In this document: positions 1-64,000 of the stretch, one piece after another
Layout of the letters: each line of letters begins with the position of its first letter
Position numbering within the stretch: position 1 is the stretch's first letter
Position numbers and translations under genes: made by a program
The notes under the pieces: generated by a model
Told to the model about the DNA's origin: nothing
What the model saw: only the letters and a program-made list of their open reading frames with translations
The model's database searches: none
IMG/VR virus record: IMGVR_UViG_3300028591_000108
Location: 32,001 to 96,000 of that record
Reading direction: 5' to 3' (one strand)
Origin: a virus
Lineage: Duplodnaviria > Caudoviricetes
Length of the DNA: 64,000 nucleotides

Positions 1-649
1 AATATGCTGCGGCGCCATCCCAATCATAAAATTGAGCCTTTGGATGGTCAATTTTTTGGAAATGAAGCTGCGGCTTATACACATCTTTCAAATAGTATTG
101 CGTTCTTTTCATATCAATTAGGTTATGCTTTAGGCGGTAAAGACGATAATCATCCTCAAAGAGAGGAAAGTTTTCATCCGGCGGCAATTTGCCCTATAAA
201 ATATGAATCCATTTATCAAAGTGATCAAGGCGTTCCCATAGTTCTACCATGCCTGGAATGTCGGAGTCGCCGGGGTCAATAAGTTCACCAGTTTTTTTAT
301 CATATTTTGGACGCCTAATAATTGGGGTAGATTTTTTATATACGTCGCGCTTGTACGCACTTCTAAATTCTTGTTCGTCGGTTGCTGGATTTTCCAACAT
401 CTCATCAAGCGATACCACATAGTCATCGGAAGTTTTAAAGGAATTATAGCGTTTGGAGTTGTCATAGACTTCGCCTCGGCGCAAAGAGGAAAGTCCGTTT
501 TCATCTTTACCGTATAGAATGTAGGTGGCCATTTGCTCTATATCGGTTTCAGATGGGTCGTGATCCAAAGTATCTAAAATTCCTTCAACTAACTTTAGAC
601 GATCAGTGTCTCTTTCAATGGTGTAATCTAATGAATATGGTTTCTTCAT
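1..649 (-). CDS. Hypothetical phage protein, TAG read-through, runs off the left edge
   Basis: ORF 194..649 continues in frame past TAG (HIL*GKLPPDENF...RLYRLKHNLIDMKRTQYYLKDVYKP) to the window edge; RBS AGGAGG upstream. Confidence 0.75.
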
Positions 650-1233
650 TTCATTTCAACACCTCCTTTGCTTTTATTTTATCATATGGGATTGTGGTTT
701 GTCAAGTGTTTGACTTTAATAATTTGGGTTTAATTTTGAAAGGGTTGGTGGAAAATGTGGAGGGCCCGGTTTGTTACAAAATTGTTACAAAAGTATTTCC
801 CGAATGATACCGCCCCGTGGCTAAAATGTTACAAAAGTTTATTTTTAATTCGTTTTTTTGTAAAAAAAAACATACAGGCAAGATTTTGTCAATTCTGGAA
901 AATTTCAAAACCAATTTTGACAAAAAATCATTTCTTTTTCCATGATTTCGGCTTTTTTGTCGGATCTGGCGAATATCTTCCCAAAATTGACTATTTACAA
1001 TAGAATGTTTTTATGTATAATAGGCACTGTCAGGAACGAGCAGTCACGCATCCGGCGGACCGAAACTGACAGACGGGAAACGTCCTACCGCGAGACGTGA
1101 AAAACGGGTAGTCTGAAATAAACAGACGAAAAGCAAAAAGTGAAAAGGCGGAGAGGGAAGGCGGCAAATTGCCTCAATAGACAACCGAACCCCTAAAGCC
1201 ACAAGCTGGACAAAATGAAAGGAGAACGAAACC

Positions 1234-1869
1234 ATGAAGAAGATTGATATCACCCCCAAGTCCAAGGTCGGAGCCCAGAAATTCAGCGCCGCCCATGACG
1301 CCTTTTTCCTCAAGCTCGAGCTTGCGCTCGAGAAGGGCTCCACCGGAGCGTACGGAGATTATCTGGACGCCATCGTTCGCCACCTGTGGAAGAAGTCCGG
1401 CATTGACGCTGATGACTTTCGTGTCCACAACAAGGGCGAGCTGGACGCCATGAGCCGGTCAAACGGCGGACTGGAGATCAAGACTGGGAACGGAATCCTT
1501 GGCTACACTCGGACGGAGACCATCAGCCCTGATTATTGCAAGCTGGCGAAGTATGTTGCCTATTGTGCGAAGCCTCAGGAGCTGGCCAGCGTGGACGATG
1601 TACTTGATTATGTGCTTATCTTTACCAGAGCGGAGTTTATTGACTTCGTCGGCACCTGCGGATTGAAGCGCAAGGCTGGCAACTTTTCCAGTGGTTGCAA
1701 GCTGGGAGTGAACAGCAAGGAGCTCAGGGAGCTGAATAAGGGCTTGCCCAGAGGCGCCAAGCTCCATGATTGCATCATGCTTCAGCCTGCGTACCTTGAG
1801 GCTCGCTGGACGGCCAGCCTGAATGGCGAGTATACCACCCTGCGGACGTTCCTTGAAGAGCATCAGTAA
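1234..1869 (+). CDS. Putative PD-(D/E)XK nuclease-fold protein
   Basis: GELDA...LEIKTG motif; RBS AAAGGAG; GC-rich codon usage; hairpin GGGAGGGGC-GAAA-GCCCCTCCC follows. Confidence 0.5.
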   Translation: MKKIDITPKSKVGAQKFSAAHDAFFLKLELALEKGSTGAYGDYLDAIVRHLWKKSGIDADDFRVHNKGELDAMSRSNGGLEIKTGNGILGYTRTETISPDYCKLAKYVAYCAKPQELASVDDVLDYVLIFTRAEFIDFVGTCGLKRKAGNFSSGCKLGVNSKELRELNKGLPRGAKLHDCIMLQPAYLEARWTASLNGEYTTLRTFLEEHQ

Positions 1870-1924
1870 GAGAGAAGGGGAGGGGCGAAAGCCCCTCCCT
1901 TGCAAAAAGAAAGGAGAAAAAGCA

Positions 1925-2098
1925 ATGAAATGGTATCAGAATTGGTTCTTCATCAAGGATGAGGGCCGCTGGCATGAGCAAGTGAATTGTACTTGCTACA
2001 GTACCGAAGAAGAAGCCCGGCAGGCCGCCGAGAACGTGATTGCGGAAGCCAGGCGCGAGGGAAAAGATATCCGGTATTGGAAAACGACGAGGACGTGA
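1925..2098 (+). CDS. Small hypothetical protein
   Basis: RBS AAAGGAG, MKWYQNWFF...; downstream hairpin 2101-2120. Confidence 0.65.
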   Translation: MKWYQNWFFIKDEGRWHEQVNCTCYSTEEEARQAAENVIAEARREGKDIRYWKTTRT

Positions 2099-2143
2099 CC
2101 GGGAGGGCGAAAGCCCTCCCCTTATTATGAAAGGAGCGAAAGT

Positions 2144-2296
2144 ATGAAATATATCATTGAGGCCCTGCTGACTGATGACGAAGGACAGACCGTAACTGTC
2201 CATGAGGAATTCGATGATCGGAACAAGGCAGATCGCCGATATACCCAGTTAGCACTAAACTATGATGAACCTATCAGCTGGAAAGAGATTAAATAA
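2144..2296 (+). CDS. Small hypothetical protein (50 aa)
   Basis: RBS AAAGGAG, MKYIIEALLTDDEG...; not in ORF track. Confidence 0.6.
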   Translation: MKYIIEALLTDDEGQTVTVHEEFDDRNKADRRYTQLALNYDEPISWKEIK

Positions 2297-2314
2297 GAAA
2301 GGAAGATAGTTAAC

Positions 2315-2482
2315 ATGTTTAAGTATTCTGTTGAGTTTGGCCGTCTTGAGTATCTGTCTCGCCGCGAGTACATGTGCGGAGACTGGGAATATATCGCAAG
2401 CGAAGAGCTTGACGATGACGGCGTTCTTTACGATATTGTCCGCTCTGTGGATAATACCGACTGGCGGTATACTCAGATCTGA
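2315..2482 (+). CDS. Small hypothetical protein
   Basis: RBS AAAGGAAG, MFKYSVEFGRLEY...; terminator GAGGGGGC-AGCA-GCCCCTC + T-run follows. Confidence 0.6.
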   Translation: MFKYSVEFGRLEYLSRREYMCGDWEYIASEELDDDGVLYDIVRSVDNTDWRYTQI

Positions 2483-2717
2483 ATAGGAGGGGGCAGCAGC
2501 CCCTCTTTTTTTTATTGCTTCTGTTAGCCATAGCTAACTACTTTAGCAAGCTAAAGATGTCTAATCTGGTTACTTCCGTACTTTAGCGCACTAAAGCCAT
2601 ACCAGATACGACAATGTACGATCTGGTATTTTTTAGATGTATTACATCTAATTGTGAGGATTGACACACTTTGTGTTTTATGGTATAATGTAGAAAATGG
2701 TAAAGGGGGTTTTACTC

Positions 2718-2900
2718 ATGTGGGTTATTGGCGCGGGCATTATGGTAGGTGGGCTGTTAGCTATGCCATTAGTAGGCATTATCCCAGGGCTGGCTATTAT
2801 AGCAGCTGGAGCTGCATTAGCTGAGCTGGCAAACTATGCAGCTGAGCAAGCTGAAAGACGTAAGAAAGCTCCAACCGAATACCCAAGCTACAAGTACTAA
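2718..2900 (+). CDS. Small membrane protein
   Basis: Hydrophobic N-terminal half; cassette promoter and terminator. Confidence 0.7.
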   Translation: MWVIGAGIMVGGLLAMPLVGIIPGLAIIAAGAALAELANYAAEQAERRKKAPTEYPSYKY

Positions 2901-2950
2901 GCGCTTCGGCGCTTATCTTTTTTTAGATGTAATACATCTAAAAAGATGTG

Positions 2951-2979
2951 TTGACAAAAGAGGGTTCTTATATTATACT
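2951..2979 (+). promoter_or_regulatory. Representative sigmaA/sigma70-type cassette promoter
   Basis: TTGACA-17bp-TATACT, 9 bp after the palindrome at 2923; same layout at nearly every cassette (e.g. 3545, 4032, 7092, 8618, 18041). Confidence 0.85.
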
Positions 2980-3008
2980 TATACCATCAAATGAAGGAGG
3001 TCACCACC

Positions 3009-3221
3009 ATGAAGTACTTACTGATGAGCGAATATGAGACAATGAAGGTTTATGAACTGGACAACGTGATTTACAAGAAAATCGAGTACAAGTTTGTCAA
3101 GCTGACAGGTAGCGAGCTGATAGCACAAAAGCTGATGCTCAAGTTTGGCTCTCTCACTGTTCAACAGTTGAGCTGTAATTCTCAAGTCAATATCTTTGAT
3201 TGTTTTGAGATTCTCGGATAA
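3009..3221 (+). CDS. Hypothetical cassette protein
   Basis: RBS AAGGAGG; stop inside terminator hairpin. Confidence 0.75.
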   Translation: MKYLLMSEYETMKVYELDNVIYKKIEYKFVKLTGSELIAQKLMLKFGSLTVQQLSCNSQVNIFDCFEILG

Positions 3222-3354
3222 CCCGAGAATCTTTTCTTTATGGGTTTAGATGTAATACATCTAAAATCAGGGTTTGACAGATATGATATTCTATGATATA
3301 CTTATACCATCAAAGAGGGAAGGAAACCCACCAAACCAGAAAGGAAGGAAAAAC

Positions 3355-3492
3355 ATGAAGACCGTAGATATTATGAAGTGGGGCAAGGGATATTATGTGA
3401 CCATGCGCATTGGATGCAATGTCCAGCGTGAGTGGTGCAAGACAAAGAAGGCCGCCGAAACTCTCATGAAAAAGTGGCAGAAAGGGGAGTGA
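3355..3492 (+). CDS. Hypothetical cassette protein
   Basis: RBS; stop inside AAAGGGGA-GTGA-TCCCCTTT hairpin. Confidence 0.7.
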   Translation: MKTVDIMKWGKGYYVTMRIGCNVQREWCKTKKAAETLMKKWQKGE

Positions 3493-3617
3493 TCCCCTTT
3501 CTTTTATTATACCAGTTTAGATGTAATACATCTAAATATATAGATTGACATATATAGGCATATAATGTATACTACACTTGTCCGAAGGGACAATACAGAA
3601 AGAAAGAGGTAAGTACC

Positions 3618-3986
3618 ATGAAAAACAGCACTCTGATTAAACTCGTTACCGTCACTTGCGCTTGTATCCTTGCGCTCTTTGCGTGCTTTCCTGCGGAAGC
3701 CGAGCGAGCAGCCGCACAGGAAAAAGCCGAACTTGATCATGGCGAGATGTATCCAAAACTTACAGTAGTAATTGAATCAATCAAGATGGATGATCTATGG
3801 CTTATCTCGTGCCGTGACAGAGAAGGCAATGTGTGGACTTTTTGGGATGATGAAGATACTTGGGCCTACGGCGATATAGCCAATCTTCTGATGTGGGATC
3901 TTGAAGAAGAGGAAATTATTGAGGTATATTGGGAAGGATATACAGAGAATGTAGAGTTATTCTTCCAAACTATGGGATGGCGCTAA
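3618..3986 (+). CDS. Hypothetical secreted/membrane-anchored protein
   Basis: Signal-peptide-like N-terminus; RBS GAGGT. Confidence 0.75.
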   Translation: MKNSTLIKLVTVTCACILALFACFPAEAERAAAQEKAELDHGEMYPKLTVVIESIKMDDLWLISCRDREGNVWTFWDDEDTWAYGDIANLLMWDLEEEEIIEVYWEGYTENVELFFQTMGWR

Positions 3987-4103
3987 CGCGCCTTCCTACT
4001 TATTTAGATGTAATACATCTAAAAACAAGCATTGACATATAGATAAAAGTGAGTATAATTATACTTGTCCAAAGGGACAAAGAAAAGAAAGGGGAATTTC
4101 AAA

Positions 4104-4271
4104 ATGAAAACCTATTACTGGATGCACAAAGAATATGGTCACCTTGTTCCCGAAACCGATCTGTATAAGGATGCCGAAGAATTAGGTTATGATGATGTAA
4201 CTGACCCTTGTTCCGTAGAATACGGTAATTTCAATTTGTATTATGAAAAAACCAACATGACGGTCGAATGA
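4104..4271 (+). CDS. Hypothetical cassette protein
   Basis: RBS AAAGGGG; promoter/terminator context. Confidence 0.7.
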   Translation: MKTYYWMHKEYGHLVPETDLYKDAEELGYDDVTDPCSVEYGNFNLYYEKTNMTVE

Positions 4272-4391
4272 CCGTCATTTCCCCAAATTAGATGTAATAC
4301 ATCTAATAACAGGGATTGCAATTTCATTCTCTTTTTGATATACTAACATCATGAAAAAGGGATTGAAAAAAAATCCCGAATTGAGAGGAGA

Positions 4392-4619
4392 ATGGTCATG
4401 ATACTGTTTGAAGAAAAAATGTTGGATGCAAATAAGATTTTCTCCGCCGAAATTATTGATCATTTCAATTCAAAAAAAGTCTATTATAATTCTATTCTAA
4501 TGATTCATTTTCTTCCCGAAATGAAAATACCACATATAGACTTTGATTATAAAACTCACGAAGAAGCACTTTCAAAATTAAATCAACTTGTAACTTTGAT
4601 CAATTTACAGAGAAAATGA
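4392..4619 (+). CDS. Hypothetical cassette protein
   Basis: RBS GAGGAG; context. Confidence 0.65.
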   Translation: MVMILFEEKMLDANKIFSAEIIDHFNSKKVYYNSILMIHFLPEMKIPHIDFDYKTHEEALSKLNQLVTLINLQRK

Positions 4620-4767
4620 ATCCCATAACGGCATTGATAATGCCGTTATTTCATTTCCAATTCTTAGATGTAATACATCTAATTATCGCACTTGCACTGT
4701 TCCCATATCTACGATATAATATACTTGTCCGAAGGGGGACAATTTGAAAATGAAAAGGAGAAAAACA

Positions 4768-4950
4768 ATGAAAATCATCTTAAAGTATCAGGCTCCCGAA
4801 ACCAAGATTGAAGGATACAAGTTTTCCGCTGTTTACGATGAGACTGAGATTGACGAGGCTCTCTCCGAATTACAGGCCGCGCGCAAGTATGGATATGAAA
4901 TTACTTGTTGGACATTAGTTCATAATGAGGACGTTGAAAACGTCCTCTAA
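4768..4950 (+). CDS. Hypothetical cassette protein
   Basis: RBS AAGGAG; context. Confidence 0.7.
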   Translation: MKIILKYQAPETKIEGYKFSAVYDETEIDEALSELQAARKYGYEITCWTLVHNEDVENVL

Positions 4951-5068
4951 TTTTATTTCCAATTCTTAGATGTAATACATCTAATTTACTCTCTTGACTT
5001 TTCCCAAAAGTTCCTTTATAATCGGGTTGTACCCGATGAGGTACCGAAGAGAAAAGGAGGAAACAAAA

Positions 5069-5215
5069 ATGAAGTATCGTATTAGGAGCATCCAGTGGCC
5101 GTTAATGATTATTGAAGATGGTTTTTCTTCCGAACAGGCCGCCGCGAGTTGGGCCGAAGATAATATGTATCTTGGTGGCATTTGGTCCGGCGGTTGGATT
5201 ATTGAAAGTTATTAA
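5069..5215 (+). CDS. Hypothetical cassette protein
   Basis: RBS AAGGAGG; context. Confidence 0.7.
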   Translation: MKYRIRSIQWPLMIIEDGFSSEQAAASWAEDNMYLGGIWSGGWIIESY

Positions 5216-5340
5216 TTATAACGGCCTTCGGGCCGTTATAATTTTATTCTCGTTTTTAGATGTAATACATCTAAAAAAATCTCTTGCAACTATCCCATTT
5301 CTATGCTATACTTGTACCATCAAAGAAGGAGGTAACACCA

Positions 5341-5649
5341 ATGATTAACATTCGGACAATTCGGAAACTGCAGGAAAATGACGGGCTGACTTTGAAGGCG
5401 GGGCGTATCATTACTCATAAGACCGGCTATCAGGTAGCAGATTATGGGTATGAGCTGAAAACAGCTGAAGAAGCTATTCGCTGTGTCCGTGAGCTGAAAG
5501 GTAATTGCGGCATTTGGTACAGCGAAGGAATTTACTATATTGATCATTCCTTCCGCATCAGCACAAAAAAAGAAGCGCTTCGTATTGGGCGCGAGCACAA
5601 TCAAATTTCAATCTTAAAATGGAAAGATATGTCTCTTGTCTACTGCTAA
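5341..5649 (+). CDS. Hypothetical cassette protein
   Basis: RBS AGGAGGT; context. Confidence 0.8.
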   Translation: MINIRTIRKLQENDGLTLKAGRIITHKTGYQVADYGYELKTAEEAIRCVRELKGNCGIWYSEGIYYIDHSFRISTKKEALRIGREHNQISILKWKDMSLVYC

Positions 5650-5793
5650 AGTTGTGGCCCGAAATCGGGCCACAATTTCATTTTATTTCTTTTAGATGTA
5701 ATACATCTAATAATTGCTATTGCATTTTCCTTAAAGATATGCTATTATATACTTGTCCGAAGGGACAAGAAAAAAAGAAAAGAGGTAACTATC

Positions 5794-5946
5794 ATGGAGA
5801 CTATTTCTTATACACTCGAACGGCGCGATACCCTTAACTTTCACGGGTGGATTGTACTTGAATGTTGTGACAGCTGGGAAGATGAAATATTTTCTTCCAC
5901 TTCTCTTGAAGAGGCCCGGGCATTTCTTAATGATTTGATCGCGTAA
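5794..5946 (+). CDS. Hypothetical cassette protein (50 aa)
   Basis: RBS GAGGT; stop in TGATCGC-GTAA-GCGATCA hairpin. Confidence 0.65.
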   Translation: METISYTLERRDTLNFHGWIVLECCDSWEDEIFSSTSLEEARAFLNDLIA

Positions 5947-6071
5947 GCGATCATTTCATTATCAGTTTTTAGATGTAATACATCTAATAATACCTCTTGC
6001 ATTATTCCCGAAAGTATGATAATATACAATTGTTCCAAGGGGAACGATAAAAGAAAGAGAGGTAAACAGAA

Positions 6072-6347
6072 ATGAAGGTTCGGAAAATCAATGGTCATGA
6101 GTTCGCACAGGTGAAGGTTTATGAGTACGACAATGGCGCCAAGACGCTTGTAAGCTACGCCACCGCCGTGATTGGGATCAATCCGGAAGGCTGGCTTGAG
6201 GTGAGCGGGCTGTACAGCCGCACCACCATTAAGCATATCGGCTGGTTCATGCGCGAGCTGGGCTTCTCATATCAGCTGGCCAAACAGCTGTACATGGATA
6301 ACAAGCGGTTTAATATCTATACCGGTGAAATTGAGGATCGGGGCTAA
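6072..6347 (+). CDS. Hypothetical phage protein
   Basis: LVSYAT...YSRTTIKHI motif typical of small phage early proteins. Confidence 0.8.
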   Translation: MKVRKINGHEFAQVKVYEYDNGAKTLVSYATAVIGINPEGWLEVSGLYSRTTIKHIGWFMRELGFSYQLAKQLYMDNKRFNIYTGEIEDRG

Positions 6348-6466
6348 GCCCCGATTTTCTTTTATTCAAATAAATTAGATGTATTACATCTAACTTTATT
6401 ATTTGACTTCAAAACAAACTTGTGCTATTATATAACCATCCCAAGAGGATGAAAGGAGTAATAAAG

Positions 6467-6688
6467 ATGGAAGATTATTACAAGGTAGAATGGGAAACCT
6501 ATAATCCGTTTCTTGATGACGGCATCAGCATCGGCGCAGATATCCATAGCGAAATTATTATCTATGGTTTAGAACGAGCAAAAAGACTTTTTATCGAAAA
6601 GATAAAAGATGATTCTTGTCACGCTTGCTTTGTGACTCTTATCAATGATACCGAAGAAAACGGGCCGATTCTGTGCTATTGCCCGTAA
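6467..6688 (+). CDS. Hypothetical cassette protein
   Basis: RBS AAAGGAG; context. Confidence 0.7.
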   Translation: MEDYYKVEWETYNPFLDDGISIGADIHSEIIIYGLERAKRLFIEKIKDDSCHACFVTLINDTEENGPILCYCP

Positions 6689-6802
6689 GGGCAATTTTCT
6701 ATTTTAGATGTAATACATCTAAAACTATCTCTTGACTTCTATAAGAAAAATGATATAATGATATTGTCCTCAGAGAGAGGAACAAGAAAGGAAATTGAAA
6801 TC

Positions 6803-7042
6803 ATGTATCTGTTCTATGCTGATCGTCTCGGGTGGATTCCTATGGGAAATGATGGACAGCTTGTCGTGCCGAAGTCTATTCGTTCTCGCCGTGCCCTTCT
6901 CAAGCTGGCGGAAAGCTGGCTGGGCAATAGAGCTGGACGAGTATACCTTATGACCAGCTGGACTCAGGCTATGAGTGAACTTGGCCCGCGTGCTTTTGAA
7001 GAGTACATTATGCGCAATGCCGAAGTCCTTATCAGCAGATAA
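6803..7042 (+). CDS. Hypothetical cassette protein
   Basis: RBS AAAGGA; context. Confidence 0.7.
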   Translation: MYLFYADRLGWIPMGNDGQLVVPKSIRSRRALLKLAESWLGNRAGRVYLMTSWTQAMSELGPRAFEEYIMRNAEVLISR

Positions 7043-7159
7043 GGACTTCCCCTTTATGGGAACTTAGATGTAATACATCTAATAATGGGTATTGACAATC
7101 ATATACAAGTCTGTTATACTATAATCACTCCAAAGGGAGAAGAAAGGAAGGTAACTAAC

Positions 7160-7396
7160 ATGAAGTTCATGAGAATCGTTGTGACCACCTATACCGAAGA
7201 TCCTGCGTATACCAGCGCCGTTTTGTTCTATGATGATGACAAAGCTGACGTTCATCTGCACCTGCATCTGTCCTACGAAGAAGGGATGCGCGAGCTGCAT
7301 AAGCTCGAACAGAAGCTCGGCAAGCAGGCGGAGCGCACCATTAACCGCTTCAACAGCTCAATCATTGATGATGAAGTGTATGGTATCATCGAGTAG
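7160..7396 (+). CDS. Hypothetical cassette protein ending in TAG
   Basis: TAG lies within terminator GAGTAGGC-GAAA-GCCTACTC. Confidence 0.75.
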   Translation: MKFMRIVVTTYTEDPAYTSAVLFYDDDKADVHLHLHLSYEEGMRELHKLEQKLGKQAERTINRFNSSIIDDEVYGIIE

Positions 7397-7523
7397 GCGA
7401 AAGCCTACTCTACTATTATTAGATGTAATACATCTAAAACAAACTGTTGACTTCTTCTCTTCTTTATGCTATCATATAATTGTTCCAAGGGGAACGAAAT
7501 AAATATGAAAGAGGGACACGAAC

Positions 7524-7763
7524 ATGACAATGACAATCGAAAAGAAACTGAGAGACTTTCACTTCTGGAGCGGAGCCGCCGCCAATGCCGCCAAGCTGAC
7601 TCCGGAAGAGCTCGATCAAGCTGAAGAATATATGGAAACTCTTCCCTTCAGCGACGAAGAGCACTGGAGCACTACCGAAGTCAATGATATTTTCTGGTTT
7701 GACTTTGAAAGCGTATGCGAATGGCTGGGCCTGGACTATGAGGAAGTAATGGCGAGGGAGTAA
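7524..7763 (+). CDS. Hypothetical phage protein
   Basis: FHFWSGA...TEVNDIFWFD motif; context. Confidence 0.8.
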   Translation: MTMTIEKKLRDFHFWSGAAANAAKLTPEELDQAEEYMETLPFSDEEHWSTTEVNDIFWFDFESVCEWLGLDYEEVMARE

Positions 7764-7883
7764 TCCCTCGCTTATTTTCATTTTGTACATTTAGATGTAA
7801 TACATCTAAGTTTATGGTTTGACATTCTCCTTAAACTATGTTATTATATACTTGTCCAAAGGGGACAGAAAGGCGGTAAGCAT

Positions 7884-8105
7884 ATGATTAAGATTACTAA
7901 GGGCATGGCACGGAAACTGTACAACCACGGCGAAGAAGTTATGATTATCCCTAACCGCATCCGACCCAATTCTGCGCTTGCAAGCTGGACTCGCAAGCCC
8001 GAGCAGGAAGAAGGAGACTTTGATAAGCTGTGCAATGCTATCTTCTATTATAACTGCTCGCCCGAAACCGGTATGAACCTTACCTATTATGCGAAGGAAG
8101 TTTAA
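7884..8105 (+). CDS. Hypothetical cassette protein
   Basis: RBS; context. Confidence 0.75.
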   Translation: MIKITKGMARKLYNHGEEVMIIPNRIRPNSALASWTRKPEQEEGDFDKLCNAIFYYNCSPETGMNLTYYAKEV

Positions 8106-8244
8106 AGTAAATAATAATGAAGTTACGCCTGATGAATAGGCGTAATTTCGTTTCCCATATTAGATGTAATACATCTAATAACATCCGTTGACTTCTCTCC
8201 CGTAATATGATATACTTACATCATCAAAAAGGAGGTGCGAAGCA

Positions 8245-8568
8245 ATGGAAATGACTTATCATGTGGCGGTTCAGAGGGCAGATAGAGTAAAGCATATCAC
8301 GGAAGAAATTGGTCTGGGGCAAATTATCAAAGAAAAATATACTCACTTCAATCTTGGCCAAGCTGGGCGCTGGGTTTGCATTACTGATACTGGTATTACC
8401 ATTATAAAGGATGAACCCAAAGAAAAAATTATTACTATGTATGTAACCACGCAGAGAGAGCTGGTGCTTGTATACGGCGGAGCAAAAAACGTGCCGGCTT
8501 TCCTGCGGAAAAAAGTGGATAAAAATCAGTCTAAGTATACGCAAGCTGGGAAAACCATTTGGCGCTAA
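8245..8568 (+). CDS. Hypothetical cassette protein
   Basis: RBS AAGGAGGT; context. Confidence 0.8.
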   Translation: MEMTYHVAVQRADRVKHITEEIGLGQIIKEKYTHFNLGQAGRWVCITDTGITIIKDEPKEKIITMYVTTQRELVLVYGGAKNVPAFLRKKVDKNQSKYTQAGKTIWR

Positions 8569-8669
8569 GCGCCAATTTGGTTTTCGGATTTAGATGTAAT
8601 ACATCTAAAATCCCATATTGACTTTTCTCCCATAATGAGTATAATTAACAGTGTCAGGAGGGATGAGAA

Positions 8670-8825
8670 ATGGAACGAGCAAGGTACAAGAAACTCGATG
8701 AACTCGCCGCTTGGGACTTGAACAAAGGTTGCCGCAAGTGGATTGACCAAAGCACACCCGCCAGACGGAGATTGAAAAAACGCTTGCGGAAGCAAGCACG
8801 GGCAAGACTGAAAGGAGAATGGTAA
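8670..8825 (+). CDS. Small basic hypothetical protein
   Basis: RBS AGGAGG; TAATG coupling to next gene. Confidence 0.6.
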   Translation: MERARYKKLDELAAWDLNKGCRKWIDQSTPARRRLKKRLRKQARARLKGEW

Positions 8826-9055
8826 TGAGAAATGCAAAAGAAGGAACTTATAACGGAGAGCCTACATTCTGCACGGTAAATGCTTATGGTGATTGTCCTT
8901 ACTGCGATCAGTGCGGCATCTGTCATATTGATGACCCGATGGAAGATTGCGAAGACTTCGCAATGTTCTTCCAAGGAGATTGGAATTTCTGGCTGAATTT
9001 GAAGGATGTTCCCGATGAAGGAGAAGACGCCGATGAATTTTGGTGGGATTATTAA
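8825..9055 (+). CDS. Cys-rich acidic hypothetical protein
   Basis: CPYC..C.IC motif; RBS AAAGGAG. Confidence 0.7.
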   Translation: MRNAKEGTYNGEPTFCTVNAYGDCPYCDQCGICHIDDPMEDCEDFAMFFQGDWNFWLNLKDVPDEGEDADEFWWDY

Positions 9056-9065
9056 GGAGAATAAA

Positions 9066-9335
9066 ATGGCGACTAAAATTTATATTATTACTCTTGAAGG
9101 CGAACCACAAGTTGCCTATACTGATTTCAATAAGGTTAAAGACGAAATTTTCAAATGGTTAGATGAACTCCGTAATGGTTGGTACGTTCGTAAAGAATTT
9201 AACTATTGGGTTGAAGGAAGAGATTATCCCAACACCGAAGAGGGCGAAGAGCAGGCATGGGAAGATTATAAAAATGAAGTAGTAGAGAACGGCACATGGG
9301 GCGACTATGCATGGTATGAGTGCTTCCTTAAATAA
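9066..9335 (+). CDS. Hypothetical protein
   Basis: RBS AAGGAG. Confidence 0.75.
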   Translation: MATKIYIITLEGEPQVAYTDFNKVKDEIFKWLDELRNGWYVRKEFNYWVEGRDYPNTEEGEEQAWEDYKNEVVENGTWGDYAWYECFLK

Positions 9336-9429
9336 GGAAGCCTTTCATACTTAGATGTAATACATCTAATTTTATCATTTGACTTTTCTCTAATTTTATT
9401 ATATAATGCCAATGTAAGGAGGGGATAAA

Positions 9430-9606
9430 ATGAGTAAGAAGAAAAACCCGAAACAGAAAACATGGGTTGAAGTATTTCAGTCTGAGCGCAAGGAATTTCC
9501 GCAGGGCTATTGTGTTACTCGCATTATCCCCGACAAGCGCAACAAGAAGCCGAAACATAAGGGAAGGGAATTTGCAGATCATTTAATTGATGTGTGCGGA
9601 GTATAA
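9430..9606 (+). CDS. Small basic hypothetical protein
   Basis: RBS AAGGAGG; MSKKKNPKQKTW... Confidence 0.6.
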   Translation: MSKKKNPKQKTWVEVFQSERKEFPQGYCVTRIIPDKRNKKPKHKGREFADHLIDVCGV

Positions 9607-9620
9607 GGAGGAGAGAAATA

Positions 9621-9755
9621 ATGTGTATTTATTGGTCAATGCTTTATGGCTGTATGCATCCAAAAGGAAAAGAAGAAGAGCCAACCGCTGATTGGACTTG
9701 TGAGGATACTTGCCCTTATTATCAAGATGAAGATGAAGAAGAGCATCCTATTTAA
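9621..9755 (+). CDS. Small Cys-containing hypothetical protein
   Basis: RBS AAGGAGG. Confidence 0.5.
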   Translation: MCIYWSMLYGCMHPKGKEEEPTADWTCEDTCPYYQDEDEEEHPI

Positions 9756-9772
9756 GAGAAGGGGTTTGAAAA

Positions 9773-9949
9773 ATGAATGAAGTAGTATATCATGTGCGTG
9801 ATGGTGAACTGTACATTTGTTTTGATAACATTTCGCAGGCTTTTCGATATGCACGTGCCTGTGGAAGTAAAGAAGTATTCAAGGAAGTCCCAGACCAAGT
9901 TGACTGGTATTATTGGGACTGGGACACTAAAAGGTGGGTGTATCCGTAA
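9773..9949 (+). CDS. Small hypothetical protein
   Basis: RBS AAGGGG; TAATG coupling to next gene. Confidence 0.55.
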   Translation: MNEVVYHVRDGELYICFDNISQAFRYARACGSKEVFKEVPDQVDWYYWDWDTKRWVYP

Positions 9950-10110
9950 TGAAGTATAAATGGGTAATTATGCAGGAACTTGAAGACACCAATTGCGCGA
10001 ATCCTTATTTGATTGTTGATTCAGAGGAGCGCGCCGAGGAACTTTGCTATAAGTTGGAATCCGAAAACCCAGGCTTTATCTTTTGGTCCTATCTTTGCGA
10101 GGAGGAGTAA
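9949..10110 (+). CDS. Small hypothetical protein
   Basis: Stop inside GGAGGA-GTAAT-TCCTCC terminator. Confidence 0.6.
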   Translation: MKYKWVIMQELEDTNCANPYLIVDSEERAEELCYKLESENPGFIFWSYLCEEE

Positions 10111-10210
10111 TTCCTCCTTTAGTTATTAGATGTAATACATCTAAAACCAAGACTTGCTTTTTCTTCCCGAATATGTTATTATACTCTTGCCGGAAGGGTA
10201 GAAAGGAGAA

Positions 10211-10441
10211 ATGAGAATGACGAATACCATCATGGTACTGTACGGCAAGAATGAAGATGGAGATGAACTGTTCGATAATCTGGATGAAGTAGAAGCATAT
10301 CATCTGTTCAATGAGCTGGTGAGTAATGCGAATACTTGTAACTATGCCGCTATCCGTTGGTATAGTGACGAGGGCACATACAAAATGTATGTAGATTTTG
10401 ACTCTAATCGCAATATCCGGGAAGAGATTAAGAACTGGTAA
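10211..10441 (+). CDS. Hypothetical protein
   Basis: RBS AAAGGAG. Confidence 0.7.
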   Translation: MRMTNTIMVLYGKNEDGDELFDNLDEVEAYHLFNELVSNANTCNYAAIRWYSDEGTYKMYVDFDSNRNIREEIKNW

Positions 10442-10455
10442 GGGAGGAAGAAAAA

Positions 10456-10656
10456 ATGGAAAATAAGACTTACAATAAAAACGGTATTGGCTTCTGCGGT
10501 CTGCTCACTATCGCCTTCATTGTCCTGAAACTGTGTGGTGTTATTAACTGGAGTTGGGTCTGGGTACTCGCCCCTCTGTGGATTGCTTGGGGACTTATCT
10601 TTATTATTCTTGGAATTGTATGTCTCGTTACCTTCATCCGTGACAGGTACTTCTAA
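10456..10656 (+). CDS. Small two-TM phage membrane protein
   Basis: GIGFCGLLTIAFIVLKLCGVINWSWVWVLAPLW motif common in phages. Confidence 0.8.
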   Translation: MENKTYNKNGIGFCGLLTIAFIVLKLCGVINWSWVWVLAPLWIAWGLIFIILGIVCLVTFIRDRYF

Positions 10657-10774
10657 TGCGGGAAACCGCATTTCATTTTCTATATTAGATGTAATACATC
10701 TAAAACAATCGTTTGACATTTTCCTTAATCTATGCTAATATATACTTGTTCCGAGGGGAACAGAAAGAGAGGAA

Positions 10775-11224
10775 ATGAGAATGAAGATTTATTTCGACAT
10801 GGACGGGACAATTGCTGATCTGTATGCCGTGGAAAATTGGCTCCCGAAACTGAGGGCTTCTGACGCTTCTCCTTATGAAGAAGCTGAGGTGATGCTCAAT
10901 ATGAGCTTGCTTGCTCGATACCTGAATAAGCTCCAGAAGCTCGGCTATGAAATCGGAATCATTAGCTGGACTTCCAAGGGCGGTACTGAGCAGTATAATC
11001 GAGCGGTTGAAGCCGCTAAGCTGAGCTGGCTTCGTGCCCACCTGCGTAGCGTTTCCTTCGATGAAATTTATATTGTAGAGTATGGTACTCCGAAGCAGGA
11101 TTTCGCCGATGAAGATGACATTCTGTTTGATGATAATGAAGAAATCAGAAATGACTGGACAGGCGAAGCATATGACCCTTCCGAAATCCTTTCTATTCTC
11201 TCTGGGTTACTCCATCAGGAGTAA
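10775..11224 (+). CDS. HAD-superfamily phosphatase, 5'(3')-deoxyribonucleotidase-like
   Basis: IYFDMDGTIADL motif I, IISW motif II, K...LFDDN motifs III/IV. Confidence 0.8.
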   Translation: MRMKIYFDMDGTIADLYAVENWLPKLRASDASPYEEAEVMLNMSLLARYLNKLQKLGYEIGIISWTSKGGTEQYNRAVEAAKLSWLRAHLRSVSFDEIYIVEYGTPKQDFADEDDILFDDNEEIRNDWTGEAYDPSEILSILSGLLHQE

Positions 11225-11511
11225 CCCAATTTCATTTCTGGGAATTAGATGTAATACATCTAAATCAAATACTTGCATTTTCCCAAATTTGTGATATACT
11301 GTAATTGTTCCAAGGGGAGAGGAAAATGAAGTGCCATGCACAGACACGCATTTATGCGATAGGACAGGCGCAATACGAAAACCTCACTTGCAAGTCCCTA
11401 AAGAACAAAAAGAAATTTCAAAAAAACACTTGACAAGCTCGAAAACCTATGGTATAATAACTACGAAAACAGGGGAAGGAAAACCCCCACAAACCAGAAA
11501 GGGAACTGATT

Positions 11512-11832
11512 ATGAAGAAGACCACCATGAACACCATCCTGTCTCTGATTGCCACCATCGACACTCCCGAAGCCGAAGCTGTTCGGACTGAGCTGACCGC
11601 TGAACTGAACCGCGGAAAGGCCAAAGCTGAAGCCAATCGGACTATCTATGGCGAGATTCACGATGCCGTGATCAAAGTTCTGAAGTCCGCTATTGCTCCC
11701 GTGACTGCCCAGGAGCTGGCTGACGAGACGGGGTATGCCAAGGGCAAGGTCGTCTACGGTCTGACCAATTACTGGACTGATGAAGTCGAGAAGATCGAAG
11801 GCAAGACTAACACTTACGTTCTCAAGGCGTAA
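11512..11832 (+). CDS. Winged-helix DNA-binding protein (paralog 1)
   Basis: PVTAQELADETGYAKGKVVYGL...EGKTNTY; close to 15302 and 17051. Confidence 0.7.
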   Translation: MKKTTMNTILSLIATIDTPEAEAVRTELTAELNRGKAKAEANRTIYGEIHDAVIKVLKSAIAPVTAQELADETGYAKGKVVYGLTNYWTDEVEKIEGKTNTYVLKA

Positions 11833-12001
11833 TTCCTTTCCTCTCGGGCGCTTCGGCGCCCTTTTATTTTAGAGTAGTTTTAGATGTATTACATCTAAAA
11901 TTGTATACAGTATACATTGTTGACAAAAAATAAAATTTATGATATAATTTCCTTGGAAATCAGGAGAAGGATACTCCTAAAACCGGAAGGAGAGATTTGA
12001 A

Positions 12002-12406
12002 ATGACGAAAGCACAGCTTGAAACCGCAATCCGTAATGACTTCCTGACCGCTATTTCTACTTTTATTTCCGAAAGCCGAGACACCGATGTACTTTCTGTT
12101 AGCACAAGCGAACTCGCTGTTCCTTGCCTTGATGCTATGGGCAACGAAAAATGGGTACTGATTAAGGTTTCTATTCCTCGTGGTACTCGCAACGGTGAAG
12201 GTGGTTATGACCCCTATGATGGTTATTCCGCCGCCGAAGATTACCAGATCGAACAGGCGGACAAGGCCGAAAAGAAAGCCAAAGCCGAAGAAAAGAAACA
12301 GGCGAAAATTGCAAAAGACCAGAAAGCAAGGGAAGAGAAGAAAGCCCTCGCCGAAGCGAATAAGGGCTTGAAGGAACTCCGCAAGATTAAAACTGAAGGG
12401 GAATAA
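12002..12406 (+). CDS. Hypothetical protein with K/A/E-rich coiled C-terminus
   Basis: RBS; similar architecture to 12537. Confidence 0.8.
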   Translation: MTKAQLETAIRNDFLTAISTFISESRDTDVLSVSTSELAVPCLDAMGNEKWVLIKVSIPRGTRNGEGGYDPYDGYSAAEDYQIEQADKAEKKAKAEEKKQAKIAKDQKAREEKKALAEANKGLKELRKIKTEGE

Positions 12407-12536
12407 TCCCCTTCTTTTTCTGAAAGGTTATTAGATGTAATACATCTAATTCTTCTTATTGACACTTTTTAAATTTCATGCTATACTATGCGTGAAAGGT
12501 GAAGGAAAACACCAGAAAACCAGAAAGGAATTTGAA

Positions 12537-12881
12537 ATGGCTAAGATTTCTAAGACCGTGGTTGATAAGGCTCTGCGTGATACTGTGTTCTCTGACCTCT
12601 TTACTGATGGATTAAAGGAAGATGGTTATACCAAAATCAATGATCGTCAGTGGGGCGTTCTCATTCAGGATTTGAATGGCGTCCAGCGGTATGTGCGTAT
12701 CGGCGCTATCGTTGCCGAAGAGCGTGAGGATATGACCGCCGAAGAGCTTATGCAGAACGAAATTGCCGCTTACGAAGCGAAGCAGGCAGACAAGGAAGCC
12801 AAGGCGCAGGCTCGCGCCGAAAAGGCGAAGAAGGATAAGGAGCGCAGAGCAAAGGAAAAGGAGGCAAAAGAAAATGCGTGA
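12537..12881 (+). CDS. Hypothetical protein with K/A/E-rich coiled C-terminus
   Basis: RBS AAAGGA; similar to 12002. Confidence 0.8.
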   Translation: MAKISKTVVDKALRDTVFSDLFTDGLKEDGYTKINDRQWGVLIQDLNGVQRYVRIGAIVAEEREDMTAEELMQNEIAAYEAKQADKEAKAQARAEKAKKDKERRAKEKEAKENA

Positions 12882-13107
12882 TTTATGGGCAGACTTCAAC
12901 CCTGCCCAACAGCAAATTTTTCAGCAGAATCTAAACAAGATTATACAATCGTGGAAAGATAATAGAGATTGCTTTGTCTGTAAATTTTGCCGTGACATTT
13001 CCGATAAGTGGAATACTTGCCACCTCTGTCAGCAGACCAATGACCTTATACCAGAAGAACATACTTGTTTACTGTGGGATTTGAAGGAGGAAGAAGAAAA
13101 TGTTTGA
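12874..13107 (+). CDS. Cys-rich hypothetical protein
   Basis: CFVCKFC...CHLC; overlaps stop of previous gene. Confidence 0.6.
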   Translation: MRDLWADFNPAQQQIFQQNLNKIIQSWKDNRDCFVCKFCRDISDKWNTCHLCQQTNDLIPEEHTCLLWDLKEEEENV

Positions 13108-13276
13108 TGAAGAAAAGTGCCCCTTTTGCGGTTGTGAAGACTACAAGGTTGACGACTACTGGGATAACTTCGATGAAGAGAGCGGTGAGCGAGTATGGGC
13201 GTGTACCTGTTCCAATTGCCACAGACAATATGAGATTACCTATACATACGAATGTACGAGAATTACAGTAAGTTAG
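13100..13276 (+). CDS. Zn-ribbon protein ending in TAG
   Basis: MFDEEKCPFCG...CSNC; RBS AAGGAGG; TAG inside AAGTTAGC-GCGA-GCTAACTT hairpin. Confidence 0.65.
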   Translation: MFDEEKCPFCGCEDYKVDDYWDNFDEESGERVWACTCSNCHRQYEITYTYECTRITVS

Positions 13277-13437
13277 CGCGAGCTAACTTCATTTTTTTAT
13301 GCTTAGATGTAATACATCTAAAATCTACTCTTGCATTTTCCCATATTTCTGTTATAATATACTTGTTCCTGATGAGGGGCACAAAGTGAGGAGAAGGAAA
13401 ACTCCCGTAATGAAACCCACGGCAGAAAGGACTCTAT

Positions 13438-14427
13438 ATGGCTCGTAAGGAAATGCGGTATCTGGTTCTCGATTGCGAAACTGCGACTCTTCCCTTTGCG
13501 TCTGAACTTGCAAATGGTGATGCAGAAAAGAAGAAGAAAATTGCTATTGCCCGCCCTCTGATTTATGATATCGGATGGACCATTACCAATCGCAAGGGCG
13601 AAATTCTGGATAGCAAGCAGTTTCTGATTGCAGAAACTTTCTCTGTTCCGTCTGTATTCAATACCGCATATTACGCCGAAAAGCGGCCGATCTATCTGGA
13701 AATGCTTCAGCGCAAAGAAACCAGTATTAAGACATGGTATGAAGTTGCCAGTCTGTTGGAACAGGATATGCAAAAAGTTAATGCTGTCGGCGCTTACAAT
13801 TCCATGTTTGATTTCAAAAAGGCTATCCCTTTCACGGAGCTTTATATAAATAAACTGTACAGTCCCGAATATCAGGCTTGGGAGCGTACTCAGCGCAATC
13901 TGTGCTATAAGATTATGAATGAACGATATCAGAAGAATGAAGACAAGGAATTTGATAGCGAAACGTTCAAATTCCGTGGTAATGAATACCCTCTGTTCGA
14001 TCTCTGGGGACTTGCTACTAAACATCTTCTGAACAATGTTTCTTATAAGAAGCAGTGTCTGACTAATGAGATGCTCACGGCAAGCGGAACTTTCTTTAAG
14101 ACGAGCGCAGAAGCAACTTTCCGGTATCTGATGGATAAGTATGACTTCAACGAAGCGCATACCGCTCTCGATGATGCTACTATTGAAACTTATATTCTGA
14201 GCCAGATTGCAAAGAAAAGCGCAATTACTCTTGGGATTATCTTCTTCCCTTTCAGGGAACTTGGAACAACGGATGAATTTGTTCTGAGACTGAAAAAGCC
14301 GAAGCAGGAAGAAATTAAAATCGTGATTGATGCTATGGCGCATTATCTGACTACTAAAGAACCGTCCGCATATACTGCTCATATTCAGAATATCGTTTCT
14401 TGCCTGACAGAGTACCTCCCCATGTGA
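13438..14427 (+). CDS. DEDDh 3'-5' exonuclease (DnaQ/RNase T-like)
   Basis: LVLDCETAT (ExoI), AYNSMFD (ExoII), HTALDDA (ExoIII). Confidence 0.85.
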   Translation: MARKEMRYLVLDCETATLPFASELANGDAEKKKKIAIARPLIYDIGWTITNRKGEILDSKQFLIAETFSVPSVFNTAYYAEKRPIYLEMLQRKETSIKTWYEVASLLEQDMQKVNAVGAYNSMFDFKKAIPFTELYINKLYSPEYQAWERTQRNLCYKIMNERYQKNEDKEFDSETFKFRGNEYPLFDLWGLATKHLLNNVSYKKQCLTNEMLTASGTFFKTSAEATFRYLMDKYDFNEAHTALDDATIETYILSQIAKKSAITLGIIFFPFRELGTTDEFVLRLKKPKQEEIKIVIDAMAHYLTTKEPSAYTAHIQNIVSCLTEYLPM

Positions 14428-14536
14428 GGTACTCCTTTTTTCTCCCGAAATATTAGATGTATTACATCTAACTATATCTCTTGACTATTTTTCCTTCCTA
14501 TAGTATACTTGTATCATCAAAGAGGAGGTAGGAGCG

Positions 14537-15046
14537 ATGAAAGATTACGAAATTCAGGCCAGAACGTTGCTTCAGAAACTTTATCCTTACATTGAGCATC
14601 TGACTGATGTTTGGAGCATTGACAATGCTATTACGGAGTTTAATTATAAGAATGAAACTCAAATTGAATTGAAATATGGTTCTACCCGTATCGCGCTCAT
14701 TTGCAATGATTTCGTCATTAAATTTAACTATAACGGTTGGGGTTCCGGCCGTTTTGGAAATGGTGCCAGTGAAGTGCGTATGTACCGTAAAGCAGTCAAA
14801 GACGGTTTCGGATATTTGTTTGCTCCCATTGTTCCTGTCCGCAAAGGATATAATCGTACTTTCTATATTATGCCTAAAATTCATGATATTGGCAAGTGCG
14901 ATGAAAATGCCGAAGAGTTCTTGAATGGCGAAGAGTACGATTATATTGACAGTAATATTGGAGATACTCACTATGAAAATTATGGTTGGGAAGATGGCCA
15001 TATTGTATTAATTGATTATGCGTATAATATCACACTCTGGCAGTAA
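14537..15046 (+). CDS. Minimal protein-kinase-like protein
   Basis: YGSTR...FVIK, E, DTHYENYG catalytic loop, LIDYA. Confidence 0.7.
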   Translation: MKDYEIQARTLLQKLYPYIEHLTDVWSIDNAITEFNYKNETQIELKYGSTRIALICNDFVIKFNYNGWGSGRFGNGASEVRMYRKAVKDGFGYLFAPIVPVRKGYNRTFYIMPKIHDIGKCDENAEEFLNGEEYDYIDSNIGDTHYENYGWEDGHIVLIDYAYNITLWQ

Positions 15047-15301
15047 GCCAGAGTTTCTCTATTAGATGTATTACATCTAAAACCAATTGTTGACTTTTTC
15101 TAAAATTGTGATATACTATAATTGTTCCGAGGGGAAAGGGAATCCTCCTGCTGGGAGATGAAGCACCTAATGTGAGATAGGGTGCGGGGACTCACAAAGT
15201 TGAAAAAACTTTCCCTTTCCCCTTGACAAAATCCCAAATCTATGATATACTAATCACGAACAAAGGGAAGGACACCCTACAAACCAGAAAGGAATTTGAC
15301 G

Positions 15302-15622
15302 ATGAAGAAAGTTACTATCGAGACTCTGGTTGCCTATCTGAACGGTGAGACTGTGACCAATCTGGATGAAATCAAGGCTGAACTGGAAGCCGAACTGAAC
15401 AAGGGCAAAGCGCAGAAGGAAGCTAATCAGGCGATTTACGCCGAGATTCATGATGCCGTGATCGAAGCCCTGGCTTCTGCGGAAAATCCCGTTACCGCTC
15501 AGGAACTGGCCGATGAGACTGGTTACCCGAAGGGTAAGATCGTATATGGTCTGTCTCACTACTGGAACGAAGAGATCAAGAAGATCGAGGGTAAGGTTAA
15601 TTCCTACGCTCTCAAGGCGTAA
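15302..15622 (+). CDS. Winged-helix DNA-binding protein (paralog 2)
   Basis: IYAEIHDAVI...PVTAQELADETGYPKGKIVYGL. Confidence 0.7.
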   Translation: MKKVTIETLVAYLNGETVTNLDEIKAELEAELNKGKAQKEANQAIYAEIHDAVIEALASAENPVTAQELADETGYPKGKIVYGLSHYWNEEIKKIEGKVNSYALKA

Positions 15623-15688
15623 ACTTTCCCTCCCACGAGGATTTCTAAGGGCTTTCAGTGTGGCTAAACAACATAAGCCCTTCTATAT

Positions 15689-15799
15689 GGGAAGTGCAAG
15701 CTACTTCAGGGTTGTAGCCACCAAGTTTCGGAAGAAACAGAGTGAATGAGTGGAAACGCGATGACGCCCACTGGAGTTCAAATCTCCCACTTTCCACCA
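15689..15799 (+). ncRNA. tRNA-like RNA (8-bp acceptor/4-bp T-stem, G3-U70, encoded CCA, no anticodon loop)
   Basis: GGGAAGTG pairs with CACTTTCC-A-CCA; T-arm GGAG-TTCAAAT-CTCC; D-like arm GCTAC-TTCAGGGTT-GTAGC; central GTTTC-GGAA-GAAAC. Confidence 0.55.
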
Positions 15800-16014
15800 G
15801 AAGAGTTTTCGGGAGTACAGTTCTCTTGGGCGAAAAACAAAACTGCTCTCTGACGGGTATCAAAGATACCGCCAACCGCCTTCGGGCGGTATTTTTTTTC
15901 AAATAAATTTAGATGTATTACATCTAAATATATCTCTTGCGCTTTTCCCGTAATATGATATACTATTAGCATGAAGTGAAGGAATAACACTATAAAACCA
16001 GAAAGGCAATTAAT

Positions 16015-16767
16015 ATGAATGTACTGGTACTGGATACGGAAACCACCTCTCTTGACAAGCCCTTTTGTTATGACTGTTCATGGGTTATCATGAATACCGA
16101 TTCCGGCGAATTGGTTGATTTTTCTGCTAATGTTATTGAACAGGTATGGCATAATCTTCCCCTGTTTGAATCCTCCTATTATAAGGAAAAGCGCCCCAAA
16201 TATATCACTATGATGCGCAATCATTCCGCTTGTATGGATAAATGGGGCTATGTTATGAAGAAATTAGCAAGAGCTATTCGCCAGTATAATATCACTGATG
16301 TTTATGCTTATAACAGCGACTTCGATGATAAAGTAATTATTTTTAATTGCGATTGGTATAAATGTAATAATCCCCTTGAAACTGTAGCTATTCATGATAT
16401 TTGGGGATATGCGAGTGCTTATGTAACAGGCACAAAAACATATAAAGCATTTTGTGAAAAGTATTCTCGTTTTACTGATACCGGCAACTATAAAGGTAGT
16501 GCAGAAGTAGTATACCAGTATCTTACAAATAACCCCGATTTCATTGAAGAGCATATGGGACTGTTTGACAGTGAAATTGAAGCACAGATTCTGTACGCTT
16601 GTATGCAGATGGGCGCTAACTGGGGCGAAGATTTGAAAGTAAATAAAATTCTCCCCAGAGTACAAGAAACACCGTTTACAATTAAAGTCAATGGCGAAGA
16701 ATTGTATCAGGGGAAATATGTTAAGAAATATGTACGTAATGGTACTTATTCCTTCACAACTCTGTAA
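16015..16767 (+). CDS. DEDDh 3'-5' exonuclease (paralog of 13438)
   Basis: LVLDTETT, AYNSDFD, HMGLFDS; shared YYxEKRP.Y and KxSAE motifs. Confidence 0.85.
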   Translation: MNVLVLDTETTSLDKPFCYDCSWVIMNTDSGELVDFSANVIEQVWHNLPLFESSYYKEKRPKYITMMRNHSACMDKWGYVMKKLARAIRQYNITDVYAYNSDFDDKVIIFNCDWYKCNNPLETVAIHDIWGYASAYVTGTKTYKAFCEKYSRFTDTGNYKGSAEVVYQYLTNNPDFIEEHMGLFDSEIEAQILYACMQMGANWGEDLKVNKILPRVQETPFTIKVNGEELYQGKYVKKYVRNGTYSFTTL

Positions 16768-17050
16768 CATATGGGCGCATCTGCGCCCGTATCATATTTA
16801 GATGTAATACATCTAATAGAAACACTTGCGTTTTTCTGAAATTTGAGTATAATAATAATTGTTCCGAGGAGATGAAGGAACAGACCAAGTGCTCAATGGG
16901 TATTATCTGGCCCGAGCGTGTGGACTTCTGCAGTTCGCCACACAAAATTCCCCGAAAAAAATGCTTGACAAAAGCAAAAATCCATGATATAATAACTACG
17001 AAAGATGAAGAGAAGGAAAACTCTTAAAAAACCAGAAAGGAATTTTGAAA

Positions 17051-17377
17051 ATGAAGATCACCACCTACGCCACCGTTTACTCCTTCCTGACTGCTAATGG
17101 TTTCGACAATGCTGAGATTCTCGCTGAGTTCGAGAAGGAACTGAATCGCAACGCTGAAGCGAAGCAGGCGAAGGAAACCCTGTACGCCGAAGCTAAGCCC
17201 ATTGTTCTGGGTGCGATGGACGCTCCTGCCACGATTACCGAGATTTTCGAAGCGGTGAAGGAGACTCTGCCCGATGGCTTCACGAAGGGCAATCTCCAGT
17301 ATGCGGTGACTCGTCTGTGGAAGGACGAGGTTGAAAAGACCGAGGGCAAGGTCAACACCTACGCTCGCAAGACGTAA
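17051..17377 (+). CDS. Winged-helix DNA-binding protein (paralog 3)
   Basis: PATITEIFEAV...FTKGNLQYAVTRLW...EGKVNTY. Confidence 0.65.
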   Translation: MKITTYATVYSFLTANGFDNAEILAEFEKELNRNAEAKQAKETLYAEAKPIVLGAMDAPATITEIFEAVKETLPDGFTKGNLQYAVTRLWKDEVEKTEGKVNTYARKT

Positions 17378-17519
17378 TACCACCGAACACCCTCCCTTAC
17401 GGGAGGGTTTCTTTTATTTCAAATTATTAGATGTGTTACATCTAATTTCTCATATTGACATTCTCCCATAATGTGGTATAATGGCATTGTTCCAAGAGGA
17501 TAGAAAGGATGGATTGAAA

Positions 17520-17726
17520 ATGATTGGAAAATGGTGCAAAGAACATAGTATTACTTATGATTATGAAGATATAATTAAAACGCTTGCGCAATATGTATCA
17601 GGAATGGATGGCTCTACACTTACTAAAGCAGATGGTAAAGCCTTACATAAAATGTATGAAATTAATCCAGAAATTCTAAGTTTACTATGCAATGCTTTTG
17701 AAGATAAAGGCTATGAATCATTTTAA
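17520..17726 (+). CDS. Hypothetical protein
   Basis: RBS AAAGGATGG. Confidence 0.65.
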   Translation: MIGKWCKEHSITYDYEDIIKTLAQYVSGMDGSTLTKADGKALHKMYEINPEILSLLCNAFEDKGYESF

Positions 17727-17750
17727 GGAATAGAAAGGGATAGGACGAGA

Positions 17751-17990
17751 ATGAAGATTGAATTTAATGTTCACGGCGTATTTGACTTTGACTTTAGCGA
17801 GAAACGGCAGGAAGAATTACTTCAAGATGCAAAGAGCTATCCGGGCGGTATAGTTTCTCTCTTGCTTGATAATTTGGAAATTGCACGCGATGAAGTTTCA
17901 ACGGAAAGTATTTTTACCATTGACCCTTACCAATTTGCTAAAATGCTTAGCGTATTGATAAAAAAAGAAAAAGAAGAAAATGCTCCCTGA
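17751..17990 (+). CDS. Hypothetical protein
   Basis: Stop in AAATGCTC-CCTGA-GAGCATTT hairpin. Confidence 0.7.
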   Translation: MKIEFNVHGVFDFDFSEKRQEELLQDAKSYPGGIVSLLLDNLEIARDEVSTESIFTIDPYQFAKMLSVLIKKEKEENAP

Positions 17991-18106
17991 GAGCATTTTT
18001 ATTTTACAACTATTAGATGTATTACATCTAAAGTACAATATTGACTTTTCTTATAATTCTGATATAATAAGATTGTTCCAAGAGGAACAGAAAGGATGGA
18101 GCGAAA

Positions 18107-18343
18107 ATGAAAATCTACGCTGTTGAATGTATCAGTGGTGAAGTAATGGGGCCTTGTGGGCTTTTTTCTACGATGAATCTTGCTATCAGTGAAACTATTC
18201 ATCGTAATAGTTTTCGTACTGATACTCCTACCATTGAGATGAATGATATTGACGCAGGAATTGTTTACGAAGGCAATGATGATTATAACTATACCGAATA
18301 TTATATTAGAGAATATGAACTGAATAAATGGGAGGAGAATTGA
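18107..18343 (+). CDS. Hypothetical protein
   Basis: RBS GGAG; context. Confidence 0.7.
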   Translation: MKIYAVECISGEVMGPCGLFSTMNLAISETIHRNSFRTDTPTIEMNDIDAGIVYEGNDDYNYTEYYIREYELNKWEEN

Positions 18344-18345
18344 AA

Positions 18346-18513
18346 ATGAAGTGGTATCGTATTAAGTATGGTTGGAACTTTTATCATATCAGAAATCCCT
18401 TTACGATGTGGCGCTTTTATCATGACGAAGAAGCAAGCGGGTGGTGTGATCGCCTTCACGCCCTCATTAACCGCAGTGAACGGGAAGGATGTGTTGAGAA
18501 TGCAGACAATTAA
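18346..18513 (+). CDS. Small hypothetical protein
   Basis: RBS GGAGGAG. Confidence 0.55.
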   Translation: MKWYRIKYGWNFYHIRNPFTMWRFYHDEEASGWCDRLHALINRSEREGCVENADN

Positions 18514-18757
18514 GAATTGGTTCGGTATCGAAACCGCTTACCGCTTTGAATGGAATGACGTTCGGTGTGGAATTACCATTCTCAACGTGATTCTGATTAT
18601 GCTCTTCGGTTTGCAGGTATCATGGTTCGGCCTTGCCGTTGCTCTCTTCGGCGTATGTAAAGACTTGTCCCAGCATCGACACATCAATGATGTTTTAATG
18701 CATCTCTCAAGCGTAGTTCTCAATCTTTATTTCCTTTCCCTCCTTTATGGCGGTTAA
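18500..18757 (+). CDS. Membrane protein
   Basis: Three hydrophobic segments; stop in terminator. Confidence 0.7.
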   Translation: MQTIKNWFGIETAYRFEWNDVRCGITILNVILIMLFGLQVSWFGLAVALFGVCKDLSQHRHINDVLMHLSSVVLNLYFLSLLYGG

Positions 18758-18868
18758 ACCGCCATTTCATATTTAGATGTTTAACATCTAAATTAAGCGA
18801 TTGACTTTTCCTAAATTTGTGGTATATTATAATTGTTCTGAAGAGAACGGAAAGGAAGGAAAAATATA

Positions 18869-19129
18869 ATGGATATGGAAACAAGAGTCTATACAATCAG
18901 TCTTTATAATTATCATGGCGAAACTTATGAAGAGCGTTACTTTCAGATGAAACACGCGCTCGCCCGCTTCATTGAATTACAAGAAGAGGGCAAAACGCAT
19001 GATGAGTTTAAGTTTGACCAAGATTACTTTAAGTTCTTCGACGCCGATTATAATGAATATTGTACTTATATTGCTTTTACTAATTGCGCTCTCAAAGATT
19101 TATTTGTGGATGAAATGGAGGCAAAATAA
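18869..19129 (+). CDS. Hypothetical protein
   Basis: RBS; context. Confidence 0.7.
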   Translation: MDMETRVYTISLYNYHGETYEERYFQMKHALARFIELQEEGKTHDEFKFDQDYFKFFDADYNEYCTYIAFTNCALKDLFVDEMEAK

Positions 19130-19324
19130 ATGAGTGAGTTTGAAACTATGTGCCGTATGATTACCAAGTTCCCTCCTCGGAATGAATATGGCGAAGACCA
19201 GTATAAAATAAAGAAAATCCGTAAAGGGCATATTATTTATTTTGCCACTGATGATTCTTATTGTTGGGCAAGTTTATATTTCAATTCCGAAGGTAAATTT
19301 ATAGGCTTCTGCTCGCCCGACTGA
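19130..19324 (+). CDS. Hypothetical protein
   Basis: RBS GGAGG. Confidence 0.65.
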   Translation: MSEFETMCRMITKFPPRNEYGEDQYKIKKIRKGHIIYFATDDSYCWASLYFNSEGKFIGFCSPD

Positions 19325-19404
19325 AAACAATTAAATGCGCCCTTATGGGCGCATTTTCTCTAAAGAGAATTAGATGTATTACATCTAATAATAAAATGCC
19401 CTGC

Positions 19405-19689
19405 TTACCGCAAGGCATTTTTTACTTTATCCCAAAACGATGGTACTTCAATATAGAAATCAGATACACCAACTTTATAATACGGTATTTTTATACCATT
19501 CTGTTCTTTCAAATACCACAGTTCATCATAGTCAGGATGCGTAGGATACCATTGCGCTTTTCCTACTTCATAATAGATTCCAATAATATTCTCATCGCTA
19601 AGATAACCTTCATACTCTTCTGCTCCAATAATTTCCTCATCAGTCCACGGACAATAGAGAATGATACGCTTTTTCTTAATCTTTTTCAC
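19405..19689 (-). CDS. Hypothetical protein (inverted block)
   Basis: RBS GGAGGT; GTGA overlap with upstream gene. Confidence 0.7.
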   Translation of the reverse strand: MKKIKKKRIILYCPWTDEEIIGAEEYEGYLSDENIIGIYYEVGKAQWYPTHPDYDELWYLKEQNGIKIPYYKVGVSDFYIEVPSFWDKVKNALR

Positions 19690-20060
19690 GTTCCCGACAC
19701 CTCCCTATACGCCATTTTCCAAGCCGCGTGCAATGCTTCATGACTCGTAGGTTGCGGAATATTCCCAGTATAATAAGACAGAAGAGATTTATCTATTTGT
19801 CTATACTTTCTCAAATCATCATCGTATGCGGCAATCAGATTCAAAATACGCTTCTGATAGGTTTCAATCTCTTGAAGTTCTACATTTTTGTCCGGCCCAT
19901 CAGGAAGCATTTCTGCACTTCCTTTACACACAATAATCTTGTGACAATAGTTTCTCATCAATTGCTTATGCTCACACAGATTGTTTAACAGCTCTTTCAT
20001 GTGAATATCTTCACCGCTCCAAATTTCCTGCTCTTTCTTTCTTCCAAACATTTCTTTCAA
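19686..20060 (-). CDS. Hypothetical protein (inverted block)
   Basis: RBS AAAGGAG; minus-strand promoter 9 bp from palindrome 20119. Confidence 0.7.
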   Translation of the reverse strand: MKEMFGRKKEQEIWSGEDIHMKELLNNLCEHKQLMRNYCHKIIVCKGSAEMLPDGPDKNVELQEIETYQKRILNLIAAYDDDLRKYRQIDKSLLSYYTGNIPQPTSHEALHAAWKMAYREVSGT

Positions 20061-20169
20061 CTCCTTTCTGAGTACAGATACATTATAACAGAATATAAAG
20101 AAAAGTCAAGCACCCTCTTTAGATGTATTACATCTAACTTTAATAAGAGGAGCAAAACTCCTCTTCTCC

Positions 20170-20655
20170 TTAATATCCTAAGTCATAGCGCCCGTCTTCA
20201 TAATGTCCATATACCCAGTATTTCTTATACTCCGTATCGAACCAAGAAACATATCCACAATTTTTCAAATCATCCTTAAATTCTTCTTCAGTAAATTCAT
20301 CTCCGTCTGCCCAATACGCACCCTGCCGGAAAACTTTCCAGACCTCTTCCGGTACAAGATTGTGACGACCATAGCCCTTATAATGAGCGATTACGGTTGG
20401 CGCTACGTCTTCATGGTCTTCACAATCATTATCCCAATAATACAGCGCCATTCCCTCATTCATAGAATCTTCGTACTGCTTTACCAGTTCCGCTTCTTCA
20501 TTATCTACAAACTTATATACTTCAAACCGATAAGTCGGATGATTCTTATTAAACCAATCTTCCCAATCATTCACCAGAAACATCGGTTCACGATCAGCAT
20601 CACATTCATACTGGTCACCAAGTTCTACGCACTTTACAATCAGATACTTCGTCAT
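20170..20655 (-). CDS. Acidic hypothetical protein (inverted block)
   Basis: RBS AAAGGAG; promoter 9 bp from palindrome 20742. Confidence 0.8.
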   Translation of the reverse strand: MTKYLIVKCVELGDQYECDADREPMFLVNDWEDWFNKNHPTYRFEVYKFVDNEEAELVKQYEDSMNEGMALYYWDNDCEDHEDVAPTVIAHYKGYGRHNLVPEEVWKVFRQGAYWADGDEFTEEEFKDDLKNCGYVSWFDTEYKKYWVYGHYEDGRYDLGY

Positions 20656-20773
20656 TTTATAGCTCCTTTCGGTTTCTCAGTGTTTTCCTTCACTTCATGT
20701 CTGTATTATATCACAAGTATAGAAAAAGTCAAGCAACGCTTTTAGATGTATTACATCTAACTTCTCAAGACCG

Positions 20774-21178
20774 TCAGACAGTCTTGCAGTAGAAACACCA
20801 TTTAATATCAAAAACATATTTCAATTCAAATCCTTCAGTCTCTAATAAATGCCGCATCCCCATATTGTCGCTCCATGGCGTAGCTCCAATATTTCCATGC
20901 GCTATTTTTGCACATTCGTGTAGCGCAAAACGAGCTATACCTTTTCCCTGATTTTTCTTATTACAAATACATAATCTTTTGATAGCGGTATATCCATACT
21001 GTTCCTCTGGCACAAGAGATACTGTAGCCAGCACCTTTTCCCCTTCCGCAACGACGTATAATTTCTCATTACAATAATCTGCTTTTACCAACTCGGGAGT
21101 AATATAAGATAAGTCTTTACAATAAAGAGCTTTCACAACCTTTATCAAGTCGGTGCGAGTTGCCTGTCTAAATTCCAT
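20774..21178 (-). CDS. GNAT-family acetyltransferase
   Basis: IKRLCI...QGKGIA motif A; N..MRHLLETEGF. Confidence 0.8.
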   Translation of the reverse strand: MEFRQATRTDLIKVVKALYCKDLSYITPELVKADYCNEKLYVVAEGEKVLATVSLVPEEQYGYTAIKRLCICNKKNQGKGIARFALHECAKIAHGNIGATPWSDNMGMRHLLETEGFELKYVFDIKWCFYCKTV

Positions 21179-21390
21179 TTCTTCATCCCCTCTCGGTTGA
21201 TATCTATATTATACTCGAAAATAGAAAAAAGTCAATGGCCACTTTAGATGTATTACATCTAACTTTTCCTCTTGACAAATCAAATGTTCATGTGCTTCCG
21301 AACATTTCGCCCTAAATCTCTACTAATGTTTATTACTTGACATGTCGGCGCCTTATCCCATAAGCTACATTTCCGCTGTCAAGTACTTGA

Positions 21391-21635
21391 CAAGCTGCAT
21401 AAGCTGGAAAAGCTGGAATTCATGTTGGTGAGTTGCGGCTGAGAAGCTGCAAGCTGGACAAGCTGGAATTCCGTCGATGCCTCGAGATTATGCGCCGCCA
21501 GCTGCGAGCTGGAAACCTTATACGAGCTGGAGCCTCGAAAAATTAAATCCGCCGATTTTCGGCCCGCGGCAAGCTGTGATGTTCGGCTCACATATTGGAA
21601 CAACGCGGCCCTCCACAAGCTGGAATTCCGTCGGA
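21391..21635 (+). repeat. Strand-biased AGCTG(G) repeat cluster
   Basis: About 11 AGCTG copies in ~230 bp; ACAAGCTGGAATTCCGTCG present twice. Confidence 0.7.
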
Positions 21636-21748
21636 GTGAAAATTCGGGGCTCCGCCAGAAAAGAAAATTTATTACAAGTCAAATATTTGACTTTCGCGCA
21701 AATTTCGTGTATAATTATTATAGAAAAAGAGAAAAGGAGCTGGTAATT

Positions 21749-21940
21749 ATGGTAACGAGAACGTATTACTTTCCCCGCAATCAGATCGGCCGCTATCTCA
21801 TCAATTATATCTACGAGCGCGTTGGCTGCTCTATTGGCGACATTAAATGCCACCAGGAAACGCTGGCAGTGCCTATGACTTTTGCCGCGAAAGATGAAAT
21901 TAAAGTAATTAAAATTTTGGAACGATATGACCTCGCCTAA
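21749..21940 (+). CDS. Small hypothetical protein
   Basis: Promoter at 21687, RBS AAGGAG. Confidence 0.7.
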   Translation: MVTRTYYFPRNQIGRYLINYIYERVGCSIGDIKCHQETLAVPMTFAAKDEIKVIKILERYDLA

Positions 21941-22053
21941 TACTTGACTTTTTCAAAATTTTCTGTTATAATATAAGTGTTCCAAGGGAACAAGAATAAA
22001 AATTTGTGCAGGTGGGTCTGCCGTAACTAAACCCAAGAGTAAAAGGAGTAAAA

Positions 22054-22542
22054 ATGACTATTAATGAACTGAAAACTATCCTGTCCGGTATCGAAGGCGC
22101 TCAGAACGCTCGTGCTAACAAGACTAACTTTATCGTTGTCCCCTGTGAAGATGGTATTGCCAAGGTGAATATGCAGGTTGCACTCGCCAAGGATACCAAG
22201 AATCATACCGCTTTTAATCTGGAAGCTGCTATCGCAGAATATAAGGCTTGGGAAGCTGAAGGTGCCCTCCGTGCCGCTGAGCGTGCCGCAAAGCCCAAGG
22301 TTGTAAAGGGCCCGAACCCTGAAGCTCAGGCCAAGCGTGATGAACTGGATGCCAAGATTACTGCGCTACCTGCTTTCACTGAGTATACTGCGACCGATAT
22401 TTTCAACGCGCTGGCTGGTCAGCTGCCTGAGAATATGCTGGTCATGCAGATCGGTTCTGCTGCTAAGCGCCTTGTAAAGGCTGGCGTGCTGACCGTTTCT
22501 ACCAAGGATGGCGACAAGAAGTCTTACTACACCAAGGCTTAA
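22054..22542 (+). CDS. Protein with C-terminal winged-helix domain
   Basis: YTATDIFNAL...QIGSAAKRLVKAGVL...KSYY. Confidence 0.7.
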   Translation: MTINELKTILSGIEGAQNARANKTNFIVVPCEDGIAKVNMQVALAKDTKNHTAFNLEAAIAEYKAWEAEGALRAAERAAKPKVVKGPNPEAQAKRDELDAKITALPAFTEYTATDIFNALAGQLPENMLVMQIGSAAKRLVKAGVLTVSTKDGDKKSYYTKA

Positions 22543-22792
22543 TCCGTTTATGGGACTGCGCGAGCAGTCCTATTTTTTTTAATACGTCGATTGTATACAG
22601 TATACATATTTGACTTTTTTCCAAATTTATGGTATCATATTTATAGAATGGGAATATTGATTTGCTGGATACTAGCAAGCTGGAGACTGTGGATATGAAG
22701 GTAGTGGCGACATACGAATAAAAAGAAAGGGGTAGGCGCAATGCCTACCCCTTTTATTTATTAACTAATATTAAGAGTTAAACTAATCAATA

Positions 22793-24151
22793 TTATAGTA
22801 CATTTGTATCCTCCTTAGCTTCTACTAAAGCAAGAAAATCATTATCTTTTATTTCTGCGTCATGCCATTCACCAGTGATATAACACACCTGTTGCTATTT
22901 TCCTTTGATAGTACGTTTCTTCTATGTTACTGTATAACCAATAGCTGGAAGGCAATCGCGCAGACTATTCCAAGTCATAATCTTTGAATTATTTTTATTC
23001 GCTTTATCCAAGCTGGGGACGGCCATAAGTTCAGCTAATTCACGGCATTCGGGAATAGTAAGCCACCTATTTAAATACTCCTCTGGAATTTGAGAACATA
23101 ATGTTTTTAAATGACGCTAGTACTAAAATGTCTATCGCGGCGCTTGTATTCTATCATCAGCATCGTATGAATCTATAATAACATTATCAAAACGTTTGTC
23201 TATAATATTGATTCCGCGCGCCAAAGCTTTATTCACTACTACAAAATCATATTCCATAGGCACCATTCCTGTAGTAACAATAATATCATATACACGTTTT
23301 TGCTCGGCGTCCATCGGCTTATCAGTATTACTTAACGAATGTAATTCGATAGCGTTAAAGCCACGCTCGTTCGCCGCATTAACTATTCCTTGATTGGGCT
23401 CTATAAAAGGCGAATAGCACCAATAACCACGACCTGGCTCGGGCGTGAGTTTTTTAATATGAGTTACAATATTTGTAAAATAAATATCTGCGGCAATACG
23501 ATAACCTGCTTCTAGTTTACCTGTATTACTAGCGCTTACCAAGCTGGAATAATACTTCCTCGCACGCTCAGGAGTAGCAGATAAGCCAATACACAATATT
23601 CTTCCAGCATTAATAATTTCTTCCCATTTACCTAATAAAATAAGTGGAAGATACTCTTTCGTACTAGAATATGTTTGAATAACAGAAAGGATTTCAGCAT
23701 TTGAAAACTCTTTATCCTTTCTATTATAGTCCCGAGTGCGCGCGAGTTTAAAAGCCGAAGTTGCAAAATCAAAAATAGAATCGCATTCATCCCAACAAAT
23801 TACATCTACATTTTCCAAAAACTATCCCTAGCCTTTTAGTAATTTCATTCCGAAACCCTAGTAGCACATTACGCCAATCTTATTTGTTGTTTCTCCCCAA
23901 ATAGAGGGAGTCTCCCAGAATATGTCCGCATCTGCGCAGACATCCGAATATGATTCTAAAATGGAATCCTTGAGTGCGTTTGTATCTACTAGATATAATA
24001 CTCGATTCAGGGCCCCGTCTCGCGTATAATCCTATAAATGATTTACAGCCCAGTATGTTTTGCCTGTACGTGTGCCGCAATCCAAAATATTATACATGCC
24101 GCGGCGAAAAAATAATTTATTCTAAGCTGCTAAATCTGATACTGTTGTCAT
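22793..24151 (-). CDS. Superfamily 2 helicase (452 aa, TAG=Gln)
   Basis: One frame broken only by TAG: DCGTRTGKT (I), WDECD (II), LSATP (III), ARGINI (V); RBS GAGGTG. Confidence 0.8.
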
Positions 24152-24288
24152 TTACTTCACCTCTATTTTATTATATCAGAATTTCATTTTAAAGTCAAGT
24201 ATTTTTCTGTTATATAATATGAGAAAAAAGTAATCCCAAAACTTGTATATTTCATTTTATTTTAACAACTTTTTGTAATAAATAAATC

Positions 24289-24428
24289 GTAGTATTTTTT
24301 TTACTACCCCCTCCCCCCCTATATAGGTAGTAAAAAAAATACTACATTTTATTTACTATATATAATTTATATATAAATAATAAATTAACTGGAGCGAGCG
24401 TAGCGAGCGGAAGTTAATTTATTATTTA
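24289..24428. repeat. Two perfect inverted repeats in an AT-rich intergenic region (origin-like)
   Basis: GTAGTATTTTTTTTACTACC 24289 / complement 24326; TAAATAATAAATTAACT 24374 / complement 24412. Confidence 0.7.
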
Positions 24429-24974
24429 CGCGCCGCAGGCGCGACTAACAGTCAAACTTATAATTTGTCAAATACTTGACTTTTCTCAATTTATATGATA
24501 TAATAGAAAAAAAGAGAGAAAAAATAAGAAAAATATTTGACTTTTGCGAAAATTTGACGCACACACCCAAAAAATACCTATTTTCTTACAAAATTTTGTT
24601 GCAACTCGTAAAAATTTACTACCCCGACCCCTTTCCCATACCGGAAAATTTCGTAATTTCATTTCTTTTTCTTCTCTTTTATTTCGGGTGAAGATGTCCA
24701 CACTAGAAACCCAAAACTTGGCGTCATCCCACTACAAATCTATCGGGGTGATAGAATGTCATTATAGAGTATTTTATTAGATTTAAATGCTAACGATGGC
24801 CCAAATATTCCATAGCGCACACTTGCTGTCTATTGCGGTATTACATAGCCGCAACTTAATTAGTTTATGCGGACTGGGAGCGGCATTAGTGAAGAGAAGC
24901 AAGCGCAGGTTCGGAAGGGACTGGAAGAATTGGCGCTTGAGATTTATAGAACAGTTAAAGGAGACTAATTTGTT

Positions 24975-25463
24975 ATGAAGATACCTTTTTATGCGTTTTC
25001 ATATAAGAAATCCTATTACCTATTCCATCCATTAAAGTTCTTGGGAGAAATACGAACACTTATTAGTAACGTAAAACATCGCCTATTATATTCGTGGGAT
25101 TGGCCCTCTCTTTGGAACATGGATTCCTTTTTAGGGCAGCTCATACCCTCAATGCTTCGAGAATTGGCAGAAAGAAGTTGCGGCGCTCCCTGTGGTATTG
25201 AGGAAGAAGAATATAGGGAATACTTAATAGCGCTGGCGCATTTATTTGAACTTACAGGTATATACGAGTTTTGCGAAGATTATGAGGGCGCGCGAACTTC
25301 TTTGTTGAAGTTACATGACGAGAAATTTTCTAGCGTGGAGCGACTATACGCACGTGCGAAAGCCGCAATAGAAGATGACCCTGATCATTGGACAGTACCC
25401 CTTATTAAGTTTTGTTATACTGAACTCGGAGCTTTAGCCGCAAGAGGCTGGCTCTGGGATTGA
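24975..25463 (+). CDS. Hypothetical phage protein
   Basis: LWNMDSFL...GAP...LWD terminal motif. Confidence 0.75.
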   Translation: MKIPFYAFSYKKSYYLFHPLKFLGEIRTLISNVKHRLLYSWDWPSLWNMDSFLGQLIPSMLRELAERSCGAPCGIEEEEYREYLIALAHLFELTGIYEFCEDYEGARTSLLKLHDEKFSSVERLYARAKAAIEDDPDHWTVPLIKFCYTELGALAARGWLWD

Positions 25464-25602
25464 ACGATTCTGTACAAATCTTGGGGGTTTTCTAACATTT
25501 ATTAATACCTCCTTGGCGCCCTATCGAAAGATAGGGCACTTTTTTATTTGACTTTGGATAGAATTTAGAGTATAATAAGAATAGAAAAGGAGGTAAGTTG
25601 GA

Positions 25603-25824
25603 ATGTTGACTGCGAAAATTAAGTGGCGTAACGATGGAGTTTGGTATTGTAGTGAATGTATGGTAAGACAACCATGCTTGAGGGAAACGTGTGTCTTTTG
25701 CGGCAGTCTGTTTACGAACTTCGAGGATGAGTTAGTGCGCGCGAACGTTCATACCGAAGATGAAAGTACCGAAACTTTCTATCCTGAAGGGTTCGTAGAG
25801 ATGGGGAGGCGCATTATTAAGTGA
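25603..25824 (+). CDS. Zn-ribbon protein
   Basis: CSEC...CVFC; promoter and RBS AGGAGGT. Confidence 0.7.
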   Translation: MLTAKIKWRNDGVWYCSECMVRQPCLRETCVFCGSLFTNFEDELVRANVHTEDESTETFYPEGFVEMGRRIIK

Positions 25825-26015
25825 AAATAGAAGCAAAATATATTGGGCCTAACGGAAACTACAAGTTGGTTACTGGACATTTATATAAGATAAAGATATG
25901 GGTTCACAAGGATTGTATTTATGTTAAGCGCGGTAAGAAACTAATTATTGGATATACTAGTATTCCTGGCTTACTGCGGCATTGGAAGTTTACAGAAGAG
26001 GAGGAAACTAAATGA
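25821..26015 (+). CDS. Hypothetical protein
   Basis: Overlapping operon gene. Confidence 0.6.
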   Translation: MKIEAKYIGPNGNYKLVTGHLYKIKIWVHKDCIYVKRGKKLIIGYTSIPGLLRHWKFTEEEETK

Positions 26016-26395
26016 CTATTACAGGTTGGATTGTATGTATTATGTTTAGTCTTATGGCAGGTTTGGGTGCGTGGGGACTATGTGAAATGACTGACAGACC
26101 AGCGCTTGCTGTGGCAGCAGGCATCGTAGCAATAGTGCTAATATTTGGAATTGGTTTTTGGTATTGTAATAATACCGCAGATGGCAAGCGTGCAATGACG
26201 GATCAGTATGCGAACCTTTCTAATGGGCTTGAGCGCACGGTAACTGTTTATACAGCAGATGGCAAGGTATTAGCGCAGTACGAAGGCCGCATTGATATTG
26301 AGCAGAACGACGGCGGCTACGTTAAGTTTGACTTCGATGGGAAGCGATACATCTACTATAATTGTTTTGTTGAAAGTATTGCAGACTTGAGGTAA
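26012..26395 (+). CDS. Membrane-anchored hypothetical protein
   Basis: Two TM segments then GLERTVTVY..DG...YEGRIDI. Confidence 0.75.
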   Translation: MTITGWIVCIMFSLMAGLGAWGLCEMTDRPALAVAAGIVAIVLIFGIGFWYCNNTADGKRAMTDQYANLSNGLERTVTVYTADGKVLAQYEGRIDIEQNDGGYVKFDFDGKRYIYYNCFVESIADLR

Positions 26396-26398
26396 GAA

Positions 26399-26731
26399 AT
26401 GGACGGAAAGCTTTTAGGTAAGATAGATAGTGTACAGTTTGGCTTTGTGCGCGATTACCCTTTTCTATTTGGGCTACAATTAACTTTTAGTCTTAGCGAT
26501 GGTACTGGTGTTGGCACTGGCGCTAGGTATACTGTTAATATATCGGATACATGTAAATGGGATACGCCCGATGAGCGCGAAAAGACTATTACAAAGTTGA
26601 TAGATGAAATTGCTAGTATTATGAAGGATGCGAAAGTAGATAATATTAGTGAATTGAAGAGCAAGCCTGTTGAAGTTACCATTGAAGAGAATATGTTCGC
26701 GCAGTTTAGGATTCTTACGGAAGTGCTATGA
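26399..26731 (+). CDS. Hypothetical phage protein
   Basis: RBS GAGGT; intact ORF. Confidence 0.75.
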   Translation: MDGKLLGKIDSVQFGFVRDYPFLFGLQLTFSLSDGTGVGTGARYTVNISDTCKWDTPDEREKTITKLIDEIASIMKDAKVDNISELKSKPVEVTIEENMFAQFRILTEVL

Positions 26732-26876
26732 TTTGACAATTAAATAAATTTGGTGTATAATATGGGTAGATAGGAAAGGTCTACCCATTTATTTGTTATA
26801 TTATTAAAAAAATTTTTAATATTTAGAGAAATTATTATAATTTCATTTTAATCTTAACACAATTATAATGGAGGTG

Positions 26877-27083
26877 ATGACAGTGGATGATATCCTAAAA
26901 TTAAAACAATTAATTGATTTAGGTATTCCTGTAACAGTACTTGCGCGCGAATGCCATTGTACACCCGCAAGTATTCAAAACTATTTAATAGGTAAAAGTG
27001 TTCCATCTGGAAGTAAACAAATGGCTATTAAAGATGGATTGAGTCATATACTTAACGCTATAATACAAATTATTAAGGAGTGA
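26877..27083 (+). CDS. XRE/Cro-like HTH protein
   Basis: GIPVTVLARECHCTPASIQNYLIGKSVPS. Confidence 0.65.
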   Translation: MTVDDILKLKQLIDLGIPVTVLARECHCTPASIQNYLIGKSVPSGSKQMAIKDGLSHILNAIIQIIKE

Positions 27084-27088
27084 ATAGC

Positions 27089-27268
27089 ATGGAAGAGCGT
27101 AATTGTTACAAAGTGTTTACATGGAAGCTTGCTAACAAGCTTAGCGACTTGGGTTTTCGACCCATCGGTCAGCGATTAAATTATAAAGACCCAACGCGTA
27201 AGGTTATCCTTTTTGAAGATACACCTGAGTTACGGCAAGCTATTGAAAAGCTTACAAAGAAGGTGTAA
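27089..27268 (+). CDS. DUF5659-like small protein
   Basis: LANKLSDLGF...NYKDP...FEDTPELRQAI pattern. Confidence 0.55.
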   Translation: MEERNCYKVFTWKLANKLSDLGFRPIGQRLNYKDPTRKVILFEDTPELRQAIEKLTKKV

Positions 27269-27286
27269 GCAAGGAGGAGCATTATT

Positions 27287-27637
27287 ATGGCATCAAATAT
27301 TAGCACTGAAAGTAAAAAAGCTATCGCATTAACAAGCGATATAGATAAAGAAACTTATAATACAAGTAAACAAATATGGATTATATATCCAGATTTATTT
27401 CAAAAAATTAACGAAAAGATAGATGGAAAATCTGGAAATCAACGTACATTACTACTGTATCTTATTTTTCAACAACAGAATGGAACATTTAGGCCAGCAG
27501 AAGAAACTATTTGTAGATACTGTGCTATGCCACATGCCCGCTATAATGAAGCGCGAAAAGCATTAAATGAAAAGGGGTATATTACTTATATTCCTAATGA
27601 AAAAATTCAAATTAATTATAAAAATATTATGGAATAA
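27287..27637 (+). CDS. Winged-helix protein, replication-initiator-like HTH
   Basis: LLLYL...PAEETIC...ARKALNEKGYI; iteron-like array immediately downstream. Confidence 0.6.
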   Translation: MASNISTESKKAIALTSDIDKETYNTSKQIWIIYPDLFQKINEKIDGKSGNQRTLLLYLIFQQQNGTFRPAEETICRYCAMPHARYNEARKALNEKGYITYIPNEKIQINYKNIME

Positions 27638-27640
27638 CCA

Positions 27641-27786
27641 GTACGTTGAACGTACTGTACGGTGAACGTACACATTTTTATAATAAAATTAAAGGTGTAC
27701 GTTGAACGTACACCTGTACGGTGAACGTACAAAAATATTAGAGAAAAGTGTACGTTGAGCGTACAAAAAATAAACGTTCACCGTAC
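27641..27786. repeat. Iteron-like array of GTACG(T/G)TGAACGTAC
   Basis: Copies at 27641, 27657, 27697, 27716, 27750 and an inverted copy at 27772, with AT-rich spacers. Confidence 0.85.
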
Positions 27787-27879
27787 ACATAACATATAAT
27801 AACAAAATAAATATAAACAATATAATGCGGCGCATGCCCTTGCTGGCGCAAGGGCCGCCGCGGAATGGAGGAAATAAAA

Positions 27880-28068
27880 ATGCTAACCCATGTAACTGAA
27901 CCTACCAATATCAAGACCAAGCTAATCAAGAAATCCGACTATTATGAATGCCCCGAATGCCTTATTCACTTCGCGGCGGCGCCTAAATTTTGTTGGTTCT
28001 GCGGCGCCAAGTTTACTAATCTTTCCGAATGCACTGAGGTATTCCCGCGCGAGGAGGCAGATAAATGA
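27880..28068 (+). CDS. Zn-ribbon protein
   Basis: CPEC...FCWFCGAK. Confidence 0.7.
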   Translation: MLTHVTEPTNIKTKLIKKSDYYECPECLIHFAAAPKFCWFCGAKFTNLSECTEVFPREEADK

Positions 28069-28439
28069 CAATTGGCTGTACTATCGCAACGACTTGTTTG
28101 TTTAGTTTTATACTTTTTCTTCTCGTATGGCTCCCCTGGTACTTCGACCTTGACACCTATACAAACTCGGGCACGGATGTAATTTGGATAACCAAAAACC
28201 GCGAACTTAATTGGTTCTTTACACACTTCCTGCTACCACATGCCGTTATGTACGAAAACCTGTGCGACCGCATCAATGGTAACGGATTGGCGTTACTGCT
28301 CCTTCTTTTGTCTCTAGTAACGCTACCCACTACCCTTATTATGTCTCTAATTGGTTTCTCTGTTTTACTAGTTCGTTACCTGTGGCGAACCTTTTGCCGC
28401 GCCTTCGCGCGAAAGGAGGAAGATGAATGGACTATGTAA
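28065..28439 (+). CDS. Membrane protein
   Basis: Multiple hydrophobic segments. Confidence 0.7.
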   Translation: MTIGCTIATTCLFSFILFLLVWLPWYFDLDTYTNSGTDVIWITKNRELNWFFTHFLLPHAVMYENLCDRINGNGLALLLLLLSLVTLPTTLIMSLIGFSVLLVRYLWRTFCRAFARKEEDEWTM

Positions 28440-28669
28440 CACGCAGTGTAATGCTTAATGTGATATGGCATTACTGTCCTAATAAATTTGGTTTTGACGA
28501 TGCTTTCGAGCAAACTACTATATTTTTTCTCTCAGAGATAATGAATTGTATTATCAATCATATACCATTTGATAGGTCCACCTATGATGAAACAGTTGAC
28601 TTCCTTGATGGGAATGGTTTTAAAGTAGAAGGAAACGAAACTAATGGATATGTTATTACACTTGCATGA
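28427..28669 (+). CDS. Hypothetical protein (tandem paralog 1)
   Basis: GFDDAF...DFLDGNGFKV. Confidence 0.75.
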   Translation: MDYVTRSVMLNVIWHYCPNKFGFDDAFEQTTIFFLSEIMNCIINHIPFDRSTYDETVDFLDGNGFKVEGNETNGYVITLA

Positions 28670-28681
28670 GGAAATACCGCA

Positions 28682-28939
28682 ATGACTTATTTAACTCGTC
28701 CACTATTACTTAATTATCTTAAACGCCACTGTCTCACTACTGTAGGTTTTGATGAGGCTTTTGCGCGCGCAGACACGACAATTCTTAATAATCTCTTTTA
28801 TATGATAGAAGAACACAGGCCAATACTTACTCCTTATGAGGAGTATATTGACTTTCTCGATGGCAATGGCTTCTCTGTAAAAAAATTCATGGATAATTTG
28901 TATATATTACAATATTTATACAAAGAGGAACCACAATGA
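28682..28939 (+). CDS. Hypothetical protein (tandem paralog 2)
   Basis: GFDEAF...DFLDGNGFSV. Confidence 0.75.
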   Translation: MTYLTRPLLLNYLKRHCLTTVGFDEAFARADTTILNNLFYMIEEHRPILTPYEEYIDFLDGNGFSVKKFMDNLYILQYLYKEEPQ

Positions 28940-29196
28940 GCTTAAAAGATTGGAAATCAGAATACCTAACTGTGCTTAAACTATATATTCCAAACACTAC
29001 TGGTTTTGATGAAGCATTTTCTAACATATCATCAGACTATTTACTAGCACTTGTTAATCTAATTATACATCCAGAAATGCATAAAGGTATATTCTTTAAT
29101 CCATATGATGAAGTAGCAGATTTTTTAGATGGTAATGGCTTCAAAGTCGAAGGTAGCGAAAAATATGGTTACACAATCACACTTTTAAAAACTTGA
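28936..29196 (+). CDS. Hypothetical protein (tandem paralog 3)
   Basis: GFDEAF...DFLDGNGFKV. Confidence 0.75.
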   Translation: MSLKDWKSEYLTVLKLYIPNTTGFDEAFSNISSDYLLALVNLIIHPEMHKGIFFNPYDEVADFLDGNGFKVEGSEKYGYTITLLKT

Positions 29197-29247
29197 CATA
29201 CTTCCAAATTTATGCTATACTATTTATATAAAGGAGATGAATTACAA

Positions 29248-29682
29248 ATGGCATCAGAACAACAACTTACAATTGATGAAATTCGCGCAGATAATGCATA
29301 TCAGGATGGCATGAAAGACTCTATCAAAGCCCTTCATGATATATATATTTTAGGAGACGACAAGCGTGAATTTCTATTTGGCAGTAAAAATTTTCTAACC
29401 ATTATCGGTAGATATACTCCTAAAGAAATGATAGACATTTTAAACAAAAAAGAACAACTATTGGCGCAACAAGTTCTATTAGGAGATGTAATAGAAGGCC
29501 CGCTTTCTTGTTGTTATCTAATAACTTATGTATATAAGGATAAAATCCATTTTGATTGTATCTCTCTTGATGACAATACCTATGGACATGCTATAGAAGC
29601 TACATCACTAAAAGAACTAAAGGCCAAGCGCAAGGAAGAACGACGCACTAATTATTTTGTAATTAAAGGGAGTGAAATTTAA
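29248..29682 (+). CDS. Hypothetical protein
   Basis: RBS AAAGGAG; promoter at 29193. Confidence 0.7.
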   Translation: MASEQQLTIDEIRADNAYQDGMKDSIKALHDIYILGDDKREFLFGSKNFLTIIGRYTPKEMIDILNKKEQLLAQQVLLGDVIEGPLSCCYLITYVYKDKIHFDCISLDDNTYGHAIEATSLKELKAKRKEERRTNYFVIKGSEI

Positions 29683-29888
29683 TGAATATGCCGCATACTA
29701 TCGAGGAACTCGCGCAGATGCTTGCTGAGCGGGACGGTATTAGTTATGAGGAAGAGCTTGCCGCAATTCACTTCGCGGCCGCAGAGATGGAACAGGCTTT
29801 TTATGAAGGGGATTTGTCCCTTGCCGAGGACATTCTAAGAAGCGACCTTGGCCTTGAGCCCGATTATCTTGATTTGTTTATCTACTAA
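29682..29888 (+). CDS. Hypothetical phage protein
   Basis: RDGIS...LGLEPDY motif. Confidence 0.75.
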   Translation: MNMPHTIEELAQMLAERDGISYEEELAAIHFAAAEMEQAFYEGDLSLAEDILRSDLGLEPDYLDLFIY

Positions 29889-29906
29889 GTAAAGGAGTAT
29901 ATTGTA

Positions 29907-30683
29907 ATGGATAAAACCTCACTGGGCGACCGCATGAAAGCCTATGAAAACATCGAGCGGAGATACTTTACTCGGCGCGAGCCCCTCATTATTCGACTGG
30001 ACGGAGTGCATTTCCATAGCTTTACCAAAGGATTCGATCGCCCATTCGACATAAGCTTTCTTACTTGTATGCGTAATACGATGCTGCGCCTATGCGAAAA
30101 TATTATGGGCGCCAAGCTTGCTTACACGCAATCTGATGAAATCACTATCCTTGTCACTGACGATGATACCCTTGAAACCGATGCTTGGTTTGGGAAGAAT
30201 CTACAGAAAATTGTAAGCGTTTCCGCCGCAATGGCTACCAACTTTTTCCACAACGAAATGATGGAAATAGTATACGGAGGTCCGGCTTCTCAGGGTCTGA
30301 ATCATGCCTATGACGAAGAGCGTCTTGCTATTTTTGATGCGCGCACTTTTATTGTGCCGCGTGAGGAAGTTCTTAACGTTTTTGAATGGCGCCAGCAGGA
30401 CTGCACGCGCAATTCTATCCAGTCTGTAGGCCAAGCTTATTTTTCTCATAAAGAACTCGATCATAAATCTTGTAACGATATTCAGAATATGCTTTTTACG
30501 CAAATAAGTATTAATTGGAATAATTATCCACTGAGTCTCAAACGTGGCGTTTGTGCAAAACAAGAACCAACTCTAGTTAATGGAGATGTGTATCGTATGA
30601 AATGGAAACTGGACGAGAATATTCCAATTTTCCATGAACATCCAGACTATATCAATGATATTGTATATCATAAGGAGAAATAA
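29907..30683 (+). CDS. thg1: tRNA(His) guanylyltransferase Thg1-like 3'-5' polymerase
   Basis: IIRLDGVHFHSFT, YTQSDEI, FDAR, WRQQDCTRNSI, KRG motifs. Confidence 0.92.
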   Translation: MDKTSLGDRMKAYENIERRYFTRREPLIIRLDGVHFHSFTKGFDRPFDISFLTCMRNTMLRLCENIMGAKLAYTQSDEITILVTDDDTLETDAWFGKNLQKIVSVSAAMATNFFHNEMMEIVYGGPASQGLNHAYDEERLAIFDARTFIVPREEVLNVFEWRQQDCTRNSIQSVGQAYFSHKELDHKSCNDIQNMLFTQISINWNNYPLSLKRGVCAKQEPTLVNGDVYRMKWKLDENIPIFHEHPDYINDIVYHKEK

Positions 30684-30685
30684 TA

Positions 30686-31063
30686 ATGACTACTAATTAC
30701 ATTATTGACCCATCCGTTTTTTATTGGATTCACGCTCTTAGCGATTTAAAAACGCTATCAATCGTGCTAACTGTTTTCTTGATAATCGGCGCAGCTGTTG
30801 CAGTTTGCTGTTGGATTTATAATTATTTTGAATTTGTAGACTGTGAACTTAATAGATATAAGCGCTATTACATGCTTAGTCGGCGTCTAACCTTTATACT
30901 AGGAATCCCAGGCTTTCTATGCCTTCTTGCCGCAATCTTCCTCCCTGATGTACAGACAAGTATTGAAATGCTTGTCGCGCGAACAGCCACATATGATAAT
31001 GTAAGTTGGACGGTTGAGCAAGTCAAGGAAGTTATTGACTACATCGTCAAGGCGCTACAATGA
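30686..31063 (+). CDS. Membrane protein
   Basis: Two TM segments. Confidence 0.75.
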   Translation: MTTNYIIDPSVFYWIHALSDLKTLSIVLTVFLIIGAAVAVCCWIYNYFEFVDCELNRYKRYYMLSRRLTFILGIPGFLCLLAAIFLPDVQTSIEMLVARTATYDNVSWTVEQVKEVIDYIVKALQ

Positions 31064-31299
31064 CTAAGTTTATAATAGATACATATAATAAATATGATGC
31101 AATCGACAAGGCGAATTCTCGTCTTGTCTTTTTGCATAATGATTAGTGGTGGGCAATTAAGGAGTTTTAGTATGAAAATGGCTAGTTACAGCGGCCGATC
31201 GGCTTAGAAGAACCTGATAATATTAATGAGCAATTCTTTCTTTACGATACATACTCTGATGCCTATAATTTTGTGAAAAAAATTCGTAGTATTGGATAA
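31060..31299 (+). CDS. Hypothetical protein (3 in-frame TAG)
   Basis: ATGA overlap with previous gene; open if TAG=Gln. Confidence 0.55.
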
Positions 31300-31362
31300 A
31301 ACAGATAAGTTTCCTTTAATTTCTATTACATATTACATGAAGTAAGATTATATCAAGGAGGA

Positions 31363-31827
31363 ATGGCCATGGCAAATAAATTACCACCTGCGCCTAAAGC
31401 TACACATGAGCTTAAGCAAATCTATCCATGGGATGAACATAGTTTGCAATGGCTTTTCGCGCAGCTTCGTCGCGTTGGATATGCGGGTGACTACGATGAC
31501 TTTAAACAAGCATATGAAGATATGGTGCCACTTATTGAAGGATACGATGGGCCATACCATATTACGCCACGTCTTGGCCTTGAGCAAGTATTAGATACAA
31601 AGAATCGTATGCTCGGTGCGAATATCGTTATTGACCCAATTCCTACTGATATAATTCAGACTGACTTGCCGCCGTATTCAGGTAACTACAATGTTACACC
31701 TATGGCTAACGTAGATCAAATTTTACGCACGCGCGGCACTGTTATGGAAGACAATGTAACTATTGAACAAATCCCATATTATGAAACAACTAACGATGCG
31801 GGTGGATACACCGTCGTAATAGGATAA
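31363..31827 (+). CDS. Putative virion/tail-associated protein
   Basis: Internal repeat Y.G.Y..TP; C-terminal PYYET.N.AGG.TV.IG. Confidence 0.7.
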   Translation: MAMANKLPPAPKATHELKQIYPWDEHSLQWLFAQLRRVGYAGDYDDFKQAYEDMVPLIEGYDGPYHITPRLGLEQVLDTKNRMLGANIVIDPIPTDIIQTDLPPYSGNYNVTPMANVDQILRTRGTVMEDNVTIEQIPYYETTNDAGGYTVVIG

Positions 31828-31841
31828 AGGAGGAACTTTAA

Positions 31842-32447
31842 ATGGCGAATTTATACAAAAATAAAATTATATATGGCGGCGATGTCCTTATCGACTTAAC
31901 ATAGGACGATGTAACCGCCGCAGATGTAACTTCTGGTAAAAAATTTCATTTACCTTCTGGCGCGACAGCAACAGGCACTAATACCTATGATGCTGATACT
32001 TCCGATGCGACTGCGGTTGCTGCGGAAATTCTTAATAGTAAAACCGCATATAAGAATGGCGAAAAAATAACAGGTACTATGCCTAATAGGGGCGCAGTTG
32101 CTGGCACTATATCTACTGTCGCGGGCGAATATACTGTGCCGCAAGGTTACCACGATGGTAGCGGCAAGGTTGCTATTGCGGCGACAGAGTAGGCAAAACT
32201 TGTAGCCGCAAATATTCGTGAAGGTATTACTGTATTAGGAGTCACTGGTACTATGAGCGGCAGTGAAGGCATGAAAGCGACCGCTGCGTCTGTTACTCCA
32301 TATACTACAGCACAAACAATTACGCCTTCGAGTTTAGGTGATTTTAATAGCATAAGTCAAATCAATGTTGCCGCAATTGCTTATACAGAAAGTGACAATG
32401 CGGCGGGTGGCGTTACAGTTACAATTGGTACTGTTGCGCCCGCGTGA
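31842..32447 (+). CDS. Tail-associated protein (TAG=Gln)
   Basis: NKIIYGGDVLIDLT*D...GTMPNRG...GYHDGSG...ATE*AKL..ANIREG. Confidence 0.8.
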
Positions 32448-32461
32448 GGTGGTGAAACGTA

Positions 32462-32878
32462 ATGGCAAATAATCCTTATATAAATAAAATAAATTATGGG
32501 GATTAGACCTTAATTGATTTGACTGCGGATACAGTAGCGGCAGGCGCATTATTGAGTGGGTATACCGCACATAACGCTTCCGGCGCGATAATTACTGGTG
32601 CTATTTAGGCAAAAACATAGAATGATGTGACTATTGAGGGAACCGAAGTTAATGTAATAGCGGGATATTATCCAGCTGTTAATAAAAATATAGATGGGAT
32701 ATAGTTAACTGTCCCAGAAAGTAATACACATGATTTTTATATTGATTTTCCTGATACTATCGCACCCGCATCTGCTAGTGATTGGTCGCGCATTGTTTTT
32801 AGTGTAGATGATGAGGGGAATTCAACGGTAACGGACAGTTAGATGAATTTAATCGCGGCTGAGGAGGTATCTTTTTAA
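32462..32878 (+). CDS. Tail-associated protein (TAG=Gln)
   Basis: NKINYGD*TLIDLTADTV paralogous N-terminus; TAATG coupling. Confidence 0.7.
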
Positions 32879-34800
32879 TGAGTAATATGTATGTTTTATA
32901 GGAATCAACCCTACAAGGATTGGGAAATGCTATGCGTAAGCATTTTGATACAACAGATACCTTTACGCCGTTGGAAATGATTGAAAAATTAAATATAAAA
33001 GAAACTGGCTCAGTTAATATACAAATGAATAATAATTCACATATTAATCCAGTTACTGGAAAATGGGAGCGTCCTGAAACTTGGCCAGATATAGATGCTC
33101 TCGCTGCGGAATGCAATGGAGAAGAAGACTGTCTGTATCTTACATATGATTTAACTGTTCATCCAGATTATCATTGGATTGGAATATATGTAAATATGTC
33201 GGAAGGAGATACTTGGTATTTAGATAGATATGATGAGGGTGAATTTACTCATACACATCTATCTGCGTCAAAAAATAATAGAATAAGATATGATTTAACA
33301 AATGAACCTGATAATAGTACAGTATAGGTTTGGCGGTTGACTTCTAACGGGCATATTAGCTGGTTTGGTTATGTACCAAACAGTACTGTAGAAGCAGAAA
33401 ACTTTGCTAATAACTCATAGCCTTGCGTTGACCGTGCGGGAATATTACCTTGGTGTGTACAGTTAGGCCCTGCTAGTGGCCTTAGTTATACAAGCCCAAG
33501 TAGTTATATCGGCGCAACATTATGGCTAGAACATGACGCTTTAACATTTGGAACAAAAGCAAGCGTTACTAGTTTACGCAATTTTTGGTATGATGCGAGA
33601 CGACTAGCCGTAATAGATACAAGTAATTGGAATACAAGTGGCTGGGCAGTTACAAGTTTAAATAATACATGGGTACATTGTTATTCTTTAATAGATTTGG
33701 AATTAAATAATTTAGATACAAGTCATTGGGAAGTAAATAATATGGTGAGCGCATGGAATGAATGCTTTTCACTACGACAATTGGATTTGAGTAAATGGGA
33801 CACAAGTAAGTGGTCTGTAGCAAATCTCGGGTCTACTTGGTATCGTTGTTATAGCTTACAAGAATTAGATATTAGTACTTGGGATACTTCGAATTGGGCG
33901 GTTACAACGATACAGGACTGCTGGTAGCAATGCGAGTCTTTAGAAAAGCTAGATTTAAATAATTGGGATACTTCCAATTGGCGAGTATCATCATTACAGA
34001 ATACTTGGGGTTACTGTTACAGTTTAAAAAAATTAAATATAGATGACTGGGATGTTAGTAATTGGCCGATAACTTCTCTATAGTAGGCTTGGACCAATTG
34101 CCGATCATTAAAACAATTAAATTTAAATAAATGGGATACTTAGAATTGGGAATTAACATCTTTATCAAATACTTGGGACGGATGTAATGGATTAGAACAA
34201 TTAAATATTAATGAATGGGACACTAGTAATTGGTCATTAACCACTTTAAGTTCTACTTGGAGATATTGTTATAGTTTATAGAAGTTAAATTTAAATGATT
34301 GGGATACTAATAATTGGATATTAACATCATTATACTACACTTGGGATTCTTGTTATTCATTACAAGAATTAAATATTAATGCATGGGATACACAAAATTG
34401 GGAAATACATGATATGCGTCATATAATTAGTAATTGTTATAATTTAAAAATCTTTGATATTGAAGACTGGGATACAACAAATTGGAGCAATATTAATTTT
34501 CAAGGCGTTTTCGATGGCACATGGACACTATAGATTTGTCGGCTTCCATTGGGGCTTCCAGTAACTTCTAACTTTTCATATCCTAACAACATAGCGTTAA
34601 TATATTATTCAGGATATGGTATTAATGCTAATCATAACCTTTCGAGTACCAAACTAACTGCCGACTCTATTAGGTCTATCTTCAATCGTCTACCAACTAT
34701 CTCTAACTCACTAACAATTACTCTCGGCGCAGAAAATCTTCTCAAAGTAACCGCCGAAGATATCGCAGTCGCAACTAACAAAGGCTGGACAGTAGCATAA
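32878..34800 (+). CDS. LRR/BspA-DUF285-like repeat protein, probable receptor-binding protein (TAG=Gln)
   Basis: About 11 tandem ~28-aa WDTSNW..C.SL..L repeats; C-terminal IAVATNKGWTVA. Confidence 0.75.
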
Positions 34801-34814
34801 GGAAGGTGATTTAA

Positions 34815-35588
34815 ATGGCAGACATAAATTTTGGCGTAAACCTAGTTCCTAAGAGCGATAGCCTTTACACGCTAGGAACCGCAAATTACAAATGGAATAT
34901 ATTCGCTAATTCTATTAATGGCACAGCATTAACTAATGCCTTCCTTCCGTCAGTTACTTCTGACAATAATGGACAAATTCTAAAGGTTGATAATGGCGTC
35001 TGGACTGTTGGCGAAGCGCCGACTTCTCTACCGCCTATTTCAATCTTAAATAACAATAGCGTTCTATAGGTACAAAATGGAGATTGGGCCGTTTTGCCGC
35101 TAGCTGTAATGTCGGGCGCGGACAGTTCAACAGATGGAACATCTGGCTTAGTACCCGCGCCTACCACTGCGGATGTAAATAAGTTCTTATCGGGCGATGG
35201 CACTTGGAAATCAGGTGGATTACCTATGGTTATATTAAAATATGGCTCTTCTACTTGGGATGATTTTATGGCAGCTTACAATAATAATGTAATAGTATAT
35301 TGTCGTGCTTCTTCTAATTCTAATCCTGCGAGCGGCAACTAGCTAAGAATGGCTTTTATGGCATATGTAAATGATGAAACTAATCCTACAGAAGTAGAGT
35401 TTCAATACTATCGTTCAGTATCTAGTCATAGCGCAACATAGATGGGTGACTAGGTATTTGTATATAAATTAAATAAAAATAGTGGGTGGTCTGTCACCAC
35501 TCGTGAAGCAAGTCTAAAACAAATAGTTGCGGGAACGGGTATAAGCGTATCCTGGTCTAGTAACAAAGCAACTATTAGTTTAGCATAA
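34815..35588 (+). CDS. Tail fibre-like protein (TAG=Gln)
   Basis: LPSVTSDNNGQIL, GTSGLVPAP...KFLSGDGTW motifs. Confidence 0.7.
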
Positions 35589-35602
35589 TTTGAGGTGATA
35601 AA

Positions 35603-35851
35603 ATGCGAAATGTATATTTTATAAGCCAAGCTTACCACAATAAAACCAATGATACTTGGACAAAAGGTATGGTAGTTAAGAGTGACCCCGAAAAAGATAA
35701 TGAGGCAGAAGCCCTACAAGTGTATCACTCATATCTTGGCGCATATGCCTATGGCCACGCGCCGGAAATTGATTTTGTATATTGTTGCTTAACCGCAGCA
35801 GATAATATACGTGAGCCATTAGAAGAGCGCTGGGAAGCTCCAGTTACCTAA
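35603..35851 (+). CDS. Hypothetical protein, single-domain homologue of 38741
   Basis: RBS GAGGTG; TKG...YHSYL motif. Confidence 0.7.
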   Translation: MRNVYFISQAYHNKTNDTWTKGMVVKSDPEKDNEAEALQVYHSYLGAYAYGHAPEIDFVYCCLTAADNIREPLEERWEAPVT

Positions 35852-35867
35852 AAGAAGGTAAAACACA

Positions 35868-35939
35868 ATGGAAAACAAATTCTTTCTACATCATATTCGT
35901 AAAAACGGACTTCAGCAAGAATATAAACATATTTATTAA
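35868..35939 (+). pseudogene. Truncated copy of the 5' end of gene 38741
   Basis: MENKFFLHHIRKNG vs MENKFFLHRIRKDG; near-identical DNA over ~40 bp. Confidence 0.6.
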
Positions 35940-35951
35940 TGAGGTGATTAA

Positions 35952-38726
35952 ATGCACATTTTATCAAAAATAGGTAACCGAGATAATGTGGTTACTTATG
36001 AACATATATGTGATACTGTTGCTGATATGCCAGCAATAGAATCACACTATATAACTCTAGGCTCTGTCTGTCTAGTACTTGGCGGCGAAAGTGGCATGTA
36101 GGTTTACATGGCAGATTCATAGAAATAGTGGCATAATATTATGACTGCCGTAAGTGAAGCAGGACAAAGTACCTCGGGTCTTACACTGCATATTTGTACT
36201 CCCGAAGAAATTAACGAAGGCGTGCCCGCAATTGAATAGCCGCTTGAATCTACATTATATCTTGTGCCTTCGGGTGAAGAAACTGGTAACTTATATAAAG
36301 AATATGTATATGTAAATGATAATTGGGAACTATTTGGCAGCGCCGATATTGACCTCAGCGGCTACGCACCAATTGCGAATCCTGTCTTCACTGGAAGTAT
36401 TAGTATGGGAAGAAAATCAAATACTACCGTTGGACAAGATAGTGTTACTATTGGAATGAATACTACTGCTTCTGCATATAAATCAATTGCAACAGGAAGC
36501 GGGACGATTGCGAGTTATATGTATGCTCATGCTGAAGGTATGAATACCACTGCAAATAACACAGCGACTCATGCGGAAGGAATAGGTAATCTTAGTGGAA
36601 CTTTTACTTATAATCATCAAACTTATACTGGTACCGGCGCGTATGGCACCTTCTCCCATGCAGAAGGCCAAAATACATGGGCAATGAGCCATGTCGCTCA
36701 TGCTGAAGGTATGGATACTAAAGCTTGCGGAACTGCATCGCACTCAGAAGGATAGAACACTTAGGCAAAAGGATATTTTTCTCACGCAGAAGGATTTAAC
36801 ACCACTACTGAAGGAACAGCAGCACATGCAGAAGGAAATTCTACTATCGCGCGCGGTAACTATTCTCATGCTAGTGGTGATAATACAATTGCTCAAGGCG
36901 CATATGAAACTGTAGTTGGGCGTTATAACTTAGTTACTACTTTTTCGGATTGGAGAGCCAATAACGAATATAAAGTTGGTGCTTTAATTACAAGACACGA
37001 AAATAATATTGACGTGATTTATCGCTGTAAAACCGAACACACCAGTGGATCTTCTTTTGATTCAAGTAAATGGGAACTTGGAGGAAAATACCTATTTGTA
37101 GTTGGTACAGGAACAAGTGAGTATGACCGCAATAATGCTTTTACTGTAAAATATGATGGTAGTATCGAGCAGGGTAAATATGCTACTGCTTCTAATAGTT
37201 TCTCTCATGCTCAAGGCTATTCAACATAGGCAAATGCGATATATTCACATGCTGAAGGCAATACTTCACGGGCGAATGGTGATTTTTCACACGCAGAGGG
37301 TAATGTAACTATTACGAGTGGTACGGGGTCACATTCGGAAGGTAATGGTACAACTGCAATAGGGTCATACTCACATGCCGAAGGTGATAATACAACTGCA
37401 TCAGGAGTATACTCACATGCAGAAGGGACAGGTTATAAAAATTATTCAATTACATATAAAGACGTAACTTATTCTAATACTGGCGCCCATGGTTAGAGTT
37501 CACATACAGAAGGTTACGGAACCTGGGCAATTGCTCCACACTCTCATGCGGAAGGATCTTCTGTTGTGGCAGGAAATTCATACGCTCATGCTGAAGGTGA
37601 TAGTCTTTCTATTAAAACTGTTAATGGAATTACATACCCCGCCGCAGGAGCATATGGAATAAGCTCTCATAGTGAAGGAAGAAACACTCTAGCAATTGCT
37701 AATTATTCACATACAGAAGGTCAAGCAACAGTAGCTTCAAGTGCTGGTGCGCATGCAGAAGGTGAAAGTACTACCGCATCTGGCTCTGCTGCACATGCAG
37801 AAGGAAGTTATACAACTGCATCTGGACAACAGTCGCACGCTGAAGGCTATTACTCTGTTGCTTCTAATAGTTACGCGCATGCGGAAGGGTATAGTGCAGA
37901 AGCCTCAGGATATAGTTCACATGCTGAAGGATATGATGCCAAAACCGCTGGAAGTTATGCACATGCCGAAGGATAGGGAAGTGGATCAGCTGCAATAACA
38001 TGGGGTAACTCTTCTTATTCTGGTTCGGGCGCATATGGAACGGCATCACACTCTGAGGGAATATCAACCTGGGCAATGGGTTCATCGTCACATGCAGAAG
38101 GTTCATATACAAAAGCGTTTGCGGAAAATGCACATGCGGAAGGCACCTCTTCAACTGCCTCATCCAATGCTTCACATGCTGAAGGAATACAAACAGCCGC
38201 ATCTGGACGCGCGAGCCATGCAGAAGGACAAAGTACTATTGCACAAGGGCTATGTTCACATGCAGAAGGCGAAAACACCAGAGCGGTTGGATCTTATTCG
38301 CATAGTGCAGGTACAGATACCATTGCTATGCATGACTATTCTCATGCCTGCGGTCAATCTACTGTTGCTTATGGTCATAATACGTTTGTTATTGGTAAAT
38401 ATAATATATCGTATGATTCTATTTCAGAATATGCTGCTGGCACAGAATATGCAGTAGGAGATTTAATTAAAATTACAACAGGTGATACATATATAATTTA
38501 TAGATGTATCACCGCGCATACTAGTGCAGAAACTTATACTCAAGATAGAGATAATTGGGAAGAACCCCATGCCTTTGTAATAGGTAACGGAAGTTCTCAA
38601 ACTCGTTCCAATGCATTTACAGTTAATTGGGATGGCAGTGTAGAAATGGGGCCAGTATTAAAAGTTGGTAATACTACCATAACTGAATCTCAATTATAGC
38701 AATTACTTGCTTTATTAAATACCTAA
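35952..38726 (+). CDS. Trimeric adhesin-like tail fibre with YadA-head-type HAEG repeats (924 aa, TAG=Gln)
   Basis: Dozens of 14-aa SHAEG..T.A repeats; two Y.VG..I...IYRC..HTS carbohydrate-binding-like modules. Confidence 0.85.
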
Positions 38727-38740
38727 TGGAGGTAATTTAA

Positions 38741-39187
38741 ATGGAAAACAAATTCTTTCTCCATCGTATTCGTAAAGATGGAGACGCTTATAATACAGGA
38801 ATCGAAGTACATGATACTCTCGACTCCGCAATTTAGTCCTTTCATGCACAAATGAAAATGGCCTATAACAATCCAAGCTACCCTAACATGACTTTCGTAT
38901 CATGTATGGTAACAGATGAGCAAGACCAAGTAGTAGGCAAATACAATGAAACTTGGTCTAAAGCAAATATATCTGATTTCTTTGTTCATTCTATTCGTCA
39001 TGATGGAGACACTTATACAAAAGGAATTGAAGTACAGCCTTGGTATGGCGCGGCTTGCCGCTCTTTCCATACTCAACTTGAATTTGGCTATAATAATTCC
39101 AAATTCCCAAACGTCACATTCGTTGCTAGTAAAATTACTGGCGGCAGCGGCATTATACATAAAACAGAATCGTGGACAAAAGAATAA
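38741..39187 (+). CDS. Hypothetical protein with internal duplication (one TAG)
   Basis: RBS GGAGGT; two repeats of FF.H.IR.DGD.Y..GIEV. Confidence 0.75.
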
Positions 39188-39273
39188 CATATGGCGGCAG
39201 AAATGCCGCCTCTTTTTTTATTTGACTTTTATCTAAATTTATAATATAATATGTATATAGAAAGGAGTAGATT

Positions 39274-39489
39274 ATGAATACAACAACTCTTCATGCTTTT
39301 ACAAGTCTAAGTGATTGGCAATGGCACAAAATGGACCCTCAAGAAATAGATATGTATGTGCGACAAGATTTGGCGCAACAGCTTGTTGATTTTATTATGG
39401 ATGAGGATTTGATTAAGATAGATATGGATAGAGATTTATCTACTAATACCATTACTATGCAAACACAGCTTAAAATTATTCAGGAGTAA
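39274..39489 (+). CDS. Hypothetical protein
   Basis: Promoter and RBS AAAGGAG. Confidence 0.7.
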   Translation: MNTTTLHAFTSLSDWQWHKMDPQEIDMYVRQDLAQQLVDFIMDEDLIKIDMDRDLSTNTITMQTQLKIIQE

Positions 39490-39501
39490 TAATATTGGAC
39501 G

Positions 39502-39735
39502 GTGAAAATTAGAATGTTTACTGGCGACGAAATTTTTGGAACTCGTAATAAAGATGGATCATGGGACTTAGAAATAACAGGCATGGAATATAATTCAGAT
39601 GGCAGCTCACAAGAGCGAAAACTTACTATAAAAGGTGCAAGTGTTGAGGTAGAAATGTCAGCACATGAACCACCGAATGTTAAGATAATGACAGATGATA
39701 CTATTCATATTGTAGAGCGGCCTATCTTTCACTAA
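39502..39735 (+). CDS. Hypothetical protein
   Basis: Intact ORF in operon. Confidence 0.55.
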   Translation: MKIRMFTGDEIFGTRNKDGSWDLEITGMEYNSDGSSQERKLTIKGASVEVEMSAHEPPNVKIMTDDTIHIVERPIFH

Positions 39736-39750
39736 CATAAGGAGGGCGCA

Positions 39751-40119
39751 ATGGAACAAGCAAACGATACCATATATATAAATGCAAACGATATATCAAC
39801 GTTACCACAAACATCATTATGGCCATCTATGACATTAAATTCAAACGCATGTACTATTATGCGTAATCCGTGGGAAGATAAATTAAAAGAATATTGTAGC
39901 TCTACTGATAAGCATTTGGATGAACTAGAAGAAGATATTGAATTCTTAGATAATATGCGTAAGGACACGAATGGTTAGCTAGCCTTTCATAATGATAAGA
40001 TTGGCGAGCTTGAGGCTAAAATAAAATCGCTTCAAAATGAGAATGTTCTATTACGTTCCGATTTAGACAATTTATATAATCAAATTTATATGTTGCAGCA
40101 GAAACTTGACAACCAATAA
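39751..40119 (+). CDS. Coiled-coil hypothetical protein (one TAG)
   Basis: Heptad pattern continues through TAG at 39976. Confidence 0.65.
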
Positions 40120-40156
40120 AAATTATAGTATAATAAAAGAAAAAAGGAGATAAAAA

Positions 40157-40618
40157 ATGAACGGTATTAAGATGTCAGATTGTCGGTTTTACACAGACGA
40201 GGGAGCGCGGACTGTTGTATGCGTTATTGCGGGTGAAGAAGTGGAGGATATACTAATTGGTTTTATTAGTGAAAACTTCGATTTCAATGATATCTGCATA
40301 GATTGGGCCCTTAAGCCGCGTTTTTACAAACAGCTAAAGATGCCTAAGTCTTTTATGGGCAAGGCAGTTTGCTCAGAAGACGATGAGTGGGACGAGGAGG
40401 CCGGTAAGCTTCTGGCTTTTAAGCGTGCGAAGACTAAGTTTTACAATAGTTTCTTCAAGCGTGCAAACATCCTAATGCGGGCGCTTGACAGCCGTCTAGA
40501 TGATATGGTAGAAGCGTTCGGGCAGTTGGGGCTTAAGATTGAGAATAATATGAATGCTATTGATAAGCAGCTTGATGATAAGAATCTTATTATTCCGCTA
40601 CCTGATGATAATGGTTAA
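40157..40618 (+). CDS. Hypothetical phage protein
   Basis: GKAVCSEDDEWDEEAGKLLAFKRA motif. Confidence 0.75.
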   Translation: MNGIKMSDCRFYTDEGARTVVCVIAGEEVEDILIGFISENFDFNDICIDWALKPRFYKQLKMPKSFMGKAVCSEDDEWDEEAGKLLAFKRAKTKFYNSFFKRANILMRALDSRLDDMVEAFGQLGLKIENNMNAIDKQLDDKNLIIPLPDDNG

Positions 40619-40636
40619 AAAAATAAAGGGCGAGAC

Positions 40637-41245
40637 TCAAAGTCTCGCCATTATTTTTTGTATTAGACCGCGTATTATATGTAATATTGCGGAACGACTC
40701 AAAGATATTTTTGCGCCCGGATAATAAAAACCTAGTATTTCTTTGTACGTTTTTCCGGCCCGTGCTGCGGCAATAGCGCCTTTCTAACTCATTCCTACTC
40801 CATGACCACTTTTCGCGCTAGAGTCCCACGGATCTGGCTGCGCGATTAGGTATGGTTTCTTAGTGCCCCATACTTCTTCACTGGAGTAAGTGTAGCCACC
40901 ATTTGCTTCGCAATAATTGGCGCTAATAACATTGCCATTATAAGTAAGTACCTATCCCTTAGTTTCCCATGCAGCTTTCGCGCAAGTAGCATATCCAATT
41001 CTATTTGCTCTATAGGCTTGCGCAGTTGAACTACTATCAGATATTACTTTTCCCGAAAGTACCCCTCTCGCGATTGCAAAACTTCTCGCCGCAACAGCCT
41101 AAGCTTTGCAAGTCTCAAGCGGTGCATTGCCAACTTCAGAAGCGACAACGCAAGTTACGTAATCCTCAAGGTCAACATCCACAATGGTATTTTTCGCGCA
41201 CCCATAATACTCCATATTAGTTTTGGTCGTAATTTTAACTTTCAT
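40637..41245 (-). CDS. SpoIID/LytB-family lytic transglycosylase (TAG=Gln)
   Basis: LEDYVTCVVASE...KA*AVAAR, QAY, GHGVGMS*KGA, YKEILGFYYPG; not in ORF track. Confidence 0.88.
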
Positions 41246-41324
41246 ATATATCACCTCCAACTATAAGTATTTGACTTATAGCAAAATTGTGCTATAATAT
41301 TCTTATAGAAAGGAAGTAATTTAA

Positions 41325-41648
41325 ATGAGTTTAACTTATCAAGAAATAGTTGAAAAGATTAAAAGTAAAGACGGCGTATCTTCAGCAGAAATTACAACTG
41401 AACAAATACTTATGTTATTCCATGACAGATATCTTAAAACTATAGAATGGGAACATAATCTATATGAATTTAATTTAATTCCAATTGAAAATGAAAAATA
41501 TTATAAATATTGGGTATATGATAACTTTCATAGCACACATGCGCTTGAACAAATAGTTAAAATGTCTCTTGAGGGCAAGTCAGTGTATCTTTTAATTCAA
41601 GATGAAGGTTTTGAGGTTAAAACAGAAGTATTGGAGACAGAAAAATGA
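41325..41648 (+). CDS. Hypothetical protein
   Basis: Promoter and RBS. Confidence 0.7.
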   Translation: MSLTYQEIVEKIKSKDGVSSAEITTEQILMLFHDRYLKTIEWEHNLYEFNLIPIENEKYYKYWVYDNFHSTHALEQIVKMSLEGKSVYLLIQDEGFEVKTEVLETEK

Positions 41649-42067
41649 ACGAACGTTATTTTAAGTTTGCGCGCGAAGCCGCGAAAGAATCTACATATCA
41701 TGGTTCTCATAACTTTTCTCCTGCGATCGGAGCGGTTTGCGTATACAAGGGCAGTATTGTAGCAAGCGCCTGTAATTCTAATAAAACTTCGCCGCTTCAG
41801 GCTAAATATAACGTATACAGATATAGCGGCAATAACACATTGCCCAAGGCTCATGCCGAAACAATTCTTTTGCAGAGATTGCGGTGGAAATTTGGCGACT
41901 CATTACAGTGGAATAAGGTACATATCTATCTGTATCGCGAATATGCCGATGGTTCGCTGGCGCCGTCTCGGCCCTGTCCCTCGTGCATGGCTATGCTGCG
42001 CGAATATGGCATCACTAAGATTTCTTATACTACCGAGGATGGATATGCTACAGAGCATCTAAAATAA
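41645..42067 (+). CDS. Zn-dependent cytidine/deoxycytidylate deaminase-family protein
   Basis: HAE and PCPSC zinc motifs. Confidence 0.85.
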   Translation: MNERYFKFAREAAKESTYHGSHNFSPAIGAVCVYKGSIVASACNSNKTSPLQAKYNVYRYSGNNTLPKAHAETILLQRLRWKFGDSLQWNKVHIYLYREYADGSLAPSRPCPSCMAMLREYGITKISYTTEDGYATEHLK

Positions 42068-42192
42068 TTTTAACCTTCGTAATAAAAACCTAAATATTAT
42101 TTTTACCTTATCCTCTCTATTATGAGGAAAAATGTTTCGGCGCCATCAAATGATGGCGCTATTTTAATTTTGAGAAAAAGGAGGTAAAATGA

Positions 42193-45100
42193 ATGGCTTA
42201 GAACTTATAGTTATATGATCGCAATAATTGGACAGACGGAATGCCAATTACAGCTACACGTATGAATACTATAGAAGAAGGTGTATCTATAAATCGTGCA
42301 GCTTTAATGACAATAGATGGCGATGTAGACGTCATGAAGGACCAAATTAATTAGCGTCCAACAACTGCAGGTATGCAGGCATATGTAGATTAGCAAGTTG
42401 GTTATGGCACGCAGGCATATAGAGAAGTCGTAGACGCGCATGACGGCGATGTATATTCTTCTCTTACCGACAGATTTATCACAGATGAAACCAACATTGC
42501 TGCTATCAAGGATATGCTAGGAACTAAAACTAATCCTGTTACAGAGGAATCTGAACCAGCATATTCTGGCACCAGCACTGTATACAATGCCGTCGATGCT
42601 GTAACAACAACTGCGAATCTTGTAAATGCAGAAGTGCGAAATGCAAGAGTTGATAGCGTTGCTAATAAAAACTATGATTCTTTATATTTACACCTAAGAA
42701 ACATAGATATTAGTATTAATAACGCGCAAGCAGACATTCTAACTATTGAAAATGCAGCAGGTGAAAATCAAACATTAGCTTCTCGTATGGCATAGTTAAC
42801 ACAATTGCAAGATGAAGTAGACGCAGCACGTCGTGCAGTGGCAGAAGGCGAAGATCCGGATACATTAGCAAAACGATTTGCATCTATTGATTCTCAGATT
42901 CAAGCAATACAAAACGATATTAATAGTTTGAGCAGTAATAAAGTAAATATTAGTGATATTGTTAATAATTTAACTAGCAATAACACTAATAAGCCACTAA
43001 GCGCCAATATGGGTAAAGCTTTACGTGATTTAGTTGGCGGAGTTTATGATGAAAACAATACTGTTACTGATGCTATTGACGCCGCAGAAGCAAGCGCGAA
43101 AGCGTATACAGATGAGAAAAATACTTATTATAATGTTGCAGAAATTAATGCGGCACATCGTAATCTAGGCATAGACCCAGAGACGGAAGAAGTAATAGTT
43201 GATTCTCTCAATAAGCGGTTCCGTGATGCTGAAGAAGATATTACTGCACTTCAAACTGAGGTTACTACGGCGCATGCAGACAACGCAAGTTTAAATACTC
43301 GCTTAACTACTCTTGAATCTGATGCGACGGCGATTGCGGCAGACCTGCACACAATTGCAACTGAGCTAGCAATGCTAGATGATTAGGATGCAATTAAAGA
43401 TACCAATACTAAGATTGATAACTTAGAAGCCGATATTCAAAGTTTTGCGCGCGAACTAGCTATGGCGCGTGATGAAAATGGGCGTTTGGTTGAGACAAGT
43501 ACACGCGTTGATACATTAGAAACGCAAGCTTCTAATATGGCAAATGCAATTTCTCATGCGGCCGAAGGTAATGACCCAGGTGGCCTAACTGAGCGTATTG
43601 TTGCATTAGAAACTGAACCTAAGTCTGCCACAGAAGTTGTTGCTGAATTGCCGTAGACTGGAGATGCAACTAAAGACTATTTAGTTGGCCCAAATGAGGA
43701 TGACAAATACTTCTATTATAAATGGATTGCAAATGAATGGCAACTGATTAGTGGTGATTCTGGCAGCGGAAGTTCTTCTGCGCTAATTGTTGCTGCATTA
43801 CCAGAGCCTTCTGCGGCGGATGTAAATATTGATTACTATGTAGGCAATAGTACCGATGGTTATACACACTATCGTTTTATTGCGGCATCAGCAGATGAAT
43901 CCGAAGGACATTTTATTAGAATTCTACCTAATAATTTAATTGGAGATATCTCTGTAGATCAATATGGCGGTCTTGTGGCTCATACAATTAATGATGATCA
44001 AACCAATTTATTAAGTAATTTTTATGCATTAAATGGTGTAACTTATACTCCTAATTATGATCCAAATGATGCTTCTGTATTAGTATCTCAGACGCTACAA
44101 TTTACAGGCACCGACGGACAACAGCTCGATCCAATTGTTATAGTTGGTGGCGGTGGAGGTAGTGGCACTGTATATAGCGTTAATATTGAATCTTCTACTC
44201 CTGCATCTCGTAGTATTCCATCTAATAGTACTGATCCTGTAACAATTCAAGCTAAAGTAGTAATGAAACAAGGAAATGAATTATTAGGCTCTGGAGCAAC
44301 TGCAGAAGGTTAGATTCAGTATCGTTAGTATGGAGCTTCTACTTGGTAGAATGGAGATCGTATTGAAGTAGATGCAGATGATCCGGCTATGCGTTATGTC
44401 ATTCCTAACAATACGAATTTTACTGTAGATGTAACCAAATATCTAGTAGAAGATAAAACAATGCAAATTCGTCTAGCTATTACTGCTTATCCCGGTGGTG
44501 AAGGCACTGAAGTTATTCGTAATCAAACTTTTAGTATTTCTAAAGTTAATATTGCTATTGCTGCCGAGGCATTTGATTATGGTTCTGTTAAGAGTAGTAA
44601 TTTCCAATTCAACTATCGTTGCTTTGGCTCAGGTATTGTAAAAACAGTTCATTTCTTAATTGATAATGAAGATGTAGTAACACCAGTTACAGTACCTGGG
44701 AACGTGCTTAGTTCTACAGTATTACCACAAAATATTCCAATGAATGGAAAAACAAATGGAATGCATACATTCTAGGTTTATTTTGTTACTAATACTGGTT
44801 TAGAATCTAATAGATTAAATTATTTCATACTATATAATACTGATGCTGAACGTCAAGCGCCTCTAATCGGTGCAGCCGCGGAAAATAGTAGTATAGTAGA
44901 TGGTGATGAATTAGTAGTAAATTATTCTGTTAATACAATTGGTAGTGAAACAACTGATAGCGTAGAAATTGAATTATATACTATGGAAGACGGAACTAAA
45001 AAAGTTCATTCCACAACTCTATTAACGAATGTAGATAATAATAAATTAGCAAGTCCTCCTTATCGTACTTTCGATTATCCTAGTTTAAAGAAAGATAATC

Positions 45101-48100
45101 CAACAGATCCAGATCCAGACCCAATTACTGTATATGTTAAATTAACAGCAACTCATAATGGTTTGAGTGATTCTTAGACTATAGCTGTTCAAGTTCGTTA
45201 TTTAAATACTACCTATAATTTACTGCCAGTAACAAATAACTTATTATTTAGTTATAGTGCTTATGGCCGTTCTAACAACAGCGCCAATAAAGATACATTT
45301 ATTTATCCTTTTACCAGTGTTAGTGGCGAAACTATTAATTTTACTGGTACGTTTAATAATTTTAACTGGGCTACTGACGGATATGTTGATGGTGAAAGTC
45401 TTATTATTGGCGGCGGAGCTACTTTAAACATCAATGTTCCTATATTTAATAGTAAATTTAATGATATTAGCATTGAAGAAAATACTAGTATAGGAAAAAT
45501 TACTACAAATGGTCGCACTATTGAAATTGATTATGAAGTACTCTCAACAACCAATTTAGGCGCGACAATCATTGATTGTATGACAACTGGTGCAAGTCCA
45601 AAAGGTTTCAGAGTCACTCCGCAGAACTGTTATTTATTAAATAGTGGTTCTAATATTGATATTGATGAAACAGGCTTTATTAAGAATGAAGAAAATGTGG
45701 CTGCTGCATATTTAAATCCGGGCATGCGCACACACTTAACTTTCGTCATTGAGCCCATGTCTACAGATGGTAGTGATCATCAATCAGTAAATATTTATGT
45801 TAATGGTGAATTTGCTAATGCATGCCCATATAATATAATTGGCAGTGATTTTGATAATAATGCTACGATTACAATTGGAAGCGATACATGCTTAATTAAG
45901 CTTTATAGTATTAAATTATATAATCGTGGCCTCACAGAAGCCCAAGTGTTGCATAATTATGAAGTTGCTCCTGTAGCAACTCGTGACAAACTTATTCGAC
46001 TAGAAGAAAATGATATTTTAAATGATTAGGGCCTAGTAGATTATGAAAGAGCGCGCAGAAAATATACTTGTTTATTATTAACAGGTATGGGAACTGTAAA
46101 TGGACATGCAGTACCAACTATGGCTCCATATAAGGGTTATCCTTCTGTTGTTGGGCGTGAAAAAGATAATGAAATAGTCGGTAAGACTGAATCTGGTTTA
46201 TTATTAACTAAACCAACAACTGAAAATACTGATGGTTATACAGTTGAGTTTGATTTATAGGATAAACTTATTGATCCTAATAATCTATATGGCTATGCTA
46301 GTTCTAATAACGTACAAGGAACATCTTCTTAGAAATTCCCCGTAAAGAACTTAAAAGTATATTTAGCAAAGGGCGACGATAGTAATATAATGGTATTTGA
46401 TGAAAATGAAACTATTTCTGTGAAATAGGTATATAAATATAGCATCAATACCGCCGCGGCAGCAGCATATACAAGTGTACATGGTAGTGAAACATCTTTA
46501 CCAGACTATATTAAAGATTGCGGAGCTAATATTGCTACTATTGTAAAAAATCTAGAAGAAGTGCCCACACAAGCGGAAGTAGTAGATAAAATTGTAGAAT
46601 ACTTAAATAATGAAGATACCGATGTTGGAGCAGCTTACTCTACCTATAGCACTGGCGATGAGTTAATAATTCATCCAATTAAGGCATATAAAAAGAGTAA
46701 AAAGGTTAAATATGCTTTACGTGATAATGGTATCGGTGAAAGTACTTTATGCTGGAAAGCAGATTACATGTCTACTGATCATGCTAATACTTTTAATGCG
46801 AATATCGCTAATACTCTATATAGTGCAGATGATAGATTATCTGATCGTTGGACAGATTAGACTCAATTTACAGTTTATGGCATTAAATGCTTACTATTTC
46901 AGAAAAATGGTGATGGGCAACCTGAATTTGTTGGTGATGGCTGCTTAAATAATGATAAAGGCAATCATGCTACATTTGGTTTAGAGACACCTGGCGATAC
47001 AGATGATAACACTATGTGCCAAAAGTGGGATTTCCGTAATAATACTGGTAGCTTATTATACTTTAAGCATGATGGTTTATTTGAAACTATTGACGGCAAA
47101 CCGGCGATAGCTAGAGAATTAGAGTGTATTTATCCAGATGAAGGCGATTTAGCTGATATTGGAATCACTCCTAATTACAATCATTTTTAGATTCTATCTT
47201 CTTGGTTAGGCAATCGCGCGAATTACTGGTATGAAAGTGATTCCAACAAGAAAGCCGCGAAGAAAAAAATCTTTATTGATGAATTTAGAAACCATTTTAA
47301 CTTTAATCATATTCTTATCTATTATCTATTTATGGAATATACTGCTTTATGCGATAACCGTGTAAAGAATATTCACATGAGAACTGATAATGCCGGAGAA
47401 GAAAGAATTAAGATTGCTAATAGTGATGAATATTATTTTGAAGGTAATAGCAATCCAAATTCTGGCCCTTGGACAATTGCTACTAACCTAGAAACTCGTA
47501 CAATGCAAGAACCTATTATGGACGAAAATGGTGATTACCAATTTGATGAAAATGGTAATATGCAATTAGGTAATGTATCTCACGTATTCGTTAAAGATAG
47601 TATTATTAATAGCATTGACTGGGAGCAAGGTGAGGGACATTCTAATTTTGCCATTTGGGCGCCAGTACTCTACGACCTTGACTCTTGTTTTAGCGCGGAT
47701 AACGTAGGATATCTAAAGATTCGTTATGATGCTGATTGGGATTATAGTCTATATAATAAATTGAAGTTTGCAGGCTATGACTCTATCTTATGGTTACAAG
47801 TAGAAGATTGTTTCCAAGATGATTTAAAAGCCACGGCTAAGAGACTATATAATCGTGTCGTTGGTCTAAATTATTCTACATTCTATCGTCAATAGATTAC
47901 TGATAATTTGGCTTCTTTATGTCCTGCAATTACTAACTAGGATATGATTCTTAAATATGATAAACCTTGGACTGAAGGATTCTTAGATTATAGTAAAAAT
48001 CCACCAGCACCAAGTACTGATGAATATAAATATCTACAACGCGGTACTCGTACCGGTCAAAAAGCTATTTTTATGAAACAGCGTTCTTTGTTCTTAGCTA

Positions 48101-51100
48101 GTAAATATGATGGAAATGAATTTACTCAAGATAAAATTACTTTCCGCGCAGGTACGCAAGTAAATCACGAAAATTCAATTCTAACTTTAACTGCTAATTA
48201 GAAATTATATCCTGGCGCATAGTTTGGTGATGTCAATGATACCACTAAAGTAACTCGTCGTGCAAATAAAGTATATGATTCTACATCAGGGGAATGGGTA
48301 GATATTAATGAAGAAGATTGGGTACCTGAATTTACACCATGTCAAATACAGCATTCTGGTAACATGAATAATACTGATGGTATTGAAATTTATGGCGCAT
48401 CTGTATTAAACGATATTGGTGATATTTCTCGTTTCCATCCTTGGCAGGTAAAAGTTGGTAATGCAGTTAACTTAAAGAAATTAATCATTGGTTCTGCCAC
48501 CTCAGGCTATTCCAATACATCTACAGATAAAATTAATGGACTAGATACTTGTGTATTATTGGAAGAAATTAATGTATGCAACCTAAAGAATTTAAGTTCA
48601 TTGCAATTGAGTAATAATGGTTTTATCAAAAAGGTCTATGCAACTGGTAGTGGTTTAAGAACTCTTGCGCTACCACGCGGCGGCGTGCTTGATACAATTG
48701 CATACGGCGAAAATACTACTGATATTACAATTATTAATTAGAGTCGCTTAATTAACTTTAGCTATGAAAATTCTAGCACTAATAATTATGGAAATGTAAC
48801 TCGTCTTTGGATTGAAAATACTCCTAATGTACCAGTACGTGAAATTATTACTGCAAGATTAACTTCTCGTTCTTCAGAGGATCAAGGTCTAAGGGCCGGT
48901 GGTTTACGTATTGTAGGTATTGATCTTGACTTAGGAGAAGATCAAAATTTCTTATAGTTAATTACAAGTGATTTAGTATTAGGAACTTATTTAACTGCAC
49001 AAGGCGGACATGTCGAAGGTAATAATCAACCACCATATATTAGTGGTAAGATTCATATTAGTTCAATTAGAGCTTCTTTATTAGCAAAAGTAAATGAAAT
49101 GTATCCAGATTTAATAGTATATAATACTATAGATGCAGAAGGAAAACCAAATAATAATGTTGAAACAGAATTTACTATTACATATCTAAATTATGATATG
49201 GACGAAGAACATCCTCTCTATGTTGATTATCGCTTAAGTAGTGAAAATGTAATTGACCCTGCCTATGATACAAATCCAATTACTAATACTTATTATATTG
49301 ATATTCCAACTAAGCCTGAAGATGCACAGTATAAATATAAATTTGGTACTCCAGATAGTAATAGTCCACGTGGATTTAAGCGCTTTAGCGGCTGGGTAGT
49401 AAAGGGTACTACTACTAATCCTACTAGTAGCACTAAACCAAATGGTAATATTACTTATGTTGCTTATTTCCCAACTTTGGAAAAATAGCAATATACTGTT
49501 AGATGGCTTAGCGACCGCAATGGAACAGAATTGCGTAGTGTATCTGTTCAGTATAATGATGATTTATCTGCAGAGGCTTCTCCTATAGAATTAGGAACAC
49601 TTACTCGCACAATGATTGATGGTAATATTAAAAAAGTTTTCTCTGGATGGAGTCGTCCATTAGGAAAAATTACTTCTAATGTTGATGTATACGCATTGTG
49701 GGAGACAAGTACTATTAATGATACTACACCATCTATTACTATGGAGACTCTTACTGCTGCAGATGTTTATGCTCTATCTTTAGTAGATAGCGCCCATAAA
49801 GCCGAATTGCTTGATGATAAATTAGGCACCCCAATTTTCATTAAAATGGGACAAGACTTTAATTATACTGAAGGCGTATAGATGGTTAATTTACTTGGTA
49901 ATAGCGATGAAATTCTGTTAGATGGTACTATTGATACAGTACATGTTTATAATGATATTAAACCGTTAGCTATAAATTCTGACTGGACTATTGCTATTGA
50001 CTATAAATTACTAATGGATAGCGCACAATCCTTTAATGATGGCTTAGAATTTGTATTAGCATCTTGCTATCAAAATGCGAATTCTTCTATTCAAGGATTT
50101 AAGATTTCATTAGTACATAGCGAAACCTCTTCTCAACATGCAATATAGGTTACTTGGGGTACCGCGTCTACCACCATTGATTATGCGCTTACTTCTACTA
50201 CAGATGATTAGTACTTTACATCATATAGAAATGTTGTTGTCCTTAGTCATAATTCTAATCTACCAAATGCATTACGTGTCTCATATGTTCTTCCAAATAC
50301 AGCAAATAGCCGAGCTCCAATTAATGCTAATTTTGGCTTATATGTCAATAATGAGCGTTTAACTTGGAATAGTAATGTACCTATTTCAGCACCATTAATT
50401 ATTGGCGGCAACTACGCAGGAACTACTACGACTATCGAAGAGCAAAGCTATTCTCGTCGTCCCGCATAGGGTGTTGTATATTGGGCCAAATTCTGGGATA
50501 CAGATTTAGGCGAAGCCAATTGCACTAAATTAGCAAGTTGGATACATGAAACAGTACCATTCTTACTAAGCGGTTATAATAACGGTAGTACAGGTTCAAC
50601 AGAACAAATTTATACTAGTAGCGCGCTTTCATTCGTTGCTGCACAAGGTATGGGAGATAGATATTTTTACGCTCGCCAGGCAGGAACTCCGGATGACAAT
50701 AACATGTATGGCTGGCATATGTCAGTTATGCGCTAGATTTGTAATAACTTAATTTATGCAGGAATGCCAGAAAATTATAAATCAATCATTCGTTCTACAC
50801 CTGTTAATTTCAATAGACGTAGCAGTGAAACAGGACAAACAATTTATGAGCCTGTAAATGATTATCTGTTCTTACCTGCTTATCGTGAGGTAGAGGAGGG
50901 CACAGTTAGTGGTACTTCTGAAGTAAATAGCCGTTGGTTAAATCCATGGCATTGGATGGCCCCAGCGAATTTAACAGTATTACAAGCATCTACTGGTTCA
51001 GAAGATATACTAGAGTCTAAAGCTGCCTCATCTATCGCATTTTTTCGTTATCGTTTCTCTGGTATGTATATATCTGAAAACAACCGTATCTTTAATACAA

Positions 51101-51456
51101 AGTCTGACCCTGCTGCTCAAATTGGATTACGGTATCGTGCAAGTGATGGCACAACTACCGCTGTTACAATTTAGCCCGGAGATGTATGGGTTAATCTATA
51201 GACTTCAACTGCTTTCATTTATATCTCAAATGAAGATATATCACGCGGAGTAACTTATGATCTACTTACTACGGGTGGAGCTTGGAAACGCGCGAAAGTA
51301 TGGCAATTAAGAACATACAATATGACCGTTCCTACTCCAACTATTAATGAAAACTTCTTTATGCATGTAGATTATAATGGAGCGATTAACACTAATCCAA
51401 CCGTCAGCACTCTTGATTCAGAAGGACGTCTATTATGTCCAGAATTTACAGTCTAA
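42193..51456 (+). CDS. Giant (~3087 aa) virion-associated protein with LamG-like and CotH-kinase-like regions (TAG=Gln)
   Basis: All frame-1 fragments from 42514 to 51174 are in one frame joined by TAG; motifs QGTSS*KFPVKN, CWKADYMS, NNDK, DNRVKN, YDLDSC; terminator at 51462. Confidence 0.8.
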
Positions 51457-51502
51457 TAACGAGGGAGGGCTTCAGCCCTCCCTCTCTTTGGAGGGAAGAT
51501 AA

Positions 51503-52255
51503 ATGAAATATTATAAGATAATTATTGATAAGACCTTTATTGGTGCTGTTTATTCTGGATAGTTTGTTGTCGAGAATACCAAAAATCATAAGTTATACTT
51601 TTGTACCGAAGAAAAAGGGCAATATGTAAATTATAATGGTATTCTATACAGAGACTACTGGATGCAGCCAATATTTACTAACACTTTTGAATTCACTAAT
51701 GCCCAAATACTCGAAATTACAGAAGAAGAGTATAACACATATATGGACGCAATTCATAATAATGAAGAAATTGATGATGAAGAAGAACCAGATGATGATG
51801 AGCCAATCGTAATTCCGCCAACACAGGAAGAAATAGATGAAGGTCTGGAGTTCGTTAGGGCTTCTAAGATTGCAGAAATGTCCGCGGCTTGCCGCCATGC
51901 GATTGAAGGAGGAATTGATTTGGATGTACATGGTGAAATGCGTCATTTCTCTCTTACCACGCAAGACTAGCTTAACCTAATGAGTTTAGGTGTTATGGCA
52001 CAAACTCAAGATATAATCCCATATCATGCAGATGGAGAAACTTGCGTTTTCTTTACCGCAGAAGAAATTAATTAGATTGTCTCAGCGGCGACAGCGCATA
52101 AGATATACCACACGACATATTACAATGCGCTTAAAGAATATATCAATGCGCTTGAGACAATAGAAGCAATTGCCGCAATTACTTATGGAACTTCAATTCC
52201 AGACGAATATAAGTCTGAAGTATTAAGGGTGATTGAAAATGAAACGGCTTCTTAA
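51503..52255 (+). CDS. DUF4376-like tail-associated protein (TAG=Gln)
   Basis: HFSLTTQD*LNL, PYHADGE, TYYNALK motifs. Confidence 0.7.
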
Positions 52256-52655
52256 AAATATTATTTTGTTTTTAATCTTTGGCGCAATTTATTATGCATG
52301 TGAATGCATGTGGAAAGGTGGCCTGTCACATTGGACAATGTTTGTCCTAGGAGGATTAGTTGGCGTACTAATTGGCGGTATTAATGAAAAAATAGAATGG
52401 GATATGCCATTCTTTCAGCAATGCACAATTGGTATGGGCGTTGCTATCTTTAGCGAAGCATTCGCGGGCATTATCCTTAACATTATATTAAAACTTAATG
52501 TCTGGCATTATACACGTCTATCTTTCTTCTGGAATCAATGTAGTGTGCCTTTCTGTGTTATATGGTTTATACTTGCTTCTGCGTGTATCGTTTTAGATGA
52601 TGTACTGCGGTGGAAATTATTTGGAGAAGAAAAGCCCCACTATAGGTTGAGGTGA
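52239..52655 (+). CDS. Multi-pass membrane protein (putative ABC-transporter-type-IV-like phage family)
   Basis: G.SHWTMFVLGG, E..AG..LN....VW.Y motifs. Confidence 0.7.
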   Translation: MKRLLKNIILFLIFGAIYYACECMWKGGLSHWTMFVLGGLVGVLIGGINEKIEWDMPFFQQCTIGMGVAIFSEAFAGIILNIILKLNVWHYTRLSFFWNQCSVPFCVIWFILASACIVLDDVLRWKLFGEEKPHYRLR

Positions 52656-52660
52656 TGTGA

Positions 52661-53005
52661 ATGGCTAATAAAGTAGCCGCAGCGGCTCTACAATATAGTA
52701 AAAAACTTAGCAAATTTATTTGCTGGATATGGGCTATTTATCGGTTTGCTGCATTAATAGCAATTGCAATTGTACCTTCTGCCGCAGAAGCATTTGCTTC
52801 TTCAATTGTTGGTATGGATACCATTATGATGGCTAATGTATCTACATATTTAATTAATTCACTTGGCGAAAAATACCTTTATAGTGATAAGTTTTTACTT
52901 AAATGGATAGATAAAGGTGGTTTTAAAACTTTAATTACTAAGGTCGCTAATAAGCTAACCGAGGAAGATGGAGGTGAAGAAGATGGCGACAGTGAAAACG
53001 GCTGA
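52661..53005 (+). CDS. Holin-like membrane protein
   Basis: Two TM segments directly upstream of endolysin. Confidence 0.55.
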   Translation: MANKVAAAALQYSKKLSKFICWIWAIYRFAALIAIAIVPSAAEAFASSIVGMDTIMMANVSTYLINSLGEKYLYSDKFLLKWIDKGGFKTLITKVANKLTEEDGGEEDGDSENG

Positions 53006-53708
53006 TTTGATTGCAAAATTTCAATATGCTTTAAACGATCATTGGGGCTATATACTTAATACAGCAGGAGAAAAATGGACTCAAGCGAAGTAGAATGCCA
53101 CAAAGATTGAAAATGCTAAACTTTATGGACAAAAATGGGTTGGCCATTATGTTGCCGATTGCAGTGGCTTATTCTCTTGGGCTTTTAAGCAACTTGGCGG
53201 CTATATGTATCATGGCAGTAACACAATGTGGAATAAATACTGTACTGCTAAGGGAGATCTTAGCGGCGGGAAGCGTACTGATGGACAGGAGTTGAAGCCA
53301 GGTACCGCAGTATTTGTTCTTAAAGATGGCCATGACCGTTCACATGTTGGACTTTACATTGGGGATGGTAAAGTTATTGAGGCCGCAAGCACCCAGTAGG
53401 GTGTTATTTAGTCTAGTATAACTCATAAGAAATGGGCCGAATGGGGCGAACTTAAAGGAGTGGATTACTCTGATGCATCCGTTTCGGCATCCAGCCCTGC
53501 ACCTGACCCAGCACCAATGCCAACTGTTGGTAGTGCAGTAGTTAATGATACAAGAGTAGCGTTGCGCTCTGCGCCATCTACTAGTGCGACAGTATTAACT
53601 CGCGTTGATAAGGGTGAACGTGTTCAAGTTTTAGATGATAAAACTTGGACAAAAGTTAGTTATTAGGGTAAAACTGGCTATATGATGACTAAATTCTTAA
53701 ATACTTGA
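52983..53708 (+). CDS. Endolysin: NlpC/P60 peptidase + SH3b (TAG=Gln)
   Basis: DCSGL, HVGLYIGDGKVIEA, LRSAPS...W.KV.Y*GKTGYMM. Confidence 0.85.
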
Positions 53709-53750
53709 CATTTACAAATTTTTATGATATAATAAAAGAAAAAGGAGGAT

Positions 53751-54089
53751 ATGAGTATGACAGATGTAACTCAGATTCTTATTGGCGTAATTCTCATCCT
53801 AGTTGGTGTTTACGCAAGTTTTGTTCGTCCATGGATTAGTTCTAAGCTAACTCCAGAGCAGCTAAACCTTTTGCGCCAGTTCTCTTAGGTAGCAGTTACT
53901 GCCGCGGAGCAGATTCTTACTATCACTACTGGTAAGGATAAGAAAGCTTATGCTATGGATTTAGTAAAACAGCTTCTATCTAAGTATAATCTAACCTTCG
54001 ATGAAGAGATTATTAGTGCTGCAATTGAGGAACGAGTTTATGAAATGAACAAAGAAAAGGAACCTAAGAATGAAAATAGTGAAGGTTGA
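53751..54089 (+). CDS. LL-H-like phage holin (one TAG)
   Basis: N-terminal TM; AVTAAEQ...GKDKK.YA...AAIE..VYEMN. Confidence 0.75.
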
Positions 54090-54333
54090 TGGCAATACAG
54101 CCCCCGTTAGGCTCCGTAAAGAGCCTAACGGGCAAATTATTACTTCTATCCCGCAAGGTGCAGTTGCCGATGTACTTGAGACTGAAGGTGATTGGAGTAA
54201 AGTATTGATAAATGGCATAACGGGATGGATGATGAATAAGTTTTTATATGATCAAGCGCCAAAATCAAATTTATCTGAATTAAAAACTAAGTTAAAGGAA
54301 GTTTTGGCGCTACTGGATCAATTGGAGGACTAA
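54070..54333 (+). CDS. SH3b domain protein
   Basis: VRLRKEP...GDWSKV...GWMM. Confidence 0.75.
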   Translation: MKIVKVDGNTAPVRLRKEPNGQIITSIPQGAVADVLETEGDWSKVLINGITGWMMNKFLYDQAPKSNLSELKTKLKEVLALLDQLED

Positions 54334-54334
54334 A

Positions 54335-54742
54335 ATGAGTAATTATTTTCAGGCTCAGAATTAGCAGCCATTAGTAAATGGCGGCGCATCTTTTACTCCA
54401 TATAATAATCCTTATTTTCCTATGCAGCAATAGCGTTTGCCCGTGTATACTGCCGCGCCAATTCATGGTGAAAATGCCGCTTGGCAATTCCCTATGGGAG
54501 CAAATAGTGAGATTTATTTGCCAGATGCAGATTAGGATATTATATGGTGGATTAGAACAGATGCTAATGGGAACAAGAATGTGCAAGGGTTTGATGTAAA
54601 ACCACATCAAGCGCCAGTGCAAGTAGATACTAATGATTTAGCGGCCCGTTTAGCCGCAGTGGAGGAATGGATAAATGCCAAGTCTAATAAGTCAAATGCG
54701 AAACGGTCAACCGGGACAGCCGGGACGGACGCAATCGCTTGA
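54335..54742 (+). CDS. Hypothetical phage protein, Q/P-rich N-terminus (TAG=Gln)
   Basis: RBS GGAGG; open with 3 TAG. Confidence 0.7.
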
Positions 54743-54962
54743 TAATTCTATACAGCAAGTTAAAGGAATGATGCAACAGCTTAAAATGGCATCTAACCGG
54801 CAATAGGCATTAATGGGGATGATACAACAGAATCCATAGTTTGCTCAGATTGCTCAAATGATGAAGGCTAATCCGAATGGATTGGAGGGAATTGCTAGAC
54901 AAATGGCACAAGAAAATGGAATAGATTTGAATGATCTGATAAAGCAATTGGGAGGAGTTTGA
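54675..54962 (+). CDS. Small Q/M/N-rich hypothetical protein (TAG=Gln)
   Basis: MMQQLK...QNP*F...GIDLN. Confidence 0.7.
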
Positions 54963-54963
54963 T

Positions 54964-55248
54964 ATGAATAAGATTAAATTCAATAACCTAGAAGTTTAGG
55001 TAGAAGAATATAATAAGAATACTTTTTTTAATGGAGAGTCAATGCAAAGTACGGCAACTTGTCAAGTTGTATGTAATGATATAAATGCATTATATGATTT
55101 AATGCATGATACTATTACCTCTATTCAAATTCGTCATAATGATGAATTAATTTATGATTCACAAAATATTCAAGCAAAAATTGACAATATTAATGAATAT
55201 TTGTCTATGGATCGCATGAATATTAATATAAGTTTTACATTCATATAA
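54964..55248 (+). CDS. Hypothetical protein (one TAG)
   Basis: RBS GGAGG; extends ORF 55042. Confidence 0.65.
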
Positions 55249-55374
55249 AATTTTATTATGAACGATACATAAGAGGGTGTTTAGACACCCTCTTTTTTTA
55301 CTATCTAATATTTGACAGTTCATCATGCTATGTGATATAATATATATAGAAATAATATTGGAGGTGAGCAACGG

Positions 55375-57939
55375 ATGGCAAGTGGCTCACAATTGATGAC
55401 AACTTATTATGCCAAAAGAATTATGGGCGATAATGCGGCGAGTACTGCGGATCAAGCATTATTATAGACAGGTTATGGTATTACAACTGATACATGGATA
55501 TTAAATAGAACAAATAGACCTAATTATGGGATTTTATATCATTATGACAATAATGGCGCGGATAAAATTAAATTTATTGGCGGCCTTAATAATACTAATG
55601 ATATTGAGACTGCTTGGATTTAGTTAGACGCTGGAGATACCTATATTTTAGGAAGAGTAGGAATTGGCTAGGATCCAACAGTAAATAATAATCCATATAA
55701 ATTATATATAAATGGAACAACATATGCTAATGCTCCAGTATATATTAATAATTCAACAGCAGTTGCTATGGAAGACGATAATGGAGCCTTAGTAATAGGC
55801 GATAAAGCCGGATTAAATATCGGAATAGATAATTGCAAAGTTCATGCTAGAAATAATTCAGCTGCGGCTAATCTATTATTGAACTCTGAAGGCGGAAATA
55901 TTCTACTAGGCGTCGACGATGATGACTATTATGTCAATATTCGTTCTGAGCAAGATGCAAGTAGTACGAGTACAGGAGCTTTACGTGTTGGTGGCGGTGC
56001 AGGTATTACCAAAAAATTATATGTAGGTGATGATATACATAGTGATGGCCATCTATATTTTGCGGCAGCTAAAAATATTTATATGAACTATAATGGTATA
56101 GATTATCCTATATTAGAAAATAGCGATGATTCAAATATAATTTTAAATGCGGCAACTGGTATATTAGATATTGGGCATAAGAATACCATAGGCATTAATA
56201 TGTATTACTCTACAGATGATTCCACTCGCACATAGTTTTTTACTATTAATAGTAATGGAGCATATGCAAATACTCGATTTGGAGTTAATGGGCAAGATAC
56301 AAATTATACTTTATATGTAAATGGGACAAGTCTTTTTAATGGTGCGCTTGATTTAAAAAGCGACATTAATTTATATACTAGTAGCGCCGATAGTCCTGAT
56401 ATCGTGTGGTGGTATGCAGATAAAGAACAAGAATAGGCTAGAATATGGATGGGTAGTGGCGGTACTAGCATTTTCGCGCCGAACTATAGATGTTATAAGT
56501 CTGATGGAACATCATTATATTCAGGAAACTTGGTTATAGGCGATGGTACTGGCGTAACTAATGCTGCGAGTTTTAGAAGTAAACTTAGTACATGGGCATT
56601 AATATCTGATTCATATAATACTATTATGCCAGCCGATGGTACAACAAATGGATGGTATAAATTTGGCACTACTGATGGGTATGGCATTTTACCTGCGGTA
56701 TCTGGCGGCGCGGAAAATGGCCATTCATATATTGGTACTTCTAGTTGGTATTGGAAGTATTTATATGTAGATAGAGCATATACGGGGAAGATTACTATTC
56801 AATAGCCTGCAGCACATCGTGATAATGGTATTGTTGGTGAATATAATTATTAGAAAGCCGGGGCAATATGGTCTATGGGCGCTTCTTATTAGATAAAAGC
56901 AGACGGCTCAGGACTAGGTAGTTTATACGGTGCTGCATATGGATATGCAGGATAGGCTTATATAGGTAGCAATACATATGCAGGAGGCCATCAATTCCTT
57001 TGGTGTGAAAATGGTACAGTAAAAGTCGCTTTAGGATAGAATATTTGGACTGCTGGTAAAGTGACTGCGACTGGTGGATACGCAGATAGAACAAATGGGA
57101 CAGCAACTTATTTAAATTATGGTGCAGCTGGATTGGCAGCTTCAGCAATATCATGGCTTACATGTTGGAATGGGTATGAATTGCGAGCAATTAGTAAAGC
57201 AGAAACCATGGCCGCAGTGCGTGGTGCAGCTAGCGGGTCATGGGCAATATCAGTAACCGGAAGTAGTGCAAGTTGCACTGGTAATGCAAATACTGCAAAC
57301 TATCAAAATTGCGTAGCCGGCAATGAAATCCGCTATGCACGCAATGGCAATATGACATCTGCAAATGATTTATGGCAAGGCTGGGCTTTCGCAGAAGGTA
57401 AAGTCGCAGTTATAAATGGATGGCGCTTTGGTAATGGTAATGGTGGTTTGGCGCCAATTTATGGCTCCAAAGTTTACAATGCAGTCTGGAATGACTTCGC
57501 AGAATACCGTGTTTCTGATATAACCGAAGGCGGCCGAGTCCTTATATCAGATGGCAAAGGCCATCTAGTCCTTAGTACGGAGCGTTTATAGCCAAGTGCT
57601 CGTGTCATATCGGATACATTTGGTTGTAGTGTTGGTATGTCTGATAATGCGAAAACGCCTATCGGAGTTGCTGGCCGCGTACTTGTGTATCCATACTAGC
57701 CACGCGAAAACTATAAGGTTGGAGATGCACTATGCGCAGCGCCAGATGGTACTGCAGATATTATGACACGTGAGGAAATTATATAGTATCCGGATAGAAT
57801 TATTGGTATTGTAGATGAAGTTCCTGATTATGAAATTTGGGATTAGATACATACTAATAAAAAAGATGATGGAGAAGTTGGAGAATAGAATCATACAAAT
57901 ATTGAAGTCAACGGTCGTATCTGGATTTATGTTCGCTAA
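55375..57939 (+). CDS. Tail spike/fibre with C-terminal peptidase-G2-like intramolecular chaperone (854 aa, TAG=Gln)
   Basis: STSTGALRVGGGAGI; VWNDFAEY...SDTFG...VAGRVLV...RIWIYVR. Confidence 0.75.
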
Positions 57940-58198
57940 CACATGACTTTTTCTCAAATATTTAATATAATATATTTATAAAGAATTCAACATGTGACGA
58001 GATACATGAGTTTTGAATTCTTTTATGATAAAGGATTGCCCTGAACTGAAAGTTCAGGGCAACTTTTTTTTATTCTCTGGTAATAATTACCAAAATTAAG
58101 TTGTTTTTTTACCACCTATCATATGATTGGAGTAATCCAATCTTTTCTCTCATTATCATCCATTTGATAAAATTTATGAGCTAAAAGGAGGAATTAAT

Positions 58199-58840
58199 AT
58201 GGGAGAAAACGGATTAAGTGCATCTGATGTTGCTCTAATGTCTCGCGACGGCGACGGTTTCGGCGGCAATGGATGGGGCGGAATGATTTGGCTTTTCGCT
58301 ATTCTAGCCATGATGGGTGGCGGCTTCAATTGGGGCGGCGGTGGCTATCGTCCACAGTATGCAACCCAAGACTTTGTACAGAACGGTTTTAACTTCAACG
58401 ACTTATAGGATTAGAATCGTGACATTATGCAGGCTATCAATTATGGTGCTTCTCAGTCCATAGCAACTACTAATCAGGTCTATCATGACCTAATGAATGG
58501 TCTATCTGATAAGTACAATGAGCTACAGCGCGATATCGCTGGCCTAGCTATTGGTCAGGCTAATCAGCTCGCTCGTTTCAACGAATGTTGTTGTGAAACA
58601 AAGCAAGCCATCGCTCAGGTCAATTATGATGCCGCAATGCGCGATGCTGCAACCAATGCCAACTTTACTGCTCAGATTCAGGGTCTAAAAGACATGATTA
58701 AGGATGACAAGATGGAAGCGATGCAGAATCGTATCAACCAACTAGAACTCCAGAATCAACTACAGGGCGTTGTAAGATATCCAAATGGTTGGACTTATAA
58801 TGCCGGAAATTCTCCATTCTGTGGAGGATGCAACATGTAA
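58199..58840 (+). CDS. Gly-rich/coiled-coil phage protein with CCCE motif (TAG=Gln)
   Basis: ORFs 58199 and 58427 join in frame via two TAG. Confidence 0.8.
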
Positions 58841-58928
58841 TTAAGAGTGTATTCAGTACACCATAATATGTAAACTAATGGGCGTACTTATGTACGCCCT
58901 TATTTTTTATTATACGGAGGTAATTGAA

Positions 58929-59342
58929 ATGTTACAAACCTATTCAAGCAACCTAGCAGTCGAAGCCAATGCCCCATTTGTATTCAACAATGTAGTTGTA
59001 GATAAGGGTTGCGGCGAAAGCCTGAGCGCTCCAAGCACTATCCAGCTAAATAAACGTGGCGTTTATTTAGTAGAAATGGATGGCTTTGCTACTCCAGATG
59101 CCGCGACAGAAGTTTCCGTTCAGCTCTACGTCAATAATGTAGCACAGCCACAAGCAATCTCTACTTTCGTTCCTGCCGCAGTAACCGATACTCGCACCTT
59201 CGGCTTCAAGACTTTTGTTCGTGTACTTGAAAACAACTGCAACTGCAATTGTCTCACAAGCCCAACCACTCTTCAGTTTATAAATGGTACGACAGCGCTA
59301 ACTGATGCGCATATTAATGTAGTAGTAACACAGATTCGTTAA
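58929..59342 (+). CDS. BclA-CTD/C1q-like beta-sandwich protein
   Basis: F.N......I.L...GVYLV pattern; RBS GGAGGT. Confidence 0.55.
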   Translation: MLQTYSSNLAVEANAPFVFNNVVVDKGCGESLSAPSTIQLNKRGVYLVEMDGFATPDAATEVSVQLYVNNVAQPQAISTFVPAAVTDTRTFGFKTFVRVLENNCNCNCLTSPTTLQFINGTTALTDAHINVVVTQIR

Positions 59343-59390
59343 TATATAGGGCGGGTAATACCGCCCTTTTCTTTTTAAGGAGGATATATC

Positions 59391-59927
59391 ATGACAGTAG
59401 AAGAGATTTTTAATAAACTAGCTTCTCACATGGTAGAAGGAATAATGTATCATGATGATATGGCGAAGGCATATGATTTCTTAGCCCTCAGCGGCTTTGC
59501 GCGTTGTCATGATTATCATCATATTTGTGAGACAAAATCTTATCGTAAACTCTCCCATTACTATGCAACCCATTTTCATAAACTTCTTAAACTTGAACCA
59601 CTCAAGCAGCCGCAAATTGTCCCAGAAAGTTGGTATAAATACAAAACAACCGATGTTGATATTGCGACCAAGCGTAGTGCGGTTAAAGAGCTAATGGAGA
59701 AATGGGTAGCTTGGGAAACCGAAACAAAAGTACTTTATCAAGCTATGCGCCAAGAACTTTGCGCAATTGGTGAAGTTGCGGCGGCCCTATACCTTGAATG
59801 CTTCATCTGTGATGTAGATGAAGAACTGGCTTGGGCGCAGAAGAAGCAAATTAAATTTGAAACATTAGGCTATGACATTGGCGCTATAATACAATGTTCA
59901 GACGCTTTACATAAGAAATATAAATAA
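59391..59927 (+). CDS. Ferritin-like four-helix protein
   Basis: H..EGIMYH, GF...H.YH...E, WE.ET..LYQ, DVDEEL. Confidence 0.6.
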   Translation: MTVEEIFNKLASHMVEGIMYHDDMAKAYDFLALSGFARCHDYHHICETKSYRKLSHYYATHFHKLLKLEPLKQPQIVPESWYKYKTTDVDIATKRSAVKELMEKWVAWETETKVLYQAMRQELCAIGEVAAALYLECFICDVDEELAWAQKKQIKFETLGYDIGAIIQCSDALHKKYK

Positions 59928-59939
59928 GGTGGTGGTAAT

Positions 59940-60317
59940 ATGATTAGAGTAATATAGCGACGCTTAATTATTCCTCGCGGCGATACGGGGACTTTTACTC
60001 TACCTTTACTTCCTGGGACAGAGCAAGGAGACATAGCGGTCTTCTCTATCTATGATCCGCTAAAGAAGGAAGTAATTTATCAAAGACAATATCCAATCAC
60101 AGAGGAAGAACTTAATATTCCTTTTGAGCATGAGGACACACTAGAAATAGAGCCAAGTAATAGGTATGAATGGGATGTTAAGATTTATAAAACACCCGTA
60201 TACGCAGATGGTGCCGATACATCCGATCCTAAAACAATTCCAACTACTGGCGCATCTATTGATTCCTATTATTCTGCCTTTAGTCTTCCTATCTGTGAAA
60301 TTAGGGAGTTTGCATGA
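59940..60317 (+). CDS. BppU-like baseplate protein (one TAG)
   Basis: IIPRGDTGTF...DT......RYEWDV. Confidence 0.55.
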
Positions 60318-60784
60318 GATATATAGATACAAGACATCGAACCCGGGATTTATTGTTGGAATACGAGCCAACAATAATGCCATTGCATCCTCGCGCCGGA
60401 GGTTTAGCAGTATTATATCCTTGGGGCAATAATAACGATAGCGGCAGTGTAATGCCGCCATTCCCAAATCCTTCCGCAATTAGCTCTATCTATCCTTGGG
60501 AGATGCAAAATCTTGCCATCATGGGCGATTGGCTATTCAATTTTGCAGCGAATAGCGGCTACAAAGGCACGCGCGAAGAATTTTACAAGTATTTTGGTAC
60601 ATACCTTGAAACCAACAGACAAGAAATTCTATTTGAAACTTTCGATAATTTTCCTTCTGTTGGAACGGAAGATATGTTATATTTTGACCTTAATGATAAA
60701 ATCTTATATTATTGGGATAATGAATATATTCCAGTTAATGCAATGCTTATTGCAAATACAATTCTACATGGAGGTGACGCTTAA
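60314..60784 (+). CDS. Hypothetical virion protein
   Basis: GYKGTREEF; FPSVGTEDMLY. Confidence 0.7.
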   Translation: MRYIDTRHRTRDLLLEYEPTIMPLHPRAGGLAVLYPWGNNNDSGSVMPPFPNPSAISSIYPWEMQNLAIMGDWLFNFAANSGYKGTREEFYKYFGTYLETNRQEILFETFDNFPSVGTEDMLYFDLNDKILYYWDNEYIPVNAMLIANTILHGGDA

Positions 60785-61497
60785 TGGCAGCGCATAATTT
60801 GCAAGTTACATTTCAAATTAGGCAGAGTATCGCGGAAAATTGGACCACTAGGAATCCAATTCTTTTCGAGGGTGAATTTGGACTAGAAACCGATACCTTT
60901 TTAATTAAAGTAGGCGATGGCATACGCGATTGGGCGCATCTACCATACTTAAATAAATTAAATACTACATACTTTAAGCATATGCAAGATGGCTCTTTAA
61001 CTTTTAGTGACACCTTTGCAGAGCAAATTAATAATCTAATTGCTCAAGCGGGCGGCGATGCGCATCTTGTTATTAATGATGATCCTACTGAAGATACCGA
61101 TCCTGTTAATTATAGCTTCCTACAGCGCTTTATTGCAGATGCAATCGCGCACGCAGGGCATTTAAAGCGCCAAGTTGTAGAAGAACTACCTCAACTTGAA
61201 GATGCTGATGAAAATACTATTTATCTAATGCCATCTGAAAGCGGCATTGGCTATGATGAGTATATGATCATCAACGGTATTTGGGATTTAGTAGGCGTAA
61301 CAAATGATGGCGGCGGTAGTGGTAGCTATGAATTACCAGTTGCTACCGAGGCGCGCCTTGGCGGCGTCAGAGCTTCAAGCGCAGATGACCGCATTAATGT
61401 AACACAAGAAGGCTTTATGACACTTAATCGTGTTTCCACTAGTAAATTATATGTGCCGACAGGAGATACTCTTATCTTATATGGCGGCACGGCTTAA
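60784..61497 (+). CDS. Tail protein with hyaluronidase/Mtd-type N-terminal domain
   Basis: W..RNPIL.EGE.G.ETDT...KVGDG...W..LPY. Confidence 0.8.
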   Translation: MAAHNLQVTFQIRQSIAENWTTRNPILFEGEFGLETDTFLIKVGDGIRDWAHLPYLNKLNTTYFKHMQDGSLTFSDTFAEQINNLIAQAGGDAHLVINDDPTEDTDPVNYSFLQRFIADAIAHAGHLKRQVVEELPQLEDADENTIYLMPSESGIGYDEYMIINGIWDLVGVTNDGGGSGSYELPVATEARLGGVRASSADDRINVTQEGFMTLNRVSTSKLYVPTGDTLILYGGTA

Positions 61498-61510
61498 CGG
61501 GGTGAGCTAA

Positions 61511-63286
61511 ATGGCGGAAAATGTTCTTGAAACACGAATATAGTTACGCTATGGTACTTATTCCCAGTGGATGAATAGTGAAATTATTTTGCTACCGGGG
61601 GAAGCCGCAGTATGTATTTTCCCTCGTAGTAAAGTAATAGATAATGTTACAGATGATGAGCCGGACAATACGCCTCCTGCCTTTGGCATTAAGATAGGAG
61701 ATGGCACACGCTATTTCTACGAGTTACCCTGGGTATAGGCCATTGCCGCGGATGTATATTCATGGGCCAAAAGTTCAACTAAGCCGACATATACAGCAAC
61801 TGAAATCACAGGACTTGCGGAGTTTATAAATTAGTAGTCCGGTGGTGGTGGAAGTGGTGGCAGTGCAAGCAGCGGCTATCGTATTGTATATGATAGCGCA
61901 ACTTCTAAATATATTTTACAAATGTATGATGCTGATACAGATAGTTGGGTAAATACTACCAGTGAAATTGACTTATCTGCTATACTAAACCGCATCAATA
62001 CAATTGAACGATGGGCCAATGGTGCATAGTATAATCTTGGTAATATTGAAACGCCAATTTCTGCTTATATTTATGAAGAAGTTATTGCTTATATGAATTA
62101 GCTTGATTATAATGATCAAGCTGAACAGCATTAGTTTGTTACTTCTGTTAAATAGGTTGATGGTAAAATTTAGGTTGATCGTTCTGCTATCTCTGCCGCA
62201 GATATTACAAGTGGTGTTTTTAAAACAGAACAAGGTGGAACTGGTTTAACTAGTGTACGAGATGATGAAGTACTTATAGGTAGTGAAGAAGGCGATATTA
62301 CTACTAAGCGATTTGTAACCACATTAGAATCATCAGATCGCAATACTTTCGCCACTTCTGGCGCGATTATTGATTATATTAATAATGCTACTGCAGGTTT
62401 AACTGGCGCGATGCATTTTGTGGGTGAGGCACAAGTTACCATCAATAATGGATCTGCCGTCAATCCACAAATAAATGGGTATATTTTTGCCAATGCATAG
62501 CCAGGTGATGTTATCTTAGCTAATAATTCACAAGAATATGTATGGACTGGAGATTCTTGGCGTTTACTTGGCGATGAAGGTAGCTATGCTATTAAAGGCA
62601 GTATAACTAATGTTGATATTGCAGAAAATGCAGCAATTGCTCAATCAAAAATTGATGGATTAGATGTGACTTTAGATACAAAAGTCACAAAAGTAGAAGG
62701 TAAGGATTTATCTACTAATGATTTTACCGACGATGCTAAGCAAAAACTCGAAGATATTGAAAATGGCGCGTAGGTAAATGTCATTGAGCATGTATTTTTA
62801 AATGATTCTGAAATAACACCCGCTAAAATACAAGGGCTTGACAAATCAGTAGATCTTCAAATTGTCGGTATTACGCCTGAACAGAGTGAAAAACTAGCCG
62901 GCATTGAGGCAGAAGCACAAGTTAATGTTATTGAGCATATTGTAGTTGATGGTGTGGAATAGCCGCTTGATAATGCTAAAACTGTAAATATCACAACCAA
63001 TCCACATACTGAGCATGAAAATGTAATTGAATCTATTGCTATAAATGGAATAGTCTAGACTCCAGAAAATAAGTAGGTTAATATTATATTAGACCAAGTT
63101 GCATTAGATTTAGACGTTCTCGCGGGCGCACAGATTCCTAATGGTAATACGCTTTAGGAGGTTGAATAGATTAATAAAAAACTATAGCTTGCTCGCATTT
63201 CTGTAACTGGTAATGTTCATGATTTATTACAGACAGATAATACATATATAACAATAAATTGCGGCAGTAGTACTGACGTAGTATAA
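61511..63286 (+). CDS. Tail/head fibre protein (TAG=Gln)
   Basis: RI*LRY..KIGDG..LPW, GAMHFVG, KVEGKDLSTNDFT..K.KL..IE.GA*VNVIE. Confidence 0.75.
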
Positions 63287-63297
63287 GGAGGGATAAG

Positions 63298-63813
63298 ATG
63301 ACAAATAATGGTACATTGCGTATGCGTATTTAGCTAAAAGCCGATACAGAAGCCAATTGGATAGCTCATCCTATCGTTCCTTTAGCTAATGAACTTATTA
63401 TATATGCGGCAGATAATGAACATAATTATGCTCGTTTAAAGGTAGGAGATGGTTCAACCAATGTGAATTCTCTGCCTTTTGTAGATGCCGGAACATTAAA
63501 CGGACATGAAACGGAAATAGTAAAATTAGCTAATGCAGAATTATTTCCCACGGTGGGCTCATCTGATAAATTATATGTTGACTTATCTACAAATAGCATT
63601 TATCATTATACTAATAGTATAGGATATTCATAGTTATCTAATTTTACTTATACAACTGATACAACAACAGTTCATAGTGTCTTACAATGGATGCCAGGAG
63701 TTATAACTAGCTTATAGGTTGATAATAATATATTAAAAATTAAAACAGGAGAACTTCCTTCTTTATTAACTCAAGATAAAGAAGTAGTAACAAATATCAT
63801 TAAGGAGGTTTGA
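63298..63813 (+). CDS. Tail protein, Mtd-N-like (TAG=Gln)
   Basis: RI*LKADTEANW...KVGDG....LPF. Confidence 0.7.
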
Positions 63814-63815
63814 GC

Positions 63816-64000
63816 ATGGCAACATATATAGGTTCACTTCAAATTGATTCAGATGCACCAGTTCTGCTTGGCTCTACTCTTTATGGTATTTGTAATAGCC
63901 CAGCAAACTTGGTTAATAAAACAGTAATTTTCAATAATTTTGATAATATGGTAGATGGAATTACAATTCATGTTAGATTTTCATATGGTAATAATATTTT
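63816..64000 (+). CDS. Tail-associated protein, partial
   Basis: RBS AAGGAGG; YGIC...KTV...G.TI.VRF..GN. Confidence 0.6.
   Translation, partial: MATYIGSLQIDSDAPVLLGSTLYGICNSPANLVNKTVIFNNFDNMVDGITIHVRFSYGNNI

Follow-up and report, generated by a model that had tools for sequence, protein, structure and literature searches.

Architecture of the palindrome array

The analysed window is a 64,000-nt stretch (positions 32,001 to 96,000) of the 141,913-bp IMG/VR record IMGVR_UViG_3300028591_000108, which derives from a rumen phage that decodes TAG as an amino acid. An exact search of the window for TTAGATGT-N3-ACATCTAA returned 36 copies between 2633 and 21262, where shuffled sequences predict none. 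The whole record holds no copies beyond these, and allowing up to three mismatches yielded no extra sites and no degenerate copies. A preliminary description had placed 36 palindromes in this span only, and the exact search reproduces its coordinates. The same description presented the site as two arms around NNN; the arms are indeed exact, but the true symmetry in this phage is 9+1+9, TTAGATGTA-A/T-TACATCTAA, a perfect 19-bp dyad.

Neighbouring sites are separated by 271–1150 bp (Table 1). Sites 1–32, all on the plus strand, share one layout: terminator hairpin, T-run, palindrome, 9 nt, a TTGACA-like box, 16–17 nt, a TATAAT-like box, leader, RBS and ATG. Sites 34–36 drive minus-strand genes with the same spacing of 8–9 nt between palindrome and -35 box. 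Each unit ends in its own intrinsic terminator. The units are thus promoter-to-terminator modules bounded by the palindrome, in line with their earlier characterization as autonomous, and the promoter/RBS/ORF/terminator order proposed for them holds, except that some units contain a second, palindrome-less promoter. In a rough gene call, the approximately 50 array genes have a median length of 78 aa, and all of them lack in-frame TAG.

A further ~770 copies were found in 34 related IMG/VR contigs, giving 806 sites altogether. Arrays are overwhelmingly co-directional. Nearly every convergent junction contains a promoter-less orphan palindrome, while divergent junctions contain one shared palindrome. 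Orphan palindrome 33 is exact in at least three relatives despite flanks that are only ~74–79% identical.

Table 1. Coordinates of the palindromes, variable segments and selected genes in the window
Feature	Position	Strand	Remarks
Whole array	2633..21262	.	36 palindromes, 35 cassettes, ~50 small genes
Main arm		+	sites 1–32
Short opposite arm		-	sites 34–36
Palindrome 1	2633..2651	+	centre ATT; -35 box 9 nt downstream
Palindrome 2	2923..2941	+	plus-strand promoter
Palindrome 3	3246..3264	+	plus-strand promoter
Palindrome 4	3517..3535	+	plus-strand promoter; cargo 122 aa
Palindrome 5	4004..4022	+	plus-strand promoter
Palindrome 6	4288..4306	+	plus-strand promoter; cassette runs to 4664
Palindrome 7	4664..4682	+	left junction of 573-bp segment
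573-bp segment	4683..5255		two cassettes; missing from relative G001
Palindrome 8	4966..4984	+	plus-strand promoter
Palindrome 9	5256..5274	+	right junction of 573-bp segment
Palindrome 10	5692..5710	+	plus-strand promoter, -35 box TTGCAT
Palindrome 11	5969..5987	+	plus-strand promoter, -35 box TTGCAT
Palindrome 12	6375..6393	+	centre ATT; left junction of 310-bp cassette
310-bp cassette	6394..6703		missing from relative G001
Palindrome 13	6704..6722	+	right junction of 310-bp cassette
Palindrome 14	7064..7082	+	plus-strand promoter
Palindrome 15	7419..7437	+	plus-strand promoter
Palindrome 16	7791..7809	+	plus-strand promoter
Palindrome 17	8160..8178	+	plus-strand promoter
Palindrome 18	8590..8608	+	plus-strand promoter
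Palindrome 19	9351..9369	+	plus-strand promoter
Palindrome 20	10126..10144	+	plus-strand promoter
Palindrome 21	10685..10703	+	plus-strand promoter
Palindrome 22	11245..11263	+	plus-strand promoter; second, palindrome-less promoter at ~11430 drives winged-helix paralog 1
Winged-helix paralog 1	11512..11832	+	106 aa
Palindrome 23	11880..11898	+	only plus-strand site with -35 box 22 nt away
Second palindrome TGTATACAGTATACA	11902..11916		in the gap between palindrome 23 and its -35 box
Early protein	12002..12406	+	134 aa, very conserved; promoter with extra TGTATACAGTATACA palindrome
Palindrome 24	12431..12449	+	plus-strand promoter
Palindrome 25	13303..13321	+	plus-strand promoter
Cargo protein	13438..14427	+	329 aa; paralog of 16015–16767; weak DEDD-exonuclease lead
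Palindrome 26	14453..14471	+	plus-strand promoter
Palindrome 27	15062..15080	+	plus-strand promoter; second, palindrome-less promoter at ~15223 before winged-helix paralog 2
Winged-helix paralog 2	15296..15622	+	108 aa from TTG start, 106 aa from ATG at 15302
Palindrome 28	15909..15927	+	plus-strand promoter
Palindrome 29	16798..16816	+	plus-strand promoter; second, palindrome-less promoter at ~16965 before winged-helix paralog 3
Winged-helix paralog 3	17045..17377	+	110 aa
Palindrome 30	17427..17445	+	centre GTT; plus-strand promoter
Palindrome 31	18013..18031	+	plus-strand promoter
Palindrome 32	18773..18791	+	centre TTA; plus-strand promoter
Palindrome 33	19370..19388	.	orphan between converging terminators; promoter on neither side
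Palindrome 34	20119..20137	-	minus-strand promoter 9 nt away
Palindrome 35	20742..20760	-	minus-strand promoter
GNAT acetyltransferase cassette	20774..21178	-	opposite arm
Palindrome 36	21244..21262	-	minus-strand promoter 8 nt left; lone TTGACA 9 nt right; divergent junction

Phasing of the palindrome to early promoters

At 81% of the 806 sites the adjacent promoter scores at least 9/12, and among these promoters the distance from the palindrome to the start of the -35 box is 9 nt in 79% and 8–10 nt in 97%. The nine-nucleotide spacers (n = 515) comprise 424 distinct sequences, so that spacer length is constrained while its sequence is free. The array promoters are near-consensus sigmaA-type with an extended -10 element (TRTGnTATAAT). 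The palindrome marks a single promoter class only: 39 of the 56 strong sigmaA-like promoters in the record lack it, mostly outside the array, and many palindrome-less promoters instead carry AAATAT or AAATAC directly against TTGACT. Given 9 nt to the -35 box and a 17-nt spacer, the palindrome spans roughly -63 to -45, with its centre approximately two helical turns from that of the -35 box, on the DNA face shared with bound polymerase.

Because near-consensus sigmaA promoters need no activator, coordinated shut-off or throttling is the likeliest job of the site. Its position is clear of the core promoter, and simple steric repression is therefore not expected; the geometry makes activation or insulation just as possible as repression. 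A protein supplied by the host or brought in with the virion could, for instance, be recruited to the palindrome and activate or insulate each early promoter, either by replacing an UP element or by blocking read-through from the upstream unit. We regard such a positive or host-factor role as rather unlikely. The palindrome does fall in the UP-element slot, where palindrome-less relatives have A/T tracts, it shares a helical face with the -35 box, and a roadblock or insulator would account for the palindromes at convergent junctions. However, promoters this close to consensus, with an extended -10, should need no help, and an intrinsic terminator is already present in every unit. Moreover, among 185,579 bacterial species representatives, none carries several copies of the site, mis-binned phage fragments apart, and thus no host regulon is visible. 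Some 25 Neobacillus/Bacillus genomes do carry the same 19-mer, placed right after a TACAAT box and ahead of the gene for a small winged-helix regulator, a position that suggests it may act there as an operator.

Independent variation of the half-sites

In sister lineages this position is taken by arm variants that are themselves symmetric, namely TTGGATGT..ACATCCAA, TTAGGTGT..ACACCTAA and TTAGGTGG..CCACCTAA, as well as an 18-bp form. At positions 9 and 11 the bases read A..T or T..A, depending on the lineage, and the 3-nt centre is uniform inside one genome and differs among genomes. Among genomes having both A and G at position 3, 17 of 36 sites are hybrids, against a fraction of 0.48 expected if half-sites were independent; the two half-sites thus vary independently. 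Since hybrid half-sites are mismatched in a hairpin or cruciform, a dimeric DNA-binding protein fits these data better than a hairpin.

This bears directly on the idea that the palindrome is a structural element with no protein reader, which extrudes as a cruciform or hairpin, like the hairpin promoters of the N4 virion RNA polymerase or a replication-slippage hotspot, and which gene conversion keeps uniform. The perfect AT-rich dyad with its 3-nt centre, the symmetric arm changes between lineages and the genome-specific centre, which suggests concerted evolution, are all compatible with it. Even so, we consider it highly improbable: hybrids, mismatched in either extruded strand, are as frequent as independence predicts, and symmetric co-variation is seen at positions 9 and 11, both of which would be in the loop. 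Downstream of each site stands a complete sigmaA promoter, the 3087-aa ORF encodes a tail fibre and not a polymerase, and the fixed phasing to the -35 box would be left unexplained. Strict phasing and independent half-sites, neither of them noted in the preliminary description, together point to a protein operator on early promoters as the primary role.

Cassette gain and loss among relatives

We examined 41 clean indels between arrays sharing at least 85% identity, all relatives being metagenome assemblies, in which repeats can produce chimeric joins; scaffold L259 was left out because of N gaps. As the preliminary description had anticipated for gene gain and loss, breakpoints mostly map to the palindrome: 33 of the 41 indels run from palindrome to palindrome, with overlaps of 19–81 bp that always include it, whereas about a fifth, a minority, have junctions elsewhere. 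At base level, the junctions of two window-specific segments (573 bp and 310 bp) consist of exactly the 19-mer. Another relative, L262, is without the palindrome-6 cassette, the junction falling inside a 46-bp overlap that includes the palindrome, and in its palindrome-4 slot the 122-aa cargo has been swapped for other DNA with a 70-aa gene. Relatives differ by the gain, loss, replacement and, occasionally, inversion of entire units, with junctions at the palindrome. Of the suggestion that units are added, lost or shuffled at palindromes, gain and loss are therefore borne out, and replacement and occasional inversion are seen as well, but free shuffling is not: the 27 of 36 units shared with the closest relative are collinear. 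Fixed cassette order and breakpoints away from the palindrome had been named as signs of a mere operator regulon; the former is seen for shared cassettes, the latter in a minority of indels only.

Searches for tyrosine and serine recombinases (Phage_integrase, Resolvase) in the phage's own record and five relatives that are 93–100% complete returned none, nor was Y1_Tnp found in the record and four of these relatives. RecA, RecT and ERF family recombinases were likewise not found in the phage. The earlier remark that no recombinase is visible in the window thus extends to the full record.

A dedicated cassette-exchange system, in which an unrecognised phage protein cuts and rejoins or synapses the palindrome and regulation is secondary, is improbable on this evidence. 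It would readily explain why most clean indels run exactly from palindrome to palindrome, several sharing the 19-mer alone, and why palindromes bound the cassette inversions; inversion at the site also predicts orphan palindromes at convergent junctions and a shared one at divergent junctions. Also in its favour, decayed copies are absent and most array proteins have no assigned function. Against this stand the empty searches (tyrosine/serine recombinases in 0/6 records, Y1 transposases in 0/5) and a perfect 9+1+9 dyad that has no asymmetric core for direction. Known tyrosine and serine recombinases use an overlap of 2–8 bp. Shared cassettes are moreover collinear, arrays are overwhelmingly co-directional, about a fifth of the indels have their junctions elsewhere, and recombination has no need of strict -35 phasing.

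Cargo genes and candidate binders

Almost all array cargo is without a family match, and an anti-defence or host-takeover role is for this reason still a guess. The 329-aa cargo protein recurs in 31 related stretches (~28 contigs), and the GNAT cassette occupies a different array place or the opposite orientation in other lineages. The most obvious candidates for a palindrome-binding protein are the three winged-helix paralogs; an AF2 model of paralog 2 (pLDDT 94) predicts a MarR/ArsR/Z-alpha-like fold. Their recognition helices stay the same whether a lineage has a different palindrome or none at all, and they therefore show no co-variation with the site. No binding protein, MrpR-like ones included, was identified.

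Comparison with known systems and proposed function

The likeness to an integron (intI, attI/attC, Pc) is confined to small unrelated cassettes gained and lost at a repeated palindromic site. Integron attC sites are imperfect and span 57–141 bp, unlike the 19-bp perfect dyad; here every cassette brings a promoter and a terminator of its own, shared order is conserved and no integrase of the tyrosine or serine type is present, so the integron analogy drawn earlier does not hold. The stoperators of mycobacteriophage L5, reportedly described by Brown et al. in 1997, also repeat one short element, a repressor site, dozens of times across a phage genome in short gaps between genes, but are said to be 13-bp, asymmetric and orientation-dependent, to act on elongation in a temperate phage and to be unphased to promoters, whereas the palindrome is symmetric and promoter-phased.

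The array appears closer to two other systems, which provide published precedents for both halves of our reading. The PeSL (promoter-early stem-loop) regulatory cassettes of T4-type phages (Arbiol et al. 2010, PMC2839356; Comeau et al. 2014, PMC4122927) likewise consist of repeated composite modules, a terminator plus a strong sigma70-type early promoter, which separate small non-essential ORFs, mostly unknown ones, in a hyperplastic region; where close relatives differ by an insertion, deletion or replacement, the junctions lie in these modules. In our phage, which is TAG-recoded and unrelated to T4 in sequence and taxonomy, the crossover is instead a separate perfect 19-bp dyad, neither terminator nor promoter, set at a constant 9 nt from the -35 box, found at convergent junctions even where no promoter adjoins it, and varying symmetrically by lineage. 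SPBRE, a 15-bp motif at ~10 promoters of the temperate Bacillus phage SPbeta, maintains lysogeny, is bound by the master repressor MrpR (YopR) and was foreseen from sequence as a regulator site long before its binder was discovered (PMC10516654). As in that case, one short conserved element recurs at many early-part promoters of a large phage whose host is probably a Firmicute, and its prediction precedes any binder; the differences are the 36 perfect dyads, a phage without integrase, strict -35 phasing and coincidence with indel junctions.

With a probability of about 0.55, we favour the reading that early promoters share an operator regulon whose site doubles as the preferred short-homology crossover point. 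The pure operator model leaves unaccounted for the promoter-less palindromes at nearly every convergent junction, and many junctions share no more than 19 bp, a short stretch for ordinary homologous recombination in a phage where the searches also yielded no RecA, RecT or ERF family recombinase. Most probably a symmetric dimeric DNA-binding protein docks on the dyad as its operator, and we infer that this protein represses and that recombination is homology-driven rather than site-catalysed. Bound in constant register with each promoter of the early small-gene array, an accumulating phage early or middle protein would shut off or throttle all ~35 early units together, while later genes would rely on palindrome-less promoters with extra gating by TAG recoding. 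The palindrome is also the longest perfect repeat common to neighbouring units and the preferred crossover point, probably through short-homology recombination or replication slippage. Palindrome-to-palindrome insertion, deletion, replacement and some inversion give the phage a plastic early region on a conserved, collinear backbone.

A confined array of palindrome-bounded cassettes

An exact pattern search for TTAGATGT-N3-ACATCTAA returned 36 copies, all within positions 2633–21262 of the window, and none in shuffled sequence. Tolerating three mismatches added no site in the window, and no further copy was found anywhere in the complete 141,913-bp record (CheckV completeness 78%), of which the window covers bases 32001–96000. 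The preliminary description had confined the 36 copies to this span; the exact search agrees, and we extended it to 34 related contigs. Each site is a perfect 19-bp dyad, with 9+1+9 symmetry in this phage, in which TTAGATGTA arms surround a central A or T. The sites, numbered 1 to 36, bound 35 cassettes that each carry their own near-consensus promoter and terminator, which bears out the proposal of autonomous promoter-to-terminator units. The leaders of sites 1–32 often begin with a small hairpin.

A rough gene call places ~50 genes in the array, with a median length of 78 amino acids. They end in TAA (34 times), TGA (14 times) or TAG (twice) and contain no in-frame TAG. When TAG is translated as a sense codon, ORFs of 5516 and 3087 amino acids and many more appear on both sides of the array; read as Gln, TAG occurs 160 times in the former and 32 times in the latter. 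The 3087-aa ORF contains tail-fibre repeats, and an NlpC/P60-SH3 lysin is encoded close by. Since the flanks are TAG-recoded and the array genes are free of in-frame TAG, the array constitutes a standard-code-readable block within a TAG-recoded phage, as expected of early genes. Downstream of the array lies a standard-code gene for a Thg1-like tRNA-His guanylyltransferase (Pfam E-value 4e-28). The window contains no tRNA, no Rfam family was detected in window positions 1–24000, and the array had no megablast match among 50,697 phage records.

Coordinates of the array and associated features (window positions unless stated otherwise)
Feature	Position	Strand	Description
Sites 1–32		+	Terminator hairpin, T-run, palindrome, 9 nt, TTGACA-like box, 16–17 nt, TATAAT-like box, leader, strong RBS, ATG
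Site 33	19370		Between converging terminators; no promoter on either side
Sites 34–36			Promoters for minus-strand genes; spacing as in sites 1–32
TAG-recoded flanking genes	1–655 and 22793–64000; 1625–18175 of the complete record		TAG read as a sense codon
Two-cassette segment	4683–5255		573 bp; absent from the closest relative; checked base by base
Single cassette	6394–6703		310 bp; absent from the closest relative; checked base by base
TGTATACAGTATACA dyad	11902–11916; 22592–22606		First copy between palindrome 23 and the −35 box of the 134-aa protein gene
Thg1-like gene	29889–30680		Standard code
Second promoters of winged-helix genes	11430, 15223, 16965		Strong, palindrome-less
TTGACT-class promoters	705, 21687, 24198, 24476, 53705, 55312; many more at 102712–140052 of the complete record		AAATAT or AAATAC abutting the −35 box; palindrome-less
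TTGTCCGAAGGGACAA-like hairpins	3578, 4065, 4725, 5753, 6764, 7852, 10746, 11305, 18073	+	Just 3' of the −10 box
N runs in L259 (ENA scaffold)	~6640–6740 and 11330–11428 of the scaffold		100 nt each; duplicated flanks
Neobacillus/Bacillus locus with the 19-mer	667–1042 of bacterial stretch L139		Centre ATG or AAG

The palindrome marks one promoter class

Arrays of the exact palindrome are present on 34 IMG/VR contigs, the longest 190 kb, and contribute ~770 additional sites. A promoter score of at least 9/12 was reached at 81% of 806 sites, and at the 654 promoter-bearing sites the gap between the palindrome and the −35 box is 9 nt in 79% and 8–10 nt in 97%. The consensus reads T-rich, palindrome, A-rich 9 nt, TTGACa, 17 nt, TRTGnTATAAT. 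Because the 515 nine-nucleotide spacers comprise 424 different sequences, the spacer is constrained in length and free in sequence. In the usual numbering the dyad spans about −63 to −45; ~21.5 bp, corresponding to two helical turns, separate its centre from that of the −35 box. A record-wide scan of strong promoters found the palindrome confined to those of the array; 39 other strong σA-like promoters of the record, most of them outside the array, lack it, and many of these have AAATAT or AAATAC directly against a TTGACT box. The palindrome is thus the mark of a single promoter class. It is a promoter-phased, dyad-symmetric and strongly conserved element of the early promoters.

These features resemble the SPBRE sites of SPbeta, for which binding by MrpR was found 24 years after their prediction (PMC10516654). 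One conserved motif serves many promoters of one temporal class, here those of the array only, and its position relative to the core promoter is fixed. The simplest account is that the palindromes form an operator regulon on the early promoters, with the putative operator doubling as a preferred crossover point. Given that the array promoters are near-consensus, we consider repression, that is, early shut-off, the likelier role.

A second, near-consensus promoter class (TTGACT-17-TATAAT) precedes middle and late genes, some of which are TAG-rich. Many array promoters also carry a small conserved TTGTCCGAAGGGACAA-like hairpin, restricted to the plus strand and to the array. It directly follows the −10 box and so probably lies at the 5' end of the transcripts, where it could stabilise the mRNA, mark a processing site or act as a second operator. 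An AAACCAGAAAGGAA ribosome-site motif is common to several other array leaders.

Variation of the arms favours a protein site

At the same position, sister lineages have symmetric variants of the site, namely TTGGATGT..ACATCCAA, TTAGGTGT..ACACCTAA and TTAGGTGG..CCACCTAA, as well as an 18-bp form. At positions 9 and 11 the lineages differ, with either A..T or T..A. Other relatives have A/T tracts at the palindrome position and a GC-rich GCCGGC-type motif further upstream. Hybrid sites, in which the two arms differ, are common: they account for 17 of 36 sites in one genome with an A/G mix at position 3, where independent half-sites predict a fraction of 0.48, and for 11 of 37 in a second genome that is mixed at position 5. 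Such sites would be mismatched if extruded as a hairpin or cruciform, and their frequency therefore indicates that the arms act as two half-sites, presumably recognised by a symmetric protein able to accommodate either purine.

This pattern bears on a hairpin promoter of the N4 type, in which stem pairing is conserved and transcription involves a giant virion RNAP. Here, in contrast, hybrid arms are common, the giant ORF of the window encodes a tail fibre, and a complete σA promoter follows each site.

Four of the compared contigs (L238, IMGVR_UViG_3300032030_000041; L242; L244; L250) lack the TTAGATGT palindrome, while their cargo genes share up to 92% DNA identity with the window lineage. 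At their junctions a GC-rich GCCGGC(CCG)-type motif precedes either an A/T tract or a TTAACA..TGTAACA motif. Their regulatory modules have been swapped and the cargo kept.

Cassettes are gained and lost at the palindrome

The window and its closest relative, G001 (IMGVR_UViG_3300028833_000063), have 27 of 36 units in common by protein-level synteny, in the same order except for paralog cross-hits. In more distant relatives the backbone is collinear with local moves, and 80 of 224 left ends of DNA homology blocks coincide with the left edge of the palindrome. A scan of every array pair for clean indels, with a minimum flank identity of 85%, yielded 41 pairwise calls, which represent ~30 distinct events and are not independent; 33 have an extra segment that extends from palindrome to palindrome, and the remainder have junctions elsewhere. 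In these 33, the flanks overlap by 19–81 bp in the other genome, and the palindrome always lies inside the overlap. Two events were checked at base level: at both segments G001 has a single palindrome, flanked on its left by sequence orthologous to the left unit and on its right by sequence orthologous to the right unit. Most gained or lost cassettes have the palindrome as their exact junction, in line with the earlier proposal that units could be added or lost there.

Other rearrangements share these boundaries. Slots with replaced cargo are likewise delimited by the palindrome, and a single cassette bounded by palindromes is inverted between the window and 3300031992_000126. Where rightward units meet leftward ones, nearly all junctions contain exactly one promoter-less palindrome between the terminators; at divergent junctions, one palindrome is common to two promoters. 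The oppositely oriented arm of the array is itself conserved throughout the clade and does not represent a recent inversion.

The relatives are all metagenome assemblies, in which false joins at repeats are possible. Apparent indels in L259 coincide with N runs and were discarded; these runs fall exactly at palindrome–promoter modules. Palindrome–promoter repeats break assemblies and can mimic indels.

Comparison with known exchange systems

Searches for Phage_integrase (PF00589) and Resolvase found none in the phage's own record or in five relatives (93–100% complete), with positive controls. This bears on the integron-like mechanism put forward in the preliminary description. The array does resemble an integron in that cassettes are gained and lost at a repeated site. 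However, an integron is adjoined by an IntI tyrosine recombinase, and its promoterless cassettes have a common Pc. Its attC sites are long imperfect palindromes with extrahelical bases that are read as single-strand hairpins, unlike the perfect dyad found here; the half-sites vary independently, so that pairing within the palindrome is not selected. The cassette architecture and its junctions at the palindrome thus stand, whereas the integron-like mechanism does not. Mobile palindromes of the REP/RAYT or IS200/IS605 kind are served by a Y1 HUH transposase, and Y1_Tnp (PF01797) is absent from five records, comprising our own and four relatives, with positive controls.

In organization the array resembles the promoter–terminator cassettes (PeSL) of T4-type phages (PMC2839356, PMC4122927), which also combine repeated modules of terminator and strong early promoter with small ORFs in a variable region, and in which the repeated modules contain the junctions of indels and replacements that separate close relatives. 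Overlaps of 19–81 bp fit homology-driven exchange of this type; RecA, RecT and ERF were not found in four records. The putative operator would be a preferred crossover point because it is the longest perfect repeat between units. What is new is the combination of a PeSL-like plastic early region with a putative operator regulon.

A dedicated exchange system acting at the palindromes is improbable by our estimate. We keep it in consideration because the operator-and-crossover account leaves the orphan promoter-less palindromes unexplained, many junctions have just 19 bp of common identity, and the records searched yielded no recognisable recombination enzyme whatsoever. In its most developed form, which we regard as a long shot, this would be a clade of lytic TAG-recoded megaphages with a new kind of exchange. 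One palindrome binder from outside the known recombinase families would control the early promoters and also synapse or cut the palindromes, early genes, possibly counter-defence ones, would be captured, dropped and inverted as units, and the lineage-specific palindromes would define "compatibility groups".

Cargo genes and candidate binders

Family matches are lacking for nearly all cargo; the exceptions are a GNAT, a deoxyribonucleotidase-like protein and a pair of paralogs for which there is a weak lead towards an exonuclease. Atlas gave two cargo proteins weak automatic names at best, and a PDB sequence search gave no match. A 134-aa protein is very conserved (1218 homologs); its fair structure model returned no fold matches, and its promoter carries an extra perfect dyad, TGTATACAGTATACA. 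This second dyad occurs twice in the window; relatives, palindrome-less ones among them, have similar copies at the equivalent location.

If the palindromes form an operator regulon, a cognate protein would be expected, as MrpR is for SPBRE. The array encodes three ~108-aa paralogs whose AF2 model (pLDDT 94) predicts a winged helix similar to the MarR, ArsR and Z-alpha domains; of the metagenomic homologs, two bear GbsR/MarR-type names. Their genes have tandem promoters, in which a palindrome promoter and ~100 nt of leader are followed by a palindrome-less promoter. Fold, copy number and these additional promoters recommended the paralogs as binders, but we dropped them as the leading candidate: their recognition helices are identical in TTAGATGT, TTAGGTGT, TTAGGTGG and palindrome-less lineages. 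A winged-helix repressor escaping its own shut-off is similarly unsupported, as the recognition helices do not co-vary with site type.

We also considered the regulon of a host transcription factor. This idea is not supported: in bacterial genomes the 19-mer occurs only as single copies, in 118 stretches against ~140 roughly estimated for chance, the exceptions being mis-binned phage fragments in Oscillospirales MAGs and one conserved Neobacillus/Bacillus site. The fragments are short multi-palindrome pieces of phage arrays (L131, L162, L193, L231) binned in Acutalibacteraceae, Oscillospiraceae and Bacillota MAGs, a weak hint that the phage host is a member of the Oscillospirales. At L139 and ~25 other Neobacillus/Bacillus loci, a conserved copy of the identical 19-mer lies between a TACAAT box, which it closely follows, and the start of a gene for a 112-aa DeoR-like winged-helix protein. 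The site may be an operator of that adjoining gene and says nothing about the phage; the match of this regulator to the phage winged-helix family is marginal (hhalign probability 57%) and serves as an analogy only.

Implications for uncultured megaphages

These results provide a sequence-defined handle on two open problems of uncultured gut and rumen megaphages. The first is how early and late expression are separated in a phage with host-type promoters throughout, where a putative operator class on the early array stands alongside TAG recoding. The symmetric lineage variants of the palindrome offer a natural experiment for a binder search by co-variation. The second is the turnover of large pools of tiny early genes without assigned function. 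As the junctions are exact, the limits of cassettes can be read off automatically in hundreds of metagenomic contigs; the resulting collection of independently mobile early genes could then be assayed for roles in host takeover or anti-defence. If the recombination is catalysed rather than incidental, the array would represent a new kind of gene-capture system.

Follow-up and report, generated by a model that had tools for sequence, protein, structure and literature searches.

Comparative sequence evidence identifies positions 15689-15799 of the plus strand as a genuine and conserved phage gene for a predicted tRNA-shaped RNA that has no anticodon. The window, as the term is used here, is the whole stretch of 64,000 nucleotides that was analysed, which makes up bases 32001-96000 of a 141.9-kb IMG/VR record judged to be 78% complete. 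The gene is 111 bases long and runs from G1 through an encoded CCA, it scores 104.6 bits with the covariance model R1, and 25 distinct relatives of about 103-119 nt, each of full length, have been found, all of them in phage contigs.

The fold and its conservation

An earlier note on this DNA had listed an acceptor of eight pairs, a discriminator A, an encoded CCA and T, D-like, central and variable arms, and all of these lie at the coordinates given in Table 1, with the minimum free energy fold of the window copy taking the same shape (-35.9 kcal/mol, z = -2.4). As 3 of 200 shuffled sequences fold equally well at this value of z, the fold of the single sequence is weak evidence when taken alone and it is the comparative support that is decisive. 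The acceptor, D and T arms are present as in a canonical tRNA, together with the elbow of GG in the D loop and UUC in the T loop. The acceptor and T helices would be stacked into a branch of 12 bp, divided 8/4, and the elbow between the D loop and T loop would be of the canonical kind.

Table 1. The element, its parts and the signals around it, numbered from the first base of the window.
Feature	Position	Strand	Remarks
Strong promoter	15090-15117		First of two sigma-70-type promoters, after a terminator and a palindrome
Likely promoter of the element's transcript	15223-15251	+	TTGACA and TATACT, 17 nt apart, TG upstream; matches the consensus at 11 of 12 positions
Small winged-helix gene (f0 family)	15302-15622	+	106 aa
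Hairpin upstream of the element	15647-15682	+	AAGGGC/GCCCTT stem
Acceptor stem, 5' strand GGGAAGTG	15689-15696	+	8 bp with 15788-15795; G.U is the third pair
D arm	15700-15718	+	5-bp stem, 9-nt loop containing TCAGGG; conserved loop
Central arm, where a tRNA has its anticodon arm	15719-15744	+	3 bp, internal loop, 5 bp, GGAA tetraloop
Variable domain/arm	15749-15772	+	One nested hairpin in the window copy
T arm	15773-15787	+	4-bp stem, loop TTCAAAT
Acceptor stem, 3' strand CACTTTCC	15788-15795	+	Followed by A73 at 15796 and CCA at 15797-15799
Intrinsic terminator closing the unit	15875-15899	+	Predicted from sequence

Across the alignment of 25 rows, 98.8% of the cells at the 23 modelled pairs are paired, and this falls to 40-57% when the partners are slid by 1-3 columns. 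Fifteen of the 23 pairs have changed on both sides, with covariation in every helix, and none of 500 shuffles of the alignment matches the observed values for pairing and covariation. All 8 acceptor pairs are standard in every member, with pairs 4, 5 and 7 covarying (at pair 4, 14 members have G-C, 10 have A-U and one has G.U, pair 5 occurs as four pair types, and at pair 7 there are 16 members with U-A and 9 with C-G). Compensatory changes are found in four of the five pairs of the D stem and in three of the four pairs of the T stem, which is 100% paired, and both helices of the central arm covary. The earlier note had held that a lack of structural conservation among relatives would make this a decayed tRNA; the compensatory changes among the 25 homologues that were looked at indicate that the element is a conserved, structured gene and not a decaying tRNA remnant.

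The division of the branch into 8/4 is favoured over 7/5 because G8-C is invariant and the 7/5 alternative forces a U.C or A.C pair at the base of the T stem, which is the case for all 21 rows shown in full, the four later members being left aside. In the same 21 rows the 7-nt anticodon loop on a 5-bp stem of a canonical tRNA is absent and the central arm is capped by a 4-nt loop, which is of the GNRA type except for CAAA in two rows and ACAA in one. With a GNRA tetraloop at the tip of the arm meant for the anticodon, this RNA has no means of reading a codon. The internal loop of this arm is GGTAA opposite GAT in most members, which may resemble the UAA/GAN motif. The variable domain differs in layout between subgroups, with one stem around a large loop in the window copy, L193, L003, L076, L125 and L119 and two hairpins in most of the others, yet a loop of the GCAAA type recurs across members, and when the window copy is compared by eye with L193, L076, L125 and L119 covariation can be seen in the outer stem, which is outside the counted model.

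It is apparent that existing search tools pass over the family. The earlier note had looked to tRNA and RNA-family finders for recognition of the element, and neither ARAGORN nor the Rfam models report it. ARAGORN calls neither a tRNA nor a tmRNA in the window, and at the locus its intron, low-threshold, tmRNA and mitochondrial modes give either no call or an implausible one that spans the region, whilst in Rfam 15 nothing matches at gathering scores, nor does any model of the tRNA clan at E values up to 10. The note was right that the element is too short for a tmRNA, and a conserved tag frame is absent as well, with a frame read from the conserved GCA of the variable loop reaching a stop only in L077 and L002 and running off the 3' end in the other members read. 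The Rfam tmRNA model (RF00023) gives 15.5 bits for the best member against a cut-off of 47, only the T arm being aligned locally, and the same model gives the tRNA-Ala genes of a candidate host MAG 24-29 bits, which is above the element. A tag peptide or an anticodon within the GCAAA motif of the variable loop was considered and rejected, as neither the loop size nor the reading frame is conserved, and so was an archaeal-type bulge-helix-bulge intron in the central arm, for which the geometry is wrong.

The family and its genomic setting

The members come from exact-pattern scans of IMG/VR, one metagenome scan (6 members) and one scan of GTDB genomes (1 member), each filtered with R1. One of the patterns left the acceptor stem free but demanded the CCA, another used only the D loop and central arm as anchors and added three members (L344, L345 and L346). 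A first D-loop pattern returned mostly tRNA-Pro genes starting TCAGGGT and only three true members, and most other matches of the metagenome and GTDB scans were tmRNA 3' ends, or ordinary tRNA-Tyr and tRNA-Ala genes with a chance GGG upstream.

The phages that carry the element are large, uncultured and of the ruminant gut, with several contigs of about 150-183 kb, and the sequencing runs that hold the phage of the window are likewise ruminant-gut samples. Exactly one copy is present per record in all ten phage records that were searched whole. The sole member in the GTDB species genomes, L271 (JAJZQHA010000068.1-type record, 5187-5305), lies on a phage-like contig of 24 kb that was binned into an Acutalibacteraceae MAG; as this contig encodes the same phage gene families, the MAG is only a weak hint as to the host, which would be of the Oscillospirales. 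BLAST of the locus against GenBank phages gave no match, Rfam is without the family, and a search of full-text literature did not find it described. These RNAs are a candidate new RNA family, with sequences enough for a covariance model.

Within the window the element lies in an early region of small gene cassettes that reads in the standard code. No promoter-like site was found between the promoter at 15223-15251 and the element, and the f0 winged-helix gene is probably co-transcribed with it. In many relatives too a G+C-rich hairpin is found 5-10 nt upstream of the element, which may serve as a protected 3' end of the mRNA after cleavage by RNase P. Other members are arranged differently: seven have a promoter of their own (TTGACA, 17 nt, TGnTATAAT) that ends 11 nt before G1, with the next promoter beginning about 20 nt past the 3' end of the element, and an eighth, L346, has a weaker one with TTGACT and TATACT. 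A terminator of the same type as in the window begins 0 or 2 nt after the CCA in seven other members. In L002, G002 and L345 the element is found within a tRNA array on the same strand, beginning in L345 8 nt after a tRNA-Arg and ending 3 nt before a tRNA-Glu, and ending in G002 7 nt before a tRNA-Tyr.

In 7 of 10 phage records the gene immediately before the element is of the f0 type, its stop codon lying 14-90 nt ahead of the element. The f0 genes adjacent to the element are not one clade, in a tree that is poorly resolved, and their proteins resemble ordinary phage DNA-binding regulators of the MarR/IclR type; on these grounds a specific partnership of the element with the upstream winged-helix protein was rejected. 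Three winged-helix paralogues lie within 6 kb of one another in the window (11512-11829, 15302-15619 and 17045-17374), with two to four copies in each of the relatives, and it is likely that they regulate the early promoters flanked by palindromes.

A contig from run X7, belonging to a phage about 93% identical, joins 15681 to 15800 via ten unrelated letters and is missing 15682-15799, so that the right-hand edge of the deletion is exactly at the CCA end, and the f0 gene is kept. This relative is without the element, which is therefore a discrete and dispensable module. Direct repeats were considered as the footprint of an insertion and rejected, as the deletion is not bounded by them. A contig of a related phage in run X7 joins the palindromes at 15082 and 15908 (repeated palindrome TTAGATGTATTACATCTAA) and skips the cassette of winged-helix gene and element, giving presence and absence at the level of the cassette at this palindrome, window 15082-15908. 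Between the two promoters of Table 1 there are about 100 nt without an ORF (15118-15222), which could be a small RNA or a leader; within it is AACTTTCCCT, a sequence similar to the element's 3' acceptor strand and found again at 15624-15633. Parts of the early region are represented by contigs from the RNA run X2, none of which lies over the element, and as the result of one RNA run this says nothing either way.

Alanine identity and the closest known RNAs

The pair G3.U70 with A73 is the determinant for alanyl-tRNA synthetase (AlaRS) and is common to tRNA-Ala and tmRNA. To our knowledge alanine is the sole amino acid for which tRNA identity lies wholly in the acceptor stem, a property that tmRNA exploits, and thus an RNA with no anticodon could still be charged with alanine. 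As read from its sequence, the window copy carries G1-C72, G2-C71, G3.U70 and A73. The first two of these pairs are invariant in all members, A73 is found in 24 of 25 and an encoded CCA in 23 of 25. The description of the element as an anticodon-less tRNA mimic with alanine identity extends to the whole conserved family, with the correction that the identity is not absolute, G3.U70 together with A73 being present in 23 of the 25 members, although pairs close by in the stem covary. With the full acceptor identity set in place, host AlaRS should load most copies with alanine.

The exceptions are instructive as to how far this can be taken. L345 has A3-U70 with CAA replacing CCA, and L346 has G3-C70, G4.U69 and G73, and both keep the whole fold; in L344 G3.U70 is kept and CTA replaces CCA. 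Because L345 and L346 are structurally intact without the alanine set, charging cannot be essential in every lineage. From the pattern of conservation it is likely that the RNA is charged with alanine, perhaps not universally, and that selection maintains the alanine marks in most lineages, whilst the RNA can persist without them.

RNAs of this kind are already known, as the tRNA-like domain (TLD) of tmRNA and the tag-less tmRNAs are also tRNA-like RNAs of the alanine type with no anticodon, it is the body that differs here. In the tRNA-like domain of tmRNA the acceptor branch is divided 7/5 and the D region forms no regular stem. Tag-less, 'TLD-only' ('Standard, no CDS') tmRNAs are found in the mycobacteriophage DS6A, in which the tmRNA is reduced to little more than the tRNA-like domain, in jakobid mitochondria and in Mallomonadaceae plastids, and in E. 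coli a molecule similar to that of DS6A is a strong inhibitor of tmRNA, perhaps through titration of SmpB (PMC4131195; PMC11915505). Like the family described here they are small RNAs with G3.U70, A73, CCA and a T arm but no anticodon or message, and DS6A is likewise a phage. In contrast to them, the family has an 8/4 and not a 7/5 branch, a full D stem of 5 bp with 4 covarying pairs, a structured arm capped by a GNRA loop and one or two extra hairpins, with a length of 103-119 nt as against roughly 65-80 nt. R1 has no match in the DS6A genome, and a loose acceptor-stem scan of that genome did not find its TLD-only tmRNA, which is unannotated.

The 8/4 allo-tRNAs share with the family a 12-bp branch split 8/4, a long variable arm and an occurrence in phages and rumen Clostridia, and they can carry G3:U70, in which case they are charged by AlaRS in vivo and insert alanine in E. 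coli (PMC5389517). They keep a 7-nt anticodon loop and decode, however, which the tetraloop-capped arm of the family cannot. Canonical tRNA-Ala (RF00005) has in common with the family the identity set, the GG/UUC elbow, the encoded CCA, the presence in tRNA arrays and tRNA-like transcription units, whereas the family lacks the anticodon loop, divides its branch 8/4 and is longer by about 35-45 nucleotides. A further likeness is to the tRNA-shaped 'enigmatic introns' of Lak megaphages, which are also phage tRNA-like RNAs complete from first base to CCA end (PMC6784885), although inserts of the Lak type are placed within the anticodon loop of a host tRNA gene and have no sequence in common with the family, whose element is free-standing.

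Possible roles in the takeover of host translation

The best explanation, to which we would give about an even chance, is that the element is a genuine phage gene whose product, a tRNA-shaped mimic that does not decode and is in most cases charged with alanine, occupies a host factor which reads tRNAs. Its conservation as a gene, its fold, its promoters and terminators and its identity elements are borne out by the sequences, and its processing, alanylation and target we infer as follows. Transcription would be from sigma-70-type promoters, whether its own, that of a tRNA array or, for the window copy, that of the winged-helix gene before it, and the element would be cut out by the enzymes that mature tRNAs, with RNase P acting at G1 and the 3' end trimmed to the encoded CCA. 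Most copies would then be loaded by host AlaRS, and the mimic would occupy a host factor which recognises the half of a tRNA made up of the acceptor and T arm. As to which factor, our most specific guess is ribosome rescue by tmRNA-SmpB, as TLD-only tmRNA fragments inhibit it; from the analysis we would put this target at about one in five, with a decoy for another factor that reads the acceptor about as likely. Counting against SmpB are the covarying D stem and the 8/4 branch, which are unlike the tmRNA domain, and the score with the tmRNA model, which is below that of tRNA-Ala. Against the best explanation as a whole count the lack of the alanine set in L345 and L346 and the dispensability of the element in the X7 relative.

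It is possible, and we hold it tentatively, that the RNA is instead a decoy or sponge for some other host factor that reads the acceptor end or the elbow of tRNAs, absorbing an attack or titrating the factor without any decoding. Candidates would be a toxin that cuts or modifies the acceptor stems or 3' ends of tRNAs, AlaRS, EF-Tu, the CCA-adding enzyme or RNase P. The strong constraint on the top half of the molecule (acceptor, T and D), the lower half being remodelled, would suit such a decoy, the phage invests in tRNA biology (18 tRNAs, tRNA-shaped inserts and a Thg1-like enzyme), the element would be expressed with early genes from the predicted sigma-70 promoters, and the members that lack G3.U70 fit a role independent of charging. 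No candidate toxin or target was found, however, the Thg1-like gene is inconsistent in being absent from G002, and the keeping of G3.U70 in most members is unexplained unless the target is specific to alanine. The particular decoy roles offered in the earlier note, for anticodon nucleases, T-box or stringent sensing, are weak, as anticodon nucleases, T-box leaders and RelA each read the anticodon or codon pairing, neither of which this RNA can provide; of the guesses in the note, that of an aminoacyl donor is the one left standing.

A further possibility involves the genetic code of these phages. Long frames in the late genes of the window, from about 22800 to 64000, are open only with TAG as a sense codon, and the phage therefore recodes TAG; reading TAG as Q opens frames of 3087, 924, 854 and 640 aa, for example 42193-51456 with 32 TAG codons. 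In the complete relative G002 the number of ORFs of at least 300 aa rises from 24 to 49 with TAG as sense. Further along, the genome of the window's phage has 18 tRNA genes by ARAGORN, of which one is a credible tRNA(CUA) (genome 105503-105588). G000 and G002 each have a tRNA(CUA) and long frames that open only with TAG as sense, and it is from this pair of genomes, which belong to one phage group, that the link to recoding is drawn. Ribosomal pausing at stop codons results in SsrA tagging, and slow decoding at an in-frame TAG could otherwise invite rescue of the ribosome and tagging of phage proteins. It might be proposed that in TAG-recoding phages the alanine-charged mimic blocks or diverts tmRNA-SmpB, such that ribosomes paused at TAG would go without rescue and their proteins without tags, an idea that we regard as rather unlikely. 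No SmpB or RtcB genes were found in five phage records, and for SmpB this counts against the best explanation.

Two other observations on the tRNA biology of this phage can be recorded. A Thg1-like protein (PF04446, 98 bits) is encoded at window 29907-30680(+), it belongs to a family of 3'-5' polymerases that repair the 5' ends of tRNAs, and its gene is also present in the related record G003 and absent from the complete genome G002. The tRNA-Trp gene contains a tRNA-shaped insert (genome 114049-114123) that starts GGGGCG and ends CGCTCC-A-CCA, with G3.U70 and A73. This is a second alanine-marked, non-decoding RNA in the genome, and its sequence is unrelated to the element family.

It is improbable that the element is a cis-acting module for processing and stability, in which RNase P would cut the early transcript, the winged-helix mRNA would gain a 3' hairpin and the released RNA would have no function. 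The frequent f0-type gene close upstream of the element and the G+C-rich hairpin just before G1 in many members would suit such a module, but eight members stand alone with a promoter of their own and three are in tRNA arrays, and the X7 relative keeps its f0 gene without the element. Furthermore, a mere handle for RNase P needs no GNRA arm, conserved variable loop, G3.U70 or encoded CCA.

Still more improbable is a role as the alanine donor for a reaction off the ribosome, the RNA being charged by AlaRS and kept from translation by its missing anticodon. Non-proteinogenic tRNAs are known to feed Fem-type transferases, and in most members the identity set and encoded CCA are combined with an inability to decode, as would be expected of a donor. 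Against this, there is no aminoacyl-tRNA-dependent transferase adjoining the element or among the genes scanned, and two members are without the identity set.

That the RNA is a decoding tRNA of odd layout, with an anticodon GCA in a variable loop UUGCAAA or an intron to be removed from the central arm, is very improbable. The first variable hairpin of L077 and L097 does have a 7-nt UUGCAAA loop that fits the consensus of an anticodon loop, and in the genome of the window's phage there are tRNA genes interrupted by tRNA-shaped inserts, but the loop at this position is 6 to 13 nt in other members and absent in the window copy, removal of the GNRA hairpin leaves inconsistent loops of 6 to 8 nt, and the intron mode of ARAGORN gives nothing credible. 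A functionless, decaying remnant of a tRNA or tmRNA, or a leftover attachment site, is scarcely credible, as it would account for the element being missed by the finders of tRNA and tmRNA and absent from a close relative but not for 25 distinct full-length copies with compensatory changes in every helix, promoters, terminators and no integrase context, and the 15 covarying pairs argue against very recent copies.

Returning to the mimic that occupies a host factor, what is described here is a phage RNA family that would work on the charging principle of tmRNA with a different body, made up of an 8/4 branch, a full D arm, a GNRA arm and extra hairpins, and that goes unseen in searches for tRNAs and tmRNAs and in Rfam. 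If the RNA is charged and acts on rescue, or on another factor that reads tRNAs, it would be a new class of RNA effector in the takeover of translation by phages, and it might help to explain how phages with a recoded stop codon cope with slow decoding of the reassigned codon. Should the SmpB-blocking reading be true, this would be a takeover of translation quality control that is based on RNA.

Follow-up and report, generated by a model that had tools for sequence, protein, structure and literature searches.

A conserved reversed arm at the end of a palindrome-punctuated early-gene array in TAG-recoded rumen phages

The early-gene array of an uncultured, TAG-recoded rumen phage ends in a short block of reversed units bounded by two copies of a symmetric palindrome, and the same block, in the same orientation, is present in its close relatives. 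We consider it probable, though some way from certain, that this block is a fixed and conserved leftward arm that arose by ordinary repeat recombination at the symmetric palindromes in the ancestor of the group. The short leftward arm of the cassette array would then meet a long rightward arm at one shared promoter-less palindrome, and the palindrome itself would most likely be the binding site of a dimeric protein, placed 9 nt upstream of each −35 box.

The window, that is, the whole 64,000-nucleotide stretch of DNA analysed here, comprises bases 32001–96000 of a 141.9-kb IMG/VR virus record (G000) with an estimated completeness of 78%. Ten related records (G001–G010) were fetched for comparison, and the exact palindrome was found in 29 stretches of IMG/VR contigs. 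Three further metagenome contigs (L104, L105 and L106), retrieved with a pattern anchored on the outer flank of the block, cover the right junction only. The stretch occurs in public metagenome runs from sheep, goat and bovine guts; runs X3–X24 contain only small shares of it, and no habitat claim is based on them. Family matches are near absent in this lineage. A DNA search with positions 17000–24000 against 50,697 phage records gave zero matches, and no Rfam family reached its gathering score within the window. When about 100 ORFs were scanned against Pfam and PHROG with TAG read as glutamine, the majority of phage genes had no family match, and recombinases, annealing proteins and clear regulators were absent among the matches listed.

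The palindrome array and its reversed block

The palindrome TTAGATGTA-N-TACATCTAA is present in 36 copies between positions 2633 and 21262 of the window, compared with 0.09 expected by chance, and none was found outside this interval when the whole 141.9-kb record was searched. It is 19 bp long, reads identically on both strands and constitutes the longest exact repeat of the array. All sites were printed with their flanks, and promoters and hairpins were scored on both sides, yielding a common unit order of terminator hairpin, 7–20 nt, palindrome, usually 9 nt, TTGACA, 16–17 nt and TATAAT, downstream of which lie a short leader, often with a small hairpin, a ribosome-binding site and one to four small genes. 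This order is oriented on the plus strand at all 32 sites from 2633 to 18773. The distance from palindrome to −35 box is fixed, that from palindrome to terminator is variable, and sites flanked by promoters on both sides keep a spacing of 8–10 nt on each side. Within the palindrome, conservation covers the two 8-bp arms, the 3-nt core between them is free to vary, and the half-site centres are 11 bp apart.

The centre base is T on the plus strand at the four sites of the reversed block and also at 8 of the 32 others, including 6 of the 7 sites just upstream of the block, and it may be A, T, G or C in relatives. The AAT core, which a preliminary description of this DNA had taken as a mark of site orientation, therefore carries no weight. 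A hairpin or cruciform reading of the palindrome was also considered; A/G variants at arm position 3 pair within the site at 20/39, no more than chance (P = 0.64), which argues, though not strongly, against a requirement for the two arms to pair. The half-site variant TTGGATGT, with G at arm position 3, and its counterpart TTAGATGT are seen in all four arm combinations, the mixing being located at G002 14354–19557 and G010 68824–90911, and in G002 the variant TTGGATGT is limited to one array end. At a single site (window 11880–11950) the −35 box lies 21 nt from the palindrome instead of 9 nt; the extra bases contain a second small palindrome, TGTATACAGTATACA, and the displaced layout is also found in G001 at 121836. 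At least two leader classes recur after the −10 box between 2633 and 21244, one with a small hairpin (TTGTCC-gaag-GGACAA or TTGTTCC..GGAACA) directly after the start site, the other with GAAGTGAAGGAAAACAC...AAACCAGA (at 12431, 15909 and, reversed, 20742).

The reversed block and its flanks are laid out as follows, in window positions unless stated otherwise.

19333..19356, plus strand: terminator hairpin of the last forward cassette (genes 18869–19324), −20.1 kcal/mol, z −6.3, also in the terminator scan
19370..19388, no strand: promoter-less palindrome at which the forward and reversed arms converge and which both share, with a terminator on each side (terminator-palindrome-terminator) and a promoter on neither
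19393..19421, minus strand: terminator hairpin of the reversed two-gene unit, −17.9 kcal/mol, z −5.3, conserved in relatives
19405..19689, minus strand: ORF of p94 (94 aa), second gene of the unit driven from 20109
19686..20060, minus strand: ORF of p124 (listed at 124 aa), probably starting from the ATG at 20051, which follows GGAG
20082..20109, minus strand: sigma-70-type promoter TTGACT-16-TATAAT, 9 nt from palindrome 20119 (promoter scoring)
20119..20137, no strand: internal palindrome (palindrome search), read on the minus strand as terminator-palindrome-promoter
20170..20655, minus strand: ORF of p161 (161 aa), without family match
20705..20732, minus strand: promoter TTGACT-16-TATAAT, 9 nt from palindrome 20742, leader class as in the forward units at 12431 and 15909
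20742..20760, no strand: internal palindrome (palindrome search)
20774..21178, minus strand: GNAT acetyltransferase gene, 134 aa (PF00583, E 2.2e-5)
21208..21235, minus strand: promoter TTGACT-16-TATAAT, 8 nt from palindrome 21244 (promoter scoring)
21244..21262, no strand: outermost array palindrome, with a real promoter on the minus side and a −35-like box on the plus side (palindrome search and promoter scoring)
21272..21307, plus strand: outer element, TTGACA at +9 without a −10 box, then the inverted repeat AAATGTTC/GAACATTT, conserved in relatives

On the minus strand, the site at 20119 drives p124 and p94, that at 20742 drives p161 and that at 21244 drives the GNAT acetyltransferase gene. 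The Pfam and PHROG scans gave no match for p94. The two inner reversed units have weak terminators, in which the U-run is poor or missing. The anatomy given in the preliminary description stands. The minus-strand units between 19370 and 21244 are indeed the only such palindrome-bounded cassettes; a minus-strand superfamily-2 helicase gene (22796–24151, TAG as residue) lies nearby, however, 1.5 kb to the right of the block. Site 19370 has terminators on both sides and no promoter, as described. At 21244, −35 boxes had been reported on both sides, and both are present, the minus-strand box as part of a complete promoter and the plus-strand TTGACA at 21272–21277, exactly 9 nt from the palindrome, but the expected −10 position of the latter is occupied by GCTTCC. 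The further statement that flipping 19389–21243 restores the unit order everywhere is thus correct for the left junction and fails at the right one.

The helicase gene (ResIII, E 3.6e-8) lies past the array end. It is interrupted by 10 TAG codons in frame, has a promoter of its own at 24198–24170, and keeps its minus orientation in relatives. Between it and the array, just outside the last palindrome, window 21263–21630 forms a distinct control-like region with three TTGACA boxes that lack a −10 box, four AAGCTGGAATTC-type repeats and a perfect 16-bp palindrome, TGTCAAGTACTTGACA, at 21377–21392, of which a copy with two mismatches at 24466–24481 overlaps a promoter. Parts of this region are conserved in G001, G005 and G010, and it may serve as a set of operators for a different regulator, or as an origin. 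As an RNA fold, the inverted repeat of the outer flank (21282–21307) was not significant (z −1.4).

Two long frames depend on TAG being decoded as a residue, one of 3,087 aa (32 TAG; window 42193–51456, plus strand) and one of 5,511 aa (160 TAG; 1625–18160 of the full G000 record, minus strand), and the late genes are accordingly TAG-recoded. The genes of the 36-unit early array contain no in-frame TAG.

Orientation of the block in related phages

Both junctions of the block recur in relatives. Window 19369–22652 is collinear with G001 at 79% identity, with both junctions and the outer flank included, and in G001, G002 and G005 the forward array ends at a promoter-less palindrome that is followed by two or three reversed units and then by an outermost palindrome with a real promoter inside and an orphan TTGACA-16-GCTTCC outside. 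The state of the right junction is identical in all seven genomes or contigs that contain it (G000, G001, G002, G005, L104, L105 and L106), as is that of the left junction in all four (G000, G001, G002 and G005). A more distant record, G010 (98% complete), also terminates in a reversed arm, with p124 within it. Overall, a reversed distal arm was found in nine of the ten arrays whose distal end is present, comprising one to three reversed units of varying gene content. In all of these arrays the outer flank has a TTGACAA or TTGTCAA box some 9 nt beyond the last palindrome, including the equivalent place in G003, G006, G007, G009 and G010, and the outer element at 21272..21307 is conserved in G001, G002, G005, L104, L105 and L106. 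In G004, which has no reversed units, the terminator, the palindrome and the outer element stand in direct succession.

The promoter-less palindrome is identical at 19/19 positions in G000, G001, G002 and G005; its right flank is 85% alike, and its left flank only 38%, because different cassettes abut the palindrome there. Retention of the palindrome where there is no promoter suggests that it probably has a boundary or roadblock role besides its promoter-linked one. Together with the fixed distance to the −35 box and the conserved arms around a free core, this conservation fits a dimeric DNA-binding protein.

The gene content of the arm is less constant than its orientation. Homologues of p94 (57–71% identity) and p161 (69–82% identity) occur in G001, G002, G005, G006 and G009, p161 always being directed against the main array, while p124 is reversed in G001, G005 and G010 but has the forward orientation in G006 and G009. 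In G002 the whole GNAT unit is missing palindrome-to-palindrome, and in G005 another gene takes its place. The two-gene unit 18773–19370, right at the convergent joint, is an extra cassette of G000 that is missing at that place in G001, G002 and G005; G005 has a homologue of it at another position in its array.

Judged from these alignments, the orientation of the block is old, inherited and conserved, and reflects neither a strain-specific event nor an assembly error. The preliminary description had proposed a comparison of block orientation across relatives, stating beforehand that a shared orientation with a conserved promoter-less site would speak against its reading, and this is the pattern found. 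A recent, active or strain-specific inversion of the block is not supported, in view of the same junctions in G001, G002 and G005, the right junction of L104–L106 and the arm of G010. The possibility that the assembler flipped the block at the repeats, also raised there, has some basis in that identical self-complementary 19-mers bound the block; however, other samples that were assembled independently show the same junctions, positions 20951–21481 are matched with zero differences by a 531-nt Logan contig of run X1 (the sheep-rumen sample of origin), and usual assembly k-mers are longer than 19. Such an error can be excluded for practical purposes, its probability being negligible.

A second alternative is that the block is a programmed invertible segment, with a Gin/Hin/Cin-like or Rci-like enzyme acting at the palindromes and both orientations present in the population. 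A symmetric 19-bp site with a variable centre would suit such an enzyme, flips are present in relatives, and an unrecognised enzyme could exist among the many phage proteins without assigned function. The constancy of the right junction (7/7) and left junction (4/4) argues against it, as does the right junction itself, where the flipped state would leave a −35 box without a −10 box. Logan contigs of public runs list no strand-changing joints, which is a weak argument as contigs break at repeats and drop rare variants; their 'skip' joints have sides of 20–23 nt, approximately the palindrome length, and look like repeat placements, or like joints from relatives lacking a unit. In profile searches of five genomes, of which three have a completeness of 98% or more, serine recombinases (Resolvase, PF00239) were found in 0/5 (controls 12/14), tyrosine recombinases (PF00589) in 0/5 (controls 14/14) and HUH Y1 transposases (PF01797) in 0/5, control genomes for the last also giving matches. 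On this evidence we regard an invertible segment as very improbable: as far as assembled contigs reveal, in which minority orientations are invisible, the block is a conserved convergent arm and not a phase-variable switch.

In a variant of this idea, the phage would encode a recombinase or nuclease of an unrecognised family that acts on the palindrome; the array would be integron-like, capturing cassettes in either orientation, and the reversed arm would be the footprint of that system. This variant appears improbable as well. The empty serine, tyrosine and HUH searches make general recombination between repeats the most likely route.

Flips, moves and breakpoints elsewhere in the array

Single cassettes have changed direction and place in relatives. 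For example, the unit 4004–4288, which encodes a 55-aa protein, is forward in G000, G001, G006, G007, G008, G009 and G010 and inverted in G002, where the match runs exactly palindrome-to-palindrome and the flip yields a terminator-palindrome-terminator site and a two-promoter site with 9-nt spacing on both sides. Since this cassette has other neighbours in G002 than in G000 and G001, excision with reverse re-entry is as likely as a flip in place. Similarly, the 169-aa unit (14453–15062) is forward in G000, G001, G002 and G007 and both inverted and relocated in G006, G008 and G009. Between the flanking genes up129 and dn89, gene order is p161(−), p124(+), p94(−) in G006 and G009, which represent a sister clade, and p94(−), p124(−), p161(−) in G000, so that the sister clade has the opposite gene order with one gene flipped. 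Under a reversals-only model, getting from the G000 to the G006 arrangement takes a minimum of three reversals bounded by palindromes, whatever the root placement, and the shortest such path passes via the all-forward order.

Breaks in homology also coincide with the palindromes. Among 151 homology ends inside the array, taken from G000 versus six relatives, 37 (24.5%) lie within 3 nt of a palindrome outer edge compared with 1.3% by chance (~18-fold), bearing in mind that the ends are not independent and that the invariant palindrome extends alignments. At the level of alignment, this pile-up shows that homology stops at the palindrome and not in the promoter or terminator, and does not thereby place the crossover inside it. 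Moreover, as a palindrome stands between all units, rearrangements that preserve units must break within ~50 nt of one, so that breakpoints 'exactly at' a palindrome, as the preliminary description had it, are partly forced.

This proximity raises the alternative that the palindrome is purely regulatory, as an operator or boundary, and that random illegitimate events are followed by selection for intact units and one site per junction. Nearby breakpoints, forced in part by a site between all units, are compatible with it, as are the fixed −35 spacing and the conserved promoter-less site, which indicate selection on the site itself, and when half-site variants were tested for moving together with their own cassette, the result was not significant (P = 0.16). 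We nevertheless consider this account unlikely, because homology ends cluster within 3 nt of the palindrome edges and not across the ~50-nt spacer, two-promoter sites hold a spacing of 8–10 nt on both sides, and whole units are missing from palindrome to palindrome, as with the GNAT unit in G002.

The reading of the palindrome as a recombination seam is supported by the flips, moves and homology breaks seen among related genomes, and its standing as the longest exact repeat, symmetric on both strands, makes it a suitable one. The reversed units carry promoter and leader modules of the forward-unit type, so at some time their direction within the array must have changed. Every direction-change joint retains one intact palindrome with normal spacing on both sides, for which exchange at or within the palindrome is the simplest account. 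To this extent the proposed exchange at palindromes is retained: given the flips and moves in relatives, it offers the most economical explanation of a change of orientation.

Homology-driven ordinary recombination would join cassettes at this seam by one of two routes. Either two palindromes would recombine with each other, or a cassette would be cut out as a circle and re-enter at any palindrome, the symmetry of the seam presumably allowing the circle to enter in either direction. The reversed arm may have formed by en-bloc inversion or by reverse insertion in the ancestor of the whole group, after which its orientation would have been inherited unchanged while single cassettes were gained, lost and replaced. 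A repeat of 19 bp is short for RecA-type recombination, which counts against this explanation.

Comparison with known systems

Phage early regions are a main store of small genes without known function, including host-takeover and anti-defence genes, and, to our knowledge, the fast turnover of such genes is known in detail only for the promoter-early stem-loop (PeSL) cassettes of T4-type phages. According to published accounts, PeSLs are regulatory cassettes whose flanking motifs recombine and release circles by homologous recombination, with no dedicated enzyme (Arbiol et al. 2010, PMC2839356; Comeau et al. 2014, PMC4122927). PeSL units also resemble those of the present array in that small genes, mostly without relatives, are bracketed by a repeated terminator and a strong sigma-70-type early promoter, and in that related phages gain, lose and replace whole units at the motifs. 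Here, 36 junctions carry a terminator hairpin, the palindrome and TTGACA-16/17-TATAAT, and the presence, absence or replacement of units has breakpoints in the motif (the GNAT unit, the unit 18773–19370 and 37/151 homology ends). In contrast to PeSLs, a separate, perfectly symmetric 19-bp palindrome lies between terminator and promoter, at a fixed 9 nt from the −35 box, and is kept even without a promoter. Units occur in flipped orientation too, which produces promoter-palindrome-promoter and terminator-palindrome-terminator joints; no unit inversion turned up in the available text of PMC2839356, where matches to 'inver' refer to inverse PCR. Host type, phage lineage and sequence are unrelated, the motif showing no kinship with T4-type myoviruses by DNA match among the 50,697 phage records, and circles are proposed here by analogy. 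The likeness, as an analogy, is thus one of working principle and not of descent.

Inversion between short, partly symmetric sites is known from Gin/gix of Mu, Cin/cix of P1, Hin/hix and the Rci/sfx shufflon of R64, the last with several 19-bp sites and many arrangements. The present array differs from serine-invertase and shufflon systems in that neither a serine nor a tyrosine recombinase was found in the five genomes, the orientation of the block is fixed, and its 36 sites are promoter-linked and mostly of one functional direction; among close relatives, both block orientations were not observed (right junction alike in 7/7, from assembled contigs). Integrons usually contain promoter-less cassettes that are separated by attC sites, which are imperfect palindromes, and are inserted in one orientation by the tyrosine recombinase IntI, with circular intermediates. 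They share with the array a series of small unrelated genes and palindromic sites as points of cassette gain and loss, whereas every unit here comes with a promoter and a terminator of its own, and the search of the five genomes found no integrase. A relationship to REP/RAYT or IS200/IS605-type elements finds no counterpart either, no HUH Y1 transposase having been found in any of the five genomes.

As for the sites themselves, the stoperators of Cluster A mycobacteriophages are dozens of short protein-binding sites in intergenic spaces that act at promoters and block transcription elsewhere; they are asymmetric, 13–14 bp long, oriented with transcription and bound by the monomeric immunity repressor of temperate phages (PMC9283540). 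The present phage likewise has many copies of one short intergenic site with putative protein binding, usually 9 nt from the −35 box and identical at 19/19 positions in four genomes where no promoter adjoins it, but its site is palindromic, and no integrase was found in this phage group (five genomes). By analogy, the putative dimeric protein may act at promoters and perhaps, stoperator-like, as a boundary, and selection on the palindrome without an adjacent promoter points to such a boundary function. The block is best annotated as a conserved convergent arm rather than as a phase-variable switch. More generally, the array suggests that the PeSL principle also operates in an unrelated, TAG-recoded rumen phage group, with the addition of a symmetric seam at which units can change direction as well as place.
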